In this document: positions 1 through 64,000 of the stretch, piece by piece
Layout of the letters: each line of letters opens with the position of its first letter
How positions within the stretch are numbered: position 1 is the first letter of the stretch
Virus record (IMG/VR): IMGVR_UViG_3300031703_000599
Span: 1-64,000 of that record
Length of the DNA stretch: 64,000 bases
DNA from: a virus
Direction: 5' to 3' (one strand)
Made by a program: the position numbers and the translations under genes
The notes under the pieces: generated by a model
The model's database searches: none
What the model saw: only the letters and a program-made list of their open reading frames with translations
Told to the model about the DNA's origin: nothing

Positions 1-13
1 ATTTGATAGGCAA

Positions 14-223
14 ATGAATGCTGGTCAGTATATAATCTGGGCAGGCAATCGTATCAAAGATCTAGAAGAAGCTGATAAGAATATGTCAGAAGAGATTACA
101 TCTTTGTATGATGAAGTCTCTGCTGCATACGAAGAGATGGGAGAGTACAAAGCATTGCTTATAGAAGCGAATCACGTTCAACGGGTGCTAATAAAGACAC
201 TAGATAAACTAACCGGGAGTTAG
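14..223 (+). CDS. hypothetical phage protein (coiled-coil-like)
   Basis: 69-aa ORF, tightly packed with downstream ORFs. Confidence 0.6.
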   Translation: MNAGQYIIWAGNRIKDLEEADKNMSEEITSLYDEVSAAYEEMGEYKALLIEANHVQRVLIKTLDKLTGS

Positions 224-226
224 ACA

Positions 227-418
227 ATGAGTAATAGAAGTGTTAAGAATGTTAAATTTTGGTATTGGCTAGTAGAACGCATGCCAACGCCATTGGTGTA
301 TTTTTGTTTCATGCACGTCCTGGCGCATAGTACAACAGGTAAGTACGGCACAACTATCGCGTCTGAATTAAGTGGAATGGATGCAATTCAACGTTACAGT
401 GACGACAATGGATTATGA
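227..418 (+). CDS. hypothetical phage protein
   Basis: 63-aa ORF, ATGA overlap with next gene. Confidence 0.6.
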   Translation: MSNRSVKNVKFWYWLVERMPTPLVYFCFMHVLAHSTTGKYGTTIASELSGMDAIQRYSDDNGL

Positions 419-678
419 CAATGAATAATAAAAAAGATCTATTAGATAAAAGCGCAGCAATGACAATTATGAATGTTGCATATGCGAGAATTAAAGAGCT
501 AGAGGATGATTGTAAGTTTTTGCTAGCATTTGCTCCATTTGGCCACACACCTGAAAATCTGTCGCCCATGTTTTATAAGACTGGCACATATGAAGGTGAC
601 GTGGAATTATGTGAGAGAATTAAAAAAATTCAATTAAGTATGCATCCTGTCAAAAGAGAAAGTGATGGCACGATATAA
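415..678 (+). CDS. hypothetical phage protein
   Basis: 87-aa ORF in operon-like packing. Confidence 0.6.
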   Translation: MTMNNKKDLLDKSAAMTIMNVAYARIKELEDDCKFLLAFAPFGHTPENLSPMFYKTGTYEGDVELCERIKKIQLSMHPVKRESDGTI

Positions 679-982
679 TATGTACCTAGATGATTTGCGT
701 ACACCTCACACTACAAAAGAATGGGTGATTGTGCGCTCTTACCAAGAAGCAGTTGATATGATTGTTGAATTTGGTATGCCAACTTATATCTCATTTGACC
801 ATGACTTGGGTGAAGATGTTCCTACTGGATTTGACTTAGCGAAGTGGATGGTCAATGAACACCTTGATGGTGTGACTCATTGGCCTACTAATTTCGAGTT
901 CAATGTTCACTCTGCTAACCCGGTTGGTGCAGCCAATATTCAGAAATTACTCGATGGTTACATAGCGCATATGTCAATATAA
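662..982 (+). CDS. cyclic-phosphate processing receiver-domain protein
   Basis: motifs YLDDLR, ISFDHDLG, TGFD and VHSANPVG typical of this stand-alone receiver family. Confidence 0.8.
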   Translation: MMARYNMYLDDLRTPHTTKEWVIVRSYQEAVDMIVEFGMPTYISFDHDLGEDVPTGFDLAKWMVNEHLDGVTHWPTNFEFNVHSANPVGAANIQKLLDGYIAHMSI

Positions 983-1047
983 AGGTTGACAGACCAAGAC
1001 ATCTTGTTGTATACTAGTAGTATAAGTTAATTAAAGCGAGAAAGCAT
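981..1047 (+). promoter_or_regulatory. sigma70-type early promoter cassette, copy 1 of a 67-bp repeat
   Basis: TTGACA (986-991), N18, TATACT (1010-1015); near-identical to 1562-1628 and 2231-2297. Confidence 0.85.
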
Positions 1048-1048
1048 A

Positions 1049-1225
1049 ATGAATACGTTAAAGCAAGACAATTACAGTAAGAACGGTGCATATAATTATT
1101 GCAACGAACTGTATGCAGAAGATATCGGAACCAAGGGTGAGATATGGAAAGCGTTAATGCAGACTAATTTTAATAAAGACGAAGCTCGTTTGTTAGTTTT
1201 AAAAGATAAGAGTAATATGTCATGA
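1049..1225 (+). CDS. hypothetical 58-aa early protein (not in ORF track)
   Basis: ATG right after promoter cassette; MNTLKQDNYSKNGAYNYCNELY...; ATGA overlap with next ORF. Confidence 0.65.
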   Translation: MNTLKQDNYSKNGAYNYCNELYAEDIGTKGEIWKALMQTNFNKDEARLLVLKDKSNMS

Positions 1226-1440
1226 AACAATTTATAATTCCAGTAGGTGTAGTATTACTTCCATTATTATTAATTGGACACAGTATGATAACACCAGTAG
1301 ATGATAGTAAGCAAATGGTGAACAAGGCTGATTGGTTCAATGAGATATGCATAGATGGAGTAGTATATCTATCTAGGACGAGTCGGTTAAGTGTTAAGTT
1401 TAACGTTGATAGTACAGTAGTCTTGTGTGATGATGTATAA
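1222..1440 (+). CDS. small membrane/exported hypothetical protein
   Basis: hydrophobic N-terminus, CIDGVVY...C motif. Confidence 0.65.
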   Translation: MKQFIIPVGVVLLPLLLIGHSMITPVDDSKQMVNKADWFNEICIDGVVYLSRTSRLSVKFNVDSTVVLCDDV

Positions 1441-1558
1441 AGCCGGATTAATTACATTGTTAGTATTAGTACTGGGACTGAATACATACATTGTATTAAC
1501 TAATCCTGTAGTTGTAGACACGCCTCAAGTTGATGATAAATGCTTGAAATTAATTTAA
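1433..1558 (+). CDS. small membrane peptide (not in ORF track)
   Basis: MYKAGLITLLVLVLGLNTYIVLTN...; single hydrophobic helix, overlaps previous stop. Confidence 0.5.
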   Translation: MYKAGLITLLVLVLGLNTYIVLTNPVVVDTPQVDDKCLKLI

Positions 1559-1561
1559 ATA

Positions 1562-1628
1562 AAAGGTTGACAGACCAAGACATCTTGTAGTATAATAGTA
1601 GTATAAGTTAATTAAAGCGAGAAAGCAT
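1562..1628 (+). promoter_or_regulatory. sigma70-type early promoter cassette, copy 2
   Basis: TTGACA (1567-1572), N18, TATAAT (1591-1596). Confidence 0.85.
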
Positions 1629-2030
1629 ATGAGTACTAGAAGCGCAATAGGTTACATGACTCCAACAGGCAGTGTTCGTACAGTGTATTGTCATTTTGAT
1701 GGATACATCATTGATGGGGTTGGTGAGATGCTAGCAACAGAGTATCAGGCTGCATACCGCGTAGCACAGTTAGTAGAAATGGGCGATATCAGTTCGCTAG
1801 GTAGAACACCATTTACAACTACTTTTTATGGACGCGATCGTAAAGAGACTGAAATTGAGACACAGGAGTACAGTAGCGTACAGGCTTTTGTTGACAACTA
1901 CGGTGACGATTTTGAATACATTTATATGTATGGACGCGATGGTTGGTTGGTTAAAACTGAAGGCCGTGACTGGACTCGTTTAGATAGTACAATAGAAGCT
2001 AAAGCTAATATGGAATTTGCAAATGCGTAA
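1629..2030 (+). CDS. conserved phage hypothetical protein
   Basis: MSTRSAIG...YCHFDGY motif typical of phage early proteins; directly after promoter cassette. Confidence 0.75.
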   Translation: MSTRSAIGYMTPTGSVRTVYCHFDGYIIDGVGEMLATEYQAAYRVAQLVEMGDISSLGRTPFTTTFYGRDRKETEIETQEYSSVQAFVDNYGDDFEYIYMYGRDGWLVKTEGRDWTRLDSTIEAKANMEFANA

Positions 2031-2133
2031 ACATCAGATTGTATTGGCTGTGCTTGCTGTGGTAATTATCGCAGTACAGTATCAGTCAGTGGTTAACTGG
2101 GTAATTGATTTACTAACAGGCCAGTCGCGATGA
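2023..2133 (+). CDS. small membrane peptide (not in ORF track)
   Basis: MRKHQIVLAVLAVVIIAVQYQ...; overlaps both neighbours. Confidence 0.5.
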   Translation: MRKHQIVLAVLAVVIIAVQYQSVVNWVIDLLTGQSR

Positions 2134-2231
2134 ATTGGGATGTGTTAATGATTAGTGTATTCTATACATCCTTGTATATTAGCGCATGGTGGTTATTATT
2201 TAAACTAGTTGGACGAAATGTAAGTAAATAA
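2130..2231 (+). CDS. small membrane peptide (not in ORF track)
   Basis: MNWDVLMISVFYTSLYISAWWLLFKL...; ATGA overlap. Confidence 0.5.
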   Translation: MNWDVLMISVFYTSLYISAWWLLFKLVGRNVSK

Positions 2232-2297
2232 AAGGTTGACAGACCAAGACATCTTGTTGTATACTAGTAGTATAAGTTAATTAAAGCGAGAACGCAT
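2231..2297 (+). promoter_or_regulatory. sigma70-type early promoter cassette, copy 3
   Basis: TTGACA (2236-2241), N18, TATACT (2260-2265). Confidence 0.85.
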
Positions 2298-2567
2298 ATG
2301 TTAAATTCAAAAAGAGATTCACTAATAAGTTACATTAGCGATGCATATAAAGATTTACATGGTATGCGTCCTCGCTTTTATAATTGGGACGTGATGACCG
2401 TCGCACAGTTAACTAGTGAAGCCGACGAGCTAAGTGATGCACTCGACTACGAGATTAACCGTGAGAAGATTGAACTTGATCGCAACATGGATACGTTTAT
2501 GCAGTTTGCACCAAATGCAGACACAGCCAAACGTTGGATTGAACAAAGCTTAGGAGAGTACGCATGA
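2298..2567 (+). CDS. conserved phage hypothetical protein
   Basis: YISDAYKDLHGMRPR motif; follows promoter. Confidence 0.7.
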   Translation: MLNSKRDSLISYISDAYKDLHGMRPRFYNWDVMTVAQLTSEADELSDALDYEINREKIELDRNMDTFMQFAPNADTAKRWIEQSLGEYA

Positions 2568-2770
2568 TAGTTAAAAAAGAATTTAAAGAAGGCATTACTG
2601 TTGACCTAACTGGTCCTAGTGGCAATGCGTATAACTTACTTGGGTTAGCAAAGAGTCTTTCTAAGCCAGACCATGCAGATATACTAGCAGAAATGATGAG
2701 CGGTGACTATGAGAATTTAGTTAGCGTGTTTGATGAATATTTTGGTGACGTTGTAACATTGGAGAGATAG
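2564..2770 (+). CDS. conserved phage hypothetical protein
   Basis: DLTGPSGNAY...MMSGDYE motif. Confidence 0.7.
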   Translation: MIVKKEFKEGITVDLTGPSGNAYNLLGLAKSLSKPDHADILAEMMSGDYENLVSVFDEYFGDVVTLER

Positions 2771-2771
2771 T

Positions 2772-3023
2772 ATGAAACGTAATTATCGTAAAGCATTTAC
2801 TGAATTAAAGAAAATGGGTTGTCCAGTCATTGAAGGTGGATGGGACCGTGAAGATGGTTTCATTATTAGTGCCGAAATGAACGAGCATGATATTTGGGCA
2901 GACTACTATGAACAAGGATACGGACACTTTGGTGTTAAACAAGAAGTGTGTGACGTGTTAGGCAAGCATGATTTATTTGCCGAATGGATTAACCCTGGCG
3001 TAGTTGGCGTATGTCAGGTATAA
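2772..3023 (+). CDS. hypothetical phage protein
   Basis: 83-aa ORF with RBS GGAG. Confidence 0.7.
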   Translation: MKRNYRKAFTELKKMGCPVIEGGWDREDGFIISAEMNEHDIWADYYEQGYGHFGVKQEVCDVLGKHDLFAEWINPGVVGVCQV

Positions 3024-3075
3024 GTTTTTGAATAAATAAAGTAAGTTACGAAACAACCTAAAATGGAAGAAGTGC

Positions 3076-3321
3076 ATGATATTGTGGTTTAGAGGTCTGC
3101 TTGGATGGAGCATAATAAACGAATTTGAACAAGACTTGTTTGATAACGGACCTGAGATCAAGTTACCTGCAGCAGTTACGCGAGTAGAAGTAATCGACAA
3201 CACTGGGCGCGTATACGCAAATCATGATGTCACTGAAGCATTTTATCAAATGCAAGACGATGGTTGCACATTAAAGCTATTTGTAAATTGGGGTGACCCA
3301 GAACCAAAGGAATCAAAATGA
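3076..3321 (+). CDS. hypothetical phage protein
   Basis: VTRVEVID..GRVY...QDDGCTLKLF motif. Confidence 0.65.
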   Translation: MILWFRGLLGWSIINEFEQDLFDNGPEIKLPAAVTRVEVIDNTGRVYANHDVTEAFYQMQDDGCTLKLFVNWGDPEPKESK

Positions 3322-3764
3322 AGACAATATTAACAACATTTGCAATTGTAGCACTGGCTTTAGCGGCTACTTGCACGTATGCAAAAGAACCAGTAATGGT
3401 TGAATATGATTATGAAATTACACGAGTTATAGACGGCGACACAGTTGCATTTAGGGCAGACTTTTTACCTGATCCGATTAAGAAAGAACTAAGTATTCGC
3501 GTATACGGTGTAGATACTCCAGAAAAGAGTTGGCGAGCAGAATGTGACCAAGAAGCAATATGGGGAGCAGAAGCAAGTAAATTTACAACGAACATGATTG
3601 CAAGTGCTCACACTATTAAAGTTGCTATTTACAAATGGGACAAGTATGGTGGACGTGTACTAGGTGACATTATCATTGATGGTATCAGCTTACGACAGCT
3701 ATTGCTTGGTAATGGATTTGCTCGTGAATACTATGGCGACAAAAAAGAGTCATGGTGCAATTAA
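3318..3764 (+). CDS. thermonuclease (staphylococcal nuclease-like), with signal peptide
   Basis: RVIDGDT, IRVYGVDTPE and DKYGGRVLG motifs; hydrophobic N-terminus. Confidence 0.9.
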   Translation: MKTILTTFAIVALALAATCTYAKEPVMVEYDYEITRVIDGDTVAFRADFLPDPIKKELSIRVYGVDTPEKSWRAECDQEAIWGAEASKFTTNMIASAHTIKVAIYKWDKYGGRVLGDIIIDGISLRQLLLGNGFAREYYGDKKESWCN

Positions 3765-3765
3765 A

Positions 3766-4950
3766 TTGACTGAGAATAAAGGCTTTTGTATACTACCATT
3801 CACTGGTGTCTTTATACAAAATAACAGAATTAGATTATGCTGTGAAAGTAAAGAAGATACTAAGCATTATCTCTCAGGTGATTCTAGTATTTCTGATATA
3901 TGGAATAACCAGTTTTATCAAGATACTAGGACAGAAATGCTTGCTGGCAATTTGCCAGCAGGATGTAGTACGTGCAGAATGGACGAAGCAGCAGGCGAAG
4001 AAAGCATGCGACTGTGGGAAAACTCACAAATTGATAACATTGATGAATACACTGATATAATATGTGCAGCACCTAGTGGGTTTGATGTACGCCCGACTAA
4101 TAAATGTAACCTTGAATGTGTAATGTGTGACGGTGGCGCCAGTACCGCTATTAATAGTAGACTTGTATACCACAATAAAGATGTAACCGGATTTCCCATA
4201 CAAGCAGGCAAAGTATGGGAAGAAAATCGTTTTGTTATTAACCATATTCAACAAAACAGTGATAAGATTACTACAATGAGGTTCGCAGGTGGTGAACCAT
4301 TCTTGATGCCAGAAGTATTAGAAATTATCGATTACTTAGTGAGCACAGGCGAAAGTAAAAACATTAAATTAAGATTCACCACAAACGGCACTGTGGTACG
4401 CAATAAATGGTTCAGTGAGAAATTAGTAAAATTTAAAAGCGTGAAGTTGAATGTAAGCATTGACGCCATTGGTGAGATCGGAGAATACGTAAGGTACCCT
4501 TGTAAGTGGAGTGTAGTGGATAAAAATATGCAGCTCTTTAAGAAAATTGCAAAAAACAATCCACATATAACGATAAGCCTAGCGCCTGTTATACACGTAC
4601 TAACTGCACTAGATATGGATAAAGTAATTGAGTATGCTGCAATTAACAAAATTGATTTAGCATTGACTCCAGTGTATGCTGCTGCCGGCGGCGGGAATCA
4701 TTTATCAACTGAATTATTAACTGACGAACTGAAACAACTTGCATATGATAAAATAATGAATGTGCTTGCACGTTATCCTAATATGGATTTTAACATAGGC
4801 AAAAAGTTTATTACACAACTATTAAGTACGCCACAACTAACTGACGCAACTACAATACAGCAACTTAATAAAGTTATAAGGTATTGGGATAGTCATAGAA
4901 AAGTTAAGTTTTTAGAACAGTACCCATATCTAGATTACTTAATAGAATAA
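3766..4950 (+). CDS. N-terminal twitch-domain radical SAM protein
   Basis: CILPF...CC...CSTC, then CNLECVMC and GGEPF; TTG start at 3766 preferred over the overlapping 3664 start. Confidence 0.9.
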   Translation: MTENKGFCILPFTGVFIQNNRIRLCCESKEDTKHYLSGDSSISDIWNNQFYQDTRTEMLAGNLPAGCSTCRMDEAAGEESMRLWENSQIDNIDEYTDIICAAPSGFDVRPTNKCNLECVMCDGGASTAINSRLVYHNKDVTGFPIQAGKVWEENRFVINHIQQNSDKITTMRFAGGEPFLMPEVLEIIDYLVSTGESKNIKLRFTTNGTVVRNKWFSEKLVKFKSVKLNVSIDAIGEIGEYVRYPCKWSVVDKNMQLFKKIAKNNPHITISLAPVIHVLTALDMDKVIEYAAINKIDLALTPVYAAAGGGNHLSTELLTDELKQLAYDKIMNVLARYPNMDFNIGKKFITQLLSTPQLTDATTIQQLNKVIRYWDSHRKVKFLEQYPYLDYLIE

Positions 4951-4956
4951 AGAACA

Positions 4957-5592
4957 TTATCGTTCACTTAAATGATCAGATACAAACTGTATACTGTCAT
5001 CACATACTCTCACATTAACTACTAACCATAAACTATCACAGTTCGCGCTTGCATTGAACAGTGTATGCGCTTTGGTAGTGTTTACTACGTAGCATTGACC
5101 ATGCTCCCAATGTAAAGTCGTATCTTCTAACATAAACCTAACGTGAGGAGGATTGCAGTTTTCCAACGGCCATATTAATCTAAAGCTAGTTTGTTCTCCA
5201 GTTCTGTGATCGCGGTGCGGCGGAAAGTATCCGCCTGGGTGTAGATTTAAAAAGTGAGACCTTACACTCCATTCTAACATAGGACCAATTACACGTTGTA
5301 ATTCTTCACTTGCATGATAAACATCAGTTGGTATGTTGAAGTCGCGCTCAGAAAATTTAGTGCCATGTTCGCTGTTATACTCACCTAGGCTATCTAGAGC
5401 AGGACCAGGCCCTGCTATTCCACGTTCGTTTATAATGCACAATCCCGATCTACGAATCCACTCTTTACGTGGATTATATTGCGACCATGTACCTGCAAAG
5501 TCTTCAATCTCACCAAACATCTTGTTCACATCAAGCTCTGCGTCTAGTTGGTAAAAGTCTCCAAACTTTGTAATTGCGGATATATCTGCCAT
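4957..5592 (-). CDS. aspartyl/asparaginyl beta-hydroxylase-like Fe(II)/2OG oxygenase
   Basis: PGGYFPPHRD and NTTKAHTLFN (HxD...H triad). Confidence 0.8.
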   Translation of the reverse strand: MADISAITKFGDFYQLDAELDVNKMFGEIEDFAGTWSQYNPRKEWIRRSGLCIINERGIAGPGPALDSLGEYNSEHGTKFSERDFNIPTDVYHASEELQRVIGPMLEWSVRSHFLNLHPGGYFPPHRDHRTGEQTSFRLIWPLENCNPPHVRFMLEDTTLHWEHGQCYVVNTTKAHTLFNASANCDSLWLVVNVRVCDDSIQFVSDHLSER

Positions 5593-6725
5593 TACACCAC
5601 TATCTTGCGTTTAGGAATTTTACTGTCGGCGCTGCTAACGCAACTTTTTGTAGTGCATATAGTTGGCTGTTTAAATAACTGGAATCCTGTTTCAATGTTA
5701 CCAAGTGGTTGATCATGGCAACTATAACTACGCTTAATGCTTCCATCTGGTTCACGTATAATAATACCTTGGTAACCGCTGTTACACATCCACCCTTCAA
5801 AGTTATTAAAGTTGAATGCATTAAACCGCTCTGCTTGGTCCATGTACCAGCTTTTGCCTTTGGAGTCTTTAAACTCTACTTGCATGTTCCATGGAACACT
5901 TGCATCATTTTTACCAATAGTGTAACCAGGCACCTCAAAGCTAGGCTTAGGACGTTTTACTACGTTTGCAATAGCTGCTTTGGCTTCTGTGTAGCTGCGT
6001 TGTGGCATTCCGTTATGCAGCTTTTCTAGCATCTCAGGCGTGTACCCGTCTACAATTTTACTTGCAGTTGGATCACTTTGTGGTTTAAGAGTTACGTTAA
6101 TGCCCTGTTCATGGAAGAACAAAGCATTTTCCCAATCGCGGTCAAACCATTCTGGTACCATAACCTGATTAATTGTAACTTGTATATCATGCTGTTGGCA
6201 GAATATAAGTTTGTCAGCAAATTCTTGTAGTTTTTCTTTTGAGTCTAAATGCTCAGTGTGCAAACTTGCTGTGATACTTGCGCGGTGGAAGGCAGCTACA
6301 GTTTTTACATATGTTTCGTGCCACTTCATTGGGCGGCTCATGTTTGTTGTCATGTGTACACTTGTATAGTTTGTATTATGTACGTCATCAGCGAGATGTT
6401 GTAGCATGTCTAAGTAGCCAGGGTGGAAAGTAGGTTCTCCTCCACTTAAACTAAAGTGGAAACTGTTAAACCCGTTCTCACGTGCTTGTCGCTTAATTTC
6501 ATCTATTGTTATAAGGTTCAATTCCGTAGGACGATGATCTTTTTTACTACTTCTAGCATAAGGCCAGCAGTAACTACAATTGTAGTTACAAAAACGGCCA
6601 AGCAGCCAGCTTACTGTAAACAAATCGCGATATAACAATGTGCGCTGTCCTACGCTAACAATGTCGTCAAATGGGATCTTTGTAAAATCATAATTACTCC
6701 ATTTTAATTCTTCACTATCGCTCAT
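5592..6725 (-). CDS. radical SAM protein with C-terminal twitch/SPASM-like region
   Basis: CNYNCSYC, SGGEPT; C-terminal CNSG...SC...C...SC. Confidence 0.9.
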   Translation of the reverse strand: MSDSEELKWSNYDFTKIPFDDIVSVGQRTLLYRDLFTVSWLLGRFCNYNCSYCWPYARSSKKDHRPTELNLITIDEIKRQARENGFNSFHFSLSGGEPTFHPGYLDMLQHLADDVHNTNYTSVHMTTNMSRPMKWHETYVKTVAAFHRASITASLHTEHLDSKEKLQEFADKLIFCQQHDIQVTINQVMVPEWFDRDWENALFFHEQGINVTLKPQSDPTASKIVDGYTPEMLEKLHNGMPQRSYTEAKAAIANVVKRPKPSFEVPGYTIGKNDASVPWNMQVEFKDSKGKSWYMDQAERFNAFNFNNFEGWMCNSGYQGIIIREPDGSIKRSYSCHDQPLGNIETGFQLFKQPTICTTKSCVSSADSKIPKRKIVV

Positions 6726-7320
6726 ATGTTTCTCCTAGTAAATTATAGCTGTTTAATAGTTCCATGTTTTTCTCTGTGTACTCTGCTAGTGTGTGCTTGA
6801 GGCTGTTTACTGTTATGGTTGAATCAAAGAAATCTATAAGTTTTCTCATTTCTTCTTCGTCTTGTTGAAAGTATAATTTTTCAAAGTTTATAACAAGATC
6901 AACTTCGCCTGTGTCGCCTATTTTAAAATTTAGTTGTTTGTTTGTTACGGAATGTATCTCACTTGGAATTGGTGTGTTATATTGCAATGCATTTTTTAAA
7001 AGTTTAAGTGCGGTTGCATATGTATATCCATATGATGTTGATATATCAATACTGCATGTTTGGTATTGTGCTAGTGCTTCTTTATCTCGTATATATTCAT
7101 ATCTGTGCATAGTAATAATAGGTGAACCACGTTCCATGCTAATATGTGTATCATTATTGTATATATGGTCTATACCAGTGTGAGTTAATGCTGTTACATA
7201 TTCGTTATTTTGAATACTATATACTCCGGCTGATTCGGGCATACCTAATAATTCATACGCTAATCCGCATCCACCTGATCCACCATAAAATATTAAAATC
7301 TTTGTAGTGTTATTCATCAC
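6715..7320 (-). CDS. hypothetical protein, possible sulfotransferase-like P-loop fold
   Basis: N-terminal FYGGSGG loop and INFEKL; weak. Confidence 0.55.
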   Translation of the reverse strand: MMNNTTKILIFYGGSGGCGLAYELLGMPESAGVYSIQNNEYVTALTHTGIDHIYNNDTHISMERGSPIITMHRYEYIRDKEALAQYQTCSIDISTSYGYTYATALKLLKNALQYNTPIPSEIHSVTNKQLNFKIGDTGEVDLVINFEKLYFQQDEEEMRKLIDFFDSTITVNSLKHTLAEYTEKNMELLNSYNLLGETYER

Positions 7321-7882
7321 TTGACCATTCTACCTGTACAGGATCAACACTTAGCTCATTTACTGCTAAGTGCGCTGGTGCGTTGATTACGTATTCAATA
7401 CAATCAACTGCTTCGTCTAGAGTCATTATCTTACGACCTGGATGCTTCTTTGCATTGTTCTCGAGAGTACCAAATGTAACATAACTTACTTTTGGTCCGC
7501 CTTGCCATATGCTTTTTAATCCCATTGCATTACTTGTACTACGCAATGCCTTCTTCTCTTGTTGATAGAGCCAATCTGATCCTTTCGTGGCCCTGTCAGT
7601 TGTGCTACCTAAGTTCACAATATGTAGTCGTTTAAGGTTGGTTAACGCCGCTTTATAGACTACATCTAGTACCAGGGTTTGATGGAACTGCCAGAGTGCG
7701 CTACAGTTAATAAAAACGTCAAAGTTAAGAGCCTTTTCTGCAAGCTTGTGTTTATAGCCATTTTCAGTTAAATCGTATCCCCATGTTGTTCTACCAACAA
7801 ACACAGTTTGAGGCCAGCGTTTGGCAATAGCACTTGCTACACCTTCTTCTGGGTTACCTGTACATAGTATTGTCTTTGTCAT
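7310..7882 (-). CDS. short-chain dehydrogenase/reductase (SDR)
   Basis: TGxxxxG-like start, FINCSA, IVNLGS, YxxxK (YQQEK). Confidence 0.85.
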   Translation of the reverse strand: MTKTILCTGNPEEGVASAIAKRWPQTVFVGRTTWGYDLTENGYKHKLAEKALNFDVFINCSALWQFHQTLVLDVVYKAALTNLKRLHIVNLGSTTDRATKGSDWLYQQEKKALRSTSNAMGLKSIWQGGPKVSYVTFGTLENNAKKHPGRKIMTLDEAVDCIEYVINAPAHLAVNELSVDPVQVEWSSDE

Positions 7883-9099
7883 TAAATAAATCCATTAAAT
7901 TCTGGGCAAGCTTCGAGCAGTTTGCCGCGTTGTAATTCATCCATCTTGAGATTGTAATCAACAAACTCTTGCCAATGTGCGTCATGTGAATCTTCTGTCC
8001 ACATGTATGTTATTACGTCATTTACTTTTGGCCAATGTTTATATTGTTCTAAATTGTCTTGTGCTAGCTGTTTTAATTCTTTTGGTAACACTTGTATATT
8101 CATGCTGCGTGGGTGATTTAATATATTTAAATATACTTGGTCGCCTGTAAGCCCTCTTGATTCTGCAAAGTCTAACAGTTCTGATAGCGCCACAACATTC
8201 AATGCCTGTATTGTACAGTGTATTTGTACGTCCACTGAATCAACTGCCATTAATTTATCAAATACTTCTACTACTTTTTTCCATGAACTAGGATACCTAA
8301 TGTATCTATCTCTAGCACCCACTGCGTCAATTGATGCATTTAATTGTACTCGCTTAAAGTGACTCCAGTAGTCGATCATCTTCTGTGGGATGTTGGTTAG
8401 GTTAGTATTATACTTTAGCTTTATACCAGCTGCTAAGTCATTTTCAATACAGTAATCTAATAATTTATATTGACTTATTGCTAATGTAGGTTCGCCACCT
8501 GTTAAGTAGATTTCTTCTACTGTGTGTGCAATTTCTTGGAAGTTTAATCCTGTTTGTTTGTAATCTGGCCATTCAGTCATTATGTTCATAAACGCTAAAG
8601 TGTCCTCGTCCATTGCCTTGGGTGGATCTAATTTTGCTGTAGGTACAACTGCATTCCAGTCTTTAATCCACATGCTACTAGCCCATGGATTGCACATGCG
8701 GCATTTTAAATTACAAAGGTTACCAAGACGAAGATCAACATATTTAACATCAACTGGAATCTCTACGTCTACCTTGACACCTTCTTTCCACCACTTCTCA
8801 TTAAAGCCAGCGCGTGGGCTACGAATGCCTGCGTCTTCTTCGCGGAAACAACGTACACACATCTCTGGTTTTTCGCCGTCTATAAATTCTTTACGTATCT
8901 TTGTGTAAGTAGGACTGTTCCATACTTCTTCAACATCATGTTTATATATTTTGTATGGTCTATTAGTTTCTGGATTAATGATTTGATTTTCATTTGGGTT
9001 GCTGTTACAACATACACGAAAGCTTCCTGCTGCGTTTGTTGCTACATGCATAAACGGCAGAACGCAAAACGTATCGCTTGGTAATTCTCTTGTACTCAT
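7882..9099 (-). CDS. N-terminal twitch-domain radical SAM protein
   Basis: CVLPF...CC...CVRC; CNLKCRMC; TGGEPT. Confidence 0.92.
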   Translation of the reverse strand: MSTRELPSDTFCVLPFMHVATNAAGSFRVCCNSNPNENQIINPETNRPYKIYKHDVEEVWNSPTYTKIRKEFIDGEKPEMCVRCFREEDAGIRSPRAGFNEKWWKEGVKVDVEIPVDVKYVDLRLGNLCNLKCRMCNPWASSMWIKDWNAVVPTAKLDPPKAMDEDTLAFMNIMTEWPDYKQTGLNFQEIAHTVEEIYLTGGEPTLAISQYKLLDYCIENDLAAGIKLKYNTNLTNIPQKMIDYWSHFKRVQLNASIDAVGARDRYIRYPSSWKKVVEVFDKLMAVDSVDVQIHCTIQALNVVALSELLDFAESRGLTGDQVYLNILNHPRSMNIQVLPKELKQLAQDNLEQYKHWPKVNDVITYMWTEDSHDAHWQEFVDYNLKMDELQRGKLLEACPEFNGFI

Positions 9100-9124
9100 T
9101 TGTATGACTCCGTGTATATAATGT

Positions 9125-9131
9125 TATTTAT
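9125..9131 (-). promoter_or_regulatory. putative T4-like late promoter (ATAAATA)
   Basis: ATAAATA in the short gap upstream of the gene starting at 9099. Confidence 0.5.
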
Positions 9132-10102
9132 TAGATAAAATCTAAGTAGTTTGTATTGTGTATCTTATCTAATATTTTACTTTGTGTTATCAGTTTTGCT
9201 TTTAGCACAGGGTCTTCTAACGCGCCCGGAGACATAAATTTTGGTGATATCACAGGAGTAGATATTTGATGATTTATATTGTTATCATTGCACCATTTAA
9301 CAATTTCACTTAGGTTATCTTTGTTAAATACCATAGGTAAAATAGTAACAGTAATCCATGTGTTAGTGGGTCGTTGACTATTAAATTTAACACAATTTTC
9401 ACTTGTTGTCAACCAGCTTGCGCCTGGACGTATATATTCGTAACGTGCGCCCACTGCTTCTATACTTATATTTATACTAACACTTTTGAACTTCTCAAAC
9501 AAATGGTTCCATGCTGTTAAGTCATGACTTCCATTTGTTATTAGTTCTAGTTGTATTGCAGGAGCTACGTCTTCATCTATCAACTGTTGAATAATTTTAC
9601 GAACTTGTGGAATCATAAATGGTTCTCCACCTGTGAATTTTACAACACTGGCGTCAAGCATTTCAGTTGTGAATCCCAGTGCTTCTTTGGACCAACGTCT
9701 TCCAGTTTTCTTATCGTAATACTTACTCCAATCCTCATCTGGGTTATCTCTAATAATGTTCGTCCATGTGCTACTACTTGTCTGATTGCACATTCTACAC
9801 GCAAAATTGCATGTGTTGTTTATCTTTAAATCCCAATGTTTAATGCCTACTTCGTCACTTAGTGTTCTGTTATAATGTTTCCGTAGACTTTCGCCGGTTA
9901 GTTCTTCTGACAGTTCGCACTCTGCGCATTCGCTTAACCATTTAGTTTCGCTTAATTTGTCTAACTCTGCATGCTTGGTCGCCCAATCATCTTCCCAGTA
10001 TAAATTTTCAACGCCCGGTGGGACTGTGTATGCACAACATGGTCTTACTGCACCAGTTGGTCCTATAGTAACACCATGCTTAAATATTGAGCATTTTGGC
10101 AT
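9131..10102 (-). CDS. N-terminal twitch-domain radical SAM protein
   Basis: C...PCC...CAEC; CNFACRMC; TGGEPF; start moved to MPKCSIF. Confidence 0.9.
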   Translation of the reverse strand: MPKCSIFKHGVTIGPTGAVRPCCAYTVPPGVENLYWEDDWATKHAELDKLSETKWLSECAECELSEELTGESLRKHYNRTLSDEVGIKHWDLKINNTCNFACRMCNQTSSSTWTNIIRDNPDEDWSKYYDKKTGRRWSKEALGFTTEMLDASVVKFTGGEPFMIPQVRKIIQQLIDEDVAPAIQLELITNGSHDLTAWNHLFEKFKSVSINISIEAVGARYEYIRPGASWLTTSENCVKFNSQRPTNTWITVTILPMVFNKDNLSEIVKWCNDNNINHQISTPVISPKFMSPGALEDPVLKAKLITQSKILDKIHNTNYLDFI

Positions 10103-10832
10103 AACCGTCCCTTGCTTTTTCTTTAAGTAGGTCACTCTGATCGCCATCAAATATCATATGTATACGTGGCTCTTCGCTACGGTTCCAGACTGCATGTTCG
10201 TACCCTGTGTTAAGTTTGAATGCACTGCCTGGAGTATAAGGCAGTGTTCCCCAGCCACCCATGACTAGTTTACATTCATCTGGATTGTTAAGAGCGACAT
10301 TAGTGGCGCCTACTCCAGTGATACTAGGACGGTCTCGATGAGGCGCGAGCCAGCCACCTGGTAGTACAGCCATGAAACGTACACGTGTAAACACGTCATA
10401 TAGCTTGCTGTCAAGCATCCATTCCTTGGTGCGCGGTGTAAACTTGCTTATGTCAGTCCAGTCGCTTAGATCGCGTTCTGCGCTGTCTGGTAAGTTGTAG
10501 TCTGATGGTACATTTGTGTGTACGCTGCTCATGCCATATACACACAAACTTAGCCAGCCGCTACTGTTGGGGCGGTGGAGTGTGTAGCAGCTTGTGTACA
10601 ATAAGTGGTTAGCTTCTTCGTGTATATCTTTCCAAGGTATGTCAATTCCAAGATCAATCCATGGCATCTTAGTGTTATCTAATATATGGTCTAGCTCTTC
10701 CTTTCCTTCCTCCAATACACTTGCATCGTCTACACCTTTAAATGTTGGCGTGATATTTTCATTCTCTGCGAAGAACTTTTTTGTATCGCGATTGGGAGCT
10801 GTCCATTCCAGTTGTTGTCCTTCATACCACAT
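10080..10832 (-). CDS. aspartyl/asparaginyl beta-hydroxylase-like Fe(II)/2OG oxygenase
   Basis: PGGWLAPHRD and HAVWNRSEEPRIH. Confidence 0.85.
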   Translation of the reverse strand: MWYEGQQLEWTAPNRDTKKFFAENENITPTFKGVDDASVLEEGKEELDHILDNTKMPWIDLGIDIPWKDIHEEANHLLYTSCYTLHRPNSSGWLSLCVYGMSSVHTNVPSDYNLPDSAERDLSDWTDISKFTPRTKEWMLDSKLYDVFTRVRFMAVLPGGWLAPHRDRPSITGVGATNVALNNPDECKLVMGGWGTLPYTPGSAFKLNTGYEHAVWNRSEEPRIHMIFDGDQSDLLKEKARDGYAKMLNI

Positions 10833-12322
10833 TACATAATTCCTGGTAAGAGACGCATATTTTGATACTCGTGGTAGTTACCATTTGGGGTATCTCCTGA
10901 GAAATATACAGTTTCATTATTTAATAATAATTCGTTAAACAAGTCAACAAATGCAGCTTGGGCTGTGAATGCTGGTGTGTTTACGTAGTTTATTTCGTAT
11001 TGCCATATGTTGCTTAACTGTAACAATACTGTATGATCGTTTCCAATTAAGTCTGCTAGTCGTTGCCATTCTTTAACGACATCAATCTTAACAAAGAAAT
11101 GCGATAGTGTTCTAATCCAGTTCCAGTGTTCTAGCCATTCTTCTTCGCTTTCGTAACTGTCAATGAAGTCTAATGCATTCTGTTCGTCATACCAAATAAA
11201 CTCCTCACTTGGCAATCCAAGGTCAGTTATTACATGTAAGTTATCTTTGTAAAACTTTGGAAAATCTTTGCCATCCCAGTTAGCAAGAACATGCTTTTGC
11301 CAGCCAATACCAAAGGGACTAAAGTCAGTCCACAAAATACGCTGTATAGTGTCGCTGTTATTAGTGATATGCTTAAACTGATGTAACCCACTGCATGGCA
11401 CAACAAGCGTATCAATGCCTAGTTGATCTCCAATTGGAACATCTTCTGTATTTGTAACATACATGATGTGCGTATCCATTACTTTGTATTGAAACAGTTC
11501 ACGTTTGTCATCATGTACTTTGTTATATCCAAAACTTCTGCTTTCATCTAATGTATATCGTGTGTTAAAATCATAATCAAACAACCAAGACTTTGTAAAT
11601 TCAATATCGTCTTCTGGGTATACACATATCTTGCCTCTACGTATATCGTAATTAAAATTATGTATTACGCAACCTGTGCTGAATGCTATTGGAAATAATG
11701 TGTTTAAAATTCCAGTTTGATTAGGTGTTACATCATCTGGACATTCTACTGCATCTAATATCATGTGTGGCGGCAGTTTCATATCTTCGCTTGCAACCCA
11801 CATGGGTGTATAATCATCATGTAGATTTTCTTGACTAAATGTATACGCTGGGTATGTACGATCGTAATTCCAATAGTTAATATGCATGTGATCTAATTCT
11901 TTAAACTTGTCTACATTTATCACAACACACTGTTCGTGCCACTCGGGTGCGTCTCCTCGAGTATGGTGATTAATAATATGACCAGCGGCTAACCAGTTGG
12001 TGTCTTTCCATTCGTTTTCAATAGCATGCATAATACCTTCTTCGAAGTCTTCACTTCCAGGCCAGCATCCATCGAACCAGACTACCATGTATTTGAATCC
12101 TAAATTCTGCACTCGCTCCATTACACTTTCAATTCCCCATTCTGAGAATTTATCTGCGTGTATGTATGGGTACATTGTACTGTTGGTTATGTTAATTTGC
12201 ATCAGCTTTTTCAGTTTACCTGCATACGCTATTTCATCTACGAGAGCAGGGTGTATTACTTCGTTAAAGAACACATGCACCAGTGAAGTGTCTGTTGTTT
12301 GTGTATTGAATTTTAAATGCAT
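10832..12322 (-). CDS. two-domain unknown enzyme (GT-A-like N-terminus, Rossmann/MTase-like C-terminus); paralog of 12322-13773
   Basis: shared motifs KYxVVWFxGCWP, WxxAGxI, VxNTE, WDGxDF, SNIxxY. Confidence 0.7.
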   Translation of the reverse strand: MHLKFNTQTTDTSLVHVFFNEVIHPALVDEIAYAGKLKKLMQINITNSTMYPYIHADKFSEWGIESVMERVQNLGFKYMVVWFDGCWPGSEDFEEGIMHAIENEWKDTNWLAAGHIINHHTRGDAPEWHEQCVVINVDKFKELDHMHINYWNYDRTYPAYTFSQENLHDDYTPMWVASEDMKLPPHMILDAVECPDDVTPNQTGILNTLFPIAFSTGCVIHNFNYDIRRGKICVYPEDDIEFTKSWLFDYDFNTRYTLDESRSFGYNKVHDDKRELFQYKVMDTHIMYVTNTEDVPIGDQLGIDTLVVPCSGLHQFKHITNNSDTIQRILWTDFSPFGIGWQKHVLANWDGKDFPKFYKDNLHVITDLGLPSEEFIWYDEQNALDFIDSYESEEEWLEHWNWIRTLSHFFVKIDVVKEWQRLADLIGNDHTVLLQLSNIWQYEINYVNTPAFTAQAAFVDLFNELLLNNETVYFSGDTPNGNYHEYQNMRLLPGIM

Positions 12323-13773
12323 TATTCTAATCCTATTCCGTTGTTGTCCATTGCACTAAGTATAACATTTGCAGGACACATCAAGTCGTTGTCATTTAAA
12401 TCAGTGCCGCTAAACCAGCTATTGCTGTCTGTGTCTTTGATTCGGTCGATTAAATTCATAAAGCTCTTTTCCATTGCAAATGGCTTAGCCATCAGTTTTG
12501 GTATAATGTAACTATATATGTTACTGCTCCAGAATAATGTACGCTTGTTTGCCATTTGGTCAAACATTTCATCATGATTATAAATTAAGTCAATTGTATG
12601 ATACTGGTGGCTAGCCTGCTGTACACGTTTCCAAAACTTTAACCATTCAACTGTACCGTCAAACTGGTCTATTACTTTTGGCCAACGTTCTGCCACTAAA
12701 GGAAGAATTCTTTTATTTACATCTGGGTTATCTTCTATCCATAAATCTACCCATGCTACAAAGTCATTACCGTCCCAGTTCTCAATTGTATCCTGTCTAA
12801 ACTTCACACTGTCAGGGTCAAAATCAAACCATATAAACTGTGTATCATTTGTCATACCGTACTTGTAAGCATAGTACAGAAGCTTAAATCCTGCTGTACA
12901 GCCTACATACTGGTCAAACACTGTGTTGAGTGCTTGTGTTGCAAGTTGCGGACTACTAGGTTCTGTGTTAACAAAGTACACAGGACTAGTTGGCGCAAAT
13001 ATACGATCTATAAGACGATTGCCCTGCAATGATACTACAGTGTCGTCATACGGTTGTCCAGTGATACCTTTTTCAAGTTCTGCTGCGCCAACATATGGCT
13101 TAGTGATATATACCTTATCCATTAGTTCGTTTGAGATACCCCATACTGTAAGGTCACGAACAAGACTATATTGAACCCATGTTGCTCCAAAATTCTTCTG
13201 CCATAGCATTGATGCATGCTGTCCATCTGCAAATTTCCAATCATGGCATACGTTTAATCTGTATATACTATCTTCGTGGTCACGACTGGGTTCTAGATTA
13301 GTCCAGTCTGGGTGGTGCTCTGGATGAAAGAATGGACTAGGTCGTTTATATGCATCCCATTTTTCTAAGTTTACAATTATAAATGTTCTTGAGAAATATG
13401 GATAGATACCATGTACCGCTTGTATTTGGCCTGCTAATATCCATTCTGGATCTTCTTTGTTGTACCTGTCTAACTCGTCTAGCATTAGAAGATTAAAATC
13501 AGTACTATCTGGCCAGCAACCCTCGAACCAAACCACTGCATATTTATATGCTAGTTTCTTCATTGACACTAGCCATGTCGTATCAAACGGATTATTAATG
13601 TTAACAATACCGCCACGTAAGTGATTGTTACACTCAACGTTTTGAATAATACCTAATTTTTGTTTCAATATTGGGGTGTCGTTAAACTCTTTGTCAAGTG
13701 GCATAAATGCATGTACGATAGGCCAGGCATTCCCTACGTGATCATATTCCCAACTTTTTTGACCTTGTATCAT
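12322..13773 (-). CDS. two-domain unknown enzyme; paralog of 10832-12322
   Basis: same shared motifs; IIVNLEKW resembles the GT8 strand. Confidence 0.7.
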   Translation of the reverse strand: MIQGQKSWEYDHVGNAWPIVHAFMPLDKEFNDTPILKQKLGIIQNVECNNHLRGGIVNINNPFDTTWLVSMKKLAYKYAVVWFEGCWPDSTDFNLLMLDELDRYNKEDPEWILAGQIQAVHGIYPYFSRTFIIVNLEKWDAYKRPSPFFHPEHHPDWTNLEPSRDHEDSIYRLNVCHDWKFADGQHASMLWQKNFGATWVQYSLVRDLTVWGISNELMDKVYITKPYVGAAELEKGITGQPYDDTVVSLQGNRLIDRIFAPTSPVYFVNTEPSSPQLATQALNTVFDQYVGCTAGFKLLYYAYKYGMTNDTQFIWFDFDPDSVKFRQDTIENWDGNDFVAWVDLWIEDNPDVNKRILPLVAERWPKVIDQFDGTVEWLKFWKRVQQASHQYHTIDLIYNHDEMFDQMANKRTLFWSSNIYSYIIPKLMAKPFAMEKSFMNLIDRIKDTDSNSWFSGTDLNDNDLMCPANVILSAMDNNGIGLE

Positions 13774-13785
13774 TGTTTATTCCTC

Positions 13786-14502
13786 CTATGCGTCTATGTT
13801 TAAATTAGTTAAAATATAATTTTTTGGGTCATCTCTGTCGTATGAGTTAGTATGATAATCATGACCTGTAATCATAGGATGTTCTCTAATATTCATATCT
13901 GGATTAGGATATCCACAACCTAACAACAATGCAACGCTGTCCTGTTTATTATAAGTAATACCATGAACTTCTAGCATGTGTGCTTTTACTATTTTTCCAA
14001 CTTCATCGCGATCAAAACATAAGCAGTTACCTGTACGTAGTCCAAGTCTGTTAGCTTCGTATCCCATCATTCCCATTGATGAACCTACTCCAGTAAACGT
14101 GTTTAATTCTTCGTCTTTATGTAGTTCAGCGTTAGTCAATGTGTAATATGGTTCGTCTGGTTCACGTGGTGTTGGTTTAGATAGTTTTACCCATGCAAAC
14201 AACACTGGTGCCAACACTTGTGCGTTGCCAACTAATGTAACTGGTGTACCATCGTTGTATATTTTCTGTTCTCTGAGCTCTGGATCTTCGCCTGGGCGAG
14301 CTGAGTTCATCCATATTGCTTTTGATAACTCTGGGCTCTGTATTGCTACTAAGTCAAAATATCGTCTACCTTGCTTAAATGGGCCACCTGTTCCAATGTC
14401 CAATAAGTGTTGTACTAGTTCTGCTGGTACTGGTGTATCAGCATAGTTTCTTGCAGTAATTTTAAACTTGGCTGCTGCGTCAAGTGATTCTTGATAATTC
14501 AC
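13786..14502 (-). CDS. nitroreductase-family flavoprotein
   Basis: TARNY..TPVP..L..LL...GPFKQG; LGLRTGNC; LLLGCGYP. Confidence 0.8.
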   Translation of the reverse strand: MNYQESLDAAAKFKITARNYADTPVPAELVQHLLDIGTGGPFKQGRRYFDLVAIQSPELSKAIWMNSARPGEDPELREQKIYNDGTPVTLVGNAQVLAPVLFAWVKLSKPTPREPDEPYYTLTNAELHKDEELNTFTGVGSSMGMMGYEANRLGLRTGNCLCFDRDEVGKIVKAHMLEVHGITYNKQDSVALLLGCGYPNPDMNIREHPMITGHDYHTNSYDRDDPKNYILTNLNIDA

Positions 14503-15728
14503 TGTTTATTCCTCTCTGCCACTATGTCCATGCCTTCCAACGACATGCCTAAATAATCTTTAACCATACTCTTTAAGTTAATATCCTGTGGATATCTTGT
14601 TTCAATATCGCGTGTGTATTTTCTCATACGTGCATACATCATATAGTCCCTTGTATTGTTTTCCATGTACGTTGCAAATCTATTCATCTCTGGGTGTACG
14701 TGTTCGTTTGCTCTCAACTTACTAATAATAGCTTCTCTGTACTTACCGTGCCATAAAGCAGGCGAAAGATACTTTGGTGTATGTAATATATTAGCAGTTA
14801 TAAATTTTAAGTCAACCGGAGAATCCTTCCAAAATTGAAAAAACTCTGGCATCTGATATACATTATGTGCCTGGACTGTAATACCTGCTGCTAAGTCTAT
14901 GTCTGGTTCTGCGTTAAGTGCTAGCATGTTAGCATACACTGTGTCCCAGTTACCATCTTGTCTTATATAGTTGTACACATCACCAATTCCATCCATGCTT
15001 ACTTTAATGTTAACATGCTTAAACTCATTCCAAATCTTAATCAAGTCATACTTCTTAAACTTAATATAACTTAGGTTTGTTGCGTATCGCAATTTAATAC
15101 GCTTCTTATGTTCTGCAGGAATACCTTCTAGTAACGTGTAATGCTCTTTGTTTATAATAGGTTCACCGCCAGTGAACTGTAATGTGTGTACATGTTCCCA
15201 TAACTCAGGCCATTCGTTTAGGCTTGCAAACAGGTCTGTAGGGCGCAGTAAGCGCGTTTCGTATCCATCCTGTGTGTACTTACTAATGATGTCTAAGTCA
15301 GCTACACGCTTGTAACTGCTGTGTGTACTGCACATTATACACTTCAAGTTGCAGAAGTTACTTACTTTAAGTTCCACCCAGTAAGGGGGGTTGTTGACGC
15401 TGTAATCATCGTTTACATCTATTAGATCATTAAACGTTTCCCAGTTGTCATGCTCCCATTGTTGTCTGTTTGAAACAATACCACTGTCTTCGTTATGCCA
15501 ACACACTTCGCAACGATTTGGTCTTTCTCCGTTAGCCACCGCGCGTCTGAGTTCTTTGTAGTTCTCATTATTCCAGCTTTCTATTGCGGTTTCGCCTGGG
15601 TTGTTTAGTGGTAGTTCCTGTGCTTCACAACAAGGGACTAAGTCTCCGCCTGCTGTTCCGTATATGTGCATAAACGGCAACATGCAAAAGGTTTCGCTGT
15701 TCTTTAAGTCTTCTTTGTTAATTGTCAT
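14499..15728 (-). CDS. N-terminal twitch-domain radical SAM protein
   Basis: CMLPF...PCC...CEVC; CNLKCIMC; TGGEP; start at MTINKEDL. Confidence 0.92.
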   Translation of the reverse strand: MTINKEDLKNSETFCMLPFMHIYGTAGGDLVPCCEAQELPLNNPGETAIESWNNENYKELRRAVANGERPNRCEVCWHNEDSGIVSNRQQWEHDNWETFNDLIDVNDDYSVNNPPYWVELKVSNFCNLKCIMCSTHSSYKRVADLDIISKYTQDGYETRLLRPTDLFASLNEWPELWEHVHTLQFTGGEPIINKEHYTLLEGIPAEHKKRIKLRYATNLSYIKFKKYDLIKIWNEFKHVNIKVSMDGIGDVYNYIRQDGNWDTVYANMLALNAEPDIDLAAGITVQAHNVYQMPEFFQFWKDSPVDLKFITANILHTPKYLSPALWHGKYREAIISKLRANEHVHPEMNRFATYMENNTRDYMMYARMRKYTRDIETRYPQDINLKSMVKDYLGMSLEGMDIVAERNKQ

Positions 15729-16933
15729 TAGTAATGTATGTACTCTATTGATTCTGTATATTGTGATTCGCACAATGTTTTTAATCTTCTAATGCATGGC
15801 TCGTTGAAGTTAAAGCCTCTTATTTTCCAAATGTGTTTTAGTTCTGCAAGATATTGTGCGCTGTTATCTTCTACACCGTTTGGCTTGCACAAATCTTCCA
15901 CTAGTTTTTTCAGCTTGTCTACACGTGAATGGCTAACAATTATTCCATTGTACTGGTAGCTAAATGCGTCTAACACTTTTGCCTTGAACCAATCGGGCCA
16001 ATGCGATACACTAAGGTTGTGTGGTTCGTATACACTCTGCAATATAACATTATCTGCTCCCTTCACCCGTCTTGCCCACTGTATAAACTCAAACAAGTAC
16101 AAGATGTTCATTACACTTATCGTGCAGGCTATGTTAACTTTTACTTTGTCTGGGTATTGCGCTTTAAAATCTAACCACTTATCAAGTGTGCCTTCTATCT
16201 TATCCCATTTACTAGGGAACCGTATCATGTCATTTAATCTGCCATGCGCGTCAATGCTTGCACTAATAGTTATTTCCTTAAACTGCATAAGTGCATCATA
16301 GTCTACTTTGCCAGGCCACCATGTGCTGTTAGTAAATATCTCAATATGAATATTAGGAGCAATTCCTTCTTCTGCTAATCGTTGTATAAACTTCATAAAC
16401 TTTTGATGCAAGAACGGCTCGCCGCCAGTTACCTTCATGTGCTTGAGATGCTTTAACAGAGAAGTATCAATTTTATCAAAATCTACTTCTTGATCTTTCT
16501 TTAGCTTCTCAATTAATGCAATAGCTGATGCACTGTTCTTGTTAAACTTAATATAATCATCATCCCATGTGTGACTAAACTCGGGGCCGCATGTTTGACA
16601 TTTTAAATTGCATAAGCGTCCAACTGTAATTTCTAGGTATTCGAGTCTTACTTCGTCAGTAAAATCATCAAAGAATTCATCTGCTTCCGTTCGCATACTA
16701 CTGCCTTTGGTTTCTTCATCTGCTTTACATTTGTAACAACCAGGATGCCATTCATTTTTCATCATAGTGTCACGTATGTCAGCAAATGTTGCATCGTATG
16801 TATTAATATCTTCTTTGTCGCTATCTGCTAAAAACCGATCATGGAACCGACAACATGGAGTTGCAGGAACACCATGTTGAATCATTGCAGCTTTAAATGG
16901 ATACGCACATGCATTTTTAGGTAATCCGGACAT
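15728..16933 (-). CDS. N-terminal twitch-domain radical SAM protein
   Basis: CAYPF...PCC...CYKC; CNLKCQTC; TGGEPF. Confidence 0.92.
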   Translation of the reverse strand: MSGLPKNACAYPFKAAMIQHGVPATPCCRFHDRFLADSDKEDINTYDATFADIRDTMMKNEWHPGCYKCKADEETKGSSMRTEADEFFDDFTDEVRLEYLEITVGRLCNLKCQTCGPEFSHTWDDDYIKFNKNSASAIALIEKLKKDQEVDFDKIDTSLLKHLKHMKVTGGEPFLHQKFMKFIQRLAEEGIAPNIHIEIFTNSTWWPGKVDYDALMQFKEITISASIDAHGRLNDMIRFPSKWDKIEGTLDKWLDFKAQYPDKVKVNIACTISVMNILYLFEFIQWARRVKGADNVILQSVYEPHNLSVSHWPDWFKAKVLDAFSYQYNGIIVSHSRVDKLKKLVEDLCKPNGVEDNSAQYLAELKHIWKIRGFNFNEPCIRRLKTLCESQYTESIEYIHY

Positions 16934-17489
16934 CTTTTAATATACCTCCTAGTAGTACTTCGCGTAGTTCTCCGTTTGTAGAGAAATATAATTTATCATT
17001 GCAATGCAACATCAACCCAGGATGATTAGGGTATGACAGAGCTTCGTTAATTGAAATCATTGGCAGGGTTAACGCGCTGTTGATTGTTATTCCTTTTGTA
17101 CGGTTTCCCGCTATAACGGGTGGTGTTTTTTTGCTGCCTGGGGCGCCATCGCCTATTCCTATATACAGTTCGGGTTCGCCTGCTTCATTAACAACTGATC
17201 CATACTTTGCTAAAATCACTTCACTGCTGTGCAGCTTGCATAACAAAATAGACTGTGTAAGTGCTACACCGGTACTTTCTGGCAATGTATCGCTTGTATA
17301 ATCTATTAGCGACATCCATAATAGATCTTCTATGTTTCCATTGGGAATACTGTCCCATCGTTGTTCGATTAGTAATGGAAAATCAACTGATTTAATTACT
17401 ACCCTTGGATCATTATATAATTCAGAATCAGTATTCACTAATACACGACTGTTAAAATACTCAACTGTGGTTGTTTCGTAATCAATCAT
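16917..17489 (-). CDS. hypothetical protein, paralog of 18413-19021; C-terminus resembles phage fibre/structural repeats
   Basis: RWDSIPNGNIEDL versus RWDNIPSNNNEDL. Confidence 0.7.
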   Translation of the reverse strand: MIDYETTTVEYFNSRVLVNTDSELYNDPRVVIKSVDFPLLIEQRWDSIPNGNIEDLLWMSLIDYTSDTLPESTGVALTQSILLCKLHSSEVILAKYGSVVNEAGEPELYIGIGDGAPGSKKTPPVIAGNRTKGITINSALTLPMISINEALSYPNHPGLMLHCNDKLYFSTNGELREVLLGGILKDVRIT

Positions 17490-17514
17490 CTTTTAAATTA
17501 TTCCCTTGTCACAA

Positions 17515-18420
17515 TTATTCAAATGTGCCTTTGTTCTTGTATTGTTTTACTGCTTTTCTGATGTTGACTCTATTGTATTTCCTGTCTCGCGCAAAGCTAT
17601 CCCAGTCAGGACCGTCTGGTGCCATGCCAATATGTATTGTATTAGTTGGTTGCATTCCGTAGTGCTGACATACTGCATGTTGTGCATCTTTGAATTTCTT
17701 TGGCATAGTATCAGGACTAAATGTTTCCATTAAACTGTTTGCAATAGCAACATTTAAGTGTATACCGTGTTTCCATTCTGTTTGTACAGCAAGTGCGCCT
17801 TCGTTAATGCGACTGAACACAATACCTGCTCGCCAGTTTCCACAACTAAGTCCTTTGGTTGTACTAAATGCAATCATCTTAATGCATTCACGATCTAAAT
17901 CAGCTTCTATTCCATAGCATGTGCCAAACCACGCACAATCAACAAATACAGGAATGCCTAGTTTCTCACATTCATCTAGGCATTCTTCCATACTGTCGTG
18001 TTTAGTACCAGTTCCACTAAATGGTAAACTGATAATCAACGCATCGCCTTTCTGGAGTGGATTGTCGTCAACGAACCGCTCTGATGTCCATTCTCCTTCT
18101 AGTAGTACGTCACGCACATATGGGTATTCGCCACGGTACATACGTAACTTGTAACCATTTGCCATGCACCAATACTGCCACCAATCAATTCCTTGTGTTG
18201 TTCCTAAACTAACAAACCTATGTGGGAGTTTGTCGTGTCCTGTAATCTTGTTTAATTTACTGCTGCTAATCCATTTCGGATATAAATCCAAGAATTTGTC
18301 ACAGTCATTTTGCATGTCAAACACTTCCATTTTCTTAAAGAAGTTTTCAACAAGGTGGTCGTAGAACGGCATGTTCCAAATACTATTGCCGCTGGTTTCG
18401 AATATACTTTTATCAATCAT
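17515..18420 (-). CDS. PLP-dependent transferase (fold type I, aminotransferase-like)
   Basis: VFVDCAW, FSTTKG (PLP lysine), RAGIVFSR. Confidence 0.8.
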   Translation of the reverse strand: MIDKSIFETSGNSIWNMPFYDHLVENFFKKMEVFDMQNDCDKFLDLYPKWISSSKLNKITGHDKLPHRFVSLGTTQGIDWWQYWCMANGYKLRMYRGEYPYVRDVLLEGEWTSERFVDDNPLQKGDALIISLPFSGTGTKHDSMEECLDECEKLGIPVFVDCAWFGTCYGIEADLDRECIKMIAFSTTKGLSCGNWRAGIVFSRINEGALAVQTEWKHGIHLNVAIANSLMETFSPDTMPKKFKDAQHAVCQHYGMQPTNTIHIGMAPDGPDWDSFARDRKYNRVNIRKAVKQYKNKGTFE

Positions 18421-19021
18421 TTAATTCTCCTAATAATACTTTCTTCCAGGTTTCGCCTGTGTAAACTAATAAGCATTTGAATTTTTCACATTCCTGCAAA
18501 TGTACTAACATTCCTGCAACTGGGTTCTTTGGTAATTCTGCAGCATAACGTCCTTCGAGCGTCAGCGGTACAGTTATTGTTACTTCTTCTTTGTTAGCTT
18601 TAATTGCAACATTGACCTTGCGGCTGTCGATTTGATTATCTCCGACACATATATGAGCTTCGTGTAGTCCATTTGATCGGTACACTCCCCTGTACGATGC
18701 TGTAGTAGTTACGTTGCCATCTAGGTTTGTCGATACACCAAACGTAATATTTTGTCCTACGTTATCCGCAAACATGTTATCAATTGCAGAATAATCGTAT
18801 AATACTCCACAAAAGAGATCTTCGTTGTTGTTTGATGGAATGTTGTCCCATCTGATATGTGATGCAACTGGATATAACATTGATCTAAAGGTTGCAGTTG
18901 GCAGGTTAAACGCTTCTGCATGCAACGAGTTATGAATTCTATCTACTCGCAACCAAGTGCTAGAATCTGGTAGATTGTTACGCCAGTCGACATAGTATTT
19001 GTCATCTGCGTTATTCGACAT
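18413..19021 (-). CDS. hypothetical protein, paralog of 16917-17489
   Basis: shared RWD.IP.N..EDL; C-terminal PVAGML...YTGETWKKV. Confidence 0.7.
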   Translation of the reverse strand: MSNNADDKYYVDWRNNLPDSSTWLRVDRIHNSLHAEAFNLPTATFRSMLYPVASHIRWDNIPSNNNEDLFCGVLYDYSAIDNMFADNVGQNITFGVSTNLDGNVTTTASYRGVYRSNGLHEAHICVGDNQIDSRKVNVAIKANKEEVTITVPLTLEGRYAAELPKNPVAGMLVHLQECEKFKCLLVYTGETWKKVLLGELND

Positions 19022-20267
19022 AGCTTTTCATTTCTGGAATATTCTCAAATGTATTTGTATTTCTCAATCTATCTAAGTCTTTTGTGTAGTTAACAAATTG
19101 CTTCCAGTATTTATTCACTTCGTCTTCGTCTACTTCGCGTGATAATCCTGCTTTGATATCATCAATTCCAGTCTGGTATTCAAACATGTCTACTCTGCTG
19201 TTGGATATAGGCCACATTTCCATTGCCGGAATGTGTTCAATCTTTGCTAACGCTGCATCCTTTAATGCTCGTGGCATGTGTGCAATATTCAAGTATGCAG
19301 GACTTACTACTACGTTTGTCATTGCAATACTTGCACGTTTCCTGTGATTAGTGTAGAACCAATCCCATACCAGATCCAGGTTAAACAAATTTGTAATCAT
19401 CACTGTTACAGCAAATGTAACTTCAATATTTTCTTCTGCATAAAACTTTTCTATGTTATCGTTTAAGTCAACCCATGAATACTCTTTGCCACCACGGATA
19501 ACACTATATAGTTCATCGGTTGCTTCGATGCTAATTAGTAATTCAATATGTTTGAATTCTTTGAATATCTCTTTGAACCTATCTTCAAATACTGTAGCAT
19601 TTGTACTGATGTCTAGTGTAATGTTCTTGCTAAGGCCTGCGTCCACGAACCATTTAAGCACTTCATAACAACGTTCATCATATAATGGCTCGCCGCCGCG
19701 TAATGCCACCCATTGCAAGTTACGAAAGTATTCTGGATTAGCGAACAACTTGTCCATGAAGCTAAGTTCTTTTACACCATTAAATCCAACCTGTTGTTTA
19801 GTCCAATACTCAGGCATTTCTTTGTTTAATTTTTTGCCATCTTTTGTCCATCCTGTACTAACAAACGGGCCGCAATGAATACATGCTAAATTGCACTTGT
19901 TACTAAGGGTAAAATCAAGGTATCTAATGTCTGGTTCGCTATCTACATCAAGTGATTCACTTTCCATTCGTAACTCGTAATCTAGCTTATCCCAAAAATA
20001 CATTCTACGACTGCGGCCGCTTAGTTCTTTCTTTGCACACTGTTGACAAGCAGGAGGAATAATTCTGTTGCGGTGTGATTCACGTAGATCTTTATATGCA
20101 TCATTGTTCCAGATTTCTTTCAATGTACTATTGTTTATGTTGCCTATTTTATCTTTGTAAATAATATCAGGGACAACATTGCCACCCCATTTAATAGTTA
20201 ACGCATGCCACGGTGCTATGCACGTGGGCAAGTTTTCCATATCTAAAAATTTATTTCTATACGCCAT
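19011..20267 (-). CDS. N-terminal twitch-domain radical SAM protein (variant lacking the CC pair)
   Basis: CIAPW...VPDI...CQQC; CNLACIHC; RGGEPL. Confidence 0.9.
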   Translation of the reverse strand: MAYRNKFLDMENLPTCIAPWHALTIKWGGNVVPDIIYKDKIGNINNSTLKEIWNNDAYKDLRESHRNRIIPPACQQCAKKELSGRSRRMYFWDKLDYELRMESESLDVDSEPDIRYLDFTLSNKCNLACIHCGPFVSTGWTKDGKKLNKEMPEYWTKQQVGFNGVKELSFMDKLFANPEYFRNLQWVALRGGEPLYDERCYEVLKWFVDAGLSKNITLDISTNATVFEDRFKEIFKEFKHIELLISIEATDELYSVIRGGKEYSWVDLNDNIEKFYAEENIEVTFAVTVMITNLFNLDLVWDWFYTNHRKRASIAMTNVVVSPAYLNIAHMPRALKDAALAKIEHIPAMEMWPISNSRVDMFEYQTGIDDIKAGLSREVDEDEVNKYWKQFVNYTKDLDRLRNTNTFENIPEMKSYVE

Positions 20268-21313
20268 TATTTTTCAATCCCACATATTTTCCTACATTGA
20301 GACCATGACGCATCTTCAATTGCATCTCGTAATGTCTCAGTGAACCATTCGTTGTCCAATACTTCAGTTAGTGTATGGTGGTTAAGGTCGTTCATTATTC
20401 GTGCTCGTAAAAAGCTTTGATCTACTTCATCATCTAATGTGTGGTTTTCAATGTATGTCCCATACAGGCTAACGTGACAACATGGCCATACTTTGCCCCA
20501 TGGGTCAATTTGAATGTTTCTGTCATTGTACCATGGGCATTTTGAATCAAGTTCATTTTCTTGTGAGATGTCCTGGGCTTTGATAAACAAGTGATGATCG
20601 CGCAAGTCACTCATACGCTGGTCATCGTTATCAAACCCAGTTTGAAATTCTTCAATATCATAACATGCATTAATGTCGTATTCTGCTTCGTTTTCAGTGA
20701 TAACAGTTATATGGTCGCCATGACTATGTCTCAATGTAAAATACAACGCTCCGCACTCGTCAGCAATCTTACTTACTTCGTCTATTTGATGCTTATTGTG
20801 CTCAAACAATGTCATGGTTACATTGGCACGGCCTCCTGTTGAGGTAAACGACTTAATATTAGCTACAATTTTATTCCAATCTGTTTTTCTTCGATACACC
20901 TTATGTGTGTCTTCTAGTCCATCAAGTGCAAACACGACAAGATGATTTGTGGATTTTCTAACCGACCTGCCTAGGTCCTCCCAAAACTTTGCTGAACGCA
21001 TACTGCCGTTTGTGTGTAAGTACACGCTAGATTCTGGATGATAGTGAGTATATAGTTCTACCATTTCTACTAACTTAGGATGCATCATTGGGTCTCCCCA
21101 ATTGCCGTTTAGTGTTAGCTCTCTAATAAACCAACCACGTGTGTCACTTGTAACTAGTCTATGCCATACTTCTTGGCTAAAATGCTCCAATACAAGTTCA
21201 GGTTTAGTCATGTCTCCGTCAACGTTTCTGACACACGCTCCGCATCTAGCATTGCAATGACTTGAAATGTCTACTTGTAAGTTCTGTACTATTTCACTCC
21301 AGTTGCTATCCAA
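20267..21313 (-). CDS. radical SAM protein with C-terminal twitch/SPASM domain
   Basis: CNARCGAC, GNWGDPMMHP, C-terminal C...VWPCC...CRKIC; TTG start overlapping the upstream stop. Confidence 0.9.
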   Translation of the reverse strand: MDSNWSEIVQNLQVDISSHCNARCGACVRNVDGDMTKPELVLEHFSQEVWHRLVTSDTRGWFIRELTLNGNWGDPMMHPKLVEMVELYTHYHPESSVYLHTNGSMRSAKFWEDLGRSVRKSTNHLVVFALDGLEDTHKVYRRKTDWNKIVANIKSFTSTGGRANVTMTLFEHNKHQIDEVSKIADECGALYFTLRHSHGDHITVITENEAEYDINACYDIEEFQTGFDNDDQRMSDLRDHHLFIKAQDISQENELDSKCPWYNDRNIQIDPWGKVWPCCHVSLYGTYIENHTLDDEVDQSFLRARIMNDLNHHTLTEVLDNEWFTETLRDAIEDASWSQCRKICGIEK

Positions 21314-22385
21314 TGTAACTCTCACAGTTGCCTTCGCGAACGAGGTCACTTGTTAGACAATGAATGCCGCCATCCCAAAAGTACTGATGACGGAAACGCC
21401 ATACAATTGGCTCAATGCCGTTTGCTTCCATTTCTGCAAAAGCTTTATCATTGCGGCCTGTACAAATTACTGTCTTTTCGTCTAGTGATAATACGTTAAC
21501 ATCAAACACACTTTCGTCTGCGTATCCAACCCAATGTGTTAACCATTTTTCTACGTACTCTTTGTAGAATCGACGCTTGCGTGTATCGCGGAAATCCTGC
21601 GGCATTTCGTGATCATCTTCTACTTCAATAATTGTCCAGTCTTTCATTTCTTCTGGAACCCAATCTTTGTTCCAAGTCATTAATACGCCTGGCTTTAGTA
21701 TTGCAATTTTACCGTCTGCGTGTCCACCCACTCCAATCTCTAAGAACTTAGTGCCTGGATAACGTTGTGTTATTTCACGCTTGATCCATTCTTTGCCAAG
21801 TAATGTGCCTTTTCCTTTCTTGTTATCTTCTTCCCATGCGCGACTAAACAATACAGTGTCACCACATTTAATCATATTTGCTGCATGAAATAATACTTTG
21901 TTTTCTTCAGAGTAAGTATCATATCCAATACCGCCTCTTACCATTGCTCCTGGCATACTAACCCAGTCTGCGCCTTGTTTATATAATTCTACCATGTGGT
22001 CATAATAAGCAAGGTTCTCAAAGTAACGATTGTCGCCGCCTGTAAAACATTCAAACACTGTATGTCCATATGGTAACAATGTATCTCTTGGCATTAATGG
22101 ATGGTTAGGGAACCCACAGCTCATCCAAGGTAATTGAATTTGTTCTTCGCCTGTAATTGTAAAAATGTTTGTTGGACGAAGTACTTCAATTCCCCTATCT
22201 TCTAATAGTTTAGCAAGCACCTCAATGTCTTCTGCTGTTTCTTCAAAAATAGTACGCATAACATTGCGTGTTTCTTCATCTTTATGCCAATCAAATGTCT
22301 CAGGAGGAAATGGTGCTCCTAGCATAACTTTCTTTAATGGTTGGAACTCAGTCCATGCATTAACTGCTGGTGTAGGTGTTGTCAT
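21306..22385 (-). CDS. amidinotransferase (glycine/inosamine-phosphate amidinotransferase family)
   Basis: WTEFQPLKKVMLG, MPRD, HADG and GGIHCLT pentein motifs. Confidence 0.88.
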   Translation of the reverse strand: MTTPTPAVNAWTEFQPLKKVMLGAPFPPETFDWHKDEETRNVMRTIFEETAEDIEVLAKLLEDRGIEVLRPTNIFTITGEEQIQLPWMSCGFPNHPLMPRDTLLPYGHTVFECFTGGDNRYFENLAYYDHMVELYKQGADWVSMPGAMVRGGIGYDTYSEENKVLFHAANMIKCGDTVLFSRAWEEDNKKGKGTLLGKEWIKREITQRYPGTKFLEIGVGGHADGKIAILKPGVLMTWNKDWVPEEMKDWTIIEVEDDHEMPQDFRDTRKRRFYKEYVEKWLTHWVGYADESVFDVNVLSLDEKTVICTGRNDKAFAEMEANGIEPIVWRFRHQYFWDGGIHCLTSDLVREGNCESYIG

Positions 22386-22415
22386 ATAATTGCGCCCTTT
22401 TGTTTAATATAAATA

Positions 22416-22422
22416 TATTTAT
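22416..22422 (-). promoter_or_regulatory. putative late promoter (ATAAATA) for the leftward enzyme operon
   Basis: ATAAATA about 30 nt upstream of the amidinotransferase ATG. Confidence 0.5.
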
Positions 22423-22471
22423 CCACGTAGTTAATGGACTATATAAATTGTTCTATTCTGTTTATGTCACT

Positions 22472-22500
22472 ATTATAACACTGATATGGTATTAGAGCAA
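22472..22500 (-). promoter_or_regulatory. sigma70-like promoter, leftward
   Basis: TTGCTC-N17-TATAAT. Confidence 0.55.
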
Positions 22501-22511
22501 GCATTATTAAC

Positions 22512-22545
22512 TTGACAAACACGCCTTTTGTGTGTATTATAAATA
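22512..22545 (+). promoter_or_regulatory. overlapping sigma70-like (TTGACA-N17-TATTAT) and late (TATAAATA) promoter, rightward
   Basis: both motifs visible in the divergent intergenic region. Confidence 0.65.
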
Positions 22546-22565
22546 CAATTAACAAAGGATAATCA

Positions 22566-23402
22566 ATGACTAGAATTGCATACGACAGCGTAGCCAAAGA
22601 ACAATTTAAAGTTCACGTATTTAATATAACAGACATTTCTGAAATAGCAGACACTGACGAAATGTATGCAGCGTTTGAAAGTGGCTGGCCAGTCGTTATT
22701 AAAGGATTGACTATCCCAGGTGTGGACTACGATTATTATGATAATTTAAAAGATTGGACAATTAAAGACAACAAGTGGATTATGCCTTGGTATAACAGCC
22801 ACATTAAAAAGCGTGACAGGCTACGTAATGAACGTAACTGGTCCGAAGAACAAATTGATAAATTCCACAAAAAGCATAAGCAGGCTAACAATGGATGGAA
22901 CGAAATATTTGATATTGTGTTTCCTAGATATAATACACAAGAGCGCATGCTTAGTCACCGCTACAATACACTAGTAGAAAACAAACTACACTTAGACGAA
23001 CTGGATGATCAGCACACAGGCAACGAACAACAAATTCGTATGTTTGTGCAGCTAGACAAGAAGCGGCCGCGTGTGCTTAGTTTTGGTCCTGACTTAGAAC
23101 GATTATACAATGACTACAAAGATGAGTTTAACCTAGACGAGTTAGACAAGAATAATGTACACACGTTTATTACTGAAATGCGAAACCGTTGTGTATGGAA
23201 TGAACAGAAATGGGATCAGTTTCATCACCCGTTACATTACATTACATTTGATCCAGGTGATATATGGTTTTTTAACGCGCAATGGATTACACACCAGATT
23301 GTGTTTGGCACAAAGCTCCAATGCTTCGAAGCTGATATATTAAACGATAGTTTACAGTATCCGGACCTATGCATGAAAGAAAGGATTAAAGGTCTTGAGT
23401 AG
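22566..23402 (+). CDS. Kdo hydroxylase (KdoO)-like Fe(II)/2OG dioxygenase
   Basis: LHLD...IRMFVQLD..RPRV..FG and F.PGDIWF......HQ..FG follow the KdoO family pattern. Confidence 0.65.
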   Translation: MTRIAYDSVAKEQFKVHVFNITDISEIADTDEMYAAFESGWPVVIKGLTIPGVDYDYYDNLKDWTIKDNKWIMPWYNSHIKKRDRLRNERNWSEEQIDKFHKKHKQANNGWNEIFDIVFPRYNTQERMLSHRYNTLVENKLHLDELDDQHTGNEQQIRMFVQLDKKRPRVLSFGPDLERLYNDYKDEFNLDELDKNNVHTFITEMRNRCVWNEQKWDQFHHPLHYITFDPGDIWFFNAQWITHQIVFGTKLQCFEADILNDSLQYPDLCMKERIKGLE

Positions 23403-24411
23403 TATTCGACATACAATTATCAACGATTATCTACCTGCAGATATCTTTAAAAAGTACAGTGAAGAATATCCAGTAGAATGGATAAAAGAATACTGTAGTA
23501 ATCCAGAAGTAAGCGAACACGACAGTAGTCTACATGGCAACTATAGTGCGCCTGCAGAGTTATATGATCCAAACTTAATGAAGTTTGTTGAAAGTAAACT
23601 GCCTGCTCTTAAATTTGATGCAGTGGGTAGAGATGTAAAGCACGATCACTTTTATACTAGCTTCCATTATGACGAAAGCGGTAGCTGGTTGGAACCACAC
23701 AACGACTTAAAAGATATGCGTTGGTTAGTCACTAGTCAAATATACATGAATGAGAATCAAGGTGCTAGATTATTAGATAGAAACCTTAATATAAAAAAAC
23801 AAATTCCATGTTATCCAAATCTATTTTATAGCATTGTTGCCGATATGTGGAGTTGGCATGATGTACCTGAAGTGTCTAAACACAAACAAAGTATCTTATT
23901 TCGCGTAGGTAGACGCAGAAGTAATACAGTCGCTAATCCGGATCCTGGCAGTGATACATGCTATGTTATATACAATAACTTCCAAAAGGATAGGCATTAT
24001 GCTAAACTAGGACCACGCATGGGTAACTTAACAGAAGCTTGGTTGTATAAACTAGGAGCAAGTAATATAATGCACAGCGCGTGGCGTAATGAAGATAGCT
24101 TAAAAAGGTGTATTAAGAAGGGCTTAAACCGTCATACACGGGTGGTTGTGCTGCTAAGTGGGTTCATGCCAGCCTCGTTAGAAATAGACGATTGTAGCGC
24201 ACTACAGACGGTTACAAGCAAGGATTATGAATTGAATTTAGATGCAGATGTAGACAATGATGATTATTTTCGTGTAACAGATGATAACATAGATGCGTAT
24301 GCAGCATGCATATTCAGCGATTTAAGCATAGATCATCCACTAGTTGAAGCCGAGCAAGTAATGTGTCATTACTACGCTAGCAAGGCGCATTTGAATTACA
24401 CAGACCTTTAA
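23395..24411 (+). CDS. Fe(II)/2OG oxygenase fused to an unknown C-terminal domain
   Basis: WLEPHND...QIYMN...SWHDV; TTG start. Confidence 0.75.
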   Translation: MSSIRHTIINDYLPADIFKKYSEEYPVEWIKEYCSNPEVSEHDSSLHGNYSAPAELYDPNLMKFVESKLPALKFDAVGRDVKHDHFYTSFHYDESGSWLEPHNDLKDMRWLVTSQIYMNENQGARLLDRNLNIKKQIPCYPNLFYSIVADMWSWHDVPEVSKHKQSILFRVGRRRSNTVANPDPGSDTCYVIYNNFQKDRHYAKLGPRMGNLTEAWLYKLGASNIMHSAWRNEDSLKRCIKKGLNRHTRVVVLLSGFMPASLEIDDCSALQTVTSKDYELNLDADVDNDDYFRVTDDNIDAYAACIFSDLSIDHPLVEAEQVMCHYYASKAHLNYTDL

Positions 24412-25145
24412 ACATACATATTTAATATATTAACATTTTCTTCTGATAAAATGTAATTTTCTAATGCCCAGTCGTTTCCTTTAGGAGACCAGTGAGCGTC
24501 GGTTGGAGATATAGTAAGGCCATTGTTGAACAATGCATTATCGTCACGTCTGTCAACATTATGTGCTGCTGCCATTAGTGCAAAGGCATTTGGTATATCT
24601 TGGTGCGCTACATCATCCATTAACTCAAGCGGTATTATATGTTTAAAATTATAAAGATTTTTAACATTATCAAACCATTTCATGTTATGATCTTGATACG
24701 TTGATGATAAAGCCTTGTATCGCAAAGCATTGCCCATGTGGCTTTCGTCCTTTGCAGACCAGTAGCCTCCATTGTCGTGCTGAGTTGAATACTTATCACT
24801 GGCTGCACTATACCACATGTGATGTCGGTTATCAACTTCTAAATTAGAATATCGCATGCCGCTTATTGTAGATAAAGGTTCATGATTAAACTCAAAATCA
24901 GCATCGCCGTTAAGCAATGATGTACGTGCAAGATGTGTTCTATTAATAAAGACGATGTCCACTGACTGTCGTTTTGCATCCAATAGACACCATTGGCAGT
25001 AGTCTACTCCACGCCCGCCTGCTGCATAATTATAATATTCATATTGAGGGAATTGTTGTGCTAGTTTCCATGACCAGTGATTTTCATACTGGCCTGCCTG
25101 GTTATAGGCACTAAAGCTGTCGCCAACAAATGCAATTTTCTTCAT
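24408..25145 (-). CDS. SGNH/GDSL hydrolase-like protein
   Basis: FVGDSFS, NYAAGG, DAHWS..GN. Confidence 0.75.
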   Translation of the reverse strand: MKKIAFVGDSFSAYNQAGQYENHWSWKLAQQFPQYEYYNYAAGGRGVDYCQWCLLDAKRQSVDIVFINRTHLARTSLLNGDADFEFNHEPLSTISGMRYSNLEVDNRHHMWYSAASDKYSTQHDNGGYWSAKDESHMGNALRYKALSSTYQDHNMKWFDNVKNLYNFKHIIPLELMDDVAHQDIPNAFALMAAAHNVDRRDDNALFNNGLTISPTDAHWSPKGNDWALENYILSEENVNILNMYV

Positions 25146-25171
25146 TTATGTATTCCTCTTCTATCGTTTAA

Positions 25172-26434
25172 TCACAGATGGTTTTTAATTCGTTTAAATT
25201 CAGGCGACACAGACATAACATCGTGTCCTCTGAATATATCGTAGTTTTCAGTAGTACTAACATACTGTTTCATTATTTCTGCATTGTATGTATGATCTGG
25301 ATCTTTTCCAAATTGTACCATTTCCATTAGCGGTTCTTCGTAGTCCGTAAAGTGTGGGCTGTTACGTATACTTTCTAAGAATTCTAAGACTTGTGCTTCT
25401 TGTTCATCTCTTAACCATTGTGGACTGTGTGCCATGCTATAATAATGTGGTTCAATTAGTTGGTTAGTACTCATGCCAATGCCCTTGCTTACTGTACACT
25501 GATAGTCGTGCATAAACTTCCAAAAGGGTACAATATGCAATGCATTAGTCATTTGATTTACTGTAGTAACACGTACTTTAATACGCTTACCGGCCTTGGT
25601 GTTACTGAATTTAACTAATTTGTCAAAGTTTTTCCATACAGATGCCCACTTAGAAGGAGGACGCAGATAGTCATTCATTTCAAACATTCCCTCAAGTGAA
25701 CAATTGACAATCACTTTTTCGAACTTACCAAGCTGCTCTAGCCAACGATCTTGCATATTGGTAATATTAGTATAAAAACTTAGTTCGATGTGACTAGCGT
25801 GTCCGGAGTCTACTGCTATATCAAGCAGTCTAAACATATCCCTTGCTACTGTTGGCTCCCCGCCTATTAGTTTAATTTTACGAGCTTTTCCCATCATTTC
25901 CTCGAAGCTCGTCCAGTCAATTCCAGGTTGAAGAAGAGCCTGCTTCTTGTCTGCAATCATGCCTTGCCAATCCGGGTGGTCGGTCCCGAGTCCGCTTTCG
26001 ACCATTAGTGCTCGTTCCACGCTGACTAAGTGCGAAGCTTCTTTGTTGCACATTTGACATTGTAAATTGCATAGATTGCCAAGCCTGAAATCAAATTGTA
26101 AAGGTTGTTCAACCTCCCAATCGTTAACGGAAGCATCAGCCACTACTTCGTCAATTACATCTTCCCATACCTCGTTTTCCCACTGTCGAGAGCTTACAAT
26201 ATTATTACGTTCTAAGTGTAAGCACTCTGAACATTCGGGCAGCCACTCTCCATTGCTCATGCGTTCACGTACATCCTTGATGTAGTCATGATTCCATGTA
26301 CCATCTATGCCTAGTTTTTCCTGGTCAACTAGTGTTTCTGGTTCTTTAGCCATACAACATAATCTATAACGTCCGCCGTTGTATGTGCTATATTGTACAA
26401 ATGGTAACGCGCAAAAGCCGCCTTTTTCGCTCAT
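25172..26434 (-). CDS. N-terminal twitch-domain radical SAM protein
   Basis: CALPF...LCC...CSEC; CNLQCQMC; IGGEPT. Confidence 0.92.
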   Translation of the reverse strand: MSEKGGFCALPFVQYSTYNGGRYRLCCMAKEPETLVDQEKLGIDGTWNHDYIKDVRERMSNGEWLPECSECLHLERNNIVSSRQWENEVWEDVIDEVVADASVNDWEVEQPLQFDFRLGNLCNLQCQMCNKEASHLVSVERALMVESGLGTDHPDWQGMIADKKQALLQPGIDWTSFEEMMGKARKIKLIGGEPTVARDMFRLLDIAVDSGHASHIELSFYTNITNMQDRWLEQLGKFEKVIVNCSLEGMFEMNDYLRPPSKWASVWKNFDKLVKFSNTKAGKRIKVRVTTVNQMTNALHIVPFWKFMHDYQCTVSKGIGMSTNQLIEPHYYSMAHSPQWLRDEQEAQVLEFLESIRNSPHFTDYEEPLMEMVQFGKDPDHTYNAEIMKQYVSTTENYDIFRGHDVMSVSPEFKRIKNHL

Positions 26435-26437
26435 CAG

Positions 26438-26983
26438 TTAGTATTCCTTTAACAAGTTAAGAAATAATTCTGCGCCTGCTGCTTGGTTCTCTTCCCAAGT
26501 GTGTGATGCATTCTCATCTGCCATATCGCTACCATACTTTAATAGCGTTACTGGTTTATTAAAATGCTTCGCTACTTTAGCAATTGCATAACCTTCCATG
26601 TCAACTAGGTCACTTGGCAGTTCTGGTGGACTCATAACAAAGTTATCGCCTGTGCTTAGTACGATGCCTGTATCTGATAATCCAATTTCTGCTGCCCAAT
26701 CACTTTTGTCAAATGGTGTCGTTCCTAGTTCAGCTTGTGGACGTGCATCCATGTCACGTTGTATAACTGATCCAATTGTATTAAGTTTGCCTGCATACTC
26801 TGCACTTAATACACCTGCTGTTCCAAAATTGATAACTGAATCACAATCTTGTTGTATACAAGCAAGTGCAGCATATGTAGTTGCGTTAATTTTACCAACG
26901 CCAGTGAACCATACTTTATATGTTGCTGGATCTAAATTATGATCAGGTAGCTCACCTGCTAATGCAACTAGTACATAAATCAT
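26438..26983 (-). CDS. mtnN: 5'-methylthioadenosine/S-adenosylhomocysteine nucleosidase
   Basis: TGVGKINA, INFGTAG, STGDNF, DMEGYAIA, SDMAD. Confidence 0.85.
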   Translation of the reverse strand: MIYVLVALAGELPDHNLDPATYKVWFTGVGKINATTYAALACIQQDCDSVINFGTAGVLSAEYAGKLNTIGSVIQRDMDARPQAELGTTPFDKSDWAAEIGLSDTGIVLSTGDNFVMSPPELPSDLVDMEGYAIAKVAKHFNKPVTLLKYGSDMADENASHTWEENQAAGAELFLNLLKEY

Positions 26984-28425
26984 TCAACTGCTCCGTCTTC
27001 TGGTTCGTCTAGTAAATAGCCCATGTCAGGGAATGTAGCACGGAAATCAGTTCCACGCATGTCGTCTAGTTTATTGATGTACTCTCTAAACTCAGGTAAA
27101 CGTTGTGTCCAATCTTCACTGCGAGCAAAGTTAACCATTCCTCGTAATCGCTTAATACCATATTCTGCATTTAGCCATTGCTCTTTTGTTACCTTACCCT
27201 TGTGCCAACTTGGAACACCTAGTTCCCAATTCTCTGTCCACCATTCAATGAACTCTTCGTACTTGGCTTCTGTTTTATCAAGGAATTCATCTGGTAATAC
27301 CTTAACATTCAAATGACCAGGCCAATAAACAAAGTGATAGTTAATACCACCTGCTCCAAATGGCCACATGTTTGTCTTCTTTAGTCCGCTTTGTGTTAGC
27401 TTCCATTTAAGGAAGTCTGGAATATAGTGAATGTTAAGTGCATTAACTGCACAAGCTATTGTAACCTCTACGTTGTTTGATGTCTCTTTGTCTAGACGTT
27501 CAAACATTGCTAGCTGATGTGACCATTCGCTTGGGTAACGAATATAATCATTCATGTCACCAATGCTGTCAATGCTGTAATGGAAACGAACCTTCTTAAA
27601 GTGTTTCCATTGCTCTAGTAAACGATCTGGTAGTTCAATGCCGTTACTGTTATAGCGTAATTCAATACCTTCTGCGTATCCCATTTCAATAACTTTATCT
27701 AAGATATCATAATGTTCTTCAATGACAGTTGATTCGCCACCTGCAAAATACAACTGACGCATATGTGGAATTTGTGCATAGAATTGATCCCAAAATGTAG
27801 GATTGTTCTTGTGCCAGTTATAACTAGCGCCGAACGTTTTTCCTTTCTCATCCCATGACATTGTTTGTTTTAGACTTTCATTTGTAATTTGTGGATATAG
27901 TTTATTCCAATCCTTTACCCATCCACTTGAGTCATGTGGGCTACACATAATACAGCCTAGCTGGCACTTTGTTCCCATGCGAATGTCAATATATCGCAAT
28001 TTTGAATCAGTTGATCCATCTGCGTATGTTTGTTCTACTAATTCATCAACGTCAATTCCGTTGTTCATCCAGTATTGTGTTTCCCATTGGCGTTTAGATC
28101 TATGTCCAGCAGCTTCTTCTTTAAAACATTTTAGACAACTAGCAGGCTGTTCACCTGCAAGCATTTGCTGCCTAACGTTACGCATGTATGTATTATTCCA
28201 TGCTGTTTCCAAATCTGTTGTGTTTAAGTTAGCTGGCTTACCATCTTCTGTTTTTACAATACCTACTCGTCCGCCGTGAACTTTGTCGTTTGTTGCGCCT
28301 ACGCTTGATGCGTTAGCTGTGCAACATACTCGCATACTTCCATCTGGGCGTGTGCTTAAATGAATCCACGGAAGAATACAAAATGTATCTGATGGAGTTG
28401 GTAAATCATGTTCGTTATTTGACAT
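26980..28425 (-). CDS. N-terminal twitch-domain radical SAM protein
   Basis: CILPW...VCC...CLKC; CQLGCIMC; AGGES. Confidence 0.92.
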   Translation of the reverse strand: MSNNEHDLPTPSDTFCILPWIHLSTRPDGSMRVCCTANASSVGATNDKVHGGRVGIVKTEDGKPANLNTTDLETAWNNTYMRNVRQQMLAGEQPASCLKCFKEEAAGHRSKRQWETQYWMNNGIDVDELVEQTYADGSTDSKLRYIDIRMGTKCQLGCIMCSPHDSSGWVKDWNKLYPQITNESLKQTMSWDEKGKTFGASYNWHKNNPTFWDQFYAQIPHMRQLYFAGGESTVIEEHYDILDKVIEMGYAEGIELRYNSNGIELPDRLLEQWKHFKKVRFHYSIDSIGDMNDYIRYPSEWSHQLAMFERLDKETSNNVEVTIACAVNALNIHYIPDFLKWKLTQSGLKKTNMWPFGAGGINYHFVYWPGHLNVKVLPDEFLDKTEAKYEEFIEWWTENWELGVPSWHKGKVTKEQWLNAEYGIKRLRGMVNFARSEDWTQRLPEFREYINKLDDMRGTDFRATFPDMGYLLDEPEDGAVE

Positions 28426-29139
28426 TTAGTTTTCCTTTAAATCGTATGTTGTATCTGCGGAACCGTTTCGTACTAGATCCCATGTTGCTTCGGTTGCGGT
28501 GCCAGTTAGTTGCAAACATGGTCGCTTGTGCCAACTTCCGTTCCATGTTAAATGAGGCAATGTGCTCCATTCCCATGTAAAAACAGTGCCAGCTTTCCAT
28601 TGTGTATACACCCTGTTTCCAAATTGAATTATTTGACCAGGTTCCCAATCTTCCATTGGAATTAAAAAGCGTATTTTATTAATATCTTGATATTTAAATT
28701 CTGTGTTATCTATTACACGATCTTTGCGAGGATTGCCTGGCAAATTATCTATGTGCCACATAAGCTGATCATTTGGAAACTGATCATTAAACTTACATGT
28801 AAATTTTTCTGTTTTGTCTAAGTGTAGCATATCTACAATTTGCATAAACTTTGGAAATTGTCCTACGTGCTTATCAAAATTAACCTTACGAAACATTGTT
28901 GCGTTTGGCTTTCCATTTGGATTTTCTTTATCTTCATCTAAATGATCTGTGCTGCTAACGTTAGCTGCATGTTCATACCGTTGCTTATTGTATACCTGAG
29001 GCTCTACTCCAATGTCACGTGCTTTAGCTATTTCGTCTGACCATTGTCCTTTAAACTGTCCAATGATTTTAACGTATTCGCCTTCCTGGTCTTCTTTAAA
29101 TTTATCAAAGTGCCAAGGTGACTTAAACGGGGTAGGCAT
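28426..29139 (-). CDS. Fe(II)/2OG oxygenase-like protein
   Basis: WHID...PHLTWNG...R (HxD...H...R). Confidence 0.75.
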   Translation of the reverse strand: MPTPFKSPWHFDKFKEDQEGEYVKIIGQFKGQWSDEIAKARDIGVEPQVYNKQRYEHAANVSSTDHLDEDKENPNGKPNATMFRKVNFDKHVGQFPKFMQIVDMLHLDKTEKFTCKFNDQFPNDQLMWHIDNLPGNPRKDRVIDNTEFKYQDINKIRFLIPMEDWEPGQIIQFGNRVYTQWKAGTVFTWEWSTLPHLTWNGSWHKRPCLQLTGTATEATWDLVRNGSADTTYDLKEN

Positions 29140-29143
29140 TAAT

Positions 29144-29809
29144 TTATTTCTCCGGTATCATACACGAAGCAATGTACACATCGCTTGTTTTGCTATGCAT
29201 GTATTTAGCCTTTGATTTGTTGAAGCCTTCTATATTTTTAAAACTAGTAGCGGGATCATATTTCGCCCATGCTATGTTCTTTGTCATTGCAAAGTCTACT
29301 ATTTTAGAATTTTCTTTAAATATTAGATCTCGCATAGTGTTGTAATCGGTGTATCCGGGCCTATAGTCAGGGTAGTGACTATCACTGAAGTCCATTACCT
29401 CGCTCCACCATGCGAAACTCTTTTGACTTTCGCGGTATGCTAGTACAATGTAGTCGCCTGGAAAATGATTATAGATGTAGTCTAAATTAAAGCTACGGGC
29501 AAAGAAGTGGCTCTTAATAACACGATGTCCTGTTCCACTGAATACAGTGTTAATATCATCTTGCAATTTGTGAGGGTACAAATAGTTAAAGTCTTTCCAG
29601 TCTTCCCCACACCCCATGCCAGGGCCCCAATATGAGCCCCTGTGTCCGTTGTTGTCGTCTTTAGGATTTACTGGTCGATGATAACATGTACGGTCAGGAG
29701 ATTCGTCAGTGGTATCAGCATCAATTAATTGCCTTAATTGAATATCTATACCACTCCACTTACTTCCTGGTACTCCGCAGAACCATATGTTTTTCTGTCT
29801 GTCTGCCAT
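29144..29809 (-). CDS. P-loop/sulfotransferase-like hypothetical protein
   Basis: GVPGSKWS, VIKSH, IVLAYR. Confidence 0.6.
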   Translation of the reverse strand: MADRQKNIWFCGVPGSKWSGIDIQLRQLIDADTTDESPDRTCYHRPVNPKDDNNGHRGSYWGPGMGCGEDWKDFNYLYPHKLQDDINTVFSGTGHRVIKSHFFARSFNLDYIYNHFPGDYIVLAYRESQKSFAWWSEVMDFSDSHYPDYRPGYTDYNTMRDLIFKENSKIVDFAMTKNIAWAKYDPATSFKNIEGFNKSKAKYMHSKTSDVYIASCMIPEK

Positions 29810-29824
29810 CTTCTTGCCCTTGCT

Positions 29825-30118
29825 TTACTCGACGCTAAAGTATTTTCCTAAGAATCCACTTACGCCTTTTAGTACATCGTCTTTTACTCGTTCATAATCT
29901 AGCTTAACTGCTATATCAACTACATCATCTTGCATGATATGCGACACAATGTCATTGCCAGATTTGTCAATAGACATTAAATCTTCTCTTGTCATTGTGA
30001 TCGTATTACCATCTAGTAACTTAATGATGATTTCAATAATATATTCAGCAGGAACATGATCAAGTGATACTTCATCAAAAATCAAATCAAACGATCGATC
30101 TTTACGTTCAATAGACAT
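29825..30118 (-). CDS. hypothetical phage protein
   Basis: 97-aa ORF. Confidence 0.7.
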   Translation of the reverse strand: MSIERKDRSFDLIFDEVSLDHVPAEYIIEIIIKLLDGNTITMTREDLMSIDKSGNDIVSHIMQDDVVDIAVKLDYERVKDDVLKGVSGFLGKYFSVE

Positions 30119-30134
30119 AACGATTTTTTCCTTT

Positions 30135-30743
30135 TTATTCAGACACTTCTGTTGCTGTTGCTTTAGAAGGGCGGCCGCGTTTTGGCTTTAATGAAGGATC
30201 CATGTCGTATGCTTCTGCACGTAGACGCTCTACTTCGGTAGCTAATCCATCTGCTTGACTGATCATACTTTTAGCAAGTGCTGCATCATCAAGTGGCTCT
30301 GATGTAGTAGAGCGAGATGCAATACTTGGATCCATTGCTGCTGGTTGCAATTGTGTGCCGTCTGGTACAACAACTGGTGCGCCGCCATTGTTTTCTGCAA
30401 TCAGCTTATTTAACTCGTCTAACGCAACTGAAACAGAGTTGTTAGGTGTCATTTTAATTGCTGATGTAGGAAGCTTCTGTAAACGTCGTGAGTTATGAAG
30501 TGTTTGTAACATGTTAGTACCATCCGTGAACACAGAACGTTGTGCAAACTCGTAAAAGTTTGTAGCTGCTTGTGCGCTAGGTGATTCAACTGCACTAATG
30601 ATATCATCGTGCATCCAATCTGGAAGTGCATCTGTATCAACTACTAAGCATGATGTTTGATCATCTGGTAGTTCGCGAAAAACAACAACAACACGTTTCT
30701 GTGTGTTGACAATTTGACCTACGTGTTTAATATTCCTAGACAT
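30135..30743 (-). CDS. conserved jumbo-phage hypothetical protein
   Basis: KHVG...VVVFR; basic KRGRP tail. Confidence 0.75.
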   Translation of the reverse strand: MSRNIKHVGQIVNTQKRVVVVFRELPDDQTSCLVVDTDALPDWMHDDIISAVESPSAQAATNFYEFAQRSVFTDGTNMLQTLHNSRRLQKLPTSAIKMTPNNSVSVALDELNKLIAENNGGAPVVVPDGTQLQPAAMDPSIASRSTTSEPLDDAALAKSMISQADGLATEVERLRAEAYDMDPSLKPKRGRPSKATATEVSE

Positions 30744-30745
30744 AT

Positions 30746-30952
30746 CTAGTCCTCCGTTGTAGTTTGAGCTTCACCATCTAGTTCTTCGTCTGGTGTGTTA
30801 GCTCGTACAAAAGCAACTAATTTAGTGAAACAATCACCTACTTGTGATGCTTCTGCTGCTTTAAATGCGCCACGTTGTGTGGCTAAATCGATGATATTAC
30901 ATGCCATTGTAATGTCAGCAATGTTGATGTTACTTGTATCTTCTGTAGTCAT
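30746..30952 (-). CDS. conserved phage hypothetical protein
   Basis: IIDLATQRGAFKAAE; RBS AGGAG; ATAAATA upstream at 30985-30991. Confidence 0.75.
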   Translation of the reverse strand: MTTEDTSNINIADITMACNIIDLATQRGAFKAAEASQVGDCFTKLVAFVRANTPDEELDGEAQTTTED

Positions 30953-30987
30953 TGTAGTTCTCCTATTAAATTAACTGCTATGTTTAT

Positions 30988-31269
30988 TTATGTCGATAGC
31001 TTCTGGACATATAGATTTTTCTCAAATTGTTCTAAATCATTTACTAATTCAAACCAAATTTGAAAAATGTTATGCGGATCGTGCTTCCTAATATGATAAA
31101 GACCTTTAAAATCCTGTGTTAAAGATTCCCAATTAGGATTAAATCCTTGATCCACATGCATCATTCTGCGGTTACGCATCATTTGCATTAAAATTGGATC
31201 ACCGCGCAATAGAAGAAGATCAGACTCTGCTAAACTTCCTCCATTTTGGATTAGTTTCACCTTACTCAT
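30988..31269 (-). CDS. hypothetical phage protein
   Basis: 93-aa ORF overlapping upstream stop. Confidence 0.7.
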   Translation of the reverse strand: MSKVKLIQNGGSLAESDLLLLRGDPILMQMMRNRRMMHVDQGFNPNWESLTQDFKGLYHIRKHDPHNIFQIWFELVNDLEQFEKNLYVQKLST

Positions 31270-32446
31270 AATGGATTGTTACTCCAAATGGTGATTGTAT
31301 CCTGTGTTGTGGATCACCATGTACTACGAACAGTGTGTCGCAGTAGTCCGGATTGCCCCAACTTCCCCAAGGTAAGCCGTCTGTGAACATAACCATTTGA
31401 TCTGGTTCCATTCCAACTTCTGCCATGTAGTTAAATACTACATCAAAGTCTGTGCCGCCGCCGCCTTGGAGTTCGTATTCGTTCATTGTGCGTCCATCAT
31501 CACTTGTGAATTCTTCTGCACCATATACGCCCGTGTCAAACTGTGCAATTAAAATGCGGTAGCTTTGATACTGGTCCATAATTCCTTGCACTTCGCTTAG
31601 AAAGTCACGTAGCATATCCATGCTAATACTTCCTGAAGTGTCTAAAAATACTGCAATGTTAAGTTCTTCGTCTTTGTTCATTCCAGGAAAGATAACTTGC
31701 CCTGACCGCTTACTTGGGCGCATAAATGTAAAGTCACTTTTAAGACTACTTTCAAGTTGTGTACGTAGTACATCTCTCCAGTCCATTTTAGGTGCAACTA
31801 AGTCATTAATCATTCTACGCACTGATTCTGGTACATCAGGTCCGCCACTTTGTGCTGCTTGTATAACGGCTTGCTTAACTTCGTCTGCTAGTGCTTTGCG
31901 CTCTTCTTCTGACATTGTGATAGTAATGCTTTGTTTGCCTTCACCGTCACCATCTGCATCAGCAGTGCCGTCACCTACTTCTAAGTGGATGTCCATGCCG
32001 CCATCTTGTCCTTCTCCATCCTCGATTAACTTATCGTAAATCTCATATGAATTTAGTCCACGATATTTCCAGTCTAAGCACATTGTTCCACCACCTAGCA
32101 TTTCGCTAGTAATAGGTTCACCAATTTGGTGTTCAACTAGTGTCATATTAATGTTGTAGTCTGCAGCTGCGTTATAAACATTTTTATCACGCTCGCCACG
32201 TGCGCCCATGTGATCAAACACTACGTGCAACACTTCGTGTCCCACTAGAAAGTCTACCATGGGATCAGTTAGTTTTTGTATAAATTCATCGTTGTAAAGG
32301 AATCTGCGTCCGTCGGTTGCAGCAGTTGGAAGATAATCACTTGCGTCTTCTAAGCGTAGACGTGTTGCTAATTGCCCAAAGAAAGGCTTTGTTAATAGCA
32401 GACGAACGCGGCTTTGTGTAATGCGCTCTATTGATGTCTTTTGCAT
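31262..32446 (-). CDS. metallopeptidase + VWA domain protein (DUF2201-like)
   Basis: TAATDG, HEVLH (HEXXH), DTSGS MIDAS, GGGGTDF, FTDG. Confidence 0.9.
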   Translation of the reverse strand: MQKTSIERITQSRVRLLLTKPFFGQLATRLRLEDASDYLPTAATDGRRFLYNDEFIQKLTDPMVDFLVGHEVLHVVFDHMGARGERDKNVYNAAADYNINMTLVEHQIGEPITSEMLGGGTMCLDWKYRGLNSYEIYDKLIEDGEGQDGGMDIHLEVGDGTADADGDGEGKQSITITMSEEERKALADEVKQAVIQAAQSGGPDVPESVRRMINDLVAPKMDWRDVLRTQLESSLKSDFTFMRPSKRSGQVIFPGMNKDEELNIAVFLDTSGSISMDMLRDFLSEVQGIMDQYQSYRILIAQFDTGVYGAEEFTSDDGRTMNEYELQGGGGTDFDVVFNYMAEVGMEPDQMVMFTDGLPWGSWGNPDYCDTLFVVHGDPQHRIQSPFGVTIHYE

Positions 32447-32487
32447 TCTTAACTCTCCGTTACATGTAAATGTTTAATGTATAATAT

Positions 32488-32515
32488 ATTATAGCATATA
32501 CAGTTATTTTGTCAA
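32488..32515 (-). promoter_or_regulatory. sigma70-type promoter
   Basis: TTGACA-N16-TATAAT. Confidence 0.7.
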
Positions 32516-32519
32516 CCAC

Positions 32520-32840
32520 TTAGTGCGCTAATTTAAACATCATTGCATCTTGTTCCAGTTCAAATGCATAGGCAATACCATAGTGATCGTGTGATCCTAC
32601 ACAATTCTCTTCGCACCATTCGTATGACCTATCCCATTCTGCTCCTGCTAGCATAACAACATGCCAACCAAGTGACTCGTATTTGAGAATTAATTTATTG
32701 CGTTCTTCGATTAAGATTGCCGTGTGGGACATTGTGTCACGCATTAACGTAGACTTACCAGACTGGCGTGGTGTTGAGATTATACTCAGCCTGCCTTTTT
32801 TGTTAAGTGTGTTGAACAATTTACGCTGGTAAGCTTCCAT
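32520..32840 (-). CDS. small phage protein, WC...DAMMFKL family
   Basis: paralogous C-terminus with 32843-33199 and 44710-44949. Confidence 0.7.
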   Translation of the reverse strand: MEAYQRKLFNTLNKKGRLSIISTPRQSGKSTLMRDTMSHTAILIEERNKLILKYESLGWHVVMLAGAEWDRSYEWCEENCVGSHDHYGIAYAFELEQDAMMFKLAH

Positions 32841-32842
32841 TG

Positions 32843-33199
32843 CTAGTTTATCCCATTAAATGAAAGTTTAAATATCATTGCGTCTGGTGCATTTTTAAAA
32901 TGTACTTGGTGTCCATCATCTGGGTTGCCATGTTTATTAATAAAAAAGTCTTGGTGAAAGAGGTGTGTTTTACACCAATGCATTGCACGGCCGTAACCGC
33001 CTCGTATATCTACTTGAGTAGATGTGTCTTTCCATTTCTGTTTGTAGTCCATTAGCATTAAAGGAGTATAGTCTTTAAATGCTAAACCGTACAGTCTGAT
33101 ATTGATTCGTTCCCTAGGCGAGTAAAGGGAGAGATCAATTGTCTCTCCCTCCTGCAACTTAGGGGTTAAGTAAGTAGTTGGCAAGCTCATGTTATGCAT
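32843..33199 (-). CDS. small phage protein, WC...DAMIFKL family
   Basis: shared C-terminal motif; start uncertain. Confidence 0.65.
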   Translation of the reverse strand: MHNMSLPTTYLTPKLQEGETIDLSLYSPRERINIRLYGLAFKDYTPLMLMDYKQKWKDTSTQVDIRGGYGRAMHWCKTHLFHQDFFINKHGNPDDGHQVHFKNAPDAMIFKLSFNGIN

Positions 33200-34304
33200 C
33201 CAATACTAAACGACCGTAACGTCCAAAGTATTCCTCGAAGCGTTCAATCTTAGCCTGATTAGGCATTAACTTGTACTGTTGCATTGCAATACGCGATGCC
33301 ATAATAACCATCTCAGTCTCAAAGTTATCCATCATAAAGCCAATCATGTTGCTATAGCTCTTGTGGTACAGATCCATTTTGCCTGCTTTCTCGCCGTTAA
33401 TGCTGCGATCACGTAGCTCATAACACAAACTGGTAGCAAGCGCATACTTTGCGCTAATTTCAGTTGACTGCATAGTTGTTACTTTGCCGTCTAGTACTTC
33501 TACTGGATCAGGTAAATCACCTGCAATCTTTTTGTGCGCCATAAACTTAACAGCAATGCCTTCGCCTACACATCCTGCAACTAAATCTGTTTGCAAGCTT
33601 TCTGCAAGATCATCTGCATCTTCGATAAGTTCTGAAGTAAAGCTCCATGCTCGTGGTGTAGCAAATCCACGTGAACTTGACTGTGGATCAAAGTTGTATA
33701 AATCACCTTTTGCAAAGCTCAAGTAACCTACAATGTCCGCTGATACGTTGTTGTTAACTGCCCAGTTTAACCAGTCTTGAAAATCTACACGTAGTTCAAA
33801 GTGAACAAAACGGTTCTCAAGTGGTTTAGGCATACGGTACGTAACACCCTTGTCTGTCTCACGGTTGCCAGCAGCAATCATTACGACATTGTCTGGTAAT
33901 ACATATTGTCCAATGCGTCGATTAAGAATCAACTGATAACCCGCTGCTTGCACACTTGGTGCTGCTGAGTTCATCTCATCAAGGAATACAATAACTGTAT
34001 CATACTGTGCTGCCAGTTCCTTGCTTGGCAAGTCTGCTGGTGGAAGCCATTGCATAACACCAGTTTCCAAATTAGGAACTGGATATCCACGCAAGTCAGT
34101 AGGTTCAAACAATGCTAATCGCATGTCAATTACAAGGGTGTTACCCATTACACCGCTATCTCCAATTTCTTGAACTAGCTCTGATTTACCAATACCTGGA
34201 GGTCCCCAAAGAAATACAGGGCGCTTCTTTTTAAATGCACGTGTAATAAGTACGGTTGCTTCGCTTATTTTAACTGTGCGCGTATCTGTCATTGATGCTG
34301 CCAT
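33192..34304 (-). CDS. MoxR-like AAA+ ATPase
   Basis: GPPGIGKS Walker A, FLDEMN Walker B, AAGN, LENRF. Confidence 0.9.
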   Translation of the reverse strand: MAASMTDTRTVKISEATVLITRAFKKKRPVFLWGPPGIGKSELVQEIGDSGVMGNTLVIDMRLALFEPTDLRGYPVPNLETGVMQWLPPADLPSKELAAQYDTVIVFLDEMNSAAPSVQAAGYQLILNRRIGQYVLPDNVVMIAAGNRETDKGVTYRMPKPLENRFVHFELRVDFQDWLNWAVNNNVSADIVGYLSFAKGDLYNFDPQSSSRGFATPRAWSFTSELIEDADDLAESLQTDLVAGCVGEGIAVKFMAHKKIAGDLPDPVEVLDGKVTTMQSTEISAKYALATSLCYELRDRSINGEKAGKMDLYHKSYSNMIGFMMDNFETEMVIMASRIAMQQYKLMPNQAKIERFEEYFGRYGRLVLDA

Positions 34305-34341
34305 GTTACTTCTCCGGACTGTTTATTTGTTTACTATAAGT

Positions 34342-34370
34342 ATAATACGATATTTTAGTTGAAATGTCAA
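34342..34370 (-). promoter_or_regulatory. sigma70-type promoter
   Basis: TTGACA-N17-TATTAT. Confidence 0.7.
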
Positions 34371-34373
34371 GCA

Positions 34374-34517
34374 TTATTTACCAAAATACTGCATATATGC
34401 CCACCATGTATATTGCTGGCTATCTTCAATGCCAAATATCCAAAGTGTGTCAAAGAAACCTAATGCGAATGTAAATAAAAATGCAAATGCGATATAATCC
34501 AAAACTAATGTTTTCAT
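34374..34517 (-). CDS. small membrane peptide (not in ORF track)
   Basis: MKTLVLDYIAFAFLFTFALGFFD...; RBS and promoter upstream. Confidence 0.6.
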   Translation of the reverse strand: MKTLVLDYIAFAFLFTFALGFFDTLWIFGIEDSQQYTWWAYMQYFGK

Positions 34518-34550
34518 ACTACCTTCCTTCTTTTGTTTAACTATACTACT

Positions 34551-34579
34551 ATAATACAGTAAGAAGTCTTGGCTGTCAA
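34551..34579 (-). promoter_or_regulatory. sigma70-type promoter related to the 67-bp cassettes
   Basis: AAAAGGTTGACAGCCAAGACTTCTTACTGTATTATAGTAGTATAG. Confidence 0.8.
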
Positions 34580-34583
34580 CCTT

Positions 34584-35318
34584 TTATTTTAGTCTACTGT
34601 TTTCATTGTTTATTAGTCTCCAAAATAAGTTGCTGATATTACTGTGTCCTTCTGGACCAGGATGATCGTTATCGAGTGCAAAAGGAAAAGCTCCATAAAA
34701 TTTGGACTGAGCAACGTCTACTATATTAATGTCATCTGTGTTAAGAAAAGCAGGAGTCCAATCATTGGGACGAGCGCCTGCAACTTCTCTGTACGATGGA
34801 CTTAATGAAAACCCAGATAACATATGGTAGCTGTTAACTCCGGCTGCCTTGCAAGCTAAATGTGCATAATGTATTCTAGTCCAGTTAGATACGTACATGT
34901 CATGTGGTTCTGCAATGGAATCATTATATATTTTTTCTAATTTAAGATTCTTGCCGTTGCTATTTTTAGTTCTGCCCTTTGATACATCATATGTTTTTTC
35001 AAACTCTTCACGTATCACACAATGGCGATCAAAGAACGACCATAAAAAAACTACAGTATCATTTGGTTTTATGTCAGGAAGTACATGCTGGAAACGCCAT
35101 AATATTTCTTTATTACTTGCGCCCGCTGTGCCGAAATTATAACAAGATTGATTAAGTTTATCAGCTAGAAGCGAAGGCCATGCTAGCTTGCTTGCTCCGC
35201 TTGTGTATGGATTGTAAGTAGGCACTACATAATGCGCTTCGTTAGTTGGGTCCCATACATCAGCTAGGCCGTACCCATATGTTTGACTGTCGCCAAATGC
35301 ATATAGATTACCTAAAAT
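34584..35318 (-). CDS. SGNH hydrolase-like protein, probable non-canonical start
   Basis: frame open to 35324, with LYAFGDSQTYG upstream of the first GTG; NFGTAGASN; DHPGPEGH. Confidence 0.7.
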   Translation of the reverse strand: MLGNLYAFGDSQTYGYGLADVWDPTNEAHYVVPTYNPYTSGASKLAWPSLLADKLNQSCYNFGTAGASNKEILWRFQHVLPDIKPNDTVVFLWSFFDRHCVIREEFEKTYDVSKGRTKNSNGKNLKLEKIYNDSIAEPHDMYVSNWTRIHYAHLACKAAGVNSYHMLSGFSLSPSYREVAGARPNDWTPAFLNTDDINIVDVAQSKFYGAFPFALDNDHPGPEGHSNISNLFWRLINNENSRLK

Positions 35319-35461
35319 GATAATTTATCCAATTCTCCACGGCGACTTAATTCATCTTCAATTGCTAATTCGTCACCTGGGTATGCGTTTGCGAGAATTG
35401 CATTCCACATATCAACTAATACTGATGTTTTTATTTCCACTAAAGGCTTTAATTCTGTCAT
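35312..35461 (-). CDS. hypothetical 49-aa protein (not in ORF track)
   Basis: MTELKPLVEIK...; RBS GGAG; promoter TTGACA-N17-TATTAT at 35495-35523. Confidence 0.6.
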   Translation of the reverse strand: MTELKPLVEIKTSVLVDMWNAILANAYPGDELAIEDELSRRGELDKLSF

Positions 35462-35689
35462 TTTGCACTCCGATTGTTTAACGTACTAGTATTAATAATA
35501 CAGTGAAACACGCAATCTGTCAAGTTATAAATTAAAAAAGATCTAGTGCAGATTTTGCGTTAACACGATCCTCAAACGCTTGGCTAGTAGACCCATTTTT
35601 TTGACAAGAGTCACATAGTTCTAGCGCATAGCCAGGTTCTTCGTCACTTGCAAACAGTTTATTGCATTGTTCACATTCATATACATAAC

Positions 35690-35893
35690 TCATTTTGCTT
35701 TACTCTTATTAGTTGCGGCTTTGCCATTTGCATCATTGATTAATATCTGTTCCTTAGAAACAAACTCACGGTCGCATCTTGCGCACACCGAATATTCCAT
35801 TGGTACGTGTAATATAGTACCTTTATAATCTATATCAGTTACTTCGCTAAATTGTACGATGTTGTGAGACTTACAATATTTACATATAGCCAT
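35690..35893 (-). CDS. YgiT/MqsA-type zinc-finger protein without HTH
   Basis: CKYC...YKG...CARC..EF. Confidence 0.7.
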   Translation of the reverse strand: MAICKYCKSHNIVQFSEVTDIDYKGTILHVPMEYSVCARCDREFVSKEQILINDANGKAATNKSKAK

Positions 35894-35894
35894 A

Positions 35895-36140
35895 TTAAAT
35901 ATCCTGTACTAATGTATTGTAACATTCAACACATACAGTTATCTCAACTATATTACCATACATATCTTCATTGTAAGGACAATTAACTGTCTCAACTGTA
36001 GCATCAATGGCGCTGCAATCTTCACAAGTTAAATGTGTTGCAGGTTTACTAAATGCAAGATCCCAATTGCTACTCACTTTTTCAGTGCTCACTAGCGCCT
36101 TGCGGCGTTGATCACCTTTACCACCATGCCATTGACTCAT
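35895..36140 (-). CDS. hypothetical Cys-containing phage protein
   Basis: WHGGKG N-terminus; CxxC, CPY, CxxC. Confidence 0.65.
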   Translation of the reverse strand: MSQWHGGKGDQRRKALVSTEKVSSNWDLAFSKPATHLTCEDCSAIDATVETVNCPYNEDMYGNIVEITVCVECYNTLVQDI

Positions 36141-36419
36141 TAAATTTCCTTACTTGGTTTTACTATCTTAACACAATCATATGCGTGTGCTACTGCATCC
36201 ATTGTTTCTGTTGCTCCAATAGCATATCCAACAGCGAATGTAATCGCTATTAGTGCTGACACTGTTACTACTATACTAAATCCACTCATAATGTGCTACT
36301 CTCGTATACGCATATTGCAACCATTGCAAGTGTGGCGTAAATTACTAATATTGCCCAAAGGTACCTATCAAACATTATATTCTCCCAACATAGTCACTAC
36401 TTCAGTTGTGCCTTGTTTC

Positions 36420-37193
36420 TTATTTAGTGCTATTTATAATATTTGGTTCTACTTCAAAATATTTGTTCACTTCAAATTCATCGTTTAAATCATCTGGCGC
36501 ATAACCTCTTGGATTACACAACACTCGTGTTTGATCAACAACATAATCGCTACTGTTATGCATGTGACCATGAACCCAGAATGATGGCTTAAATGTCATC
36601 ATAAACGCGGTTCTATCGCTGTAATATGACGCATTCAATAGTTGCCCTTTGAAACATTCATGACTTGAATTCTCATGTGGCGCATGGTGAGTAATAACTA
36701 CATCACCTTCTTTCACATTGTTATTCATATATGCCATTGTTCTCATATGCTCGTATGCGGCATCAGTAGGTCTAAATTTACGAAAATCTGGACCCATACG
36801 GATATACTTGTGGTCACTCATCTTCTGGCTAGCATCCCACATTGCTAATGGTTGATTACCAGATGATTGATAATCAGTCCACAATGTAGCGCCGTGAAAC
36901 ACAACACCTTTGATCTTGCGCCACTCGTTCTGTAACACATGGACATTCTCATACACATCTTCTTTAATATGTTTTAATGTGTTTTCAATATGCCCACGAT
37001 AGAATTCATGGTTGCCTTGAATCAATATAACATCTTCATACCGCAATGCCATTTCGTTGACCCAATCAATTCGGTGCTTCACGTTAATGTCGCCAGCAAG
37101 AATCAATACATCTGCTTCAACAGTTGGTTCTTCAGTCATACGACCAAACTCCAAGTGTAGGTCAGACATGTATAGACACTTTACTTTGCTCAT
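36420..37193 (-). CDS. calcineurin-like metallophosphoesterase
   Basis: SDLHLE, LAGDI, GNHE, THHAP, HGHMH. Confidence 0.92.
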   Translation of the reverse strand: MSKVKCLYMSDLHLEFGRMTEEPTVEADVLILAGDINVKHRIDWVNEMALRYEDVILIQGNHEFYRGHIENTLKHIKEDVYENVHVLQNEWRKIKGVVFHGATLWTDYQSSGNQPLAMWDASQKMSDHKYIRMGPDFRKFRPTDAAYEHMRTMAYMNNNVKEGDVVITHHAPHENSSHECFKGQLLNASYYSDRTAFMMTFKPSFWVHGHMHNSSDYVVDQTRVLCNPRGYAPDDLNDEFEVNKYFEVEPNIINSTK

Positions 37194-37226
37194 TTAATTC
37201 TCTTCTATATATTAATCTATACCTAT

Positions 37227-37255
37227 ATTATATCACAAATATAGACATTTGTACA
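37227..37255 (-). promoter_or_regulatory. sigma70-type promoter (variant -35)
   Basis: AAAGG-TGTACA-N17-TATAAT. Confidence 0.65.
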
Positions 37256-37261
37256 CCTTTA

Positions 37262-37657
37262 TTAATCTTTTATTACAATTAATTGAGGGCACATCTTATC
37301 TTTCATAGAACTTAATTTAACACTAAGAATAGACGGACTCTTTGATTCTTTCTCAACTTTAATCATCTTAGCAGACTCTTTGCGACCTGGCATACCATTA
37401 CGCAACACATCATTAACGATCAGTGCGAATGGTATTAATAATATCATCTGTGGTTCATTTGCCATAACGACTACAACTGAGAGCGGCAATACAATTACTG
37501 CGGACAATACACACGCGGTGAAAATTGTTATAATCATCGCAGATAGTGTGAAATAACGCCAGTAGGTACAAAAGTCTCTCTCAAACTGACTGTGACTGAA
37601 CCATTGATTTATAAAACGATAATGCCATGCTGATTCACTTACTTCATATGTGTTCAT
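37262..37657 (-). CDS. membrane protein
   Basis: SAWHYR...FCTYWR followed by a hydrophobic segment. Confidence 0.7.
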   Translation of the reverse strand: MNTYEVSESAWHYRFINQWFSHSQFERDFCTYWRYFTLSAMIITIFTACVLSAVIVLPLSVVVVMANEPQMILLIPFALIVNDVLRNGMPGRKESAKMIKVEKESKSPSILSVKLSSMKDKMCPQLIVIKD

Positions 37658-37896
37658 TTGTCTGCTCCCAGTGTAGTATATGTACTAGTGACAACAAATT
37701 GTTTTGCATTGTATTCATCTAGTGCTTCTTGGTATGTATCATACACCCCTGTGAGATCAGCATCAACGTTATCTGGATTATACCACCATAATACACCAAA
37801 CAGGCGCTTCTGTAGTACGTGCTTAGATTGTTTAACACCATATGAATTCACACCATATGTAACACTTTTAATACGCCAGTTAGTCAAACAGATCAC
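37654..37896 (-). CDS. hypothetical phage protein
   Basis: overlapping operon packing. Confidence 0.6.
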   Translation of the reverse strand: MICLTNWRIKSVTYGVNSYGVKQSKHVLQKRLFGVLWWYNPDNVDADLTGVYDTYQEALDEYNAKQFVVTSTYTTLGADK

Positions 37897-38107
37897 CTAA
37901 ATCCTTGCTGTCTTTGCTAAGTGCAATAGATGCGCCTGTAATCATTCCGTCTAATAGAGTTGTTGTTACAATAACAGCGAGTGCAACTAATAACCCTGTT
38001 GCCTGTAATATTGTATAACCACCTGTAGCAGAAACAACGACTACAATTGCCATTGTCCCAACGCTTGTTATTGCAGTCAATATACGTGTTATAGTTTTGT
38101 TTTGCAT
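37880..38107 (-). CDS. small two-helix membrane protein
   Basis: hydrophobic; RBS GAGG. Confidence 0.65.
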   Translation of the reverse strand: MQNKTITRILTAITSVGTMAIVVVVSATGGYTILQATGLLVALAVIVTTTLLDGMITGASIALSKDSKDLGDLFD

Positions 38108-38125
38108 ATCAGTTCCTCTTGTTAA

Positions 38126-38341
38126 TTACTTGTTGTACTGCAATTTAGCAAATTGCAGCAAGGCCGTTAGCTCATCTATTTTTTCTTGTTGTTCATTAAC
38201 GTCAAATTTTAGTTCTTCAATTAATGCAAAGTGATCATCAAATTTGACCCATTCGCCATTACGGCGAGATTCCAAGCTCGCGCCGCTTCCGCTTTTACTG
38301 CGATATACAACCATGTCCCATCGTTCTATGTCATTGCTCAT
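38126..38341 (-). CDS. hypothetical phage protein
   Basis: GEWVKFDD motif plus coiled coil. Confidence 0.65.
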   Translation of the reverse strand: MSNDIERWDMVVYRSKSGSGASLESRRNGEWVKFDDHFALIEELKFDVNEQQEKIDELTALLQFAKLQYNK

Positions 38342-38565
38342 AATATATTTTCTCGTCTTAATACCTTAGATGCGTTCTCCATGAATACCGGAGTTAGCGT
38401 TGTGCCATCGAAGTTAATGCAATCATTTAATAAATCATTTAATGCATCACGGAATATAACGACTTCATCTTGTAAGTCATAAACTCTTTGGTCAGTCCAA
38501 TCTGCACCGCATCCGCATTCGCATTCCCCATACGCAGCACAAGTACAATCCATTCCATTACTCAT
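38338..38565 (-). CDS. hypothetical Cys-rich phage protein
   Basis: CTCAAYGECECGCGADW; start moved to MSNGMD. Confidence 0.6.
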   Translation of the reverse strand: MSNGMDCTCAAYGECECGCGADWTDQRVYDLQDEVVIFRDALNDLLNDCINFDGTTLTPVFMENASKVLRRENIL

Positions 38566-38875
38566 CTGTCTTACCTTTGTGCTTAGGTTTAGTAACCTTC
38601 TTTTTGTTAGGCACAACTTGCGATTTGAACTGAGGCGATCGCAATGCGTGTGCAACTGGGTCTCTACTCTTAGGCACTTTAATATTCTTAGGCATTTTCT
38701 TTGCTTCTTTCTTTAATGGATAAAAGTTTAAACTACCAAATAATAACGTATATCTGCCTTGGTCAGTGACTAATTCGTGTCCGTTAAATGTCTTAACTTT
38801 TTCAGACCCTGTGCGTACTAAATGGTCTCGTAAGTCCACTAAGTTATTCCAGTTTTTAGTTCTATGCTTTGTCAT
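38558..38875 (-). CDS. basic hypothetical protein
   Basis: RDPVAHALRSPQFK...PKHK tail, reminiscent of the ArfA-like basic motif. Confidence 0.6.
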   Translation of the reverse strand: MTKHRTKNWNNLVDLRDHLVRTGSEKVKTFNGHELVTDQGRYTLLFGSLNFYPLKKEAKKMPKNIKVPKSRDPVAHALRSPQFKSQVVPNKKKVTKPKHKGKTDE

Positions 38876-38876
38876 G

Positions 38877-39020
38877 TTATGCAGCTTTAACCAGTGTTAG
38901 TGTTGGTGCGCATACTATACGAGCACCATATAATCGTACTTGCATTTCAGCGTATCCACGTATGTAGAAGCTTTGTTGCGTACCATCTAGGTAAACAACT
39001 GTGTACTTTGTATCAGTCAT
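38877..39020 (-). CDS. hypothetical 47-aa protein (not in ORF track)
   Basis: MTDTKYTVVYLDG...; TAATG coupling. Confidence 0.5.
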   Translation of the reverse strand: MTDTKYTVVYLDGTQQSFYIRGYAEMQVRLYGARIVCAPTLTLVKAA

Positions 39021-39160
39021 TACATTTGGCCTTTGCGCATGTAGATTACGCCTTTAACTACACATGGGATTAATAGTGCAACCAATAACATATCAAACGC
39101 ATGAGTAGCTTCTACTAAACGTGTAACTGGTAAAACGGTAAACTCTAAAAAGTCTTTCAT
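39020..39160 (-). CDS. hypothetical 46-aa protein (not in ORF track)
   Basis: first ATG after promoter 39198-39226. Confidence 0.5.
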   Translation of the reverse strand: MKDFLEFTVLPVTRLVEATHAFDMLLVALLIPCVVKGVIYMRKGQM

Positions 39161-39197
39161 ATGCTTCGCCTTGTGTACTTAATTAACTTATACTACT

Positions 39198-39226
39198 ATT
39201 ATAACAAATACTTCAGGTGATGTCTA
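39198..39226 (-). promoter_or_regulatory. sigma70-type early promoter
   Basis: AAGG-TAGACA-N17-TATAAT-AGTAGTATAAGTTAATTAA, same tail as the 67-bp cassettes. Confidence 0.8.
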
Positions 39227-39278
39227 CCTTTATTGCAAAATAAATTTAAATAAATACAATTAACATACGGAGGAAATC

Positions 39279-39896
39279 ATGAAGTTTTTAAAATCAATCA
39301 AATCAAAATTTGTGCTGTGGCTAATGTCAACTACATTGTACAAGTATCTATTATTTCACGTTATACCTTATATAAGATTCACAACATATTACACATCCAT
39401 GCGAGGCAGAACGTATCACAAATTATACAAGGCAGTTAAGCCAGGACATATCCTATTAACAAACGATAGTAAAAAACTAACAACTCTTTTAATAGGCGGC
39501 GAGTTTTCACACGCTGCATATGTAGTATCAAAGGATGGAGATTGGGAAGTATCAGAAATGACCCACAACAATTACACTAAAAGTACTGTTGCAGATTTGT
39601 GCTTTGAGGCTGATCGCGTTGTTGTGCTTGAATGTACTACATTTGATGCAGCATACACTAAGAAGACTATTGCTAAGTGCAAGTCGTTTGAAGGTGTTGC
39701 ATATGATGTTCAATTTGAATTGGGATTGGAAGCATTGTCATGTGCAGAAATGGTATACGAAGCAGATTTTGAAAGGCGCTTAGATGTAAACCTAGAAGAC
39801 GTTATAGGAATAGGCCAATTGTATATTTCACCAACTGGCCTATATAATTCCAAGAATGTCAAAGTGATATTTGACACAGCTAATGTTAGCAACTAA
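39279..39896 (+). CDS. permuted papain-like (YiiX/YebB, NlpC/P60) cysteine hydrolase
   Basis: GHILL, FSHAA, YD...LSCAEMV; RBS GGAGG; ATAAATA at 39250-39256. Confidence 0.8.
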   Translation: MKFLKSIKSKFVLWLMSTTLYKYLLFHVIPYIRFTTYYTSMRGRTYHKLYKAVKPGHILLTNDSKKLTTLLIGGEFSHAAYVVSKDGDWEVSEMTHNNYTKSTVADLCFEADRVVVLECTTFDAAYTKKTIAKCKSFEGVAYDVQFELGLEALSCAEMVYEADFERRLDVNLEDVIGIGQLYISPTGLYNSKNVKVIFDTANVSN

Positions 39897-39906
39897 CATA
39901 GTGAAT

Positions 39907-39979
39907 TTATCTCGATAGGAGTTGAACCTATGTACACAAGCCATACCCTGTGATCTAGCACTATATTGCTACGAGATAA
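39907..39979 (-). ncRNA. tRNA-like RNA A (no canonical anticodon loop, no encoded CCA)
   Basis: acceptor TTATCTCG/CGAGATAA, D-arm, T-arm ATAGG-TTCAACT-CCTAT, aberrant anticodon arm CACAGG-GTATGG-CTTGTG. Confidence 0.65.
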
Positions 39980-39982
39980 AAC

Positions 39983-40057
39983 TGGAGCGGGTGGACGGAA
40001 TCGAACCGACATCTAAAGGTTGGAAACCTCCAGTAATAACCATTATACTACACCCGC
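39983..40057 (-). tRNA. tRNA-Gly(TCC)
   Basis: GCGGGTG acceptor, TCC anticodon, GGTTCGATTCC T-arm, encoded CCA. Confidence 0.93.
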
Positions 40058-40065
40058 AAAACTAA

Positions 40066-40166
40066 TTTGACCCTTAACAGTTGCTCCATCTGAGAAGATG
40101 TTTTATCGGTTCTACCAGCAACTTAATATTAAGTGAGTTGTCTCGGTTACTCTCACAAGGGTCAAA
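40066..40166 (-). ncRNA. unknown structured RNA (~100 nt)
   Basis: 10-bp terminal stem TTTGACCCTT/AAGGGTCAAA enclosing GTGAG/CTCAC and AGTTGCT/AGCAACT helices; strand inferred from the array. Confidence 0.6.
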
Positions 40167-40170
40167 ACTT

Positions 40171-40243
40171 TGGTGTTCGATGAAGATTTAATTCTCCGTT
40201 TCTGACTTATCAGTGTCAGCGTTCTCTCTTGAACTATTCGAAC
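40171..40243 (-). tRNA. atypical tRNA-Ile(GAT)-like gene with 8-nt anticodon loop and degenerate T-loop
   Basis: GTTCGA/TCGAAC-ACCA, D-arm GTTC/GAAC, CTGAC-ACTGATAA-GTCAG. Confidence 0.6.
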
Positions 40244-40251
40244 AAAACTAA

Positions 40252-40356
40252 TTATCTCGGTAGGATTCTAACCTACATGCATGAAAACATCATCAGCGTA
40301 GCCCGGTCAATGGGGTGGCTGGATTTCACTGCTTTAACCTTTAAGCAACGAGATAA
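40252..40356 (-). ncRNA. tRNA-like RNA B with expanded (~37 nt) anticodon loop
   Basis: same acceptor stem as RNA A; D-arm GCTT/AAGC; GTGAAA/TTTCAT stem; T-arm GTAGG-TTAGAAT-CCTAC. Confidence 0.65.
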
Positions 40357-40358
40357 AC

Positions 40359-40444
40359 TGGCGGAAAACTAAGGAATCGAACCTTAACCCTTTCGAGTCC
40401 ACGCGGTTAGCAACCGGCCCTAGATCCAATCTAGATAATCTTCC
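40359..40444 (-). tRNA. tRNA-Ser(GCT)
   Basis: GCT anticodon, long variable arm, GGTTCGATTCC, encoded CCA. Confidence 0.9.
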
Positions 40445-40449
40445 AAACG

Positions 40450-40652
40450 TGGTCCCGCACCGCCCTTTCAAAGCGACTTAACTATGACAGGTTTACTAGG
40501 TTTATACTAACGATCAACTGGTTAGGAATACGCTTCATATCATTGGGCGATTCTGATCTGTGTTCATTGAGCGACCAAGCACAACTACTAACTTCACTAT
40601 CTACCCATCCCTAGCATTTACCAGAGAGATCATACTCAAGTGGTCATGCGAG
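40450..40652 (-). ncRNA. unknown ~200-nt RNA with acceptor-like stem and 3' ACCA
   Basis: CTCGCA/TGCGGG-ACCA termini, hairpin at T-arm position, ATGAC/GTCAT closing a large internal domain. Confidence 0.55.
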
Positions 40653-40659
40653 TTAAAAA

Positions 40660-40735
40660 TGGCTCCTGAAGTTGGGCTCGAACCAACGACAAATAGATTA
40701 ACAGTCTACTACTCTACCAACTGAGCTATTCAGGA
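40660..40735 (-). tRNA. tRNA-Asn(GTT)
   Basis: TCCTGAA acceptor, CTGTTAA loop, GGTTCGAGCCC, encoded CCA. Confidence 0.95.
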
Positions 40736-40747
40736 ATTAAACTTCAC

Positions 40748-40892
40748 TTTCAACTATGCTGGGTAGTATAGTCTACTTACAAACGTGACTAACCATTTGC
40801 ATTGGTAGACTAGGGACTATGTAATGTCCTAAAGCATTCAACGAGTGTCACTCGCTTACTGGCTTAAGGAATCGTCCCAGCATATGTGAAAA
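40748..40892 (-). ncRNA. unknown multi-helix structured RNA (~145 nt)
   Basis: closing stem TATGCTGGG/CCCAGCATA with internal TAGTCTAC/GTAGACTA, GGAC/GTCC and CGAGT/ACTCG helices. Confidence 0.55.
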
Positions 40893-40913
40893 TAAAGTTT
40901 TACGATAAGGGTG

Positions 40914-41102
40914 TTAAGCCTTAAAGTTGTACTCTGTATAAAGGATATCTAAGATATCGTCTATAGTATCTCTATCTGTTGCTAAAATGTTTTGAGGAGT
41001 TGCGTTGATAACTTCCTTAATAGCAGCAATTTGTGTATAACGATCTGCGTCTTGTGATGTAGTTTGCGAAACAGTTTTAGCGAATTGCGATAGAGTATAC
41101 AT
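40914..41102 (-). CDS. hypothetical phage protein
   Basis: 62-aa ORF after promoter 41138-41166. Confidence 0.6.
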   Translation of the reverse strand: MYTLSQFAKTVSQTTSQDADRYTQIAAIKEVINATPQNILATDRDTIDDILDILYTEYNFKA

Positions 41103-41137
41103 TTTGTACTTCTTTCTCTTAATTAATTTATATAACT

Positions 41138-41166
41138 AGTATAACATCTTGCTATTCGAAAGTACA
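41138..41166 (-). promoter_or_regulatory. sigma70-type promoter upstream of the RNA array
   Basis: AAGG-TGTACT-N17-TATACT. Confidence 0.6.
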
Positions 41167-41179
41167 CCTTTATTTTATT

Positions 41180-41401
41180 TTATTTTAAAACTTCTTGGTC
41201 AATTTCTAGTGGCCAATCAAACCACAATCCACAATCCGTACAGTACTTAATAAACTGTGAACGGATAAGTCCTAAATGAACTCCTCCGCATTGTGGGCAG
41301 TGCTTAGTGCTTACTGGGTCTTTACGACGAACAGGCAAGCTTTGTAAGAAAGTAGGATTAAGCATTGTATTCACGCAGCTTTTTGATGTTCCACTTCTCA
41401 A
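41180..41401 (-). CDS. small zinc-ribbon protein (true start probably near 41365)
   Basis: CPQC...CTDC. Confidence 0.6.
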   Translation of the reverse strand: MRSGTSKSCVNTMLNPTFLQSLPVRRKDPVSTKHCPQCGGVHLGLIRSQFIKYCTDCGLWFDWPLEIDQEVLK

Positions 41402-41630
41402 TTATAGCAGTTCCATCATCTGCTTCGTCTACTGCAATATAGGCAACAGTCTTCTTAACATTTGCATAACGATAGCCTTGTTCATTTACAATGCCGCCTA
41501 CCCATACCTTGTGGGAATAATCTTTGCAGAAGTCCTGTGTATCATTGTTAAGTGAGAATTCAAACGTATTACCGTAATCTTTTTCAACAAATTCGCCAAT
41601 TGGATTAACAGTGTGTGTCCAGTATGCCAT
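41358..41630 (-). CDS. hypothetical phage protein
   Basis: RBS GGAG; promoter TTGACA-N18-TATAAT at 41663-41692. Confidence 0.7.
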   Translation of the reverse strand: MAYWTHTVNPIGEFVEKDYGNTFEFSLNNDTQDFCKDYSHKVWVGGIVNEQGYRYANVKKTVAYIAVDEADDGTAIIEKWNIKKLREYNA

Positions 41631-41699
41631 ATGCTTCTCTCCTTACCCTAATTTGTAATACTATTATAGCATTTCTAGTTAGGATATGTCAACCTTTTA

Positions 41700-41978
41700 T
41701 TATGAATAACGTAACTTTAATATCATCTTTTCTTTGTCAGGCAAAGGTAAAATATTTAACCATTTGTTGAAACTATATTCTTGTCCGTATATGTACCAAT
41801 GCTCGGTATTATATGGATATTCTACTATAGCAGGTCCGTCTTCTCTGTGTACCTGGCCAGCGGAATTGTAATAATAGATATCGCCATCTGCATGAAGCCA
41901 ACTACCATTAGTTTGTTCCATAGCGCCGTGGAATGCTTGATCTTCTGCAAGAGCACGTGTTGTATAATCTTCATCCAT
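41700..41978 (-). CDS. HRxDGPA-motif phage protein
   Basis: HREDGPAIV; one of three tandem paralogs. Confidence 0.75.
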   Translation of the reverse strand: MDEDYTTRALAEDQAFHGAMEQTNGSWLHADGDIYYYNSAGQVHREDGPAIVEYPYNTEHWYIYGQEYSFNKWLNILPLPDKEKMILKLRYS

Positions 41979-42201
41979 ACCGTAACCTCAGCAACATCTT
42001 TTGTTCGTCACTAACACCTACACGAGTACACCATTTGTCAAACGATAACATATTCCCTTCATATATCCAACACACTCGGCCATCTGGATGTATTATCGCA
42101 GGACCATCGTCACGATGTGAAACTCCCGTGCCGTTTATACCATCAGTACAATGCCGCCATACTTTGGCACCCGTTGGTGTTGTATGCGATTCACTACCCA
42201 T
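41971..42201 (-). CDS. HRxDGPA-motif phage protein
   Basis: HRDDGPAII. Confidence 0.75.
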   Translation of the reverse strand: MGSESHTTPTGAKVWRHCTDGINGTGVSHRDDGPAIIHPDGRVCWIYEGNMLSFDKWCTRVGVSDEQKMLLRLRYG

Positions 42202-42475
42202 GCTGTAACTTTAACAGCATCTTCTGTTCATCACTTATGTCTATTTGTTGTAACCATTCTTTAAACGGACGCTCACAACTCCTATCAAACCACCTAATAT
42301 TACCATCAGGATTAATCACTGCTGGACCATTGTCTCTATGAACATACCCAGCATCATTGTACCAAACCTTTAATCCATTATCGTATACCCAACTGCCATC
42401 TTCTTGTTCTGTTGCGGCACGATAGTCTATAGCATAATCTCTATGCTTGGGCTCTAAGTTTTTAGGCAATTGCAT
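42194..42475 (-). CDS. HRxxGPA-motif phage protein
   Basis: HRDNGPAVI; start uncertain. Confidence 0.7.
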   Translation of the reverse strand: MQLPKNLEPKHRDYAIDYRAATEQEDGSWVYDNGLKVWYNDAGYVHRDNGPAVINPDGNIRWFDRSCERPFKEWLQQIDISDEQKMLLKLQHG

Positions 42476-42482
42476 CCATTTG

Positions 42483-42674
42483 TTAAAATTCATTAGAAGC
42501 AACTTTTTCAAACTTACGATGACTCTTACTCCAACTCTTCATTGGCTTAGAGAACATAACTTCTTCAGTAGTACCTTGTTTAATATATCCAACTAACCAG
42601 TCCACATCGTTAATGATGTAAGTATGATTCTGTACTGGACTATCCCACACTGTAACTTCTTTTAGATATTTCAT
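42483..42674 (-). CDS. hypothetical phage protein
   Basis: MKYLKEVTVW...NHTY; ATGA overlap. Confidence 0.65.
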   Translation of the reverse strand: MKYLKEVTVWDSPVQNHTYIINDVDWLVGYIKQGTTEEVMFSKPMKSWSKSHRKFEKVASNEF

Positions 42675-42886
42675 GCTTTGTACTCCGCTAACATAAATTC
42701 GCACCATTGTTTTGTTACAAGTGCCTTGTTCCACGCCTGGTAATTAGCATCTGTAAGATCCAAATCACGCTTTTCCATATCTTGTTTGTATTTGACCCAA
42801 GCACGGTGCTCAATCCCAACAGCAACACTTGTTTCATATACAGCACTTTCTAAGCTGAAAATTGCAACGCCATGCTTGATAGTCAT
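42671..42886 (-). CDS. hypothetical phage protein
   Basis: operon packing. Confidence 0.6.
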   Translation of the reverse strand: MTIKHGVAIFSLESAVYETSVAVGIEHRAWVKYKQDMEKRDLDLTDANYQAWNKALVTKQWCEFMLAEYKA

Positions 42887-43122
42887 TATACCTTTTCCTT
42901 TCGGTTAGTTTCTAGCCATTCATCACACGCACGATTGAACTCTTTGTAGTACAGTTCTTCGCTTGCGTAATTGTCACGTATAACTGCATAACAGTCTGCT
43001 TCGACAAAGTCCCAGTTAACCCGATTCCATTTTTCATATGTGTCTTCAGGTAGGTCATAGTAATTTTCTGGTAGTTGCAATGCCTTACGAACTGCGGCTA
43101 ACATCTCATTGACAATTTTCAT
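42886..43122 (-). CDS. hypothetical phage protein
   Basis: VNWDFVEAD motif. Confidence 0.65.
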   Translation of the reverse strand: MKIVNEMLAAVRKALQLPENYYDLPEDTYEKWNRVNWDFVEADCYAVIRDNYASEELYYKEFNRACDEWLETNRKEKV

Positions 43123-43268
43123 TACTTCTTCTCTTTCTTTTGCGGTGTCTTGCTACCCATTGTAGTTTCCTCTATTTTATTAATTGGCAGTACTTGTGGG
43201 TACCATACTTTCTTTGGTACAAATGCTGTGTTAATGTACATATACTTCCCTAATTAATTTATACTACT

Positions 43269-43297
43269 ATTATAACAAAATTTGCCGTGAAGGTCTA
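43269..43297 (-). promoter_or_regulatory. sigma70-type early promoter
   Basis: AAGG-TAGACC-N17-TATAAT-AGTAGTATAAATTAATTA. Confidence 0.75.
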
Positions 43298-43326
43298 CCT
43301 TATTTTAAAAATAAAGTGAAATAAAT

Positions 43327-43650
43327 TTATAGTTTAAATTCTAATCCAAAAACAACGCCAATATTATTACGTTCCAGTGCTGGTGCAACGAAGTAATTCT
43401 TGTATGTTATTCGTGTGTATGGGATAACGTCTGCAACTGTATAGCCGCCTGCTAATGCAAGTTCAAACCCCCAGTCGCCGTATTCGTGCCGATAGCCAGT
43501 GTATGGGCTTATACGTTCTTCACTGTTGTAGTATAGGCCAGTGATGTAATTATCCTGTGTGTAGCGAATGTGTGGATGAAGTTCATTGTATTCGCTTGCA
43601 AGTCCAAGGTGTAGACTTACTCCTAATGTTAGTACAAGTGCTCCGTTCAA
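43327..43650 (-). CDS. small beta-barrel outer-membrane-like protein (PagP-like pattern)
   Basis: amphipathic aromatic strands, YNELHP, YYNS..R.S.Y.GY, ends FGLEFKL. Confidence 0.55.
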   Translation of the reverse strand: MNGALVLTLGVSLHLGLASEYNELHPHIRYTQDNYITGLYYNSEERISPYTGYRHEYGDWGFELALAGGYTVADVIPYTRITYKNYFVAPALERNNIGVVFGLEFKL

Positions 43651-44345
43651 CTGTTAGGCGTGCCAGTCTTGTTATCTTGCAGCCATTTAATAGCAAATCT
43701 ATTAGTAGGTGGACTAGTTATAAATGCACGTATTAATTTTTCCACGTTATCAAAGTTTTGCTTGCGAGCAGGGTCTTCTAAGCCGCCGCTGTTGTCCACG
43801 ATATGGAAGTTGCTGGCGCCAAATACTTGTTGAAATTTCATGATATTGCTCTGCACCGCGTTCCACATTTTAGAAACCATTTCAGTTGGGAGCTTTCTAG
43901 GACGTTGTAAGTTACGTGCTTGTGCAACTTCAAGGTCAGTATTAACAAATAACATCATTGTACTGTAGCCTAGTTTTCTTAGATCATCAGATGCTTTTTT
44001 TACTTTGTCTGTATTCTTGCCTGTGCCATCAATTATAATACCTAGTCGGCCACTAAGGTATGCGTTCTCACGATGAGATGTAAGTTTTTTTGCACGGTCT
44101 CTAATTTCTTGGCCTTCTGGACTTGCAACAGCATCAGGGTCGCCTAAATCCAATTCTTGTTTATGCGCCATGTATTCATATATGTCATCACTGTTAATGG
44201 CTTTCAATCCATACCCAGATAATAGTCCTTTTGATACATAGCTTTTGCCGCTGCCTGGGCCGCCAGCTAGGAAGACTGCTTTAAATATGTGCTTATCATG
44301 TGGTCCTTCTGCTAAATTCTGTTCTGTGATTTGATGTATTTTCAT
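43647..44345 (-). CDS. zeta-toxin-like P-loop kinase
   Basis: FLAGGPGSGKS, INSD, IIDGTG, AQARN..R.R. Confidence 0.8.
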   Translation of the reverse strand: MKIHQITEQNLAEGPHDKHIFKAVFLAGGPGSGKSYVSKGLLSGYGLKAINSDDIYEYMAHKQELDLGDPDAVASPEGQEIRDRAKKLTSHRENAYLSGRLGIIIDGTGKNTDKVKKASDDLRKLGYSTMMLFVNTDLEVAQARNLQRPRKLPTEMVSKMWNAVQSNIMKFQQVFGASNFHIVDNSGGLEDPARKQNFDNVEKLIRAFITSPPTNRFAIKWLQDNKTGTPNS

Positions 44346-44353
44346 ACTAGTAT

Positions 44354-44698
44354 TTATCTAAATCGCAATACATCGCGTGGATTTGATGACAGGCGTTCTA
44401 ACATGCGTTCCTTCTCTACTTTTGTTCTATAGTTAGTACGTCTGTTGTCTTTGTCGTTTAACCAATCGTTGTATTTTTCTCTGCTGCCAACTGATTCCTT
44501 GGGCATGCGTCTAAACAGAACACTATAAATATTCTTTATATTCTTTGAATTCCACACATCTGCTCTAGTACGAGCATCTTGTAGGTCATCGACTATTAAT
44601 GCAGTAAGAAACCCGCCTGGTTGCAACCCGTGAAATAGATAGTTCTCTAATCCACTATCTAAATAGTTGTTGCCTGTTGTAAACCCTAGTAATATCAT
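44354..44698 (-). CDS. conserved phage hypothetical protein
   Basis: YLFHGLQPGGFLTAL...AD motif. Confidence 0.7.
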   Translation of the reverse strand: MILLGFTTGNNYLDSGLENYLFHGLQPGGFLTALIVDDLQDARTRADVWNSKNIKNIYSVLFRRMPKESVGSREKYNDWLNDKDNRRTNYRTKVEKERMLERLSSNPRDVLRFR

Positions 44699-44709
44699 TG
44701 TTAATCCTG

Positions 44710-44949
44710 TTACTTACATACGTGTGCTATTTTAAACATCATTGCGTCTTCGTCTTTCTCAAACCAGAAGTAATCGTGTATATACGAATACTCGCCTTTG
44801 CAGTTATCAGCACACCATTTATATGGATCTTTAGTGCCGTCACGTCCTGCATGACTTAGTTGTAATCGCAGAGCAAACTTACCAAACTTTTCATATGCAT
44901 GTGCTTCTGCTTCTGCTACTTTCTTAGATTTAAGCTTATCAAGCCACAT
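44710..44949 (-). CDS. small phage protein, WC...DAMMFKI family
   Basis: WCADNCKGEY...FWFEKDEDAMMFKI. Confidence 0.7.
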   Translation of the reverse strand: MWLDKLKSKKVAEAEAHAYEKFGKFALRLQLSHAGRDGTKDPYKWCADNCKGEYSYIHDYFWFEKDEDAMMFKIAHVCK

Positions 44950-45139
44950 TGATTGCTGCGTTTGGTAGTTGTTGCTTAATGATGTAGCATGGCTTTGTTG
45001 GATCTAACCGCAGGCTTTTATGTGCTTCGGGTACGCCCATTAATACTGCAAGAGTGTTAACTGGAATGCCGCCTTTAATTAACTTGCTTAAATTATTCAT
45101 ACTAGTTGTCCTTTGAGTTTTGTTATTAACTTATACACT

Positions 45140-45168
45140 ATTATAACAAGATGTCTTGCTAATGTCAA
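45140..45168 (-). promoter_or_regulatory. sigma70-type early promoter
   Basis: GG-TTGACA-ttagcaagacatcttgt-TATAAT, shares CAAGACATCTTGT with the cassettes. Confidence 0.8.
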
Positions 45169-45214
45169 CCGGTTAGTCTAAAATAGTTGAATTTTATATA
45201 TGATAAATAAATGT

Positions 45215-45844
45215 ATGGATAATAGATATGATTTTGAATTTAGTGTGACAAGTTTTTGTCAGGCTAAATGCAGGAGCTGTAGCCGGTTTGATGATGATGG
45301 CGAATTAATAAAAGGGTTAGTGCCTGCTCACGTGCCAATAGAACGATTCAAACAATCAGTTAATAACTTAGAGGGTGTGCATGTTGGGCAAATTATATTA
45401 TGCGGCGAGCATGGTGATCCTATGATGCATCCAAAAATTGGTGAAATCATTGAGTACGCAAGCAAGAACCATATTGTGAATATAATGACAAATGGTGGAT
45501 TGCGTAATCCTGCATTTTATGAGAAATTAGCAAAGAACAAGAGGGTGGCAATAAGTTGGGGAATTGATGGATTAGATCATGATACTAATTGGAAATACAG
45601 GGAAGGTGTTGATTTTAATCGTGCATGGGATAATATGACTACTTGGTTTAAGCATACAACAATGGGGCGATGGGAGTTCTTAATATTTGAATGGAATTAT
45701 CACCAGATACAAGATGTATATAATACAGCCAAGAAATTAGGTATACAAATAGAATTTAAACTAAACACTAGACAGTGGGGCTATCTCCAATCACCCAAGC
45801 GCGAAGAAGTAATCGAACAGCTTAAACATCTACACAAGGGTTAA
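45215..45844 (+). CDS. radical SAM core without SPASM domain
   Basis: CQAKCRSC, GEHGDPMMHP, TNGGLR, GIDGL; ATAAATA-N5-ATG start. Confidence 0.88.
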   Translation: MDNRYDFEFSVTSFCQAKCRSCSRFDDDGELIKGLVPAHVPIERFKQSVNNLEGVHVGQIILCGEHGDPMMHPKIGEIIEYASKNHIVNIMTNGGLRNPAFYEKLAKNKRVAISWGIDGLDHDTNWKYREGVDFNRAWDNMTTWFKHTTMGRWEFLIFEWNYHQIQDVYNTAKKLGIQIEFKLNTRQWGYLQSPKREEVIEQLKHLHKG

Positions 45845-45848
45845 TAAA

Positions 45849-46541
45849 ATGATATACACACACAGTGACATTGACTCAATTAAGACTGAGATTGAAATAA
45901 CTACATATTGCAATGCACGGTGCAAGAGGTGTCCTCGAACTAATCCAGAAACTGGTGCGGCAATTGACTGGTTAGTACAAGAGCACATGTCGCTTGATAC
46001 ATTTAAAATGATTTTTAATAACCAAAATGCTGCATCTAATAAATTACGACATGTTAAACTATGTGGTCAATACGGCGATCCTATGATGCATCCGCATATT
46101 AATGAGATTATTGAATATACATTAGAAGATAAAAATGTATCAATGCTTATAAACACAAACGGTGGTCTCAGAAATGCAAGTTGGTATAAATCCATTGCTG
46201 AAAAATACGGCAGAAGAATTTATATAATATTTGGCATTGATGGACTGGACCATGAGACTAACTGGAAGTACAGAGAAGGTGTGATGTTCGATAAAGCGTA
46301 TGCTAATATGGTGAGTTATCAGCAAAGCGGAGGTGAAACCTCTTGGCAATTTATAGTGTTTAGCTGGAATGTACATCAAATAGAAGATGTACATAAGCAA
46401 GCAACCGAACTCGGCGTAGAGTTGACATATATTGTTGATCTGGAGTACGGACAAGAATTACGTATACAATCTGATTATAAAATAGAAGAATTAAAGCAGA
46501 GATTTTCAAACTTGGGAGTGGATAATTATCAAGGCATCTAA
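45849..46541 (+). CDS. radical SAM core without SPASM domain
   Basis: CNARCKRC, GQYGDPMMHP, TNGGLR, GIDGL. Confidence 0.88.
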   Translation: MIYTHSDIDSIKTEIEITTYCNARCKRCPRTNPETGAAIDWLVQEHMSLDTFKMIFNNQNAASNKLRHVKLCGQYGDPMMHPHINEIIEYTLEDKNVSMLINTNGGLRNASWYKSIAEKYGRRIYIIFGIDGLDHETNWKYREGVMFDKAYANMVSYQQSGGETSWQFIVFSWNVHQIEDVHKQATELGVELTYIVDLEYGQELRIQSDYKIEELKQRFSNLGVDNYQGI

Positions 46542-46554
46542 TAAAAATGACATT

Positions 46555-46890
46555 GTGTGTTATGTGGCGGCGGAAACTCACAACGACACAGTAATGAGGC
46601 AATTTGAGATATCCGTTACGGGAACCGTTTGGCCATGTTGTTATTACGCTACAGTTGCTAAGTATCCAGAACGTACAGAAAATGGTGTTGATCTCAGCGA
46701 TCATGTGTTAGATAAACTGAAAGAAGAAGATCCCGATTGGAATAATGCAGCAGTACGTGGACTAAGTAAAGTAACAAAGCATGAAGTATTTTGGACACAT
46801 CTATGGGATGAAGGATTTGACAGTGATAATCCACCGACGCTGTGTGCATTTTACTGTACAAAGAAAAATAACACAGAAGGGGGAAAGTAA
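46555..46890 (+). CDS. stand-alone twitch/SPASM domain protein
   Basis: C...ISVTGTVWPCC...CAFYC; frame open from 46495. Confidence 0.8.
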   Translation: MCYVAAETHNDTVMRQFEISVTGTVWPCCYYATVAKYPERTENGVDLSDHVLDKLKEEDPDWNNAAVRGLSKVTKHEVFWTHLWDEGFDSDNPPTLCAFYCTKKNNTEGGK

Positions 46891-47286
46891 TTGAGCGAAT
46901 CTAAAGTCTGTATCACTTGTAAATTTCACGACGGTCGCGGTAGAGAATTTTTTATTGACGAGGAACAACGAGTATGGCCGTGTTGTTATTACTACACTGA
47001 TTACATGACAGGTGCAATAGAAGACCGTGACCCCAAATTTCATCAGAAACTAGTTGATGATCCTAAGTGGAATAGCCTAAGCGATCACCCAATTAAAGAT
47101 ATATTAGCAACTGATACGTACAGTCACGATATATGGGTACCTGGGTGGGAAACTAATCCAACAAAGGCGTGTGTGCTAGAATGTGGGTTAAAGCCTAAAA
47201 AGATAGCAATGGATTATGATTTCCGTGCAGACGGCGTACATTTAGATGAAAAAGAATATGGCCATAAGCCTAAGAATTCCACTTAG
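46891..47286 (+). CDS. stand-alone twitch/SPASM domain protein
   Basis: C...IDEEQRVWPCC...CVLEC; TTG start with RBS GGGG. Confidence 0.8.
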   Translation: MSESKVCITCKFHDGRGREFFIDEEQRVWPCCYYYTDYMTGAIEDRDPKFHQKLVDDPKWNSLSDHPIKDILATDTYSHDIWVPGWETNPTKACVLECGLKPKKIAMDYDFRADGVHLDEKEYGHKPKNST

Positions 47287-47590
47287 CAATTAGTTTTAAC
47301 ATGTCTTCTTTTGTTGCAGGGCGGGCAGGTAATGGCGTAATTGTGTTATTATATTTGTGCTTATTCTTTCTAAGCTTAACGATATATGCGCCTGTGTTAG
47401 GATCTTGTCTATCACAATGCTCGGTCTTCTTGTGTGCGTTAACCCAGTGTCCTATTTCCTTTGACATCTTGCCATGTCCTACAATTACTGTTATTTGTTT
47501 AGTGCCTTCTAAAAACTGTGCATCAACATAACTGTTAAATTGTTTCCATGCGTCATGCACTTTGTATCCATGTAAGTCTAGTGTACTCAT
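47270..47590 (-). CDS. stand-alone Smr/MutS2 domain protein
   Basis: LDLHG, VIVGHG, NTGA..V. Confidence 0.8.
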   Translation of the reverse strand: MSTLDLHGYKVHDAWKQFNSYVDAQFLEGTKQITVIVGHGKMSKEIGHWVNAHKKTEHCDRQDPNTGAYIVKLRKNKHKYNNTITPLPARPATKEDMLKLIAKWNS

Positions 47591-47591
47591 A

Positions 47592-47789
47592 TTATATGTT
47601 TGTTTTAATTGTAAATTCTAATCCGCTGTATGATGATACATACACGCCTTGTTTAGTTTTGTTGAACCAAAGCACAACTCCACCTTCTATCATTACTCTT
47701 ACTGCATCTTTGCCAATGGTGACAATTGCAGCTGGAACTACTTTCTCGTTGTTAGTGCAGTGTACGTCTACTATGTCATCTAATTCCAT
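47592..47789 (-). CDS. hypothetical phage protein
   Basis: 65-aa ORF. Confidence 0.65.
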   Translation of the reverse strand: MELDDIVDVHCTNNEKVVPAAIVTIGKDAVRVMIEGGVVLWFNKTKQGVYVSSYSGLEFTIKTNI

Positions 47790-47798
47790 GTTTATGTC

Positions 47799-48134
47799 CT
47801 ATTCTTTACTCTGTAGCCAACCTGCTGATCCGCCAAGTTTGGCCATAAATGCATCACGTTCGTCAAACAACACCATTATGGTTTTATCTAAGTAATAAGG
47901 TTGTATCATCTTGTCTTGTAATTCCATGAGAGCGCCTGCTGTTGCGCCCGGTGACTCAACTGTCCATGATTTGCATGTGTTGGTTAATAGCTTACAACCC
48001 GTGCTTGTTAGTCTTAGCGAACTAGGCGACACAAACAACACACGTGGATTGTTTATTCCATTATGTCCAGTATTTAATATACTGTCTAATACACTATTTT
48101 GTATTTGAGCCATCTCTAGTAATTGTTTCGCCAT
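47799..48134 (-). CDS. conserved jumbo-phage hypothetical protein
   Basis: SLRLTSTG...PYY...LF.ERDA...KLGG. Confidence 0.7.
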   Translation of the reverse strand: MAKQLLEMAQIQNSVLDSILNTGHNGINNPRVLFVSPSSLRLTSTGCKLLTNTCKSWTVESPGATAGALMELQDKMIQPYYLDKTIMVLFDERDAFMAKLGGSAGWLQSKE

Positions 48135-48396
48135 GTAATAACTTAACCACTGTAAATTCTGTTGTGTTAAACTTCTTGTTTAATCTATCTGATAGATTAA
48201 AAGCATGGCCGCTGTTGCTAAAGCTAACTTTTTTGTACTTTGGGCCTGGGTAATTTACTAACATATTCATTGTGCGTAAGTTTATAGGCTTGTTTTCAAA
48301 GTACACAGCATAGATAGCGCCTGCTTCTAGTATCTGTTCTGTGTTATAATTACTGTCAACAATTTCTGTTAATATATTTGGTTTTGGTCTTGCCAT
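48094..48396 (-). CDS. conserved jumbo-phage hypothetical protein
   Basis: MARPKP...PGPKYKKVSFSN; RBS GGAG; ATAAATA at 48440-48446. Confidence 0.75.
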   Translation of the reverse strand: MARPKPNILTEIVDSNYNTEQILEAGAIYAVYFENKPINLRTMNMLVNYPGPKYKKVSFSNSGHAFNLSDRLNKKFNTTEFTVVKLLHGETITRDGSNTK

Positions 48397-48486
48397 TAGT
48401 TGTAGCTCCAGTAGAAATGAATATGCATTCCCTTATACATATTTATGCAAGATGGCGTATTATATGGTGTTTTATCGATTTAAATC

Positions 48487-48939
48487 CTATTCATTATCTT
48501 GTTTTGCTTTTTTTAATTGTAGATTCATATCCCATTCTGTAAAATATGGACCTGCGTATCTATACTTGTCAATTGTTTCTTGCTTGGGACAAAATGCATG
48601 TTGCCAGCCCATGCCGTGGTACTTTAATATATAGTAGCCAGCTGCATACACAGTTTTACCTTTTGCTGCTTTACGAAACAATGGCAATACTTCGTGTTCT
48701 ACTTGCACCACCACAGGGCTGTTAGTTGGGAATCCATTAAGTGATTTACACTCGCTTGGTTGTGCTACATTGCGCTTAACTTCTTTAAATCCATTTAACG
48801 TCTTAAGTGTTGTGGTTGTCTGTGTACGCTGATCAAAGAATTCATATACATCGCCATGTTTACGGATAGTGCCAACTTTGCTTGCATTTGCTTCAACTAT
48901 CCAAAACTTGTCTTTGACTAACTCTTTTGTATTATACAT
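48487..48939 (-). CDS. conserved jumbo-phage hypothetical protein
   Basis: YAAGYY...FCPK...GPY. Confidence 0.75.
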   Translation of the reverse strand: MYNTKELVKDKFWIVEANASKVGTIRKHGDVYEFFDQRTQTTTTLKTLNGFKEVKRNVAQPSECKSLNGFPTNSPVVVQVEHEVLPLFRKAAKGKTVYAAGYYILKYHGMGWQHAFCPKQETIDKYRYAGPYFTEWDMNLQLKKAKQDNE

Positions 48940-48940
48940 A

Positions 48941-49076
48941 TCACATTCTCAACCAGTTAGGTCCTAGACGTGCAACTATTTCTTTGCCAAGCTTCTTGTG
49001 GCCTGTTGCATTTAAGTGGAAGCATTTGCATTTGACTTGTTCCTATACAAATGAGGTACTTGTCGTTGTCTATCAC
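48941..49076 (-). pseudogene. internally deleted SGNH-hydrolase-like gene remnant
   Basis: N-terminal MIDNDKYLICIGTS joined out of frame to C-terminal CKCFHLNATGHKKLGKEIV...stop. Confidence 0.5.
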
Positions 49077-49079
49077 TGT

Positions 49080-49478
49080 TTACACATTATCACTGATGCG
49101 CTTAAAGTTAGTTACATTTGCAACACGGAAGCTTCTCCATCCTAATGCAGTCGTGTCCCATACACTTACTACTTCTACATTAAGCTCGCGTACTTTCTTT
49201 GTCGATAACGCATCTTCTTTGATAACAACAGGAAGTAAGTTTTTGCTAAGAGTACAAGTCATAATACGCTTGTCTCCGTTTACTTTAGTAAAGCTAACTT
49301 CATATATACCAGTTGCCAGCTTAGTGCGATAGTCTTCGTGCTGTTCTTTTAATGCGTTGTGTAACGATTCTGCCTTAGTGCGATAGTCTTCGTGCTGTTC
49401 TTTTAATGCGTTGTGTAACGATTCTGCATCTTTGTTTGTACTTAATTTATCATCATTGTATACATTTAAATCAGTCAT
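49080..49478 (-). CDS. WYL-like SH3 beta-barrel protein
   Basis: VSFTKVNGDKRIMTCTL...VWD...GWRSFRV. Confidence 0.8.
   Translation of the reverse strand: MTDLNVYNDDKLSTNKDAESLHNALKEQHEDYRTKAESLHNALKEQHEDYRTKLATGIYEVSFTKVNGDKRIMTCTLSKNLLPVVIKEDALSTKKVRELNVEVVSVWDTTALGWRSFRVANVTNFKRISDNV
49320..49427. repeat. perfect 54-bp tandem duplication (in frame, 18 aa)
   Basis: 49320-49373 identical to 49374-49427; AESLHNALKEQHEDYRTK x2. Confidence 0.95.
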
Positions 49479-49494
49479 TGTATCTTCCTGTGTG

Positions 49495-50484
49495 TTATGA
49501 GCCGTAGGCTCTGTTTAAGTAATCTGCATGATCCTGCGCACGTTCGCTAATTTTAGGCATATCCCACTTACCGCAGAATTTCATAAAATGTACGCCAACT
49601 TGTGACTTAGGTTCTTTTTGCACCTCTGCAACAATAGCAGTATCTAGTGCGACTTTAATATCTGCAGGTTGTGCAGTTAAATCAATAAGCTCTAAATTGC
49701 GATGATAATCTTCTAGTACACGATGCTCGTCGCCATTGTGATCAGTCCAGCGTTGTAGCATAAAGTTATTCCAATTATATCCTTTTGTATTCTTATCAGC
49801 AAATGCTTCAAGCATACCAACCTTGTTTTTAGTGCCCTTCTTGCGAGCGCCTGGGCATGCACTAAAGATATTATCGCTTGTGTCGCCGCGGATGCATTTT
49901 TCAAATAACAACCATTCTGGGTCACCAAGCATCTTATCTTCTTTAGTTTTCTTATCCTTTACTGGCTTACCGTAGTCATCAAATATTCCATTGATAGTAA
50001 ACAACTGGCCGCTGATGCCATTATACTGTTGTACGTTTGGTGCCATTAGTTGATAAAAGTCGCTGTCGCTGCTTACAATACAATGCTTATCGTTTGGATG
50101 ATTTTGAATCCAACGTGCAATGAAATCATCTGCTTCGCATTGCTTATCTTGTAATACTGTACAGTTTGTACGTCGTTCAAAGAAGTCCTTTAGTTCATCA
50201 AATGCTTCCCAAAACATTTTATCTTCTTCTTGTTCTTGTACAGTTGATGCAGCTCTTGCAGCTGCTCTGTTAGCTTTGTAAGGAGTGTAGGTATCTTTGC
50301 GCCAGCTTCGGCCTTCTAAGCATAATACTATGTGAGATCCTTGCTGATTGCGCCAGACCTTATTGATGCTATTAAACATAATATGGAATGCCATGCCTAC
50401 TTTTGTGTGTGCGTCCGCACCTTTTTGAATTACATGTCTTGCACGGAAGAACATGTTTGCTGCGTCAACTAAAATATAAGTCAT
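49495..50484 (-). CDS. 5'-3' exonuclease / T4 RNase H-like flap nuclease
   Basis: LVD..N, YKANR, EADD, SSDSDFYQL, GDTSDNI; promoter TTGACT-N17-TATACT at 50516-50544. Confidence 0.9.
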   Translation of the reverse strand: MTYILVDAANMFFRARHVIQKGADAHTKVGMAFHIMFNSINKVWRNQQGSHIVLCLEGRSWRKDTYTPYKANRAAARAASTVQEQEEDKMFWEAFDELKDFFERRTNCTVLQDKQCEADDFIARWIQNHPNDKHCIVSSDSDFYQLMAPNVQQYNGISGQLFTINGIFDDYGKPVKDKKTKEDKMLGDPEWLLFEKCIRGDTSDNIFSACPGARKKGTKNKVGMLEAFADKNTKGYNWNNFMLQRWTDHNGDEHRVLEDYHRNLELIDLTAQPADIKVALDTAIVAEVQKEPKSQVGVHFMKFCGKWDMPKISERAQDHADYLNRAYGS

Positions 50485-50551
50485 ACATTTACTCTTTTGC
50501 TATTAATATAAAACTAGTATAACATAAAATGCTATACTAGTCAAGTTATAA

Positions 50552-50821
50552 TTACTCTACTAGATCTTGTGAAATCTGGCCGCATAGTGTAGTAAACCAC
50601 AAGTCAACAATTTCTTCTTCATTGTCGCCCGTGTATCCTGCTTCTAGTAATTGACGTACAAACAATTGGTTCCACTCGAGTTCAAAGTATCCATCGCTTG
50701 GATTCTCTTGGTCGAAGTTAAAATTTAATACATTAACAAATGGTTCGCCACGTGCTGTAGCTTTGTCCTTTTCACTTACCTTTTCTTTTCGTGTAAATAA
50801 CTTCTTTATTCTACTAAACAT
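50552..50821 (-). CDS. conserved jumbo-phage hypothetical protein
   Basis: GEPFV...GYFELEWN..FV..L..AGY; start at MFSRIKK. Confidence 0.7.
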   Translation of the reverse strand: MFSRIKKLFTRKEKVSEKDKATARGEPFVNVLNFNFDQENPSDGYFELEWNQLFVRQLLEAGYTGDNEEEIVDLWFTTLCGQISQDLVE

Positions 50822-51909
50822 TAAATTCCCCATCCAATCTTTTCCCATGGAACATCTTTGTTGCCAAAGTGTCCATACGTACAATGTGTACTGTATTCAT
50901 GGAAGTTAAATAAGTCAAATCTATCAATTATGCCTTTAGGTGTTAGGTCAATGTTTTTACGGATAAACGCCTCTATGCTTTTACTGTATCCATTTGATTC
51001 AACATAGATACTAGTAGGCTCTTTAATGCCGATTGCATAGCTTAACTGTATGTTACACCAATCTGCCATGTTGTCTGCTACTATGTTCTTTGCTAACCAA
51101 CGTGCCATATACGCTGCACTACGATCTACTTTCGTAGGGTCTTTTCCAGAAAAAGCGCCACCGCCGTGAGGGGCATAACCACCGTAAGTATCAACGATGA
51201 TCTTGCGGCCAGTAAGTCCAGAGTCGCCATCAGGCCCACCAATAACAAAGTTACCAGTAGGATTAAGATGCCATATTGTTTTATCATCTACTAAATCTCC
51301 TAATACTTCCATTGCTGCTTCGCGACATAATTGCTGTGCAGCTTCCATGTTGCCTTCTGTGTGTTGTGTACTAACAACAACTTGATCTATACGCTTAACC
51401 ACTCCACCTGCGTACTCTACACTAATTTGCGACTTAGCGTCTGGTCCAAGTACTGTACCACGCTTTGTTTTTAAGTGCTTTAATACTTCGTGTGCATAGT
51501 AAATAGGTGCTGGTAAATAAGCATCATTGTCGTTACATGCGTAACCAAACATAATACCTTGATCGCCTGCTCCAAAATCATCTGTGCCTAATGCAATATC
51601 AGCGCTCTGTGAATGAATCTCATTGTAGATTTTTAATTTATCCCAATGGAATCCATCTTGCTCGTATCCAATTTCTTTAACTTTAGCGCGGATAATTGCT
51701 TCAACTTCATCTCTTGACACGTTGAAGTTTTTTACTTCGCCTGCTACCGTTACGTGGTTAGTAGTTACAAGAGTTTCAACAGCAACACGAGTAGTTTCAT
51801 CGCCTGCTTTAAATCCAGCATCCACTAGTGCGTCACTAATTTGATCAGCAATTTTATCTGGATGTCCGTCTGAAACACTCTCGCTTGTAAAAATGTAATT
51901 CTGGTTCAT
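50821..51909 (-). CDS. metK: S-adenosylmethionine synthetase
   Basis: FTSESVSDGHPDK, GAGDQG, GLTGRKIIVDTYGG, GGGAFSGKDPTKVDRS. Confidence 0.97.
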   Translation of the reverse strand: MNQNYIFTSESVSDGHPDKIADQISDALVDAGFKAGDETTRVAVETLVTTNHVTVAGEVKNFNVSRDEVEAIIRAKVKEIGYEQDGFHWDKLKIYNEIHSQSADIALGTDDFGAGDQGIMFGYACNDNDAYLPAPIYYAHEVLKHLKTKRGTVLGPDAKSQISVEYAGGVVKRIDQVVVSTQHTEGNMEAAQQLCREAAMEVLGDLVDDKTIWHLNPTGNFVIGGPDGDSGLTGRKIIVDTYGGYAPHGGGAFSGKDPTKVDRSAAYMARWLAKNIVADNMADWCNIQLSYAIGIKEPTSIYVESNGYSKSIEAFIRKNIDLTPKGIIDRFDLFNFHEYSTHCTYGHFGNKDVPWEKIGWGI

Positions 51910-51933
51910 ATTATGTTTCCTTTAATTTATTAT

Positions 51934-53040
51934 CTATTTAGAAAAGACGTATACGCCTTCCCATTTTTCTCTTCCTGCAAGCTTGTCGTTGCCTGCGCCT
52001 GGTCTTGTGTTAAGCATCATTTTAATTGTATCTACATGCTTGAACCCAAGTTGTTCTGCTGTTGCTATCCATTTGTCAACTACTTTAAACTCTTCCTTTG
52101 TAGTTTTGTAGTCTGCAATATTAGTAGCAAATATTCCATCTTTGTTAAGACCATTGTAAATCTTTTTCATGGTTGGAACAGTGTATCCTTCGTACCATTC
52201 ATCTAATGTATTAAATTGTACCATACACTGTGTAGGTTCATCACTGTACTTTTCTAAGTTAAAGTAAGGTGGGCTACTAAATGCACAATCTATGTCTTCT
52301 GGTTGAAAGTCTTGACTTGTTTCACAGTACAATTCTGCCTTTTTGCCTAGCAGTTCGTTCATGTATTCTAAATACTTAAAAGTTTCGGTGTTTGGATCTG
52401 TGCCTATGTATTTATACCCCATGTTGCTGCTACTTATACCTAATAGCCTGCCGCCATATCCACAACTGTAATCGTACACGCGGCCCCACATTACTGGACA
52501 CAATCGTTCTACTATAGCACGTGCATTTTGTGCTTTAAAGTTAGTAACATTTTCTCCTGTTACTAGTTCTAAACTCCTACGCATTGCTGTTGGGTAGACT
52601 AATCCATTGCCTTTGCGGAATTCAAAACAAATACGTATTGCTCGTTTCAGTTTAGCATCATCATAAAACCTATCCTTTAAACTGTTTGATCCTCTACCCT
52701 TTGGTTCTGCTGTTTGCATATTGGTAAAGATAAAACGATTTATTGTTTGTCCTGCATTGTTGCCCAGGCCTACTTTGTTGTTGTCGACATTGTTATAATT
52801 GGTTTTACGAAACTTGCGAATAGCATCATGCAGTCCTTGTTCAGTATAGTATATAATAGGTACGATGCCGCGGGTCCTGTACAGATTAAACACTGCATCA
52901 ATTGTGCCTGCTGGATCCTTGTCGTATGTGTCATTTGTATGCTTGTCAAACTCTGCATACAAATCTTCATATCCAGTAAATTCATCTGCAAAGATATATT
53001 CAGGTTGTATATTCCAGAACTTATGTATTGTATCTATCAT
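51934..53040 (-). CDS. DNA methyltransferase (N4-C/N6-A class)
   Basis: DYSCGYGGRLLG (motif I) and SSPPY (motif IV). Confidence 0.85.
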   Translation of the reverse strand: MIDTIHKFWNIQPEYIFADEFTGYEDLYAEFDKHTNDTYDKDPAGTIDAVFNLYRTRGIVPIIYYTEQGLHDAIRKFRKTNYNNVDNNKVGLGNNAGQTINRFIFTNMQTAEPKGRGSNSLKDRFYDDAKLKRAIRICFEFRKGNGLVYPTAMRRSLELVTGENVTNFKAQNARAIVERLCPVMWGRVYDYSCGYGGRLLGISSSNMGYKYIGTDPNTETFKYLEYMNELLGKKAELYCETSQDFQPEDIDCAFSSPPYFNLEKYSDEPTQCMVQFNTLDEWYEGYTVPTMKKIYNGLNKDGIFATNIADYKTTKEEFKVVDKWIATAEQLGFKHVDTIKMMLNTRPGAGNDKLAGREKWEGVYVFSK

Positions 53041-53138
53041 GTATTTCTAGCTACAGTCCTTTTCTTCTCAATTGATCATCTAAATCTAAAATAGGAGAAT
53101 TCATTGCTCGTTTATGTGCTGGATTCTCATACTCATCT

Positions 53139-54035
53139 TTATGTACCCCAGGCATTTCCGAATAAGCTGATGTGTAGTCTAGGGGTGAATCTCCATCCTT
53201 TTTCCATGCAGATGTTAGCGACTTCTTGAACATTGAGATTATACTCTTCCGAACGTCCTCCCATTGGCATAAGATATACTGGACACTCGATTCCGGCATC
53301 ACGATACGCTTGAACAGCCCTGCCAGCTTCATCAATATCTGCACGATCAGCAACAACAAATTTAAAATACAAGTTACTACCGTTAACGTCGGAATACCCA
53401 CGAGCAACACTAGGCTTAATAGCATCCTCCCAAGATTCTCCGCTAGAGGAGAGCTTAGGCGAACAACTCCATGTGACTGTAATGCTGTTATTGTTACTGA
53501 GATAATTAACGAAGTCACTATGAAGAGACTGAGTAGTGTTTGTTTCAAATGTGACATTTTTTAAATCCTGCATCCGTGGGTGATCAAACAGCTCTACGTA
53601 TAGTCGTTGCCAAGCAAGCAAAGGTTCGCCACCGGTTAAAATTAAATGGACATCTTGTCCATTTTCCATTGTCCACTTACCTTCTGGTGTAAGCGATAAT
53701 AAGTGTTCTACTACTTCATCGACTTCTGCTTGTCTATTAAATTCTTTAAACTCAGGATATATGCTTGCGTAGGTATCACATCCAGTATGAATAATAGGCA
53801 AGTCTTCAAACACCTTTGTAGTCTCATGTACTTTTGCATCAATTAATGCTAATACTTCTTCGTTGTAGCGTTGACCATTTGCATGCTTCTCTGCACGGCT
53901 AGGTTCGTTCTTGCCTAGTCCAAAGTTCATGCATCGAAAATTACAACCGAATGTACGCAAGAATACACTAGGTACTCCTACATATTTGCCTTCGCCTTGT
54001 ACGCTATAAAATGCTTCGCTATATCGTAGTTTCAT
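53139..54035 (-). CDS. queE: 7-carboxy-7-deazaguanine synthase-like radical SAM
   Basis: SVQGEG..VGVPSVFLR, CNFRC...CDT, TGGEP, SPKL, RFTPRLH; promoter at 54071-54099. Confidence 0.85.
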   Translation of the reverse strand: MKLRYSEAFYSVQGEGKYVGVPSVFLRTFGCNFRCMNFGLGKNEPSRAEKHANGQRYNEEVLALIDAKVHETTKVFEDLPIIHTGCDTYASIYPEFKEFNRQAEVDEVVEHLLSLTPEGKWTMENGQDVHLILTGGEPLLAWQRLYVELFDHPRMQDLKNVTFETNTTQSLHSDFVNYLSNNNSITVTWSCSPKLSSSGESWEDAIKPSVARGYSDVNGSNLYFKFVVADRADIDEAGRAVQAYRDAGIECPVYLMPMGGRSEEYNLNVQEVANICMEKGWRFTPRLHISLFGNAWGT

Positions 54036-54112
54036 TTACTATACCCTTTTAATACATTACATATTAGTTAATTATACTTTAAAACTTTGTGTTTGTCAAC
54101 TAAAAAAACAAC

Positions 54113-54484
54113 TTATGTGATTAAATTGCTCCATTTCTTTAGCTTATTCTTTTTTACATATACACGTTCGTGTAATTCTTCGCTTGTTACTAGCCCATGT
54201 TCTGTCATTAGATCAATCATGCATAGCACATCGCCTGCTTCTTCTACTAATTTTGTATGCCAGTTGCTATCAATTTGATCAGCTGAATCATACTTTCGCA
54301 TCACCTTCATTGCTACTTGTGTAAGCTCACCGCATTCTTCTGCTGTAATGACCATAAGTTGTTGTAGCGCATTAATAGGACTTTCTAATTTATTATTTTC
54401 GTTTAATGTTTTTGCTAATTCGGCGGCCGATTTAATGCATGCAGAAAAAGCGTCATCTTTTAGTTTAGTCATTTGATAATCCAA
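54113..54484 (-). CDS. MazG-like NTP pyrophosphohydrolase
   Basis: EECGEL...EEAGDVL. Confidence 0.8.
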   Translation of the reverse strand: MDYQMTKLKDDAFSACIKSAAELAKTLNENNKLESPINALQQLMVITAEECGELTQVAMKVMRKYDSADQIDSNWHTKLVEEAGDVLCMIDLMTEHGLVTSEELHERVYVKKNKLKKWSNLIT

Positions 54485-54570
54485 TCCATTGTTAGCCAGT
54501 CAGTATCTTCTGGCATCATTTCAACTTTGTCGCCGTGAAGTTCTTGTACGTCCACTACCATGTCATTCTC

Positions 54571-54822
54571 CTAGTGTAATATTCTATTTGCTGTTAGTGT
54601 AGCAGATGCTTTGTCACCATATAGTGTGGCTAACATCATTAAAATAGCGTCTGGTAATTGGTCCCAATCTTCAATATCATATGGTGCATAGATACCTTGA
54701 AACGTTCCTTCTGTGTCGACTACTATTGCAAACTCATTATCTTCTAGTGTTTCTTTGTCCCAAGATTCATTGTCTGTCATTGTATTTCCTTGTCTGTCAT
54801 TCATATCTATATTATAGTACAT
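54571..54822 (-). CDS. hypothetical acidic protein (true start probably MTDNES)
   Basis: promoter TTGACA-N17-TATAAT at 54811-54839; RBS AAGGA. Confidence 0.6.
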   Translation of the reverse strand: MYYNIDMNDRQGNTMTDNESWDKETLEDNEFAIVVDTEGTFQGIYAPYDIEDWDQLPDAILMMLATLYGDKASATLTANRILH

Positions 54823-54846
54823 ATACTGATAAATGTCAAGCTATTA

Positions 54847-55791
54847 CTACAACTGCTTCTGTTCAAACAAACTGCTAACGCTTTCTTCGTTGCTAACGCG
54901 ACGAATAGCTTCGCCAAACATTGTTGCTACACTTACAACACGTGTCTTTACGTGATTTGCTGGACATTTAAACATGATACTATCTGTTATCACTAGTTCA
55001 GTTAAGCAACTGTCTTCCACTCGTTGACACGCTTTACCCGTCAGTACGCCGTGTGTTATGTACGCCCTTACACTAAGTGCGCCCGCGTCCATAATAGCTT
55101 GTGCCGCGTTACAGAGCGTCCCACCGCTGTCGATAATGTCATCTACTAAGATGGCATGTTGTCCTTTAACTTCGCCAATTAGTCCCATTACTTCGCTTTC
55201 ACCTGCACGTGGTCGCCTCTTGTCAACAATAGCAATGTCACCGCCGAACATGTCTGCGAACTTACGTGCGCGTACTGTGCCGCCTGCGTCTGGGCTTACA
55301 AACACTGTGCCTGCTGTAGTGTCTACGTTATACTTAATGTCTTTAGCAAAGGCAATGCGCGATGTTAAATCATCAACTGGAATGTCAAAGAAACCTTGTA
55401 TTTGTCCTGCGTGTAAGTCCATTGTAAGCACTCGATGTGCGCCTGCTGTTGTTAGTAAGTCTGCAACTAACTTCGCTGTAATAGGTGTACGTGATGCGCT
55501 CTTACGGTCTTGTCGTGCATACCCAAAGTACGGAATAACTGCTGTGATACGGCTTGCACTGCTGCGTTTAGCTGCATCAATCATAATTAGAAGTTCCATT
55601 AGATTATCATTTACAGGAGTACTAGTGCTTTGAACAATAAACACATCTTCGCCTCGGATGTTCTCGTTAAATTCTACACTCGATTCGCCATCTGCGAATG
55701 TTTTAATTGTAGCTGGTACCAGTGTTGCAAAACATCTATCTGCAATTAAATTGGCCATTTCTATATTGCTGTTACCTGTGATAATCTTCAT
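54847..55791 (-). CDS. prs: ribose-phosphate pyrophosphokinase
   Basis: [39 protein letters not shown]. Confidence 0.97.
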
Positions 55792-55807
55792 GCTTATTTC
55801 CTTTTTA

Positions 55808-56113
55808 TTATGTTGCAAGTTTTTCAAGAAACTGTCGTTGTTCCCATGTTTTATGCTGTTCTATATTCATTGATGCTACTACAACATACCGTGTGCGCAT
55901 CGTAGCGGCTTCCTTGTGACTGTGTATACTTAATGCCATTCCGTTATCTATAAAGAACTCACTGTCTGGGTTTTTGAGAAACTCTATCATAATAGCACGA
56001 TTGGAATAAAACTTATCAGCGTAGCCTTTGTATTGGCGATCTCTGAATTCGTCTGCTTGTACCTCAAACGTCCATATTTTGTACTGTTTTACAATCTGGG
56101 TCTGGTGATTCAT
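55808..56113 (-). CDS. hypothetical phage protein
   Basis: 101-aa ORF. Confidence 0.65.
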
Positions 56114-56138
56114 ATCATTTTCTCTTACATATTAGTTG

Positions 56139-56233
56139 TAGGAAGTGCTAGTTAACCAAGGTACAACACACTTCCACTAGCAGGTGTGTGAGGGGTTGTA
56201 ATCCAAGCGACAGCGGAAAAGAGCCACCTCCTA
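56139..56233 (-). ncRNA. putative structured intergenic RNA element
   Basis: outer stem TAGGAGGTGGCT/AGCACTTCCTA, inner TACAAC..CACAC/GTGTGTTGTA. Confidence 0.4.
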
Positions 56234-56243
56234 GATTATTAAA

Positions 56244-56423
56244 TTATAAAGATTCGTTGTCGGTTTCTTGTGTAGCTAACCATTCAAGAAACGCTGGAAT
56301 CTTTTCACATTTGTCTTCGTGTTCAGCTAACATGTCTTCTGTGTATAGCTTATTACATGCTACACATTCGTATATATCATTTTCTTTGTATACACGATGG
56401 CGTGGTGTTAGCTCTAACGACAT
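56244..56423 (-). CDS. small zinc-finger protein (not in ORF track)
   Basis: YECVAC...EHEDKC; TAATG coupling to tdk. Confidence 0.6.
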   Translation of the reverse strand: MSLELTPRHRVYKENDIYECVACNKLYTEDMLAEHEDKCEKIPAFLEWLATQETDNESL

Positions 56424-56980
56424 TATTTTCTATCCCAGTGTGCGTGACATCTAGGTTCGTATGTATCAGCGCCGCCAACATTAACTCGTCCACCTGCCTT
56501 TCTCAATCGTTGTGTCTTTCCTGCTGTATTTCCGCAAACGCTGCAAAATGATGTAATTTTATAAACACTATCTGCTAACGCGAGCATACGTGCTGTGGTA
56601 TCAAATGGTACACCGCGACTGTCTTGATCAAGCCCTGCGCATACAAAGTTAACACCTTGTCTTAATCCCTCTTCTACAAACCATAATGTTTCTTTTGAAT
56701 CAAAGAACTGAACTTCGTCAATGAATACAGTATGAAAATTGTATGGCTTAATTGTGTAGTTGTCTTTAACTAATTCTAAATCAATTACTGCTACTGCATC
56801 ATGCCTTAATTGATTGTGTGTTACTATACTGTTTGCATCATATCGGTCGTCCACTATTGGTTTAAGTACCAATGCTTTACTTCCTCCATGTTCTAAAAAA
56901 AGCAGTCGCTTTAATAGCTCACTGCTTTTTCCTGCAAACATTGGGCCAGCAATGACCTCAAGTTTACCTCTTGTGTACAT
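56423..56980 (-). CDS. tdk: thymidine kinase
   Basis: GPMFAGKS, FIDEVQFF, AGLD, CSVC...YEPRC. Confidence 0.95.
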   Translation of the reverse strand: MYTRGKLEVIAGPMFAGKSSELLKRLLFLEHGGSKALVLKPIVDDRYDANSIVTHNQLRHDAVAVIDLELVKDNYTIKPYNFHTVFIDEVQFFDSKETLWFVEEGLRQGVNFVCAGLDQDSRGVPFDTTARMLALADSVYKITSFCSVCGNTAGKTQRLRKAGGRVNVGGADTYEPRCHAHWDRK

Positions 56981-56983
56981 TAA

Positions 56984-59731
56984 TTAAAATCTCCATTTTA
57001 AGTTAACACCAGCCGTTGTAACTGTGTTGTCTGTTCCTGCATAGTTAAGACGTGCTTCTACGTGTGTCTTAACTGTTACGTTCTCTGCAATGCTAAAGTT
57101 ACGAAACAATCCAATGTCAACTTCACGCTTTGTAGCTGATAAGCTACTATCACTGCTCATGTATTCTACATCGCCTGTTGCACTAACTGTGCTAGGTGTA
57201 GTAAACGTTGCGTTTCCGTTTGTAATAGCTACTGGAACACTTGCGACAAATCCATAGTCTCCGTTTTCTGCTTGTTGTTTAATACCCAATGTTGCACTGT
57301 TGCTAATTAGGTTACTAGCTGACTCCATTAAACTGTTGCCTACATTTAACTTAGTGATACCCATTGTTGCATTTCCAAACAGTTGTGTATTTTTACCTAA
57401 GTCGTAATTAACATTGTATCCGGCATACACAGTTGTAGCGCCAGTAACATCCATTAATGGATTACTTGCAACATTGCCCAGGAATGATCCATCTTCTGCT
57501 ACCATTCCAAACATGAAGTTATCCACTGTTGTTGCAAGGCTAATGCTAGCATCGTCAACGTTAACTGCAACTGCTTCTGTATTTATAATGTGTCCGCCGC
57601 CTAGTCCAAAGTAATAGTCTGGAGCAAAGCCTGCAACTGCTGCTTGTGTTGGATCTGCTGTACGTGTGTCTGCTGTTGTTAGCATACTATTCCCATCCAT
57701 AAAGAAGTTACGATCATAATCATCAACTACCATCAAGCTTGAGATGCTTGCAATATGGGCTCCTCCGCTCATAGCAAACGCGCCACTTCCTACATTACTA
57801 CGAGCTCCTTCAATGCGTCCGCTAGTTGGAATACCAATAGCGCCTTGTGGAGTGGTTGCATTGTCTAAGTCGAGCAATCCCTGTCCGTGTACATTCACAT
57901 CATAGTTTGTAAGATTCTTGTCTGCTGTGTTCAATAGCAATTTAACAATGTTCTCACCTTTCATGTATGGCCACATCTGATGAATAATACCAACTGCGCC
58001 AGTGACTGCTGGCGCTGCCATTGATGTGCCGCTGTTTGTGCGGTACTCGCCATTTTTATCTGTGCTAGCAACATACTGACCTGGTGCCATAATGTACCAA
58101 TCACTAATACGTCGATTGCTGTTACATGCGCCTGCTTCATTGAATGAGAAGCACATAGTACCTGCTTTGTTACTAGCTGTAGCAATTGCGTCTAATCGTG
58201 TATCCCAACTTCCTACTACAATTACCTTACCGCCAAGCAACAACTCGCCCGCTTCGTTTTCAGCAATTGCATAGTGTGCTGGAAACGTTGGAGTTGCTAA
58301 TCGTTGATTGCCTGCAGCCATAACTACTACTGCTTCGTTGCCGCTCATTGAGTTAACAATAGACGGAAGCATATAGCTTGTATCAGTCATTAAGTTTGAG
58401 TAGCCTTGTGTAGCATACTGACTACGTGTATCTGTGCTACGAAACACACCTGCTTCGTTTGTTGACACGATGCTCTTCTTGTATGTACGATCTACGTTAT
58501 AGTTACCACTGACGTTAATTGCATCAGCTCCGTTGTTTACTGCCCATTCAATTCCTTTGCCCAGTACGCTCATGTCGTAATAGCCGCTGTTGGTTGCAAC
58601 CTTACCAATTAATAAGTTTGCATCATACGCGACACCTGTTGTGCCGACTCCGTCAAGTGCTGCAGCTGCAATGCCTGCTACGTGTGTTCCGTGTGAATAC
58701 TTATTCTCATCTTGTATAGTTTCCTGCCAAGCTTCGCCGTCGTATTCAGCGTTACATGCTCTCAAGAAACACTTTGATGCTAATATGCGGCCTTCAAACT
58801 CTGCATGGTCAATATCAATGCCTGTGTCAAGAATAGCTAGCGTACTACCTTTGCCTGTCCATCCGCGGGCCCATGCTGTGGGCGCATTAATAGCAGATAA
58901 GTTATTAGCACTAAGGCTTAATGATCTATTGATGTAGTCTTGGTTAATTCGACTGTTCATGTTGTGGACAGCATCACTGTATGCTTGTGTGCCAGCATAG
59001 TTAACATCGTCACGTGCTAAGTATTCGTCTACTGTTAGCACATTAGCTGTTTTAATTCCCATTCCGTCTAGTTGAGTCTCTACTACTACTTCTTCAACTA
59101 CTATAACAGGACGCTCTAATTCATACGTGCGTACAAATTCACGTTCTTCTACTTTACGTGTTGTATTTTCTGTGCGAGTAGCTTGTAATTCTGTGCTTAC
59201 AGATGTTACTGTGCTGTCATCACTAAAGTGTGTCGTAGTAAAGATTCCCTTTTGGTCTTTGTACGTAACAACAGATGTGTAAACAATTGTTACATCAAGG
59301 TATACATTTACAGTGTAATCAATTGTTTCTTCTACTACAGTTTCTGTACGTTGCGCTGTTTCTGGTGCAGCTTTTTGTTGAGTAAAGTAATTATATGTGT
59401 AAGATTTGTGTGTCTCAACTGGCTTAACAGTATCTGCGGTGATACCTGCTAATAATTGGAAACGTGCTACTTCTGCTTTGTACCACTCAAATTGTTTAAC
59501 AATAGCTTTTGCCCATGGGTAATGCCCATACTTCTCAACAAGAGGAGCAAAGTTTTTTACTGCACGTTCGTAGTTATGAACCATGCTCTTAGCAAAACTT
59601 ACTTGGCTGCTGCCAGTGAGGCCTTGTGCATATGAATAGTATGAGTAATTAGCAACAGCTGGTGTTGCTGTGCCTAGTACAACAGCTAGTGCAAACACGC
59701 GAGCTACAGTTGTAAGTAGTGATTTCTTCAT
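56984..59731 (-). CDS. S8 subtilisin-like serine protease with signal peptide and autotransporter-like beta-barrel C-terminus
   Basis: ILDTGID, HGTHVAG, AAGN, GTSMAAP; ends VNLKWRF; promoter TTGACA-N17-TATAAT at 59769-59797. Confidence 0.9.
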   Translation of the reverse strand: MKKSLLTTVARVFALAVVLGTATPAVANYSYYSYAQGLTGSSQVSFAKSMVHNYERAVKNFAPLVEKYGHYPWAKAIVKQFEWYKAEVARFQLLAGITADTVKPVETHKSYTYNYFTQQKAAPETAQRTETVVEETIDYTVNVYLDVTIVYTSVVTYKDQKGIFTTTHFSDDSTVTSVSTELQATRTENTTRKVEEREFVRTYELERPVIVVEEVVVETQLDGMGIKTANVLTVDEYLARDDVNYAGTQAYSDAVHNMNSRINQDYINRSLSLSANNLSAINAPTAWARGWTGKGSTLAILDTGIDIDHAEFEGRILASKCFLRACNAEYDGEAWQETIQDENKYSHGTHVAGIAAAALDGVGTTGVAYDANLLIGKVATNSGYYDMSVLGKGIEWAVNNGADAINVSGNYNVDRTYKKSIVSTNEAGVFRSTDTRSQYATQGYSNLMTDTSYMLPSIVNSMSGNEAVVVMAAGNQRLATPTFPAHYAIAENEAGELLLGGKVIVVGSWDTRLDAIATASNKAGTMCFSFNEAGACNSNRRISDWYIMAPGQYVASTDKNGEYRTNSGTSMAAPAVTGAVGIIHQMWPYMKGENIVKLLLNTADKNLTNYDVNVHGQGLLDLDNATTPQGAIGIPTSGRIEGARSNVGSGAFAMSGGAHIASISSLMVVDDYDRNFFMDGNSMLTTADTRTADPTQAAVAGFAPDYYFGLGGGHIINTEAVAVNVDDASISLATTVDNFMFGMVAEDGSFLGNVASNPLMDVTGATTVYAGYNVNYDLGKNTQLFGNATMGITKLNVGNSLMESASNLISNSATLGIKQQAENGDYGFVASVPVAITNGNATFTTPSTVSATGDVEYMSSDSSLSATKREVDIGLFRNFSIAENVTVKTHVEARLNYAGTDNTVTTAGVNLKWRF

Positions 59732-59811
59732 AATATGTACCTTCTTCGTTTATTAACAATATACATATATTATAGCAATAAATTGTGATGTTGTCAACCG
59801 AAATGTCTTGG

Positions 59812-60384
59812 TTATTTTGAATTATCGTGGAAAGAAAATGTCTGGCGTGTTATGCCAACATCTGTGTATTCGCTTTTTAATGTTTTCATTTCATATTCAA
59901 CACGAACTAGTAATAGGTCCTCGTTGTCAATGTTTACAAATGGTAGTTGTAGTTTATTAATGTCAAACTTATCAGCGTCTACATAACATGTAAAGAATGT
60001 GCCTTTTTGTTCCCGCATACCTTTTACATAGTATCCCAGTGGCAAATCTTTAATATGCATTGCAAATCTAGGTTCGTCTGGAACTGTGCTACTTGCATAA
60101 ACAGTGTTGTCGTTTTCATCAAATACATGCACATGTATGTGACACGGCCGAGGACCATTTGCATTTAGCAGTTGGCCTCTTTTTGATTTTATCATTCCTA
60201 AGAACAACGGATCATCATCATCATTTGCTGGATTCTTTCCATCATCTGCATATGCATTTTCAAACAAATGATCTCTTACAACTTCTCTGTCCTCGAATGT
60301 ACTCCAGAAGTTATACTGTGGTTCGTTGATACGTCTAATCCAGCAATTAGCACCGTATCCATTTATAATAATTTTGTAGCGCAT
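59812..60384 (-). CDS. hypothetical phage protein
   Basis: ATAAATA-N5-ATG start. Confidence 0.7.
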   Translation of the reverse strand: MRYKIIINGYGANCWIRRINEPQYNFWSTFEDREVVRDHLFENAYADDGKNPANDDDDPLFLGMIKSKRGQLLNANGPRPCHIHVHVFDENDNTVYASSTVPDEPRFAMHIKDLPLGYYVKGMREQKGTFFTCYVDADKFDINKLQLPFVNIDNEDLLLVRVEYEMKTLKSEYTDVGITRQTFSFHDNSK

Positions 60385-60402
60385 AATTGTATTTATTCAC
60401 TA

Positions 60403-60846
60403 TTAAATGTGTGGTGATGGGTCTTCTGATAGTTTGTCTAGGAACTTCTGTTGCTCAACTCGTTTGTTTACATCTATGCCTAATTCTTCCAGTGCAGTTG
60501 CAAATACAGTTTTATACAATTCTAGCTCGTCAATCATTGCTCCAACTTTTATACTTTTACCTTTTATTGTAATTGTTAAGTCGGTTTCGTCAAGGCCATC
60601 TTGTAGACTACTTGATGTTAATTGACCAATTGAAACATTACTAGCGGTATTTACGTTGCTGTTGCCACTAGTTATAGTAGAGGTTGCCCACGTAGCCGAA
60701 GGCGTGCCAAGGCTAACATTACTTGTCATGTTAGCACCGTTGCGTTTTTTTGATGCATCAAGATCTATTTCGTAATCACTTACGTCTGGTTTGCTGGCTG
60801 TAGTGATGCCGTCAGTTGGTGATGCCCAAGGCCAGGTGTCATCCAT
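60403..60846 (-). CDS. hypothetical Ser/Thr-rich phage protein
   Basis: 147-aa ORF coupled to the PRTase stop. Confidence 0.65.
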   Translation of the reverse strand: MDDTWPWASPTDGITTASKPDVSDYEIDLDASKKRNGANMTSNVSLGTPSATWATSTITSGNSNVNTASNVSIGQLTSSSLQDGLDETDLTITIKGKSIKVGAMIDELELYKTVFATALEELGIDVNKRVEQQKFLDKLSEDPSPHI

Positions 60847-61421
60847 TAGAAGTTACCGTAGTCGCGTTCACATTCCCATGGAAACACAATCCATGCATCG
60901 CGTTCTGATTTATCAATATCCATTGCAGTGTAATCAACTTCACCAAAATTGCTACTTGTATTATCAAGTAATGTAGCAAATCTAACATTATTGCCCCATA
61001 CTGTATCCCAATTAGAATCATTAGGAAGGCATGTACTTTGCCAATCATCTTTGATCCATTGCATTGTTTTACCGCTGTCGTTGATGTCATCAAGGATAAG
61101 AATATTTTTACGAGCGTCGATGTCTGACCGAGTAGCATCTGGATCAAATCCATCAGTGTCTTTGTCTACATAGCCAAACGCTTCCTCTGACATCCAGCAA
61201 TTACTTTCTGGGCCTTCTTCTCTTGAGATGTCTCTAAAGCGAACATCTAGTGTATGCATCGGAATGCCTGTCATGTTTGACATAATCACTGATGGAACAA
61301 GTCCGCCACGTGTAATGCCTACAATGTAATCAGGGCGCCAGTTGTCAGCGTACATTAGATTGTTTAACGTTACAATCATATGTTCCACATCTTTCCAATT
61401 ATAGTGTACTTTGTTGATCAT
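60846..61421 (-). CDS. type I phosphoribosyltransferase (xanthine/guanine PRT-like)
   Basis: IVGITRGGLVP, ILILDDINDSGKT, WIVFPWE. Confidence 0.9.
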   Translation of the reverse strand: MINKVHYNWKDVEHMIVTLNNLMYADNWRPDYIVGITRGGLVPSVIMSNMTGIPMHTLDVRFRDISREEGPESNCWMSEEAFGYVDKDTDGFDPDATRSDIDARKNILILDDINDSGKTMQWIKDDWQSTCLPNDSNWDTVWGNNVRFATLLDNTSSNFGEVDYTAMDIDKSERDAWIVFPWECERDYGNF

Positions 61422-61624
61422 TGTGTATTCTCCAAGGGTTGTGTGTATGTTACGTTCTGTGAAATTGTGCGTACTTCTAGTTGCTTTACAGTAGCTAAGT
61501 ACAGATTTGTAAAACTCATATCAATATGCACTTCGTTTTCTTGTAGTAGTTTATACGTGTTGTTAAGTGCTTGCACCTGAGTGTACAAGTTGTCTACTAA
61601 TTCTTCTACAATAGGATCTATCAT
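61418..61624 (-). CDS. hypothetical phage protein
   Basis: ATGA overlaps on both sides. Confidence 0.6.
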   Translation of the reverse strand: MIDPIVEELVDNLYTQVQALNNTYKLLQENEVHIDMSFTNLYLATVKQLEVRTISQNVTYTQPLENTQ

Positions 61625-62307
61625 CGAGGTGCAAACTCCTGTTGTAATTTAATGTTGTTAAAGAATTCAGTCTTGGTGCCTGAGTCATCTTTAAATGCAC
61701 CTTTAAGTACTGTTGTCTGTGTTAAGCTACTGTGTGCCATAATGCCGCGGTTCTCACAACACCCATGTGTTGCTTGAATGTACACACCTAAGTGTTCAGC
61801 GCCTGTGGCATTGCCTATTTCACGTGCAATATCATTTGCAAGTTCTTCTTGTAGCGTTCCACGCCTAGCGCACCATTGTGCAATACGTGTATACTTGGAC
61901 AATCCAATAAGTTTGTCTGATGCAATAATACCAATGTATGCTATGCCGCTTACTGGCTGGTGGTGATGTGAACACATACTTTTAAGTTCGCTACGTACTA
62001 CTAACATGCCATCGTATCGATCTTCGCTGTCATTTGGAAATGCAGTTGCAGTGGGCATAACGTCATAGCGTCCTGCCATTATCTCATTAAAATACATTTT
62101 AGCTAAACGCTTTGCTGTACCTTTTGAGTTGGGATCATTTTCACGATCAATCAGTAGTGCATCTAATACGCCCTCAAACGCAACAGTTGCGTCAAGTATG
62201 AGGTGTTCTTTGTCACCTGGTTCTAGTACTGCTGAAATGTTATCGCCGGCCCAGTAACGAATATTTTCTTTCTGAAGTAGGGCCTTAATATGTTCTGCTT
62301 TGCTCAA
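61621..62307 (-). CDS. folE: GTP cyclohydrolase I
   Basis: SMCSHH, GLSKYTR, LQEEL, HGCCENRG. Confidence 0.93.
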   Translation of the reverse strand: MSKAEHIKALLQKENIRYWAGDNISAVLEPGDKEHLILDATVAFEGVLDALLIDRENDPNSKGTAKRLAKMYFNEIMAGRYDVMPTATAFPNDSEDRYDGMLVVRSELKSMCSHHHQPVSGIAYIGIIASDKLIGLSKYTRIAQWCARRGTLQEELANDIAREIGNATGAEHLGVYIQATHGCCENRGIMAHSSLTQTTVLKGAFKDDSGTKTEFFNNIKLQQEFAPR

Positions 62308-62322
62308 TTTAATTCTCCGAGT

Positions 62323-63282
62323 TTAAGACGTGGATGTCTTAGTTGTTTTGCTATAATAATTATACGCTGATTTTATAATTTCGTCAAGTCCAAATTTAGG
62401 TGTCCAGTGTAACTTCTCTGTGGAAGTTACATCAGCAACTAATTTAGCAGGATCGCCTTCTCTGCGTTCTGCGTATATTGCTTGTGGCTTCAATGGAGTG
62501 TGTTCTGTTATTGCGTTAAACACCTCTTGATTACTGTAACCAGATCCGCTTCCTAGATTAAATATCTTAGCGACTGGCATTTTATACTTCTGTAAGTATG
62601 CAAACGCACAACTGATGCCATGCGCGATATCTTTAACATGTACATAATCTCTAATACATGTTCCATCTGGTGTATTGTAATCGTTGCCGTAAAATGTAAA
62701 CGGCTTGTCTTTCATTGCTGATTCCATAATACGTGCAATAATATGTGTGGCTTGTTTTTCTTGTCCTAGATTTAAATCGGCATCAGCGCCTGCAACATTA
62801 AAGAAACGAAGACTAACACTGCTTATATCATGTGCTCTCGCATAATCAGTAAGCATTATTTCAGTCATTCGCTTGCTCCACCCATATGGATTTAGAGGAG
62901 TAGAACCATCTTCAATGCGACAGACGCCGCTGTCAACTTCACCGTAACAGGCTGCTGAACTTGCAAACACAAACTGGTTAACGTTTGCTTCCTTACACGC
63001 GTCCAGCAATGCTAGAGTACCTTGTACGTTGTTTTTATAATATGTACTTGGGTCTAACATGCTTGGGCCAACTAGACTAGTTGCTGCGATATGAGCAACT
63101 CCATCAACACCTTGAAGAAGATCTTGAATGTCACTGAAGTCACGACCACTATGGAATTCATCAAAGAATGTGTGCCGTACTTCGTTTCGGTCAATGCCAA
63201 TCACATAATGTCCTCTTTCCTTGAGATAATTACATGTCTGGCTACCAATGTAGCCTGCTGCTCCTGTTACTAGTATTCTCAT
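62323..63282 (-). CDS. galE: UDP-glucose 4-epimerase
   Basis: TGAAGYIGS, PYGWSK, LRFFNVAGA, DGTCIRDYVHV, RREGDP. Confidence 0.9.
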   Translation of the reverse strand: MRILVTGAAGYIGSQTCNYLKERGHYVIGIDRNEVRHTFFDEFHSGRDFSDIQDLLQGVDGVAHIAATSLVGPSMLDPSTYYKNNVQGTLALLDACKEANVNQFVFASSAACYGEVDSGVCRIEDGSTPLNPYGWSKRMTEIMLTDYARAHDISSVSLRFFNVAGADADLNLGQEKQATHIIARIMESAMKDKPFTFYGNDYNTPDGTCIRDYVHVKDIAHGISCAFAYLQKYKMPVAKIFNLGSGSGYSNQEVFNAITEHTPLKPQAIYAERREGDPAKLVADVTSTEKLHWTPKFGLDEIIKSAYNYYSKTTKTSTS

Positions 63283-64000
63283 GTATACTTTGCCTCCGAA
63301 ACATGATCTCTGTAGCGGTTGCCACTTCGCAACCATTGTTTGCCATTTCCTTGCATAATATCAATCATACGATCAATTGTGCCATTGTTCCAATCACTTA
63401 TTTTACCCATGTTCTCGCTTGGTTTGTCTAGTCCTGCAAGGATTTTCTCCACTGCATGTTCTTTACTCCAAGGTGAATATAGGCGTGTGTGATCGTTAGC
63501 AAAGGTTTCAGGAAAACTACGATATGCAGGATAAACTACATTGCAACCTAGTGCATCTGCTTCACTGACGGTATTGGATACCCAGTCTTGCAATGCGCAA
63601 TTGAACATAACTTTCGAATCATTAACGATTTGATAGTATTGGTCCTTTTGTAGGTTTTCGTAAATTTTCAGCTTACCTTGTTTTTGCATACTTCTAGCAC
63701 GGTCAAGATACTTCTGGTTATTGCTACGTAGCGGTCCGCCGCTTAGTACTGAGAACTCAACGTCTGGGCGTTCAGCTAGTACCATTTCGATAACATCCAT
63801 ATAAAAATCTGGTTGCTTCTCTTGATCAAATCGAGCTGCAAAAGTTACACGATTACTTCTTTGATCAAATGGCTTAACGTTATTAACTCCACCAATTCTG
63901 TTTAGTACCTCATCCTTGCCGAAGCTAAGACCTGAGATATTATACAGTGGTGCAGTCCAATTTGCAATACGCATGTTAGCAACCATCTCTTCATTTGTTG
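63279..64000 (-). CDS. glycosyltransferase (GT-B/GT4-like), 5' end outside window
   Basis: FAARFDQEKQ, FNCALQD..SNTVSEADALG, P..RSFPE. Confidence 0.8.
   Translation of the reverse strand, partial: TNEEMVANMRIANWTAPLYNISGLSFGKDEVLNRIGGVNNVKPFDQRSNRVTFAARFDQEKQPDFYMDVIEMVLAERPDVEFSVLSGGPLRSNNQKYLDRARSMQKQGKLKIYENLQKDQYYQIVNDSKVMFNCALQDWVSNTVSEADALGCNVVYPAYRSFPETFANDHTRLYSPWSKEHAVEKILAGLDKPSENMGKISDWNNGTIDRMIDIMQGNGKQWLRSGNRYRDHVSEAKYT

Follow-up and report, generated by a model that had tools for sequence, protein, structure and literature searches.

An uncultured marine giant (jumbo) phage carries a conserved block of tailoring enzymes at positions 3766-29809 of the stretch analysed here (64,000 nucleotides, the window). 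The balance of evidence tips toward a cytoplasmic, multi-step carbohydrate-tailoring pathway that edits a sugar and transfers the product to an acceptor. Plausible substrates are 3-deoxy-2-ulosonic acids, either Kdo-type or nonulosonic, and nucleotide-activated sugars. A first-pass annotation of this DNA had proposed decoration of virion proteins or of a virion-attached glycan, or synthesis of a small molecule. Among these options a glycan or sugar is favored: one oxygenase is predicted to fold like KdoO, two proteins pair GT-A-like and methyltransferase-like domains, the amidinotransferase is of StrB1 type, and homologues of it and of an rSAM lie among five annotated glycosyltransferases in cyanophage S-SCSM2R. 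Direct peptide modification is less likely. As that annotation had supposed, no characterized pathway matched this composition.

The block holds 27 genes and is 98.9% coding over 26,044 bp, with overlaps at most gene junctions. A precursor ORF of ordinary size has no room, as previously claimed, because the only gap is 180 bp long (22386-22565); its single ORF is a weak 39-aa GTG ORF at 22376-22495. The cluster enzymes are soluble: a scan of the proteins of 3766-29809 detected no membrane segment in any of them. Three further phage contigs (G001, G003, and G005) preserve the synteny of nineteen block genes, showing co-conservation of gene content across relatives, in line with the earlier reading. 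The contig is viral rather than chimeric, as initially assumed, given its origin in an IMG/VR record, its even GC content (0.37-0.41), the unchanged order of block and flanks in independent assemblies, and a terminase in relative G004. The surroundings of the block in this lineage are replication and metabolism genes; tail genes do not adjoin it, and the virion proposed earlier is at most a possible target.

Ten ORFs of the block encode radical SAM (rSAM) enzymes, the number first counted. All ten contain CxxxCxxC, and Pfam PF04055 matches support the calls.
3766-4950, plus strand: N-terminal-twitch rSAM, accessory (NF033640, 274.5 bits)
5592-6725, minus strand: rSAM without a detected auxiliary domain, core (PF04055, 54 bits)
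7882-9099, minus strand: N-terminal-twitch rSAM, core 1:1 orthogroup (NF033640, 376 bits)
9131-10150, minus strand: N-terminal-twitch rSAM, core orthogroup, shortest paralog (NF033640, 180.9 bits)
14499-15773, minus strand: N-terminal-twitch rSAM, core orthogroup (NF033640, 313.8 bits)
15728-16933, minus strand: N-terminal-twitch rSAM, core orthogroup (NF033640, 247.5 bits)
19011-20267, minus strand: N-terminal-twitch rSAM, core orthogroup (NF033640, 266 bits)
20267-21349, minus strand: rSAM with a C-terminal SPASM domain, core (PF04055 and PF13186, the latter at residues 271-353)
25172-26434, minus strand: N-terminal-twitch rSAM, core orthogroup (NF033640, 282 bits)
26980-28425, minus strand: N-terminal-twitch rSAM, most conserved gene in the block (NF033640, 418 bits)

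Eight of these pass NCBIfam NF033640 (N-terminal twitch rSAM, N_Twi_rSAM) at 181-418 bits, above the curated cut-off of 170 bits for a family that is itself uncharacterized, and they share a Cys-rich N-terminal twitch region in which C12, C81, and C84 are invariant. The auxiliary twitch/SPASM motifs noted earlier were recovered as these eight twitch regions and one SPASM domain, but not in 5592-6725, whose best NCBIfam matches are partial and all far under the cut-offs (N_Twi 45 bits, viperin 39, MoaA 35). The rSAM tree resolves seven orthogroups with support of 99-100, long stems, and short tips, showing that seven paralogs are old one-to-one orthogroups; 3766-4950 is a singleton on a long branch, with no orthologue in relatives. 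Identity in relatives is 76-84% for 5592-6725 and 85-90% for 26980-28425; for the latter, a metagenome search at E<=1e-10 gave over 3,000 homologues. The SPASM enzyme adjoins the amidinotransferase on its downstream side.

Five Fe(II)/2OG oxygenases had been called. Three are verified, two by PF05118 and one by fold, while the other two show the HxD...H motif only.
4957-5592, minus strand: Asp/Asn beta-hydroxylase-like Fe/2OG oxygenase, accessory (PF05118, 27.7 bits; cut-off 22.6)
10080-10832, minus strand: Asp/Asn beta-hydroxylase-like Fe/2OG oxygenase, core (PF05118, 44.4 bits)
22566-23402, plus strand: KdoO-like Fe/2OG dioxygenase, core (predicted fold, AF2 pLDDT 88.3)
23395-24411, plus strand: putative second oxygenase, accessory (HxD and a later His, by motif)
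28426-29139, minus strand: putative oxygenase, core (HxD and a later His, by motif)

The model of 22566-23402 matches KdoO (5yka) by Foldseek at E 2e-11 and TM 0.67, and structural comparison with KdoO gives Z 20.8 and rmsd 3.1 over 244/278 residues, the next fold scoring Z 11.7. Its triad H142-x-D144...H243 is invariant, and on the predicted structure it is clearly a relative of the Kdo hydroxylase KdoO. Among relatives, 4957-5592 occurs in G001/G002 only; 10080-10832 is 58-61% identical in G001, G003, and G005 and 43-81% across further loci. Neither 23395-24411 nor 28426-29139 gave a family or PDB match; homologues of the former were limited to G001 and locus L001, and the latter is 62-71% identical in relatives.

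The remaining block genes include transferases, an amidinotransferase, and several fainter calls.
6715-7320, minus strand: 201-aa protein with a glycine-rich loop at its N-terminus, accessory (sequence only)
7310-7882, minus strand: SDR-like short Rossmann protein, weak call, core (Gly-rich N-terminus, YxxxK; PDB 2nwq, E 0.077)
10832-12322, minus strand: GT-A-like plus class I methyltransferase-like two-domain protein, core (AF2 pLDDT 91.5)
12322-13773, minus strand: paralog of the preceding protein, core (24% identity)
13786-14502, minus strand: nitroreductase-like protein, weak call, accessory (PF00881, E 0.0059, 17.2 bits, under cut-off)
16917-17489, minus strand: fast-evolving protein without enzyme motifs, accessory (paralog of 18413-19021, 28% identity)
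17515-18420, minus strand: putative PLP-dependent aminotransferase, weak call, core (PF00155, E 0.0038; PDB 3ju7, E 0.016)
18413-19021, minus strand: protein without enzyme motifs, accessory (very small family)
21306-22385, minus strand: amidinotransferase of StrB1/HsvA type, core (PDB HsvA, 1.3e-25; StrB1, 2.4e-17)
24408-25145, minus strand: SGNH/GDSL-like hydrolase, weak call, accessory (N-terminal GDS motif; PF13472, E 0.046)
26438-26983, minus strand: short MTA/SAH (5'-deoxyadenosine) nucleosidase-like protein, core (PF01048, 53.6 bits)
29144-29809, minus strand: sulfotransferase-like protein, core (Atlas language-model look-up)

The amidinotransferase, correctly called at first, opens the long leftward gene run and is 76-88% identical in relatives. 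It also matches SxtG and AGAT in the PDB and has GGIHC at 339-343; its nearest relatives, HsvA, StrB1, and SxtG, act on small amines and aminocyclitols. The tandem pair at 10832-13773 is new, additional to the first list. In the model of 10832-12322, residues 9-280 resemble GT-A folds (Z about 10) and residues 270-490 resemble NNMT (Z about 9.5). Its family comprises 77 metagenome protein clusters without Pfam assignment, all from metagenome or viral contigs, and no homologues were found in genome contigs. The paralog aligns over 430 aa (E 7e-21) and is syntenic in relatives. The nucleosidase call also stands, though the protein is about 45 aa shorter at its N-terminus; nearly all its PDB matches are MTA/SAH nucleosidases (best 4pr3, 3.8e-8).

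Other early calls fared less well. The PLP, nitroreductase, SDR, and SGNH assignments have weak matches only; the PLP-like protein is 53-69% identical in relatives and the SDR-like protein, whose PDB match is a short-chain dehydrogenase, 78-89%, while the SGNH-like gene was not found in relatives and the nitroreductase-like gene is missing in G001, G003, and G005. Of two P-loop/sulfotransferase-like proteins, 29144-29809 scores 0.98 in an Atlas feature search against a viral cluster labeled 'sulfotransferase family' and 0.93-0.94 against clusters carrying Sulfotransfer_1/3, with no HMM match, but 6715-7320 has no Pfam, NCBIfam, or PHROG match. In relatives 16917-17489 is missing or 24-39% identical, and a search of 1.84 billion representatives gave just 8 clusters for the family of 18413-19021. 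Atlas neighbors of 18413-19021 with tail-fibre domains score <0.9, a lead only.

Two further features bear on expression and cofactor supply.
22386-22565, no strand assigned: divergent control region (ATAAATATATTTAT dyad and TTGACA-17-TATTAT)
50821-51909, minus strand: S-adenosylmethionine synthetase (MetK), outside the block (PF02773, 197 bits; phrog_1569, E 7.8e-117)

The ATAAATATATTTAT dyad lies near the start of the minus-strand operon and is retained in G001, with a variant form in G003. TTGACA-17-TATTAT overlaps TATAAATA ahead of the plus-strand KdoO-like unit and is a strong sigma70-like promoter, agreeing at 11/12 positions. The ATAAATA motifs reported at 9125, 22416, and 22538 are all present. 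Their reading as T4-type late promoters retains positional bias and a conserved dyad for a 7-mer only; the TATAAATA 8-mer shows no enrichment, with 8 copies in the window vs 7.2 expected. The late-promoter reading is only partly supported, and the plus-strand unit also has the sigma70-like promoter; late expression, as first proposed, is no more than possible. MetK, kept in 4/5 related records, probably meets the SAM demand of the rSAM and methyltransferase enzymes.

Comparable but smaller gene sets have been published, without characterization, from Campylobacter phage CP220, cyanophage S-SCSM2R, and pelagimyophage islands. The cultured S-SCSM2R encodes homologues of both the block amidinotransferase (E 7e-14) and its SPASM rSAM (ORF306, 24% identity, E 1e-9); the operon around them is annotated with two 2OG oxygenases, five glycosyltransferases, and an aminotransferase. 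A second S-SCSM2R amidinotransferase adjoins genes annotated KdsA and KdsB. In CP220, an amidinotransferase and rSAMs lie alongside two genes annotated as nucleotide-diphospho-sugar transferases (PMC2853527).

A sugar pathway might proceed in seven steps. Twitch rSAMs would modify C-H positions of the sugar without using oxygen, by alcohol oxidation, epimerization, dehydration, or C-methylation, each paralog at its own position or step. The PLP-like enzyme would then transaminate a keto intermediate, and the amidinotransferase would turn the amine into a guanidino group with arginine as donor; these three steps follow the streptidine logic of oxidation, transamination, and amidination. Hydroxyl groups may be added by the KdoO-like and Asp/Asn-hydroxylase-like oxygenases, and sulfate and acyl groups added or removed by the sulfotransferase-like and SGNH-like proteins. 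The two GT-A/methyltransferase proteins would transfer and O-methylate the unit. MetK would provide SAM, and the nucleosidase would clear inhibitory 5'-deoxyadenosine.

Also counted for this pathway are the lack of membrane proteins, the 19-gene synteny, the seven rSAM orthogroups, the nucleosidase-like protein with MetK, the sulfotransferase-like protein, the CP220 kit, and a nucleotide-sugar epimerase and a Nol-type carbamoyltransferase elsewhere on the record. Against it, no sugar-nucleotide synthesis gene lies within the block, a search of five partial records (28-56% complete) gave no KdsA or KdsB family member, the PLP, SDR, SGNH, and nitroreductase assignments have little support, and the N_Twi rSAMs have no solved relative at E<=0.001 and no member with an assigned substrate. 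The GT-A-like match is middling and no classical DxD motif was mapped in it; its conserved His and Cys could indicate another activity. Ten rSAMs, together with as many as five oxygenases, also exceed the needs of any single-sugar pathway known.

One version of the sugar pathway, which we consider unlikely, has host Kdo-lipid A or LPS core as acceptor at the cytoplasmic face. Hydroxylation, amidination, methylation, and glycosylation would alter receptors, for example causing superinfection exclusion or keeping progeny from being trapped on debris. In its favor are the KdoO-like fold, since the outer Kdo of Kdo2-lipid A is what KdoO hydroxylates, and the lipid A hydroxylase LpxO, a member of PF05118 like the two Asp/Asn-hydroxylase-like proteins. 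Early transcription by the host polymerase would suit the strong promoter of the KdoO-like unit. With no Kdo synthesis genes in the partial phage records searched, host Kdo would be the substrate. However, LpxO is membrane-bound and no block protein has a membrane anchor, no Pfam Kdo-hydroxylase match appeared even at an E 10 cut-off (matches above ~0.1 being mostly filtered out), and ten rSAMs are difficult to place on an LPS core.

Direct post-translational modification of a peptide or phage protein, with rSAMs and hydroxylases acting on side chains either in RiPP fashion or in a virion protein encoded elsewhere, is improbable. The earlier premise that peptides or proteins are the usual substrates of SPASM/twitch rSAMs and Asp/Asn hydroxylases is a weak guide here: BtrN, the first twitch enzyme described, has an aminocyclitol as substrate, and LpxO shares the hydroxylase family. 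In favor of this reading, PF05118 takes its name from protein Asp/Asn hydroxylases. Similarity to PapB, ScmE/F, WgkB, and mycofactocin maturase in NCBIfam reaches 20-56 bits against cut-offs of 265-650. Purified S-SCSM2R virions do contain amidinotransferase ORF266 and a prolyl dihydroxylase (PMC12801897). The motif-free small proteins 16917-17489 and 18413-19021 sit within the block, but they cannot be a common substrate because both are missing in G003, where the enzymes remain. No free precursor-sized ORF exists in so densely coding a block, the 39-aa ORF of the gap being at most a weak candidate, Pfam results include no PqqD/RRE-type domain, and known RiPP routes make no use of an amidinotransferase, GT-A domains, or a KdoO-like enzyme.

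A free small molecule in the infected cell (aminocyclitol, aminoglycoside-like, or guanidino), serving as inhibitor, signal, or cofactor, has a similarly low probability. The nearest amidinotransferases belong to small-molecule pathways, and the triad of twitch rSAM, aminotransferase, and amidinotransferase mirrors streptidine/2-deoxystreptamine chemistry. Three S-SCSM2R genes were labeled 'antibiotic synthesis genes' by the authors (PMC12801897). Yet family searches detected neither an exporter nor a resistance gene, nor any scaffold synthase such as an inositol-phosphate or 2-deoxy-scyllo-inosose synthase, no membrane protein is present, the S-SCSM2R and CP220 equivalents lie among annotated glycosyltransferases, and two core transferase-like proteins suggest that the product is attached to an acceptor.

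Hypermodification of phage DNA or nucleotides, with a side chain built on a base and attached by the GT-A-like proteins, is very unlikely: such pathways employ rSAM and PLP enzymes, QueE-like rSAM and methyltransferase-like genes lie at 51.9-54.0 kb of the window, and CP220-type phages carry modified guanine, but Pfam finds no base-hydroxymethylase, DNA glycosylase-like transferase (DpdA/TGT), or kinase in the block, the KdoO-like fold indicates a sugar acid, 20 kb separate the block from the 7-deazaguanine genes, which do not belong to the syntenic part, and known pathways need at most one or two rSAMs.

Taken together, these comparisons suggest that this phage devotes 26 kb to soluble enzymes that most likely build and attach a heavily edited acidic sugar.

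The block at 3766-29809 is real, viral, conserved and uncharacterised, and carbohydrate tailoring explains its enzyme set better than the rival readings do. It represents a kit known from phages, in a much enlarged form. Its 27 ORFs are as follows, with bit scores and E values where assignments are weak.

Genes of the block by window coordinates (N_Twi, N-terminal twitch radical SAM protein over the NCBIfam NF033640 cut-off)
3766-4950, N_Twi; accessory
4957-5592, Asp/Asn beta-hydroxylase family match; accessory
5592-6725, radical SAM (NF033640, 45.7 bits), no auxiliary domain detected
6715-7320, accessory gene
7310-7882, SDR-like, weak (motifs, E 0.077)
7882-9099, N_Twi
9131-10150, N_Twi
10080-10832, Asp/Asn beta-hydroxylase family match
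10832-12322, GT-A-like and methyltransferase-like halves, 496 aa
12322-13773, paralog of the preceding protein, 483 aa
13786-14502, nitroreductase-like, weak (below cut-off); accessory
14499-15773, N_Twi
15728-16933, N_Twi
16917-17489, small paralog of 18413-19021; accessory
17515-18420, PLP aminotransferase-like, weak (E 0.004 and 0.016)
18413-19021, small paralog of 16917-17489; accessory
19011-20267, N_Twi
20267-21349, radical SAM (NF033640, 37.5 bits) with a conventional C-terminal SPASM domain
21306-22385, amidinotransferase
22566-23402, KdoO-like by predicted fold
23395-24411, HxD...H protein, motif only; accessory
24408-25145, SGNH-like, weak (E 0.046); accessory
25172-26434, N_Twi
26438-26983, MTA/SAH nucleosidase-like
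26980-28425, N_Twi
28426-29139, HxD...H protein, motif only
29144-29809, sulfotransferase-like by language-model look-up alone (0.98; 0.93-0.94 to clusters with Sulfotransfer domains)

The window lies within a 98.6-kb IMG/VR virus record estimated to be 28% complete, and its GC content is even throughout. Homologues of block genes occur on contigs of up to 322 kb, and a related 205-kb record carries a large terminase. The core keeps the same order in twelve related viral loci. Synteny with the related records G001, G003 and G005 covers everything from 29809 to 5592, at 31-90% identity, and extends through the flanking genes as far as 34304; 19 genes are common to all four phages. The first-pass annotation proposed such a synteny comparison and named, among the ways in which it could be wrong, a bacterial or chimeric contig and gene content that relatives do not share; the virus record, even GC and order kept in related viral loci speak against the first, and the 19 shared genes against the second. 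Megablast with a 20-kb piece of the block found no match among 50,697 phage records.

In this lineage no structural genes adjoin the block. Its neighbours are small genes, a staphylococcal-nuclease-like protein, a MoxR/VWA pair and tRNAs, and in G003 a gp44-like clamp loader, a PRPP synthetase and ClpP.

Genes around the block (window coordinates except the last)
662-982, plus strand, 106-aa protein with a match to cREC_REC (PF20274, 94.7 bits), the cyclic-phosphate processing receiver domain; its neighbours are small early-type genes
3318-3764, plus strand, staphylococcal-nuclease-like, hydrophobic at its N-terminus (KD 1.93), immediately left of the block; kept in G001 and G002
29825-31269, minus strand, four small conserved ORFs (97, 202, 68 and 93 aa) upstream of the right arm, with ATAAATA at 30991; the 202-aa protein has the basic C-terminus KRGRPSK
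31262-34304, minus strand, DUF2201 metallopeptidase/VWA protein and MoxR-type ATPase (phrog_1297) with two small ORFs between; the pair lies right of the block and is syntenic with it in relatives
45200-47286, plus strand, two short radical SAM cores (214 and 230 aa; Radical_SAM matches), then two small ORFs
50821-51909, minus strand, S-adenosylmethionine synthetase MetK (PF02773, 197 bits), listed in PHROGs as 'unknown function'; kept in four of five related records
51934-54035, minus strand, QueE-like radical SAM protein (phrog_2076) adjoining a methyltransferase-like protein
62323-63336, minus strand, nucleotide-sugar epimerase (phrog_540)
95192-96694 of the record that holds the window (12192-13694 of locus L023), minus strand, Nol-type carbamoyltransferase (phrog_1601, E 2e-95)

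The four small ORFs at 29825-31269 may be co-transcribed with the block. The pair at 51934-54035 is possibly a 7-deazaguanine DNA modification module separate from it, and the carbamoyltransferase and the epimerase are further sugar-tailoring genes outside it.

Ten ORFs combine a Pfam Radical_SAM match with CxxxCxxC, which upholds the first-pass count of ten radical SAM enzymes, and eight of these pass the curated 170-bit cut-off of NF033640 at 180.9-418.1 bits over nearly the whole model (positions about 1-397). In an alignment of the eight paralogs C12, C81, C84 and the C129/C133/C136 of CxxxCxxC are invariant, and a CC pair near position 34 is missing from 19011-20267. The Pfam SPASM match precedes the Radical_SAM match in four of the eight, and the Cys-rich region precedes CxxxCxxC, so the auxiliary-cluster domain is N-terminal, the reverse of the usual order. 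The N_Twi family is without a characterised member, and no member has a known reaction; full-text searches on the family name or 'N-terminal twitch' turned up no paper about it, and PDB phmmer searches gave nothing useful as a solved relative.

Related partial records hold 13-25 Radical_SAM matches each, with 9-18 of these over the N_Twi cut-off, compared with eight in the block. A quick IQ-TREE tree of 38 N_Twi proteins from the four phages resolves seven groups, each containing a single protein from every phage (support 99-100), with stems of 1.0-2.5 changes per site and tips of 0.05-0.25. One-per-phage groups with long stems and short tips indicate that the paralogs are old and that each has been kept. 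Judged from these sequences, seven kept orthogroups would fit seven different jobs better than recent redundancy. The most conserved gene of the block, an N_Twi enzyme, has thousands of homologues in ocean metagenomes, and its only match in a search of one genome per prokaryote species is a 942-bp MAG contig.

Further radical SAM genes occur in relatives. Four extra orthogroups are inserted in G003 and G005, where positions 81344-82060 of G003 (6344-7060 of locus L019) lie in an insert of ∼6 kb that separates the SDR-like gene from the last radical SAM gene; the G003 insert holds three more N_Twi genes and a 238-aa stand-alone radical SAM core. The cultured Vibrio phages K566 and K567 (255 kb) carry a small block of three radical SAM genes and hypothetical genes. 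In K566 (record positions 160041-167037, locus L013) one of these shares 25% identity with 7882-9099 across 98% of its length. The small Vibrio phage block might serve as a laboratory model for the N_Twi family.

A pointer to a substrate comes from 22566-23402. Its predicted model (pLDDT 88.3) matches the Kdo hydroxylase KdoO (PDB 5yka, 5y9x and 6a2e) over the whole length, with a Foldseek E value of 2e-11 and a TM score of 0.67, and a structural aligner superposes 244/278 residues at Z 20.8, rmsd 3.1 Å and 16% identity. The next fold, JMJD7, scores ∼9 Z units lower (Z 11.7). H142-x-D144...H243 is invariant in 22 homologues and would form the iron triad. A Pfam search at E 10, in which most matches above about 0.1 are filtered, gave no Kdo-hydroxylase family and only a chance match to T4_tail_cap, and PDB phmmer gave no match; the relation is invisible to sequence methods, and the resemblance lies in the predicted fold. 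KdoO is the Kdo 3-hydroxylase of the inner core of lipopolysaccharide (LPS). Remodelling of host Kdo-lipid A is a live sub-case of a sugar pathway. The phage gene sits in a tailoring block and not in an LPS locus. The KdsA and KdsB families were not found in five partial records that are 28-56% complete.

The five Fe/2-oxoglutarate oxygenases of the first-pass annotation fared unevenly. Two are supported by the Asp/Asn beta-hydroxylase family and 22566-23402 by its fold; 23395-24411 and 28426-29139 show the motif only, and PDB phmmer with these two and with 29144-29809 returned nothing useful.

Transfer functions are suggested by the paralogs 10832-12322 and 12322-13773, which are 24% identical and match no family. 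The model of the 496-aa protein, built from a 43-homologue alignment (pLDDT 91.5), has two domains. Residues 9-280 adopt a GT-A-like fold, with Z scores of 9.3-10.3 to majastridin, LARGE1, LH3, GlyE, PBCV-1 and R699 proteins that are middling and include many tied rows; near-invariant E237-D238 and an H168-D-D stretch are candidate DxD-type residues. Residues 270-490 are class I methyltransferase-like (NNMT, Z 9.1-9.6), and P309-x-S-G-L-H-Q could plausibly be motif I and the invariant D333 motif II, in a half with no HMM match. The family has 77 protein clusters, which come exclusively from metagenome or viral contigs and carry no Pfam domains. Its profile gave no confirmed match in one genome per prokaryote species and nothing among PDB sequences, tblastn of the 496-aa protein against phages gave no match, and the full-length structural relatives are only uncharacterised proteins from uncultured phages. 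Some giant-virus GT-A domains are fused to a methyltransferase, and they build virion glycan without host machinery. PBCV-1 (chlorovirus capsid glycosylation) and Mimivirus R699 provide virus-encoded soluble GT-A domains whose structures are among the matches, but their scores (Z 9.3-9.4) are no better than those of many other GT-A proteins, and no sequence homology to them was seen.

Among the remaining enzyme calls the amidinotransferase is solid. The product of 21306-22385 aligns over its full length with the solved enzymes HsvA (1.3e-25), StrB1 (2.4e-17), SxtG (3.7e-15) and AGAT (1.6e-13), and its C-terminal GGIHC (339-343) aligns with the FHC of ORF309 of the cultured Synechococcus phage S-SCSM2R. 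The nucleosidase call holds by homology with a short N-terminus: 26438-26983 matches PF01048 at 53.6 bits, and nearly all of its 25 PDB matches are MTA/SAH nucleosidases (best 4pr3, 3.8e-8), the others being a few designed repeat proteins. The protein has 181 residues compared with about 230, lacks ∼45 N-terminal residues (alignments start at chain residue about 48-55), and its ORF cannot be extended, so that the N-terminal catalytic region is absent. The PLP, SDR, SGNH, nitroreductase and sulfotransferase calls stay weak. NCBIfam and PHROGs searches with unassigned proteins (16 and 10, respectively) returned nothing, and none of the block's proteins contains a membrane-spanning segment.

Smaller kits are known from other phages. 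The T4-like Campylobacter phages CP220 and CPt10 carry 11-12 clustered radical SAM genes, a number that the CP220 authors called "highly unusual" (Timms et al. 2010, PMC2853527). CP220 clusters place an amidinotransferase gene directly before a radical SAM gene, with two annotated nucleotide-diphospho-sugar transferase genes nearby. The amidinotransferase is homologous to 21306-22385 (26% identity, E 3e-21), whereas homology was undetected between the GT-A-like gp088 and the 496-aa family (hhalign probability 0.7%), as was similarity between the radical SAM protein gp087 and 20267-21349; the likeness is thus compositional, with genes homologous only in part. The one CP220 radical SAM gene seen is annotated with an N-terminal radical SAM domain and a C-terminal Cys-rich tail, in contrast to the N-terminal twitch of the block, and the annotated stretch shown lists no KdoO-like, nucleosidase or sulfotransferase-like gene.

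S-SCSM2R, a T4-like marine phage, provides a further link through its glycan operon ORF301-310, annotated with an aminotransferase, a radical SAM protein, an amidinotransferase, two 2-oxoglutarate oxygenases and five glycosyltransferases (PMC12801897). Its amidinotransferase is homologous to 21306-22385 (E 7e-14) and its SPASM radical SAM protein to 20267-21349 (E 1e-9); similarity between its aminotransferase and 17515-18420 was undetected. Unlike the block, the operon has one radical SAM gene only and transferases annotated as ordinary GT families rather than a GT-A/methyltransferase fusion. The phage is absent from the records matched by an N_Twi query (7882-9099), which suggests that it lacks an N_Twi paralog. 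A second S-SCSM2R amidinotransferase adjoins genes annotated as KdsA and KdsB and was found in purified virions (PMC12801897). The pelagimyophage host recognition cluster also contains radical SAM cassettes, and Asp/Asn beta-hydroxylase is a core gene in pelagimyophages and cyanomyophages (Zaragoza-Solas et al. 2020, PMC7029224). The island of those phages has structural genes on both sides and itself contains tail fibres, whereas the block is flanked by small early-type genes, the MoxR/VWA pair, a clamp loader and genes of nucleotide metabolism, in a genome about twice as large. All of these published precedents are descriptive only.

Taken together, the balance tips somewhat towards a sugar-tailoring and transfer pathway. 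Three lines lead there: the enzyme with a specific structural relative resembles, in its predicted fold, a hydroxylase of a 3-deoxy-ulosonic acid sugar; two transferase-like/methyltransferase-like proteins belong to the core; and the cultured-phage context in S-SCSM2R and CP220 ties homologous genes to glycan assembly.

A free aminoglycoside-like molecule is a possible alternative product. StrB1 (PDB 1bwd) of streptidine synthesis ranks second among the solved homologues of the amidinotransferase, and all enzyme types that convert a secondary alcohol to a guanidino group in the streptidine/2-deoxystreptamine pathways are represented in the block (twitch radical SAM, PLP aminotransferase-like and amidinotransferase proteins). 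The twitch domain of the radical SAM dehydrogenase BtrN, however, is C-terminal and that of the block N-terminal, and no BtrN sequence match was found at E≤0.001. The S-SCSM2R authors labelled their genes 'antibiotic synthesis genes' without testing that function (PMC12801897). In the block, no cyclitol synthase, kinase or phosphatase of aminoglycoside pathways was detected, and the lack of a scaffold synthase, exporter and resistance gene argues against a free small molecule.

Peptide or protein modification is weakened. As the first-pass annotation noted, the genes are tightly packed, and no precursor of ordinary size would fit: the 26,044 bp are 98.9% coding, most junctions overlap by 1-71 bases, and the sole real gap, the divergent promoter region at 22386-22565 (180 bp), contains one 39-aa ORF. 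No PqqD/RRE recognition domain was found by Pfam in block proteins, and the best peptide-maturase models score 20-56 bits, far under their cut-offs of 265-650. The two small motif-less proteins of the block are missing from G003. The lack of a precursor-sized ORF and of an RRE, together with maturase scores below threshold, led to rejection of a RiPP locus as the lead reading. The paralogs 16917-17489 and 18413-19021 were likewise rejected as a common substrate; they are missing from G003, and their family has only eight clusters. DNA hypermodification finds little support.

A sugar-tailoring and transfer pathway would draw on each of these activities. The twitch radical SAM enzymes would oxidise or otherwise edit sugar positions, and the PLP-like enzyme and the amidinotransferase would take a keto group through an amine to a guanidino group, following streptidine logic. 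The oxygenases would hydroxylate the sugar, the sulfotransferase-like and SGNH-like proteins may add or remove groups, and the GT-A/methyltransferase proteins would transfer and methylate. The acceptor could be a virion protein, the host LPS core or another glycoconjugate. What the first-pass annotation observed holds up; its interpretation, a late-expressed pathway decorating virion proteins or glycan or making a small molecule, is partly supported.

Radical SAM enzymes are inhibited by 5'-deoxyadenosine, which MTA/SAH nucleosidase removes. Given this inhibition, the nucleosidase-like gene and MetK look like support for heavy SAM turnover.

Regulatory signals are probably conserved as well. 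The first-pass annotation saw T4-type late promoters; the 8-mer TATAAATA is not enriched (8 found in the window versus 7.2 expected), whereas the 7-mer ATAAATA is biased in position: nine of its 18 copies lie in sense and at most 70 nt upstream of a gene, seven of 18 fall in non-coding DNA (8.6% of the window), and these copies include the three sites originally cited. The dyad ATAAATATATTTAT lies in the divergent gap about 30 nt from the amidinotransferase start, is the same in G001 and has a spaced variant in G003. The plus-strand unit led by the KdoO-like gene has a near-consensus sigma70-like promoter (TTGACA-17-TATTAT), with TTGACA-17-TATACT at the same place in G001. The ATAAATA bias and the dyad and promoter kept in relatives make a conserved regulatory element likely on sequence grounds, with a T4-type late identity only putative.

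What is new here is the KdoO-like enzyme supported by structure, the radical SAM orthogroup structure, MetK as a supply gene, a GT-A/methyltransferase family not found in prokaryote genomes, and the homology links to the S-SCSM2R glycan operon. Despite the cost and oxygen sensitivity of radical SAM enzymes, this lineage carries 13-25 of their genes per partial genome, compared with 11-12 in CP220, and it also encodes a SAM synthetase and a by-product nucleosidase that would support them. Thousands of ocean-metagenome homologues of the most conserved gene make it probable that the pathway is common in marine waters. Smaller kits offer experimental entry points in S-SCSM2R on Synechococcus WH7803, CP220 on Campylobacter and the Vibrio phages K566 and K567.

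A bolder and rather doubtful proposal is that cosmopolitan marine jumbo phages of ∼320 kb have expanded the N_Twi family into seven or more anciently diverged, kept enzymes that, with the KdoO-like hydroxylase, the amidinotransferase and the virus-only GT-A/methyltransferase fusions, make new radical edits on an ulosonic-acid-type sugar, giving a guanidino glycan on the virion or host envelope. If true, this would be a new, virus-made branch of radical SAM carbohydrate chemistry. The identity of the product would give chemistry to an orphan radical SAM family, might reveal new guanidino or ulosonic sugars, and would show what abundant marine phages decorate, whether the virion, the host envelope or something else.

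What the first reader, a model, noticed from the sequence alone, without database searches (positions are those of the whole stretch)
39907..40892. tRNA array interleaved with six non-canonical structured RNAs
Seen: about 1 kb without ORFs in which nine self-contained folded units lie head to tail, separated by short spacers of about 2-12 nt. Only three are canonical tRNAs (Gly, Ser, Asn). The others are tRNA-like or multi-helix RNAs, each closed by a terminal stem. Established: polycistronic tRNA transcripts are cut by RNase P and 3' nucleases, and T4 releases two stable non-tRNA RNAs from its tRNA cluster. Inference: the phage uses tRNA punctuation to release a set of novel ncRNAs, for example decoys for anticodon nucleases or ligands of phage proteins.
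Basis: partly seen in the sequence, partly recalled or inferred. Interest (0 to 1): 0.75.

Follow-up and report, generated by a model that had tools for sequence, protein, structure and literature searches.

The report
Phage tRNA operon with tRNA look-alikes
This 1-kb stretch of an uncultured marine jumbo phage is a minus-strand tRNA operon in which two normal tRNAs and one oddly built but known type of serine tRNA sit among three tRNA-shaped RNAs that cannot read codons normally and three other folded RNAs; the arrangement is a known kind, and the odd RNAs have no detectable relatives, so their job stays open.

Summary

- **Canonical tRNAs:** only Asn(GUU) and Gly(UCC).
- **The 'Ser' unit:** a non-canonical (8/4) tRNA-Ser(GCU), a class described from alpha-proteobacterial phage tRNA clusters. 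Covariation in 16 homologues confirms the 8/4 fold.
- **U5, U6, U9:** tRNA-derived cloverleaves with intact stems but abnormal anticodon arms. U6 has an 8-nt loop, U9 a 6- or 8-nt loop, and U5 a roughly 30-nt insertion.
- **U1, U3, U7:** not tRNAs. U1 is a very stable Y-shaped leader. U3 is about 200 nt, closed by a 7-bp acceptor-like stem next to a T-arm-like hairpin and ends in ACCA. U7 is a branched RNA closed by a 9-bp stem.

Seven of eight inner junctions carry a GUUU leader, and five units encode CCA, which fits common tRNA-type processing.

No homologue of U1, U3, U5, U6, U7 or U9 was found in 54 related phage contigs or loci, or in the metagenome and genome scans. Function and selection therefore remain unproven, and the decoy idea is untested.

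This scan has noted similar arrays before on other DNA (48 notes, at least 47 genomes). I file this one as a new member of a known kind, of moderate interest.

The parts
40889..40917 (-). Weak sigma-70-like promoter match (TTAACA, 17 nt, TATTTT) just upstream of U1. It would place the transcript start at about the 5' strand of the U1 closing stem.
   Evidence: 9 of 12 matches. The number of such sites in the region is not above shuffles (8 against 5.2 +/- 2.2), so this is only a candidate.
40757..40884 (-). U1: a 128-nt non-tRNA RNA. It is Y-shaped, with a 9-bp closing stem and two long hairpins, and is probably the 5' leader of the operon.
   Evidence: MFE -49.1 kcal/mol, z = -6.4 against 300 dinucleotide shuffles. 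98% of its pairing mass stays inside the unit in the whole-transcript ensemble. No Rfam match at E<=10. Model R1 finds no homologue.
40660..40735 (-). U2: canonical tRNA-Asn(GUU) with encoded CCA.
   Evidence: ARAGORN. Rfam RF00005 at 67.2 bits. 85.5% identical to the tRNA-Asn of related record G005.
40450..40652 (-). U3: a 203-nt RNA closed by a 7-bp acceptor-like stem (CUCGCAU/GUGCGGG). That stem lies next to a 5-6-bp T-arm-like hairpin and a 12-bp helix, and the 3' end is ACCA. The interior, about 165 nt, is weakly structured and variable between strains.
   Evidence: Closing-stem pair probability 0.89-1.0 when folded alone, but overall z = -0.2. The stem is not dominant in the full-transcript ensemble. 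No tmRNA, tRNA or other Rfam match and no tag-like ORF. Metagenome contigs skip or replace 40540-40608, and a near-identical strain lacks this unit. Model R3 finds no homologue.
40359..40444 (-). U4: a non-canonical (8/4) tRNA-Ser(GCU). It has an 8-bp acceptor stem, a 4-bp T stem, a long D stem, a long variable arm with a GAAA loop, G73 and encoded CCA.
   Evidence: Rfam tRNA-Sec 30.6 bits, below the gathering score. ARAGORN calls it only at a relaxed threshold. Twenty IMG/VR homologues were found. In alignment A6, pair 8:78 is formed in 16 of 16 sequences with 4 pair types, while the rival 7/5 pair 62:78 fails in 11 of 16.
40253..40355 (-). U5: a tRNA-like RNA with intact acceptor (7 bp plus U-1:A73), D and T arms. 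The anticodon arm is lengthened by about 30 nt, and no CCA is encoded.
   Evidence: RF00005 at 43.6 bits. ARAGORN with introns allowed reads it as 'tRNA-Ile(gat) with a 30-nt intron'. z = -2.4; 99% self-contained. One metagenome contig carries it with 2 mismatches and a 3-nt deletion while its flanks are unlike the window.
40171..40243 (-). U6: a tRNA-Ile(GAU)-derived cloverleaf with an 8-nt anticodon loop (ACUGAUAA), a 6-nt T loop (AUUAAA), a D loop without GG, A73 and encoded CCA.
   Evidence: RF00005 at 32.9 bits with one inserted base in the anticodon loop. Missed by ARAGORN. z = -3.5. Its D arm resembles that of a phage tRNA-Ile(GAU).
40066..40166 (-). U7: a 101-nt non-tRNA branched RNA closed by a 9-10-bp stem (UUGACCCUU/AAGGGUCAA). 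No CCA is encoded, and it is followed by UUAGUUUU.
   Evidence: z = -3.0. Closing-stem probability 0.9 or more when folded alone, but its 5' strand is predicted to pair with 40383-40391 of U4 in the full transcript. No Rfam match. Model R2 finds no homologue.
39983..40057 (-). U8: canonical tRNA-Gly(UCC) with encoded CCA.
   Evidence: ARAGORN. RF00005 at 62 bits.
39907..39978 (-). U9: a tRNA-like cloverleaf with the same acceptor stem as U5 and a canonical UUCAACU T loop. The anticodon arm is 6 bp with a 6-nt loop, or 5 bp with an 8-nt loop GGUAUGGC. No CCA is encoded.
   Evidence: Fold and z = -3.2. 98% self-contained. ARAGORN calls it only at the 70% threshold. No RF00005 hit. Its 3' half matches phage tRNA-Gln(UUG) genes.

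Best explanation
The stretch is one minus-strand tRNA operon of an uncultured marine jumbo phage. Relatives carry alpha-type permuted tmRNA, so the host is probably an alphaproteobacterium.

**What it encodes**
- Two standard tRNAs (Asn, Gly).
- One (8/4)-type tRNA-Ser(GCU) of a known irregular class.
- Three RNAs derived from tRNA genes: U6 from a tRNA-Ile(GAU), and U5 and U9 from a tRNA with a Gln-like acceptor and T arm. They keep the tRNA frame but have anticodon arms that cannot decode in the normal way.
- Three non-tRNA folded RNAs: U1 as the stable 5' leader, U3 as a large insert held in an acceptor/T-type minihelix that ends in ACCA, and U7.

**How it most likely works (inferred)**
- The whole array is transcribed as one precursor.
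- The host's tRNA-processing enzymes cut at every tRNA-like frame: RNase P at the U-rich GUUU leaders, and 3' trimming back to the encoded CCA. This would release all nine units as separate stable RNAs.
- The non-decoding units are young, lineage-specific modules that are kept foldable. They act, if at all, as tRNA mimics or stable small RNAs rather than as adaptors.

**Shown:** the units, their folds, the class of U4, the shared leaders and CCA ends, and the absence of relatives in what was searched.
**Inferred:** co-transcription, the processing route, and any function.
For: - **Unit calls:**
- **U4 class:** covariation for the 8/4 fold. The same fold class hits Rfam tRNA-Sec at 33-50 bits in other phage arrays. 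The class is described in PMC5389517.
- **Stems intact while loops are remodelled:** U9 has 8/8 acceptor, 5/5 T and 6/6 anticodon-stem pairs. U6 has one mismatch in 21 pairs. U5 has all frame stems intact.
- **Paralogues U5 and U9:** their acceptor stems are identical. They differ by compensatory double changes in the first T-stem pair (G-C against A-U) and in D-stem pair 12:23 (U-A against A-U). Their T loops, D loops and anticodon arms differ (sequence read directly).
- **Folding:** z-scores of -2.4 to -6.4 for five of the six odd units.
- **Leaders:** 7 of 11 GTTT words fall in the spacers before unit 5' ends. The spacer UUAGUUUU (preceded by A) occurs twice.
- **CCA:** encoded in five units, including U3 and U6.
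- **U5 in another phage:** a U5 copy about 97% identical sits between unlike flanks in another marine metagenome.
- **Weak hint of transcription:** one metatranscriptome contig (151 nt, 2 mismatches) bridges U9, tRNA-Gly and the end of U7, while the flanking coding DNA has no cover in that run. DNA carry-over is not excluded.
Against: - No homologue of U1, U3, U5, U6, U7 or U9 was found in 34 related IMG/VR records, in 20 further phage tRNA-array loci, or in pattern scans of IMG/VR, JGI metagenomes and GTDB genomes. So there is no test of purifying selection beyond one pair of paralogues.
- U3 folds no better than shuffled sequence. Its interior is skipped or replaced in related strains.
- In the full-transcript ensemble four units are not self-contained.
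- The promoter match is weak, and no terminator was detected.
- No data show processed ends.
Confidence: 0.55

Rival explanations
1. Decay and turnover. The odd units are dying tRNA genes and leftover spacer or insert DNA in a fast-changing array. They are transcribed passively and have no function of their own.
For: - No relatives were found for any of the six units.
- The array of the related record G005 is visibly in flux. It holds HNH endonuclease ORFs between tRNAs, tRNA 5' and 3' fragments, and odd tRNA-likes.
- The U3 interior is not more stable than chance and differs between strains. A strain near-identical in U1, U4 and U5 lacks this U3 at 80% likeness or more.
- U6 has three deviant loops.
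Against: - Random decay should break stems as often as loops. Here stems are nearly perfect while loops are remodelled.
- U5 and U9 differ by compensatory pairs.
- CCA and the GUUU leaders are retained.
- U1 is extremely stable (z = -6.4).
- U5 is about 97% conserved between unlike flanks.
- No HNH remnant is detectable in the array by tblastn.
Confidence: 0.28
2. Anti-defence decoys. The tRNA-shaped units soak up or mislead host tRNA-cutting defence nucleases, or other tRNA-binding proteins.
For: - Only indirect evidence. tRNA frames with altered anticodon loops are what a non-decoding mimic would look like.
- Phage tRNAs are known to counter anticodon nucleases (own knowledge, not checked here).
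- A P-loop kinase of the zeta/AAA_33 type and a calcineurin-like phosphoesterase lie within 3 kb of the array.
Against: - No RNA ligase, RtcB or Ro60 gene is in the 98.6-kb fragment, which is only about 28% of the genome.
- The remodelled loops do not copy a known nuclease target.
- The units are not conserved in relatives.
Confidence: 0.1
3. Unusual decoding. U6 and U9, with 8-nt anticodon loops, and U5, after removal of its 30-nt insert, are working adaptors, for example for frameshifting, four-base codons or recoding.
For: - U6 keeps A73-CCA and a U33-GAU-A37-like core.
- U6 and U9 both read N-N-U-NNN-R-N if taken as 8-nt loops (sequence read directly).
- ARAGORN can model U5 as tRNA-Ile with an intron.
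- Irregular tRNAs can be active in translation (PMC5389517).
Against: - Bacteria have no known splicing route for a 30-nt tRNA intron (established knowledge). No group I intron match was found at E<=10.
- U6 lacks the D-loop GG and the T-loop consensus needed for the tRNA elbow.
- U5 and U9 lack an encoded CCA, unlike the real tRNAs here.
- No recoding signal was looked for or seen.
Confidence: 0.07

Closest known systems
(8/4) tRNA-Ser / allo-tRNA class and 'polycistrons of irregular tRNAs' (Mukai et al. 2017, Nucleic Acids Res 45:2776, PMC5389517)
   Same: U4 has the defining fold: an 8-bp acceptor with a 4-bp T stem, a long D stem, a long V arm, G73 and a serine anticodon. It lies in a phage tRNA cluster, as the paper reports for alpha-proteobacterial phages. 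The paper also describes clusters of other irregular tRNAs, some of them charged but not used in translation.
   Different: U4 has a D loop one base shorter than its family, and two mismatches at the base of the anticodon stem (27:43 and 28:42). U5, U6 and U9 do not fit the 8/4 or 9/3 classes. The paper's irregular polycistrons come from soil Acidobacteria, not from marine phages.
Phage T4 stable RNAs C and D (species 1 and 2) in the T4 tRNA gene cluster
   Same: They are non-tRNA stable RNAs encoded among tRNA genes, co-transcribed with them and released by the tRNA-processing machinery, with unknown function (own knowledge; the T4 review could not be fetched).
   Different: There is no sequence similarity. 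A blastn search of the array against 50,697 phage records found only tRNA matches. Here most of the extra units are themselves tRNA-shaped.
tmRNA tRNA-like domain (Rfam RF00023, RF01849, RF04321)
   Same: U3 has the same topology as the tmRNA tRNA-like domain: an acceptor stem, a long helix leaving the junction, a T-arm-position hairpin and a 3' ACCA. Relatives of this phage carry permuted tmRNA genes in or near their tRNA arrays.
   Different: No tmRNA model matches and ARAGORN finds none. There is no G3:U70, no T-loop consensus and no tag reading frame. At about 203 nt it is too short.
Large or tRNA-like ncRNAs that live in phage tRNA arrays: GOLLD, ROOL, YrlA (Y RNA-like)
   Same: The genomic habit is the same. 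[quoted passage not shown] One array found here (L075) holds a GOLLD RNA at 218 bits and sub-threshold YrlA-like matches.
   Different: None of U1, U3 or U7 matches these families at E<=10. No Ro60/TROVE gene is in the fragment.

Membership tests
Canonical tRNA (Rfam RF00005) | Score above the gathering threshold (29 bits) with the full cloverleaf | tested here: met
   U2 67.2, U8 62, U6 32.9 bits; U5 43.6 bits. U9, U1, U3 and U7 give no hit.
Canonical tRNA (Rfam RF00005) | 7-nt anticodon loop with U33 and a readable anticodon (applied to U5, U6, U9) | tested here: not met
   U6 has an 8-nt loop; cmscan shows one inserted base. U9 has a 6- or 8-nt loop. U5 has about 30 extra nt in the arm.
Canonical tRNA (Rfam RF00005) | D-loop GG and T-loop UUCRA that build the elbow | tested here: inconclusive
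   U9 has UUCAA in the T loop but no GG in the D loop. U5 has GG in the D loop but UUAGA in the T loop. U6 has neither (AAGAGA and AUUAAA). Read.
(8/4) tRNA-Ser / allo-tRNA (PMC5389517) | 12-bp acceptor branch split as an 8-bp acceptor stem plus a 4-bp T stem | tested here: met
   In alignment A6 (16 sequences), pair 8:78 is formed in 16 of 16 (AU 7, GC 7, CG 1, UA 1). The rival fifth T pair 62:78 is unpaired in 11 of 16, and 49:62 pairs in 16 of 16. U4 has U8-A.
(8/4) tRNA-Ser / allo-tRNA (PMC5389517) | Long D stem with a tetraloop, as in tRNA-Sec | tested here: inconclusive
   The family shows a 6-bp D stem with covariation in all 6 pairs and a 4-nt loop. U4 itself is one base shorter, giving 5 bp with a 5-nt loop or 6 bp with a 3-nt loop.
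(8/4) tRNA-Ser / allo-tRNA (PMC5389517) | Long variable arm and G73 (SerRS identity), with a serine anticodon | tested here: met
   The V stem is 5 bp, paired in 100% of cells, with a GAAA loop. U4 has G73 followed by CCA, and anticodon GCU.
(8/4) tRNA-Ser / allo-tRNA (PMC5389517) | Charged with serine by SerRS | not testable with these tools
   Needs an aminoacylation assay.
tmRNA (for U3) | Match to tmRNA covariance models or ARAGORN; G3:U70; tag reading frame | tested here: not met
   No hit at E<=10 in the region. RF04321 reaches at best 8.3 bits elsewhere in G000. ARAGORN finds none. Pair 3:70 is C-G. No tag-like ORF.
Y RNA / YrlA with Ro60 (for U1, U3, U7) | Match to RF02553 and a TROVE/Ro60 gene in the genome | tested here: not met
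   No YrlA hit at E<=10. PF05731 is absent from the 98.6-kb fragment. The fragment is only about 28% of the genome, so absence of the protein is not proven.
tRNA gene interrupted by a group I intron (for U5, U3) | Intron with a group I core in the anticodon loop | tested here: not met
   No Intron_gpI match at E<=10. The inserts, about 30 nt and about 130-165 nt, are shorter than known group I introns (established knowledge).
T4 RNA C / RNA D | Sequence similarity to the T4 genes | tested here: not met
   A blastn 'distant' search of the whole array against 50,697 phage records gave matches only over tRNA-Asn, which covers 8-10% of the query.
T4 RNA C / RNA D | Stable, processed non-tRNA RNA released from a tRNA precursor | not testable with these tools
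   Needs RNA end mapping. There is only one bridging metatranscriptome contig.

The most novel reading that the evidence does not exclude
U3, and perhaps U6, is a new kind of CCA-ended RNA that can be charged or bound by tRNA-recognising proteins. It would be a tRNA-type acceptor/T minihelix carrying a swappable cargo domain of about 165 nt. The whole array would then be a cassette system in which phages shuffle tRNA-framed modules to meet host tRNA-directed defences or to reprogramme translation.
Probability: 0.08. Interest if true: 0.8.

Novelty: new member of a known kind. Interest (0 to 1): 0.35.

Why it matters
Phage tRNA arrays are usually annotated by tRNA finders alone. In this array that would miss seven of nine units, including a working-class (8/4) serine tRNA.

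The array adds a marine example to a growing set of phage operons that mix real tRNAs with tRNA-shaped and tRNA-framed RNAs of unknown role. If the framed RNAs prove stable and conserved, they would point to a general phage strategy of using the host's tRNA-processing machinery to make small RNAs.

As it stands the case is descriptive. The units are lineage-specific and no function is shown.

Tried and rejected
I could not fetch contigs around the 288 homologues of the flanking Peptidase_C92 protein.

**Homologue hunts that found nothing useful**
- Loci around flank proteins: searches found none or no array. Searches gave relatives whose arrays share only Asn and Gly.
- BLAST and nhmmer of each unit against all loci.
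- Pattern scans with the U5/U9 3' half in IMG/VR and JGI metagenomes hit only phage tRNA-Gln genes.
- The U3 3'-end pattern found nothing in IMG/VR or GTDB genomes, nor did a U5 insert word in GTDB genomes.
- Single-sequence covariance models R1 (U1), R2 (U7) and R3 (U3) gave no hit at E<=1 in 34 records, or at E<=5 in 25 loci. Single-sequence models are weak, so this does not prove absence.

**Readings rejected**
- HNH-endonuclease remnants in the array: tblastn gave nothing below E 0.2.
- tmRNA, Y RNA, GOLLD/ROOL and group I intron readings.

**Checks that gave nothing**
- Antisense targets in the phage genome gave only one marginal 16-nt match.
- RNA-repair context: no RNA ligase or RtcB.
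- Metatranscriptome run X24 held 7% of the sampled words. Apart from one bridging contig, its cover is tRNA-Asn and tRNA-Gly of other organisms. It says nothing about ends or levels.
- The T4 genome review could not be read.
Full report
**Where the window comes from.** The window is the first 64 kb of a 98.6-kb IMG/VR virus record that CheckV rates about 28% complete, which points to a jumbo phage. No cultured phage is close: the best protein matches are around 25-28% identity. Near-identical DNA occurs in many marine metagenomes. Relatives found through a neighbouring P-loop kinase (60-63% identity) carry permuted, alpha-type tmRNA genes in or near their tRNA arrays. This suggests an alphaproteobacterial host. 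That is an inference.

**The observation.**
- All features lie on the minus strand, like most genes around them.
- Reading 40884 down to 39907 there are nine units. Spacers are 21, 7, 5, 3, 9, 4, 8 and 4 nt.
- The region has no ORF above 54 aa, and the short ones overlap tRNAs.
- ARAGORN calls only tRNA-Asn(GUU) at 40660-40735 and tRNA-Gly(UCC) at 39983-40057.
- Rfam adds a weak tRNA at 40174-40243 (32.9 bits). A more permissive run adds 40252-40355 at 43.6 bits and a sub-threshold tRNA-Sec match at 40363-40444.
- Folded alone, each unit closes with a terminal stem at pair probability 0.86 or more.
- Five of the six odd units fold better than dinucleotide shuffles: U1 z = -6.4, U6 -3.5, U9 -3.2, U7 -3.0, U5 -2.4. 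U3 does not (-0.2).
- In the ensemble of the whole 1-kb transcript, U1, U2, U5, U8 and U9 remain self-contained. U3, U4, U6 and U7 have competing long-range pairings. The clearest is the U7 5' strand with 40383-40391 of U4.

**U4 is a known irregular tRNA.**
- A pattern built from its anticodon loop, GAAA variable-arm loop and T loop found 20 IMG/VR loci.
- Sixteen distinct sequences align well (A6).
- With an 8-bp acceptor and 4-bp T stem, 89% of cells pair and 24 of 28 pairs show double changes.
- The diagnostic pair 8:78 is formed in 16 of 16 sequences with four pair types. The fifth T-stem pair of the ordinary 7/5 fold (62:78) fails in 11 of 16.
- This is the (8/4) tRNA-Ser of Mukai et al. 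2017 (PMC5389517). They found it in tRNA clusters of alpha-proteobacterial phages and showed that related allo-tRNAs work in E. coli.
- In the six of these loci scanned with Rfam, tRNA-Sec-model matches score 33-50 bits, five of them on the U4 homologues; U4 itself scores 30.6.

**U5, U6 and U9 are tRNA derivatives that cannot decode normally.**
- U6 has intact stems, with one A.A mismatch at 7:66, plus A73 and CCA. Its anticodon loop has 8 nt (ACUGAUAA), its T loop 6 nt, and its D loop lacks GG. Its D arm resembles that of a phage tRNA-Ile(GAU).
- U5 and U9 share an identical acceptor stem (UAUCUCG/CGAGAUA, with U-1 able to pair with A73). Their 3' half also occurs in phage tRNA-Gln(UUG) genes, which were the only things the pattern scans found.
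- The U9 anticodon arm is 6 bp with a 6-nt loop. The U5 arm carries about 30 extra nt, which ARAGORN can only model as an intron. No bacterial route would splice such an intron.
- Between the two paralogues, the first T-stem pair (G-C against A-U) and D-stem pair 12:23 (U-A against A-U) differ by compensatory double changes, while the loops differ freely. This is a small but direct sign that the frame is maintained.

**U1, U3 and U7 are not tRNAs and match no Rfam family at E<=10.**
- U1 follows a weak promoter-like site and is probably the transcript's 5' leader.
- U3 is closed by a 7-bp stem that abuts a T-arm-position hairpin and a 12-bp helix, and it ends in ACCA. This is the topology of the tmRNA tRNA-like domain.
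- However, no tmRNA model, G3:U70 pair or tag frame is present in U3.
- Contigs from other marine runs skip or replace 40540-40608. A strain near-identical in U1, U4 and U5 has no U3 at 80% likeness or more. The interior therefore behaves as a variable cassette.

**Signs of common processing.**
- Seven of the 11 GTTT words in the region lie in the short spacers just before unit 5' ends. This holds for all inner junctions except Asn to U3, which has UUUUUAA.
- The spacer UUAGUUUU, preceded by A, follows both U5 and U7.
- CCA is encoded after U2, U3, U4, U6 and U8, but not after U1, U5, U7 or U9.
- A U-rich leader and an acceptor/T coaxial helix are what bacterial RNase P prefers (established knowledge). 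That RNase P cuts here is inferred.
- One 151-nt metatranscriptome contig with 2 mismatches bridges U9, tRNA-Gly and the end of U7, while the flanking coding DNA is uncovered in that run. This is only a weak hint of transcription.

**Conservation.** This is the weak point.
- Thirty-four related IMG/VR records, 20 further array loci and pattern scans of three collections gave no homologue of U1, U3, U5, U6, U7 or U9.
- The related array in G005 shares only tRNA-Asn. It is full of HNH endonuclease ORFs, tRNA fragments and its own odd tRNA-likes.
- The only outside copies seen are in unassembled Logan contigs: U5 at about 97%, U4 at about 83% and the U3 3' half at about 91%, each next to unlike flanks. 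I could not fetch these.

**Reading.** The best-supported picture is a tRNA operon built from shuffling modules. Besides working tRNAs, it carries young tRNA-derived and tRNA-framed RNAs that are kept foldable and are probably released by the tRNA-processing machinery. Passive decay is the main rival. The nearly perfect stems, the compensatory pairs, the retained CCA and leaders, and the extreme stability of U1 argue against it. The lack of relatives and the unstable, variable U3 interior argue for it. Nothing here tests the decoy idea.

**Comparison and verdict.**
- The closest known systems are the irregular tRNA clusters of Mukai et al. and the T4 stable RNAs C and D.
- Also close are the habit of GOLLD, ROOL and YrlA RNAs of living in phage tRNA arrays and the tmRNA tRNA-like domain for U3.
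- This scan has already noted similar arrays on other DNA (48 notes in at least 47 genomes).
- I rate this a new member of a known kind, interest 0.35.

Noticed in passing
L035:3187-3453 (-), L037:3845-4001 (+), L009/L010:20323-20738 (+): Related phage records carry permuted (alpha-proteobacterial type) tmRNA genes in or beside their tRNA arrays. Rfam tmRNA_permuted scores up to 113.9 bits, and the tag peptides end in ALAA. The window's own 98.6-kb fragment has none.
   Followed up: partly
L075:8137-8588 (+); L075:12825-12934 and 13675-13820 (+): The phage contig with the (8/4) tRNA-Ser closest to U4 holds a GOLLD RNA (218 bits, with an embedded tRNA) inside its tRNA array. It also has two sub-threshold YrlA-like matches (43.5 and 37.4 bits; the gathering score is 69).
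   Followed up: no
window 40582-40597 (-) against G000:C1:73478-73493 (outside the window): Sixteen bases of the U3 interior are perfectly complementary to the mRNA of a minus-strand 237-aa PP-loop (QueC-like) ORF. The E-value is about 0.004 for one query and nine queries were run, so this may be chance.
   Followed up: partly
L033:1213-1719 (-), L033:1984-2388 (-), L033:2430-2455, 1760-1810, 1100-1130: The tRNA array of relative G005 holds two HNH-type endonuclease ORFs between tRNAs, plus isolated 5' and 3' tRNA fragments beside them. This looks like homing-endonuclease-driven turnover of the array.
   Followed up: partly
window 43647-44345 (-) and 36420-37193 (-): A P-loop kinase of the zeta-toxin/AAA_33 type (it also hits a PHROG named polynucleotide kinase) and a calcineurin-like phosphoesterase lie within 3 kb on either side of the array. 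This could be an RNA-end-healing pair, but no ligase was found in the fragment.
   Followed up: partly
window 39279-39896 (+): The convergent neighbour is a Peptidase_C92 (YaeF/YiiX-type permuted papain-like amidase). It has 288 homologues in metagenomes and is widespread in large marine phage contigs. Its position next to the tRNA array is not conserved.
   Followed up: partly
window 40158-40166 (-) with 40383-40391 (-): The 5' strand of the U7 closing stem is also complementary to the variable-arm/T-arm junction of U4. In the full-transcript ensemble this long-range helix is predicted at probability 0.69-1.0. It may be a folding artefact or a precursor-level interaction.
   Followed up: no
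L073-L092: ARAGORN at default settings misses the (8/4) tRNA-Ser(GCU) in about two thirds of the 16 arrays checked, L073, L075, L076, L078 and L079 among them. Such phage arrays are therefore systematically under-annotated.
   Followed up: partly

Follow-up and report, generated by a model that had tools for sequence, protein, structure and literature searches.

Two paralogous, tRNA-shaped, non-decoding RNA elements in the tRNA array of an uncultured jumbo phage

Two elements within a phage tRNA array share the ends of a tRNA and differ from any tRNA in the middle, raising the question of whether they are tRNAs in decay, tRNAs interrupted by introns, or RNAs retained for something other than decoding. 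The source was a 98.6-kb IMG/VR virus record, whose first 64 kb (64,000 nucleotides) made up the window, the whole stretch of DNA covered by the original prediction. With a completeness of 28% (CheckV), the record points to an uncultured jumbo phage of roughly 350 kb; its GC content is 38.6%. The AAA ATPase of the phage is 47% identical to that of Pseudomonas phage PA5oct, is more distant from the Phosso and Atu_ph07 versions, and has about 30 uncultured IMG/VR relatives at 73–90% identity.

The elements, here termed A (73 nt, 39907..39979) and B (105 nt, 40252..40356), lie inside a 1-kb non-coding tRNA array. The original prediction had located both correctly, and the strand that carries them is the minus strand, as for all tRNAs here. 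Apart from a spurious frame overlapping tRNA-Asn, positions 39907–40892 contain no ORF of at least 50 amino acids. In minus-strand order, from 5′ to 3′, the array consists of a 145-nt structured RNA, tRNA-Asn(GUU) (40660..40735), an RNA of about 200 nt with the 3′ end ACCA, a tRNA-Ser(GCU)-like unit (40359..40444), element B, an Ile-like tRNA whose loop has 8 nt, a 100-nt RNA, tRNA-Gly(UCC) (39983..40057) and, last, element A. With default settings, ARAGORN called only tRNA-Gly(UCC) and tRNA-Asn(GUU) in the array, and Rfam agreed on both, on the minus strand; Rfam also gave, at 32.9 bits, a weak tRNA and, below threshold, a match resembling tRNA-Sec. The Ser(GCU)-like assignment is based on the tRNA-Sec model (30.6 bits, below the cut-off) and on ARAGORN with relaxed settings. 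Two of these units are degenerate. In the Ile-like unit, a mismatch in the acceptor and a poor T-loop add to the 8-nt loop; in the Ser-like unit, the anticodon stem is imperfect. Both elements directly follow a unit with an encoded CCA, A after tRNA-Gly with 4 nt (GUUU) before its U1, and B after the Ser-like unit with 3 nt (GUU) before its U1. A sigma-70-type promoter (41663..41692, minus strand; 12/12 consensus positions, extended TG) lies about 0.8 kb upstream of the array, with three small ORFs in between, and is probably where the transcript carrying A and B would start. No terminator was predicted 3′ of A.

All features of the two elements are on the minus strand. In element A, U-1 (39979) precedes an acceptor with its 5′ strand at 39978–39972 and its 3′ strand at 39914–39908, followed by A73 at 39907. 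The D-like hairpin (39956..39971; UAGCA/UGCUA with the 6-nt loop AUAUAG) has no G18G19 and abuts the acceptor, leaving no free 8–9 linker. The remodelled "anticodon" hairpin (39935..39952) has 6 bp (CACAGG/CUUGUG), and the T-arm (39915..39931; AUAGG-UUCAACU-CCUAU) has a canonical T-loop. The loop of the remodelled hairpin, GUAUGG, had been described as a purine-rich hexanucleotide lacking U33; the length and composition hold (6 nt, 4 of them purines), and the absence of U33 is arguable, as a U occupies the second place. All 24 stem pairs of A (8 acceptor, 5 D, 6 "anticodon" and 5 T) are free of mismatches, and the minimum-energy fold is the cloverleaf, with z = −3.5 against dinucleotide shuffles. 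Past the acceptor the sequence continues A-AUU.

Element B has its acceptor strands at 40355–40349 (5′) and 40259–40253 (3′), with A73 at 40252. Its D-arm (40331..40346; GCUU/AAGC) has an 8-nt loop, AAAGGUUA, and contains A14, G18G19 and A21, and its T-arm (40260..40276; GUAGG-UUAGAAU-CCUAC) has A instead of C at position 56. The remodelled central arm (40281..40329) is formed by the strands GUGAAA and UUUCAU, between which lie exactly 37 nt (40323–40287) that hold the predicted nested helices, CAGC/GCUG and CCC/GGG, and end in the loop AUUGACC. All 23 stem pairs (8 + 4 + 6 + 5) are standard, with no mismatches, and the minimum-energy fold is a cloverleaf, with z = −2.7 against dinucleotide shuffles. 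This fold lacks the closing stem GUGAAA/UUUCAU, which forms in only about 10% of the predicted ensemble, at 1.4 kcal/mol above the minimum. If forced, the closing stem yields a long irregular arm whose 7-nt end loop, AUUGACC, would sit far from the place of the anticodon on the ribosome. Past the acceptor, B continues A-UUA. As originally proposed, neither element encodes CCA, unlike the five other array units that end in an acceptor, among them the Asn, Ser, Gly and Ile-like units.

A and B are paralogues. Their termini, UUAUCUCG (5′) and CGAGAUAA (3′), had been reported as identical and are so at 8/8 and 8/8 positions; counted with positions −1 and 73, the acceptors agree in 16/16 bases, and this 16-base word pair occurs as a pair nowhere else in the 98.6-kb contig. 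The leader CCAGUUU(U) is also common to both. Four of the five T-stem pairs are the same, the fifth (49:65) being A-U in A and G-C in B, and the D-stems show a compensatory switch at 12:23, from A-U in A to U-A in B. The T-loops differ at positions 56, 57 and 59, the D-loops differ, and the central arms (38 nt in A, 70 nt in B) cannot be aligned without many gaps. Each element was the other's best match among the tRNAs of the array and of relatives. They are also placed alike, 3–4 nt 3′ of a CCA-ending tRNA on the same strand. This pattern, in which helices and acceptor are kept and the rest has drifted or been rebuilt, is the one that selection on a structured RNA would yield. The compensatory changes could also predate the loss of decoding, from a time when both elements were real isoacceptor tRNAs.

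A cloverleaf descriptor that combined an acceptor of 7 bp, a T-stem of 5 bp closed by a TTNNANN loop, and a D-arm picked A, B and tRNA-Asn in the array region; applied to about 600 kb from other phage loci, it gave 89 matches, all of them tRNA-sized true tRNAs and none of odd size. A T-arm motif (G53, loop TT[CA][GA]AN[TC], C61, 5 pairs), counted outside tRNAs called by ARAGORN, occurred at five places in roughly 700 kb of DNA from relatives and at three in this contig, all three within the 1-kb array and on the tRNA strand. Because the motif is rare in relatives and confined to the array here, a chance origin of the elements is excluded.

An element was taken as a canonical tRNA if it scored at least 29 bits with the Rfam tRNA model (RF00005) or was called by ARAGORN. 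Neither A nor B was matched by RF00005 in a 1.3-kb search, at the gathering score or at E ≤ 10, and neither was called by ARAGORN with default settings. Both have the 7-bp acceptor on a 5-bp T-stem, the 7-nt T-loop with U54, U55 and A58, and a D-arm. In neither is there an anticodon stem of 5 bp that carries a 7-nt loop with U33, A having 6 bp and 6 nt in its place and B having 37 nt between the strands; since there is no 7-nt anticodon loop in either, decoding is impossible. The folds and pair lists thus bear out the view that a conserved acceptor and T-arm are joined to a remodelled, non-decoding anticodon arm. The elbow, which had been included among the conserved parts, is not conserved: it calls for the pairs G18-U55 and G19-C56, and the D-loop of A (AUAUAG) has no GG and the T-loop of B (UUAGAAU) has A56. 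The D- and T-arms that had been called intact are therefore intact as helices, with the G19-C56 pair broken in both elements. Neither element resembled the other classes of RNA considered. A tmRNA domain was rejected because none was detected by ARAGORN or Rfam and because pair 3:70 is U-A rather than G3-U70. A bacterial Y RNA (YrlA) was likewise rejected: RF02553 did not match A or B, and no Ro/TROVE protein is encoded in the 98.6-kb contig, which represents 28% of the genome.

Homologues of A and B, for which a search had been suggested, were sought by sequence and by structure, and no orthologue was found in IMG/VR, in JGI metagenomes, in GTDB genomes or among 29 close relatives. In IMG/VR, the acceptor word pair with a gap of 55–85 nt gave at least 119 chance matches, with a T-arm or T-loop present in none of those listed, and a pattern of the T-arm with the acceptor 3′ strand gave one match, an ordinary tRNA-Gln(UUG) with the acceptor UGUCUCG. 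In JGI metagenomes, a two-gap pattern spanning both halves gave 12 matches, namely 11 ordinary tRNAs (acceptor GAUCUCG) and one chance match. The acceptor combined with a canonical T-loop gave two chance matches and no tRNA in 185,579 GTDB species genomes; since no cellular tRNA among them has this acceptor stem with a canonical T-loop, the elements are not copies of any known host tRNA. The whole array, compared by blast with the full records of the 29 close relatives, matched at tRNA-Asn only, and a structure-based scan of 692 kb from eight relatives detected no element like A or B. Relatives of the flanking C92-peptidase gene (23 loci) had no array at that place, and relatives of the upstream 90-aa gene (10 loci) had none there; the closest protein relatives of the flanking gene are P0001 (95% identity) and P0002 (74%). 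Because no orthologue was found, covariation and conservation rest on a single paralogue pair.

The tRNA arrays of relatives hold from one to twelve ordinary tRNAs, and tRNA-Asn is the sole member of the present array that is common to close relatives. In relative G005, Asn is followed by a hairpin, Ser(GCU) and Gly(UCC), the order seen here, and both A and B are absent. G014 has twelve tRNAs, nine of them in the Asn-containing array (Thr-Leu-Ala-Asn-Ser-Val-Ile-Gly-Asp), together with Ser-Gln-Glu, and G028 has a similar set of twelve, interrupted by ORFs, with eight in the Asn-containing array. G008 and G032, with an ATPase of 89% identity, have tRNA-Asn alone in the matching region, where it precedes a terminator and adjoins the ATPase gene; G032 additionally has two tRNA-Arg elsewhere. 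One or two tRNA-Arg are present in G007, G027 and G034, and at least three tRNAs in G024. As close relatives have ordinary tRNAs or tRNA-Asn alone, A and B are dispensable for the clade. Arrays of this clade appear to turn over fast and occasionally to hold odd tRNA-shaped units. By slot in the order Asn-Ser-Val-Ile-Gly-Asp, A and B were considered as positional orthologues of the tRNA-Val and tRNA-Asp of G014, an assignment that was rejected because it has no sequence backing. A 29-nt match to the leader RNA of the array in G018 lies in coding DNA and was discarded as chance. G014 also has an orphan tRNA-like element directly after tRNA-Glu, with the acceptor UAUCAGU/GCUGAUA and a CCA end; its T-arm resembles that of the Ser unit of this contig, and it has no counterpart elsewhere.

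The reading to which we give about an even chance is that A and B are tRNA-derived, non-decoding RNAs of the kind represented by T4 rnaC and rnaD, kept for the acceptor/T-arm "top half" and excised as tRNAs are. Both would be transcribed within one polycistronic array transcript. The top half that would have been kept consists of the 7-bp acceptor, extendable to 8–9 bp, stacked on the 5-bp T-stem with U54, U55 and A58 in its loop. In tRNAs, this half is the part read by RNase P, by the enzymes that trim 3′ ends and by the CCA-adding enzyme. Because that half is intact in A and B, tRNA-like excision is to be expected and would release discrete RNAs of about 72 nt (A) and 104 nt (B); cleavage by RNase P at their 5′ ends would leave tRNA-Gly and tRNA-Ser with a 3–4-nt trailer behind CCA. 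The lower half would have been rebuilt into other stable helices, with selection presumably acting on the helices and the acceptor sequence rather than on decoding, and the likeliest role of the excised RNAs would be to bind a factor that recognises the acceptor/T-arm half. That two paralogues hold the top half constant and have the decoding half rebuilt in two ways suggests that the top half is the part that does the work.

This retained-RNA reading is favoured by cloverleaf folds with 0 of 47 pairs mismatched in elements that lie beyond the reach of the Rfam tRNA model at E ≤ 10, by the conserved top half, compensatory changes and diverged lower half, and by the shared strand, placement and leader, the ORF-free 1 kb downstream of a promoter and the parallel in T4. 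It is weakened by conservation drawn from one pair of paralogues, by the dispensability of the elements for the clade, by compensatory changes that could date from an isoacceptor stage, by the absence of B's tRNA-like central stem from the predicted minimum-energy fold, and by the broken G19-C56 pair in both elements, this elbow pair being an aid to RNase P and the CCA-adding enzyme.

The same data can be read as the decay of two related tRNA genes, for example isoacceptors, in an array with fast turnover, their remnants perhaps still processed and no longer under selection. We consider this neutral origin a real possibility, though one that falls short of an even chance. The fast turnover of arrays and their occasional odd units are the main argument for it: the tRNA complement varies widely among relatives with 73–90% identical ATPases, A and B are missing from G014, G028, G024, G008 and G032, another orphan tRNA-like element stands at an array end in G014, and the Ile-like and Ser-like units of the present array are themselves degenerate. 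The loss of CCA, of the anticodon loop and, in both elements, of the elbow pair would also suit pseudo-tRNAs, and, as in decaying genes, the elements are not retained in relatives. The other marks of a decaying pseudo-tRNA, stem mismatches and loss of fold, are absent, both elements folding better than their shuffles. Had decay erased the tRNA signature so far that the model no longer detects it at E ≤ 10, some of the 47 pairs ought to be broken too, and none is; the pattern is not one that neutral decay would be expected to give. The anticodon arms, moreover, have been swapped for new well-paired helices rather than eroded, and the acceptor stems and leader are identical while the middle has diverged beyond simple alignment.

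Alternatively, A and B could be purpose-built mimics, two copies of a minihelix on different scaffolds, that occupy a factor reading acceptor ends, such as a toxin, or serve as aminoacyl carriers once CCA has been added. The conservation of the acceptor/T-arm half alone between the paralogues would suit such a non-ribosomal job, as would the proximity, within 4 kb of the array, of a zeta/PNK-type P-loop kinase and a calcineurin-like phosphoesterase, enzymes of the types used for RNA repair in jumbo phages (PMC7824862) and here context rather than evidence, and the precedent of phage tRNAs that counter tRNA-targeting defences (PMC10264068, PMC11464382, PMC11555353). A decoy or sponge for an acceptor-attacking defence enzyme has no obvious target here, as no cellular tRNA gene combines this acceptor stem with a canonical T-loop. 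CCA is not encoded, and neither a CCA-adding enzyme nor an RNA ligase nor Ro/TROVE is present on the contig (28% of the genome). The elements also lack known anticodon-independent identity marks, having no G3-U70, no long variable arm and no G-1, and they are not conserved in relatives. The neighbours that can be named are a C92 amidase, the phosphoesterase, the kinase, the AAA ATPase and radical-SAM enzymes; no aminoacyl-tRNA transferase domain was found among the genes examined around the array, and the link to the radical-SAM enzyme cluster that had been suggested was not seen. The remodelled arms showed antisense complementarity to the contig only at chance level (at most 13 nt). The aminoacyl-donor and nuclease-decoy readings of the original prediction thus found no support, and a purpose-built mimic seems to us unlikely. 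If it were correct, the factor could be a host defence toxin that cleaves or modifies acceptor stems; alternatively, once CCA has been added, a synthetase/transferase pair could employ A and B as non-ribosomal aminoacyl carriers.

In bacteria and phages, tRNA introns are group I ribozymes that measure hundreds of nucleotides, and the bulge-helix-bulge is the motif of archaeal tRNA introns. That B, and perhaps A, is a decoding tRNA with a short spliced intron in its anticodon loop, another of the roles originally proposed, is in our estimation highly improbable. When introns were allowed and thresholds lowered, ARAGORN modelled B as tRNA-Ile(GAU) with a 30-nt intron, and a CUGAUGA within the insert is similar to CUGAUAA, the Ile loop of the unit that follows. 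The same run yielded 157 calls over 98.6 kb, almost all of them spurious, which puts this call at noise level. The intron would lie at a non-canonical site, between positions 32 and 33, and A has no insert, merely a 6-nt loop. At 30–37 nt the insert is an order of magnitude below the size of a group I intron, none of which was found in Rfam scans, and an intron-bearing tRNA was therefore rejected. A bulge-helix-bulge was rejected as well: around the CAGC/GCUG helix, unpaired bases lie on the wrong sides, at places where the motif requires helices to be continuous.

Unexplained non-tRNA RNAs have been recognised in phage tRNA clusters since the T4 species 1 and 2 RNAs, and our retained-RNA reading places A and B beside them. 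The T4 RNAs (rnaC and rnaD) are stable and their roles are still unknown (PMC3014915, PMC9697503). Like A and B, they are small non-tRNA RNAs in a phage tRNA cluster, on the tRNA strand and a few nucleotides after the preceding gene: tRNA-Arg is followed after 1 nt by rnaD, and rnaD after 6 nt by rnaC. T4 rnaC has a canonical T-arm (CCGGG-UUCGAAU-CCCGG) adjoining its terminal stem and no anticodon arm. Unlike the full four-arm cloverleaves A and B, it has neither a clean 7-bp acceptor nor a D-arm. At 119 and 139 nt, the T4 RNAs exceed A and B in length. They do not form a pair of paralogues that share one acceptor stem, as A and B do, and they lie side by side where their array ends, whereas A and B are placed behind two different tRNAs. 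The two sets show no similarity in sequence: when 50,697 phage records were searched by blastn with the whole array, tRNA-Asn alone was matched, and no homology to rnaC or rnaD emerged. As complete cloverleaves, A and B are a cleaner example than the T4 RNAs, and their small size (72 and 104 nt) makes them synthesizable substrates with which to ask what reads the top half, be it RNase P, the CCA-adding enzyme, synthetases or defence proteins. Their weight is limited by their occurrence on a single metagenomic contig whose close relatives do not have them, and they are a well-formed curiosity in one phage rather than a demonstrated new system.

Three other groups of tRNA-like RNAs invite comparison. 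The tRNAOther of Bacillus cereus (PMC3399842) is likewise tRNA-shaped, retained and without a role in translation; it is chromosomal, flanks a genomic island and keeps its anticodon arm, whereas A and B are encoded by a phage and have rebuilt theirs. Phage tRNAs that evade defences (PMC10264068, PMC11464382, PMC11555353) are, like A and B, encoded in phage tRNA arrays and unlike host tRNAs in their anticodon region. They are functional decoders with point changes in a 7-nt loop, whereas A and B, having no usable anticodon loop, cannot replace a cleaved tRNA. The tRNA-like domains of tmRNA and YrlA share with A and B the mimicry of an acceptor and T-arm without a decoding anticodon; in YrlA the ends of the RNA are on the anticodon side, and in A and B they are at the acceptor.

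Beside tRNA-like elements A and B, the approximately 1-kb tRNA cluster on the minus strand (the array, positions 39907–40892) contains an Ile-like tRNA with encoded CCA (40171–40243, minus strand), which scored 32.9 bits with the Rfam tRNA model and was not called by ARAGORN. Its 8-nt anticodon loop consists of an A followed by CUGAUAA, the usual loop of tRNA-Ile(GAU), while the T-loop (AAUUAAA) is poor and an A7×A66 mismatch is present. This could be a decaying tRNA or a frameshift-prone one. A tRNA-Ser(GCU)-like gene (40359–40444, minus strand) was detected by ARAGORN under relaxed settings only, and its top Rfam match was tRNA-Sec, at 30.6 bits versus a cut-off of 47. Its D-arm consists of a 6-bp stem and a 4-nt loop, and its anticodon stem is imperfect.

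The T-arm of the Ser-like gene is almost the same as that of an orphan 86-nt tRNA-like element in G014, an uncultured phage with a related AAA ATPase (L295:16803–16888, plus strand). The orphan element adjoins the CCA of a tRNA-Glu and has the acceptor UAUCAGU/GCUGAUA, a canonical T-arm and a CCA straight after position 72, without a discriminator base. It gave no ARAGORN call, and a counterpart was absent from G028 and other relatives. For two among the closest relatives, G008 and G032, the matching region holds one tRNA-Asn instead of the whole array (L239:1503–1620 and L240:1200–1317, respectively). There, a hairpin terminator 3′ of the tRNA-Asn is followed ~330 nt downstream by the AAA ATPase gene; the distance from tRNA-Asn to the ATPase gene is 6.4 kb in the window.

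Three more structured, non-tRNA RNAs were located in the array (40748–40892, 40450–40652 and 40066–40166, all minus strand). The ~200-nt RNA at 40450–40652 ends 3′ in an acceptor-like stem plus ACCA, while the 100-nt RNA at 40066–40166 is closed by a 9-bp stem, UUGACCCUU/AAGGGUCAA. An identical 11-nt spacer, AAUUAGUUUUG, lies 3′ of both this 100-nt RNA and B (40252–40356).

Upstream of three small ORFs and the RNA array lies a promoter (41663–41692, minus strand) that matches TTGACA-18-TATAAT perfectly and includes an extended TG. Within 4 kb, the array is flanked by genes for a calcineurin-like phosphoesterase (36420–37193) and a zeta-toxin/polynucleotide-kinase-like P-loop kinase (43647–44345), both on the minus strand. 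Phage RNA end-healing employs phosphoesterases and kinases of such types. A search of the 98.6-kb contig found no RNA ligase. The window also encodes a SAM synthetase (MetK) homologue (50821–51909, minus strand) with ~50% identity to MetK of bacteria and phages, accompanied by at least five radical-SAM genes (3679–4950, plus strand; 25172–28425, minus strand; 45200–46541, plus strand). The phage seems to provide its own SAM for a large set of radical-SAM enzymes.
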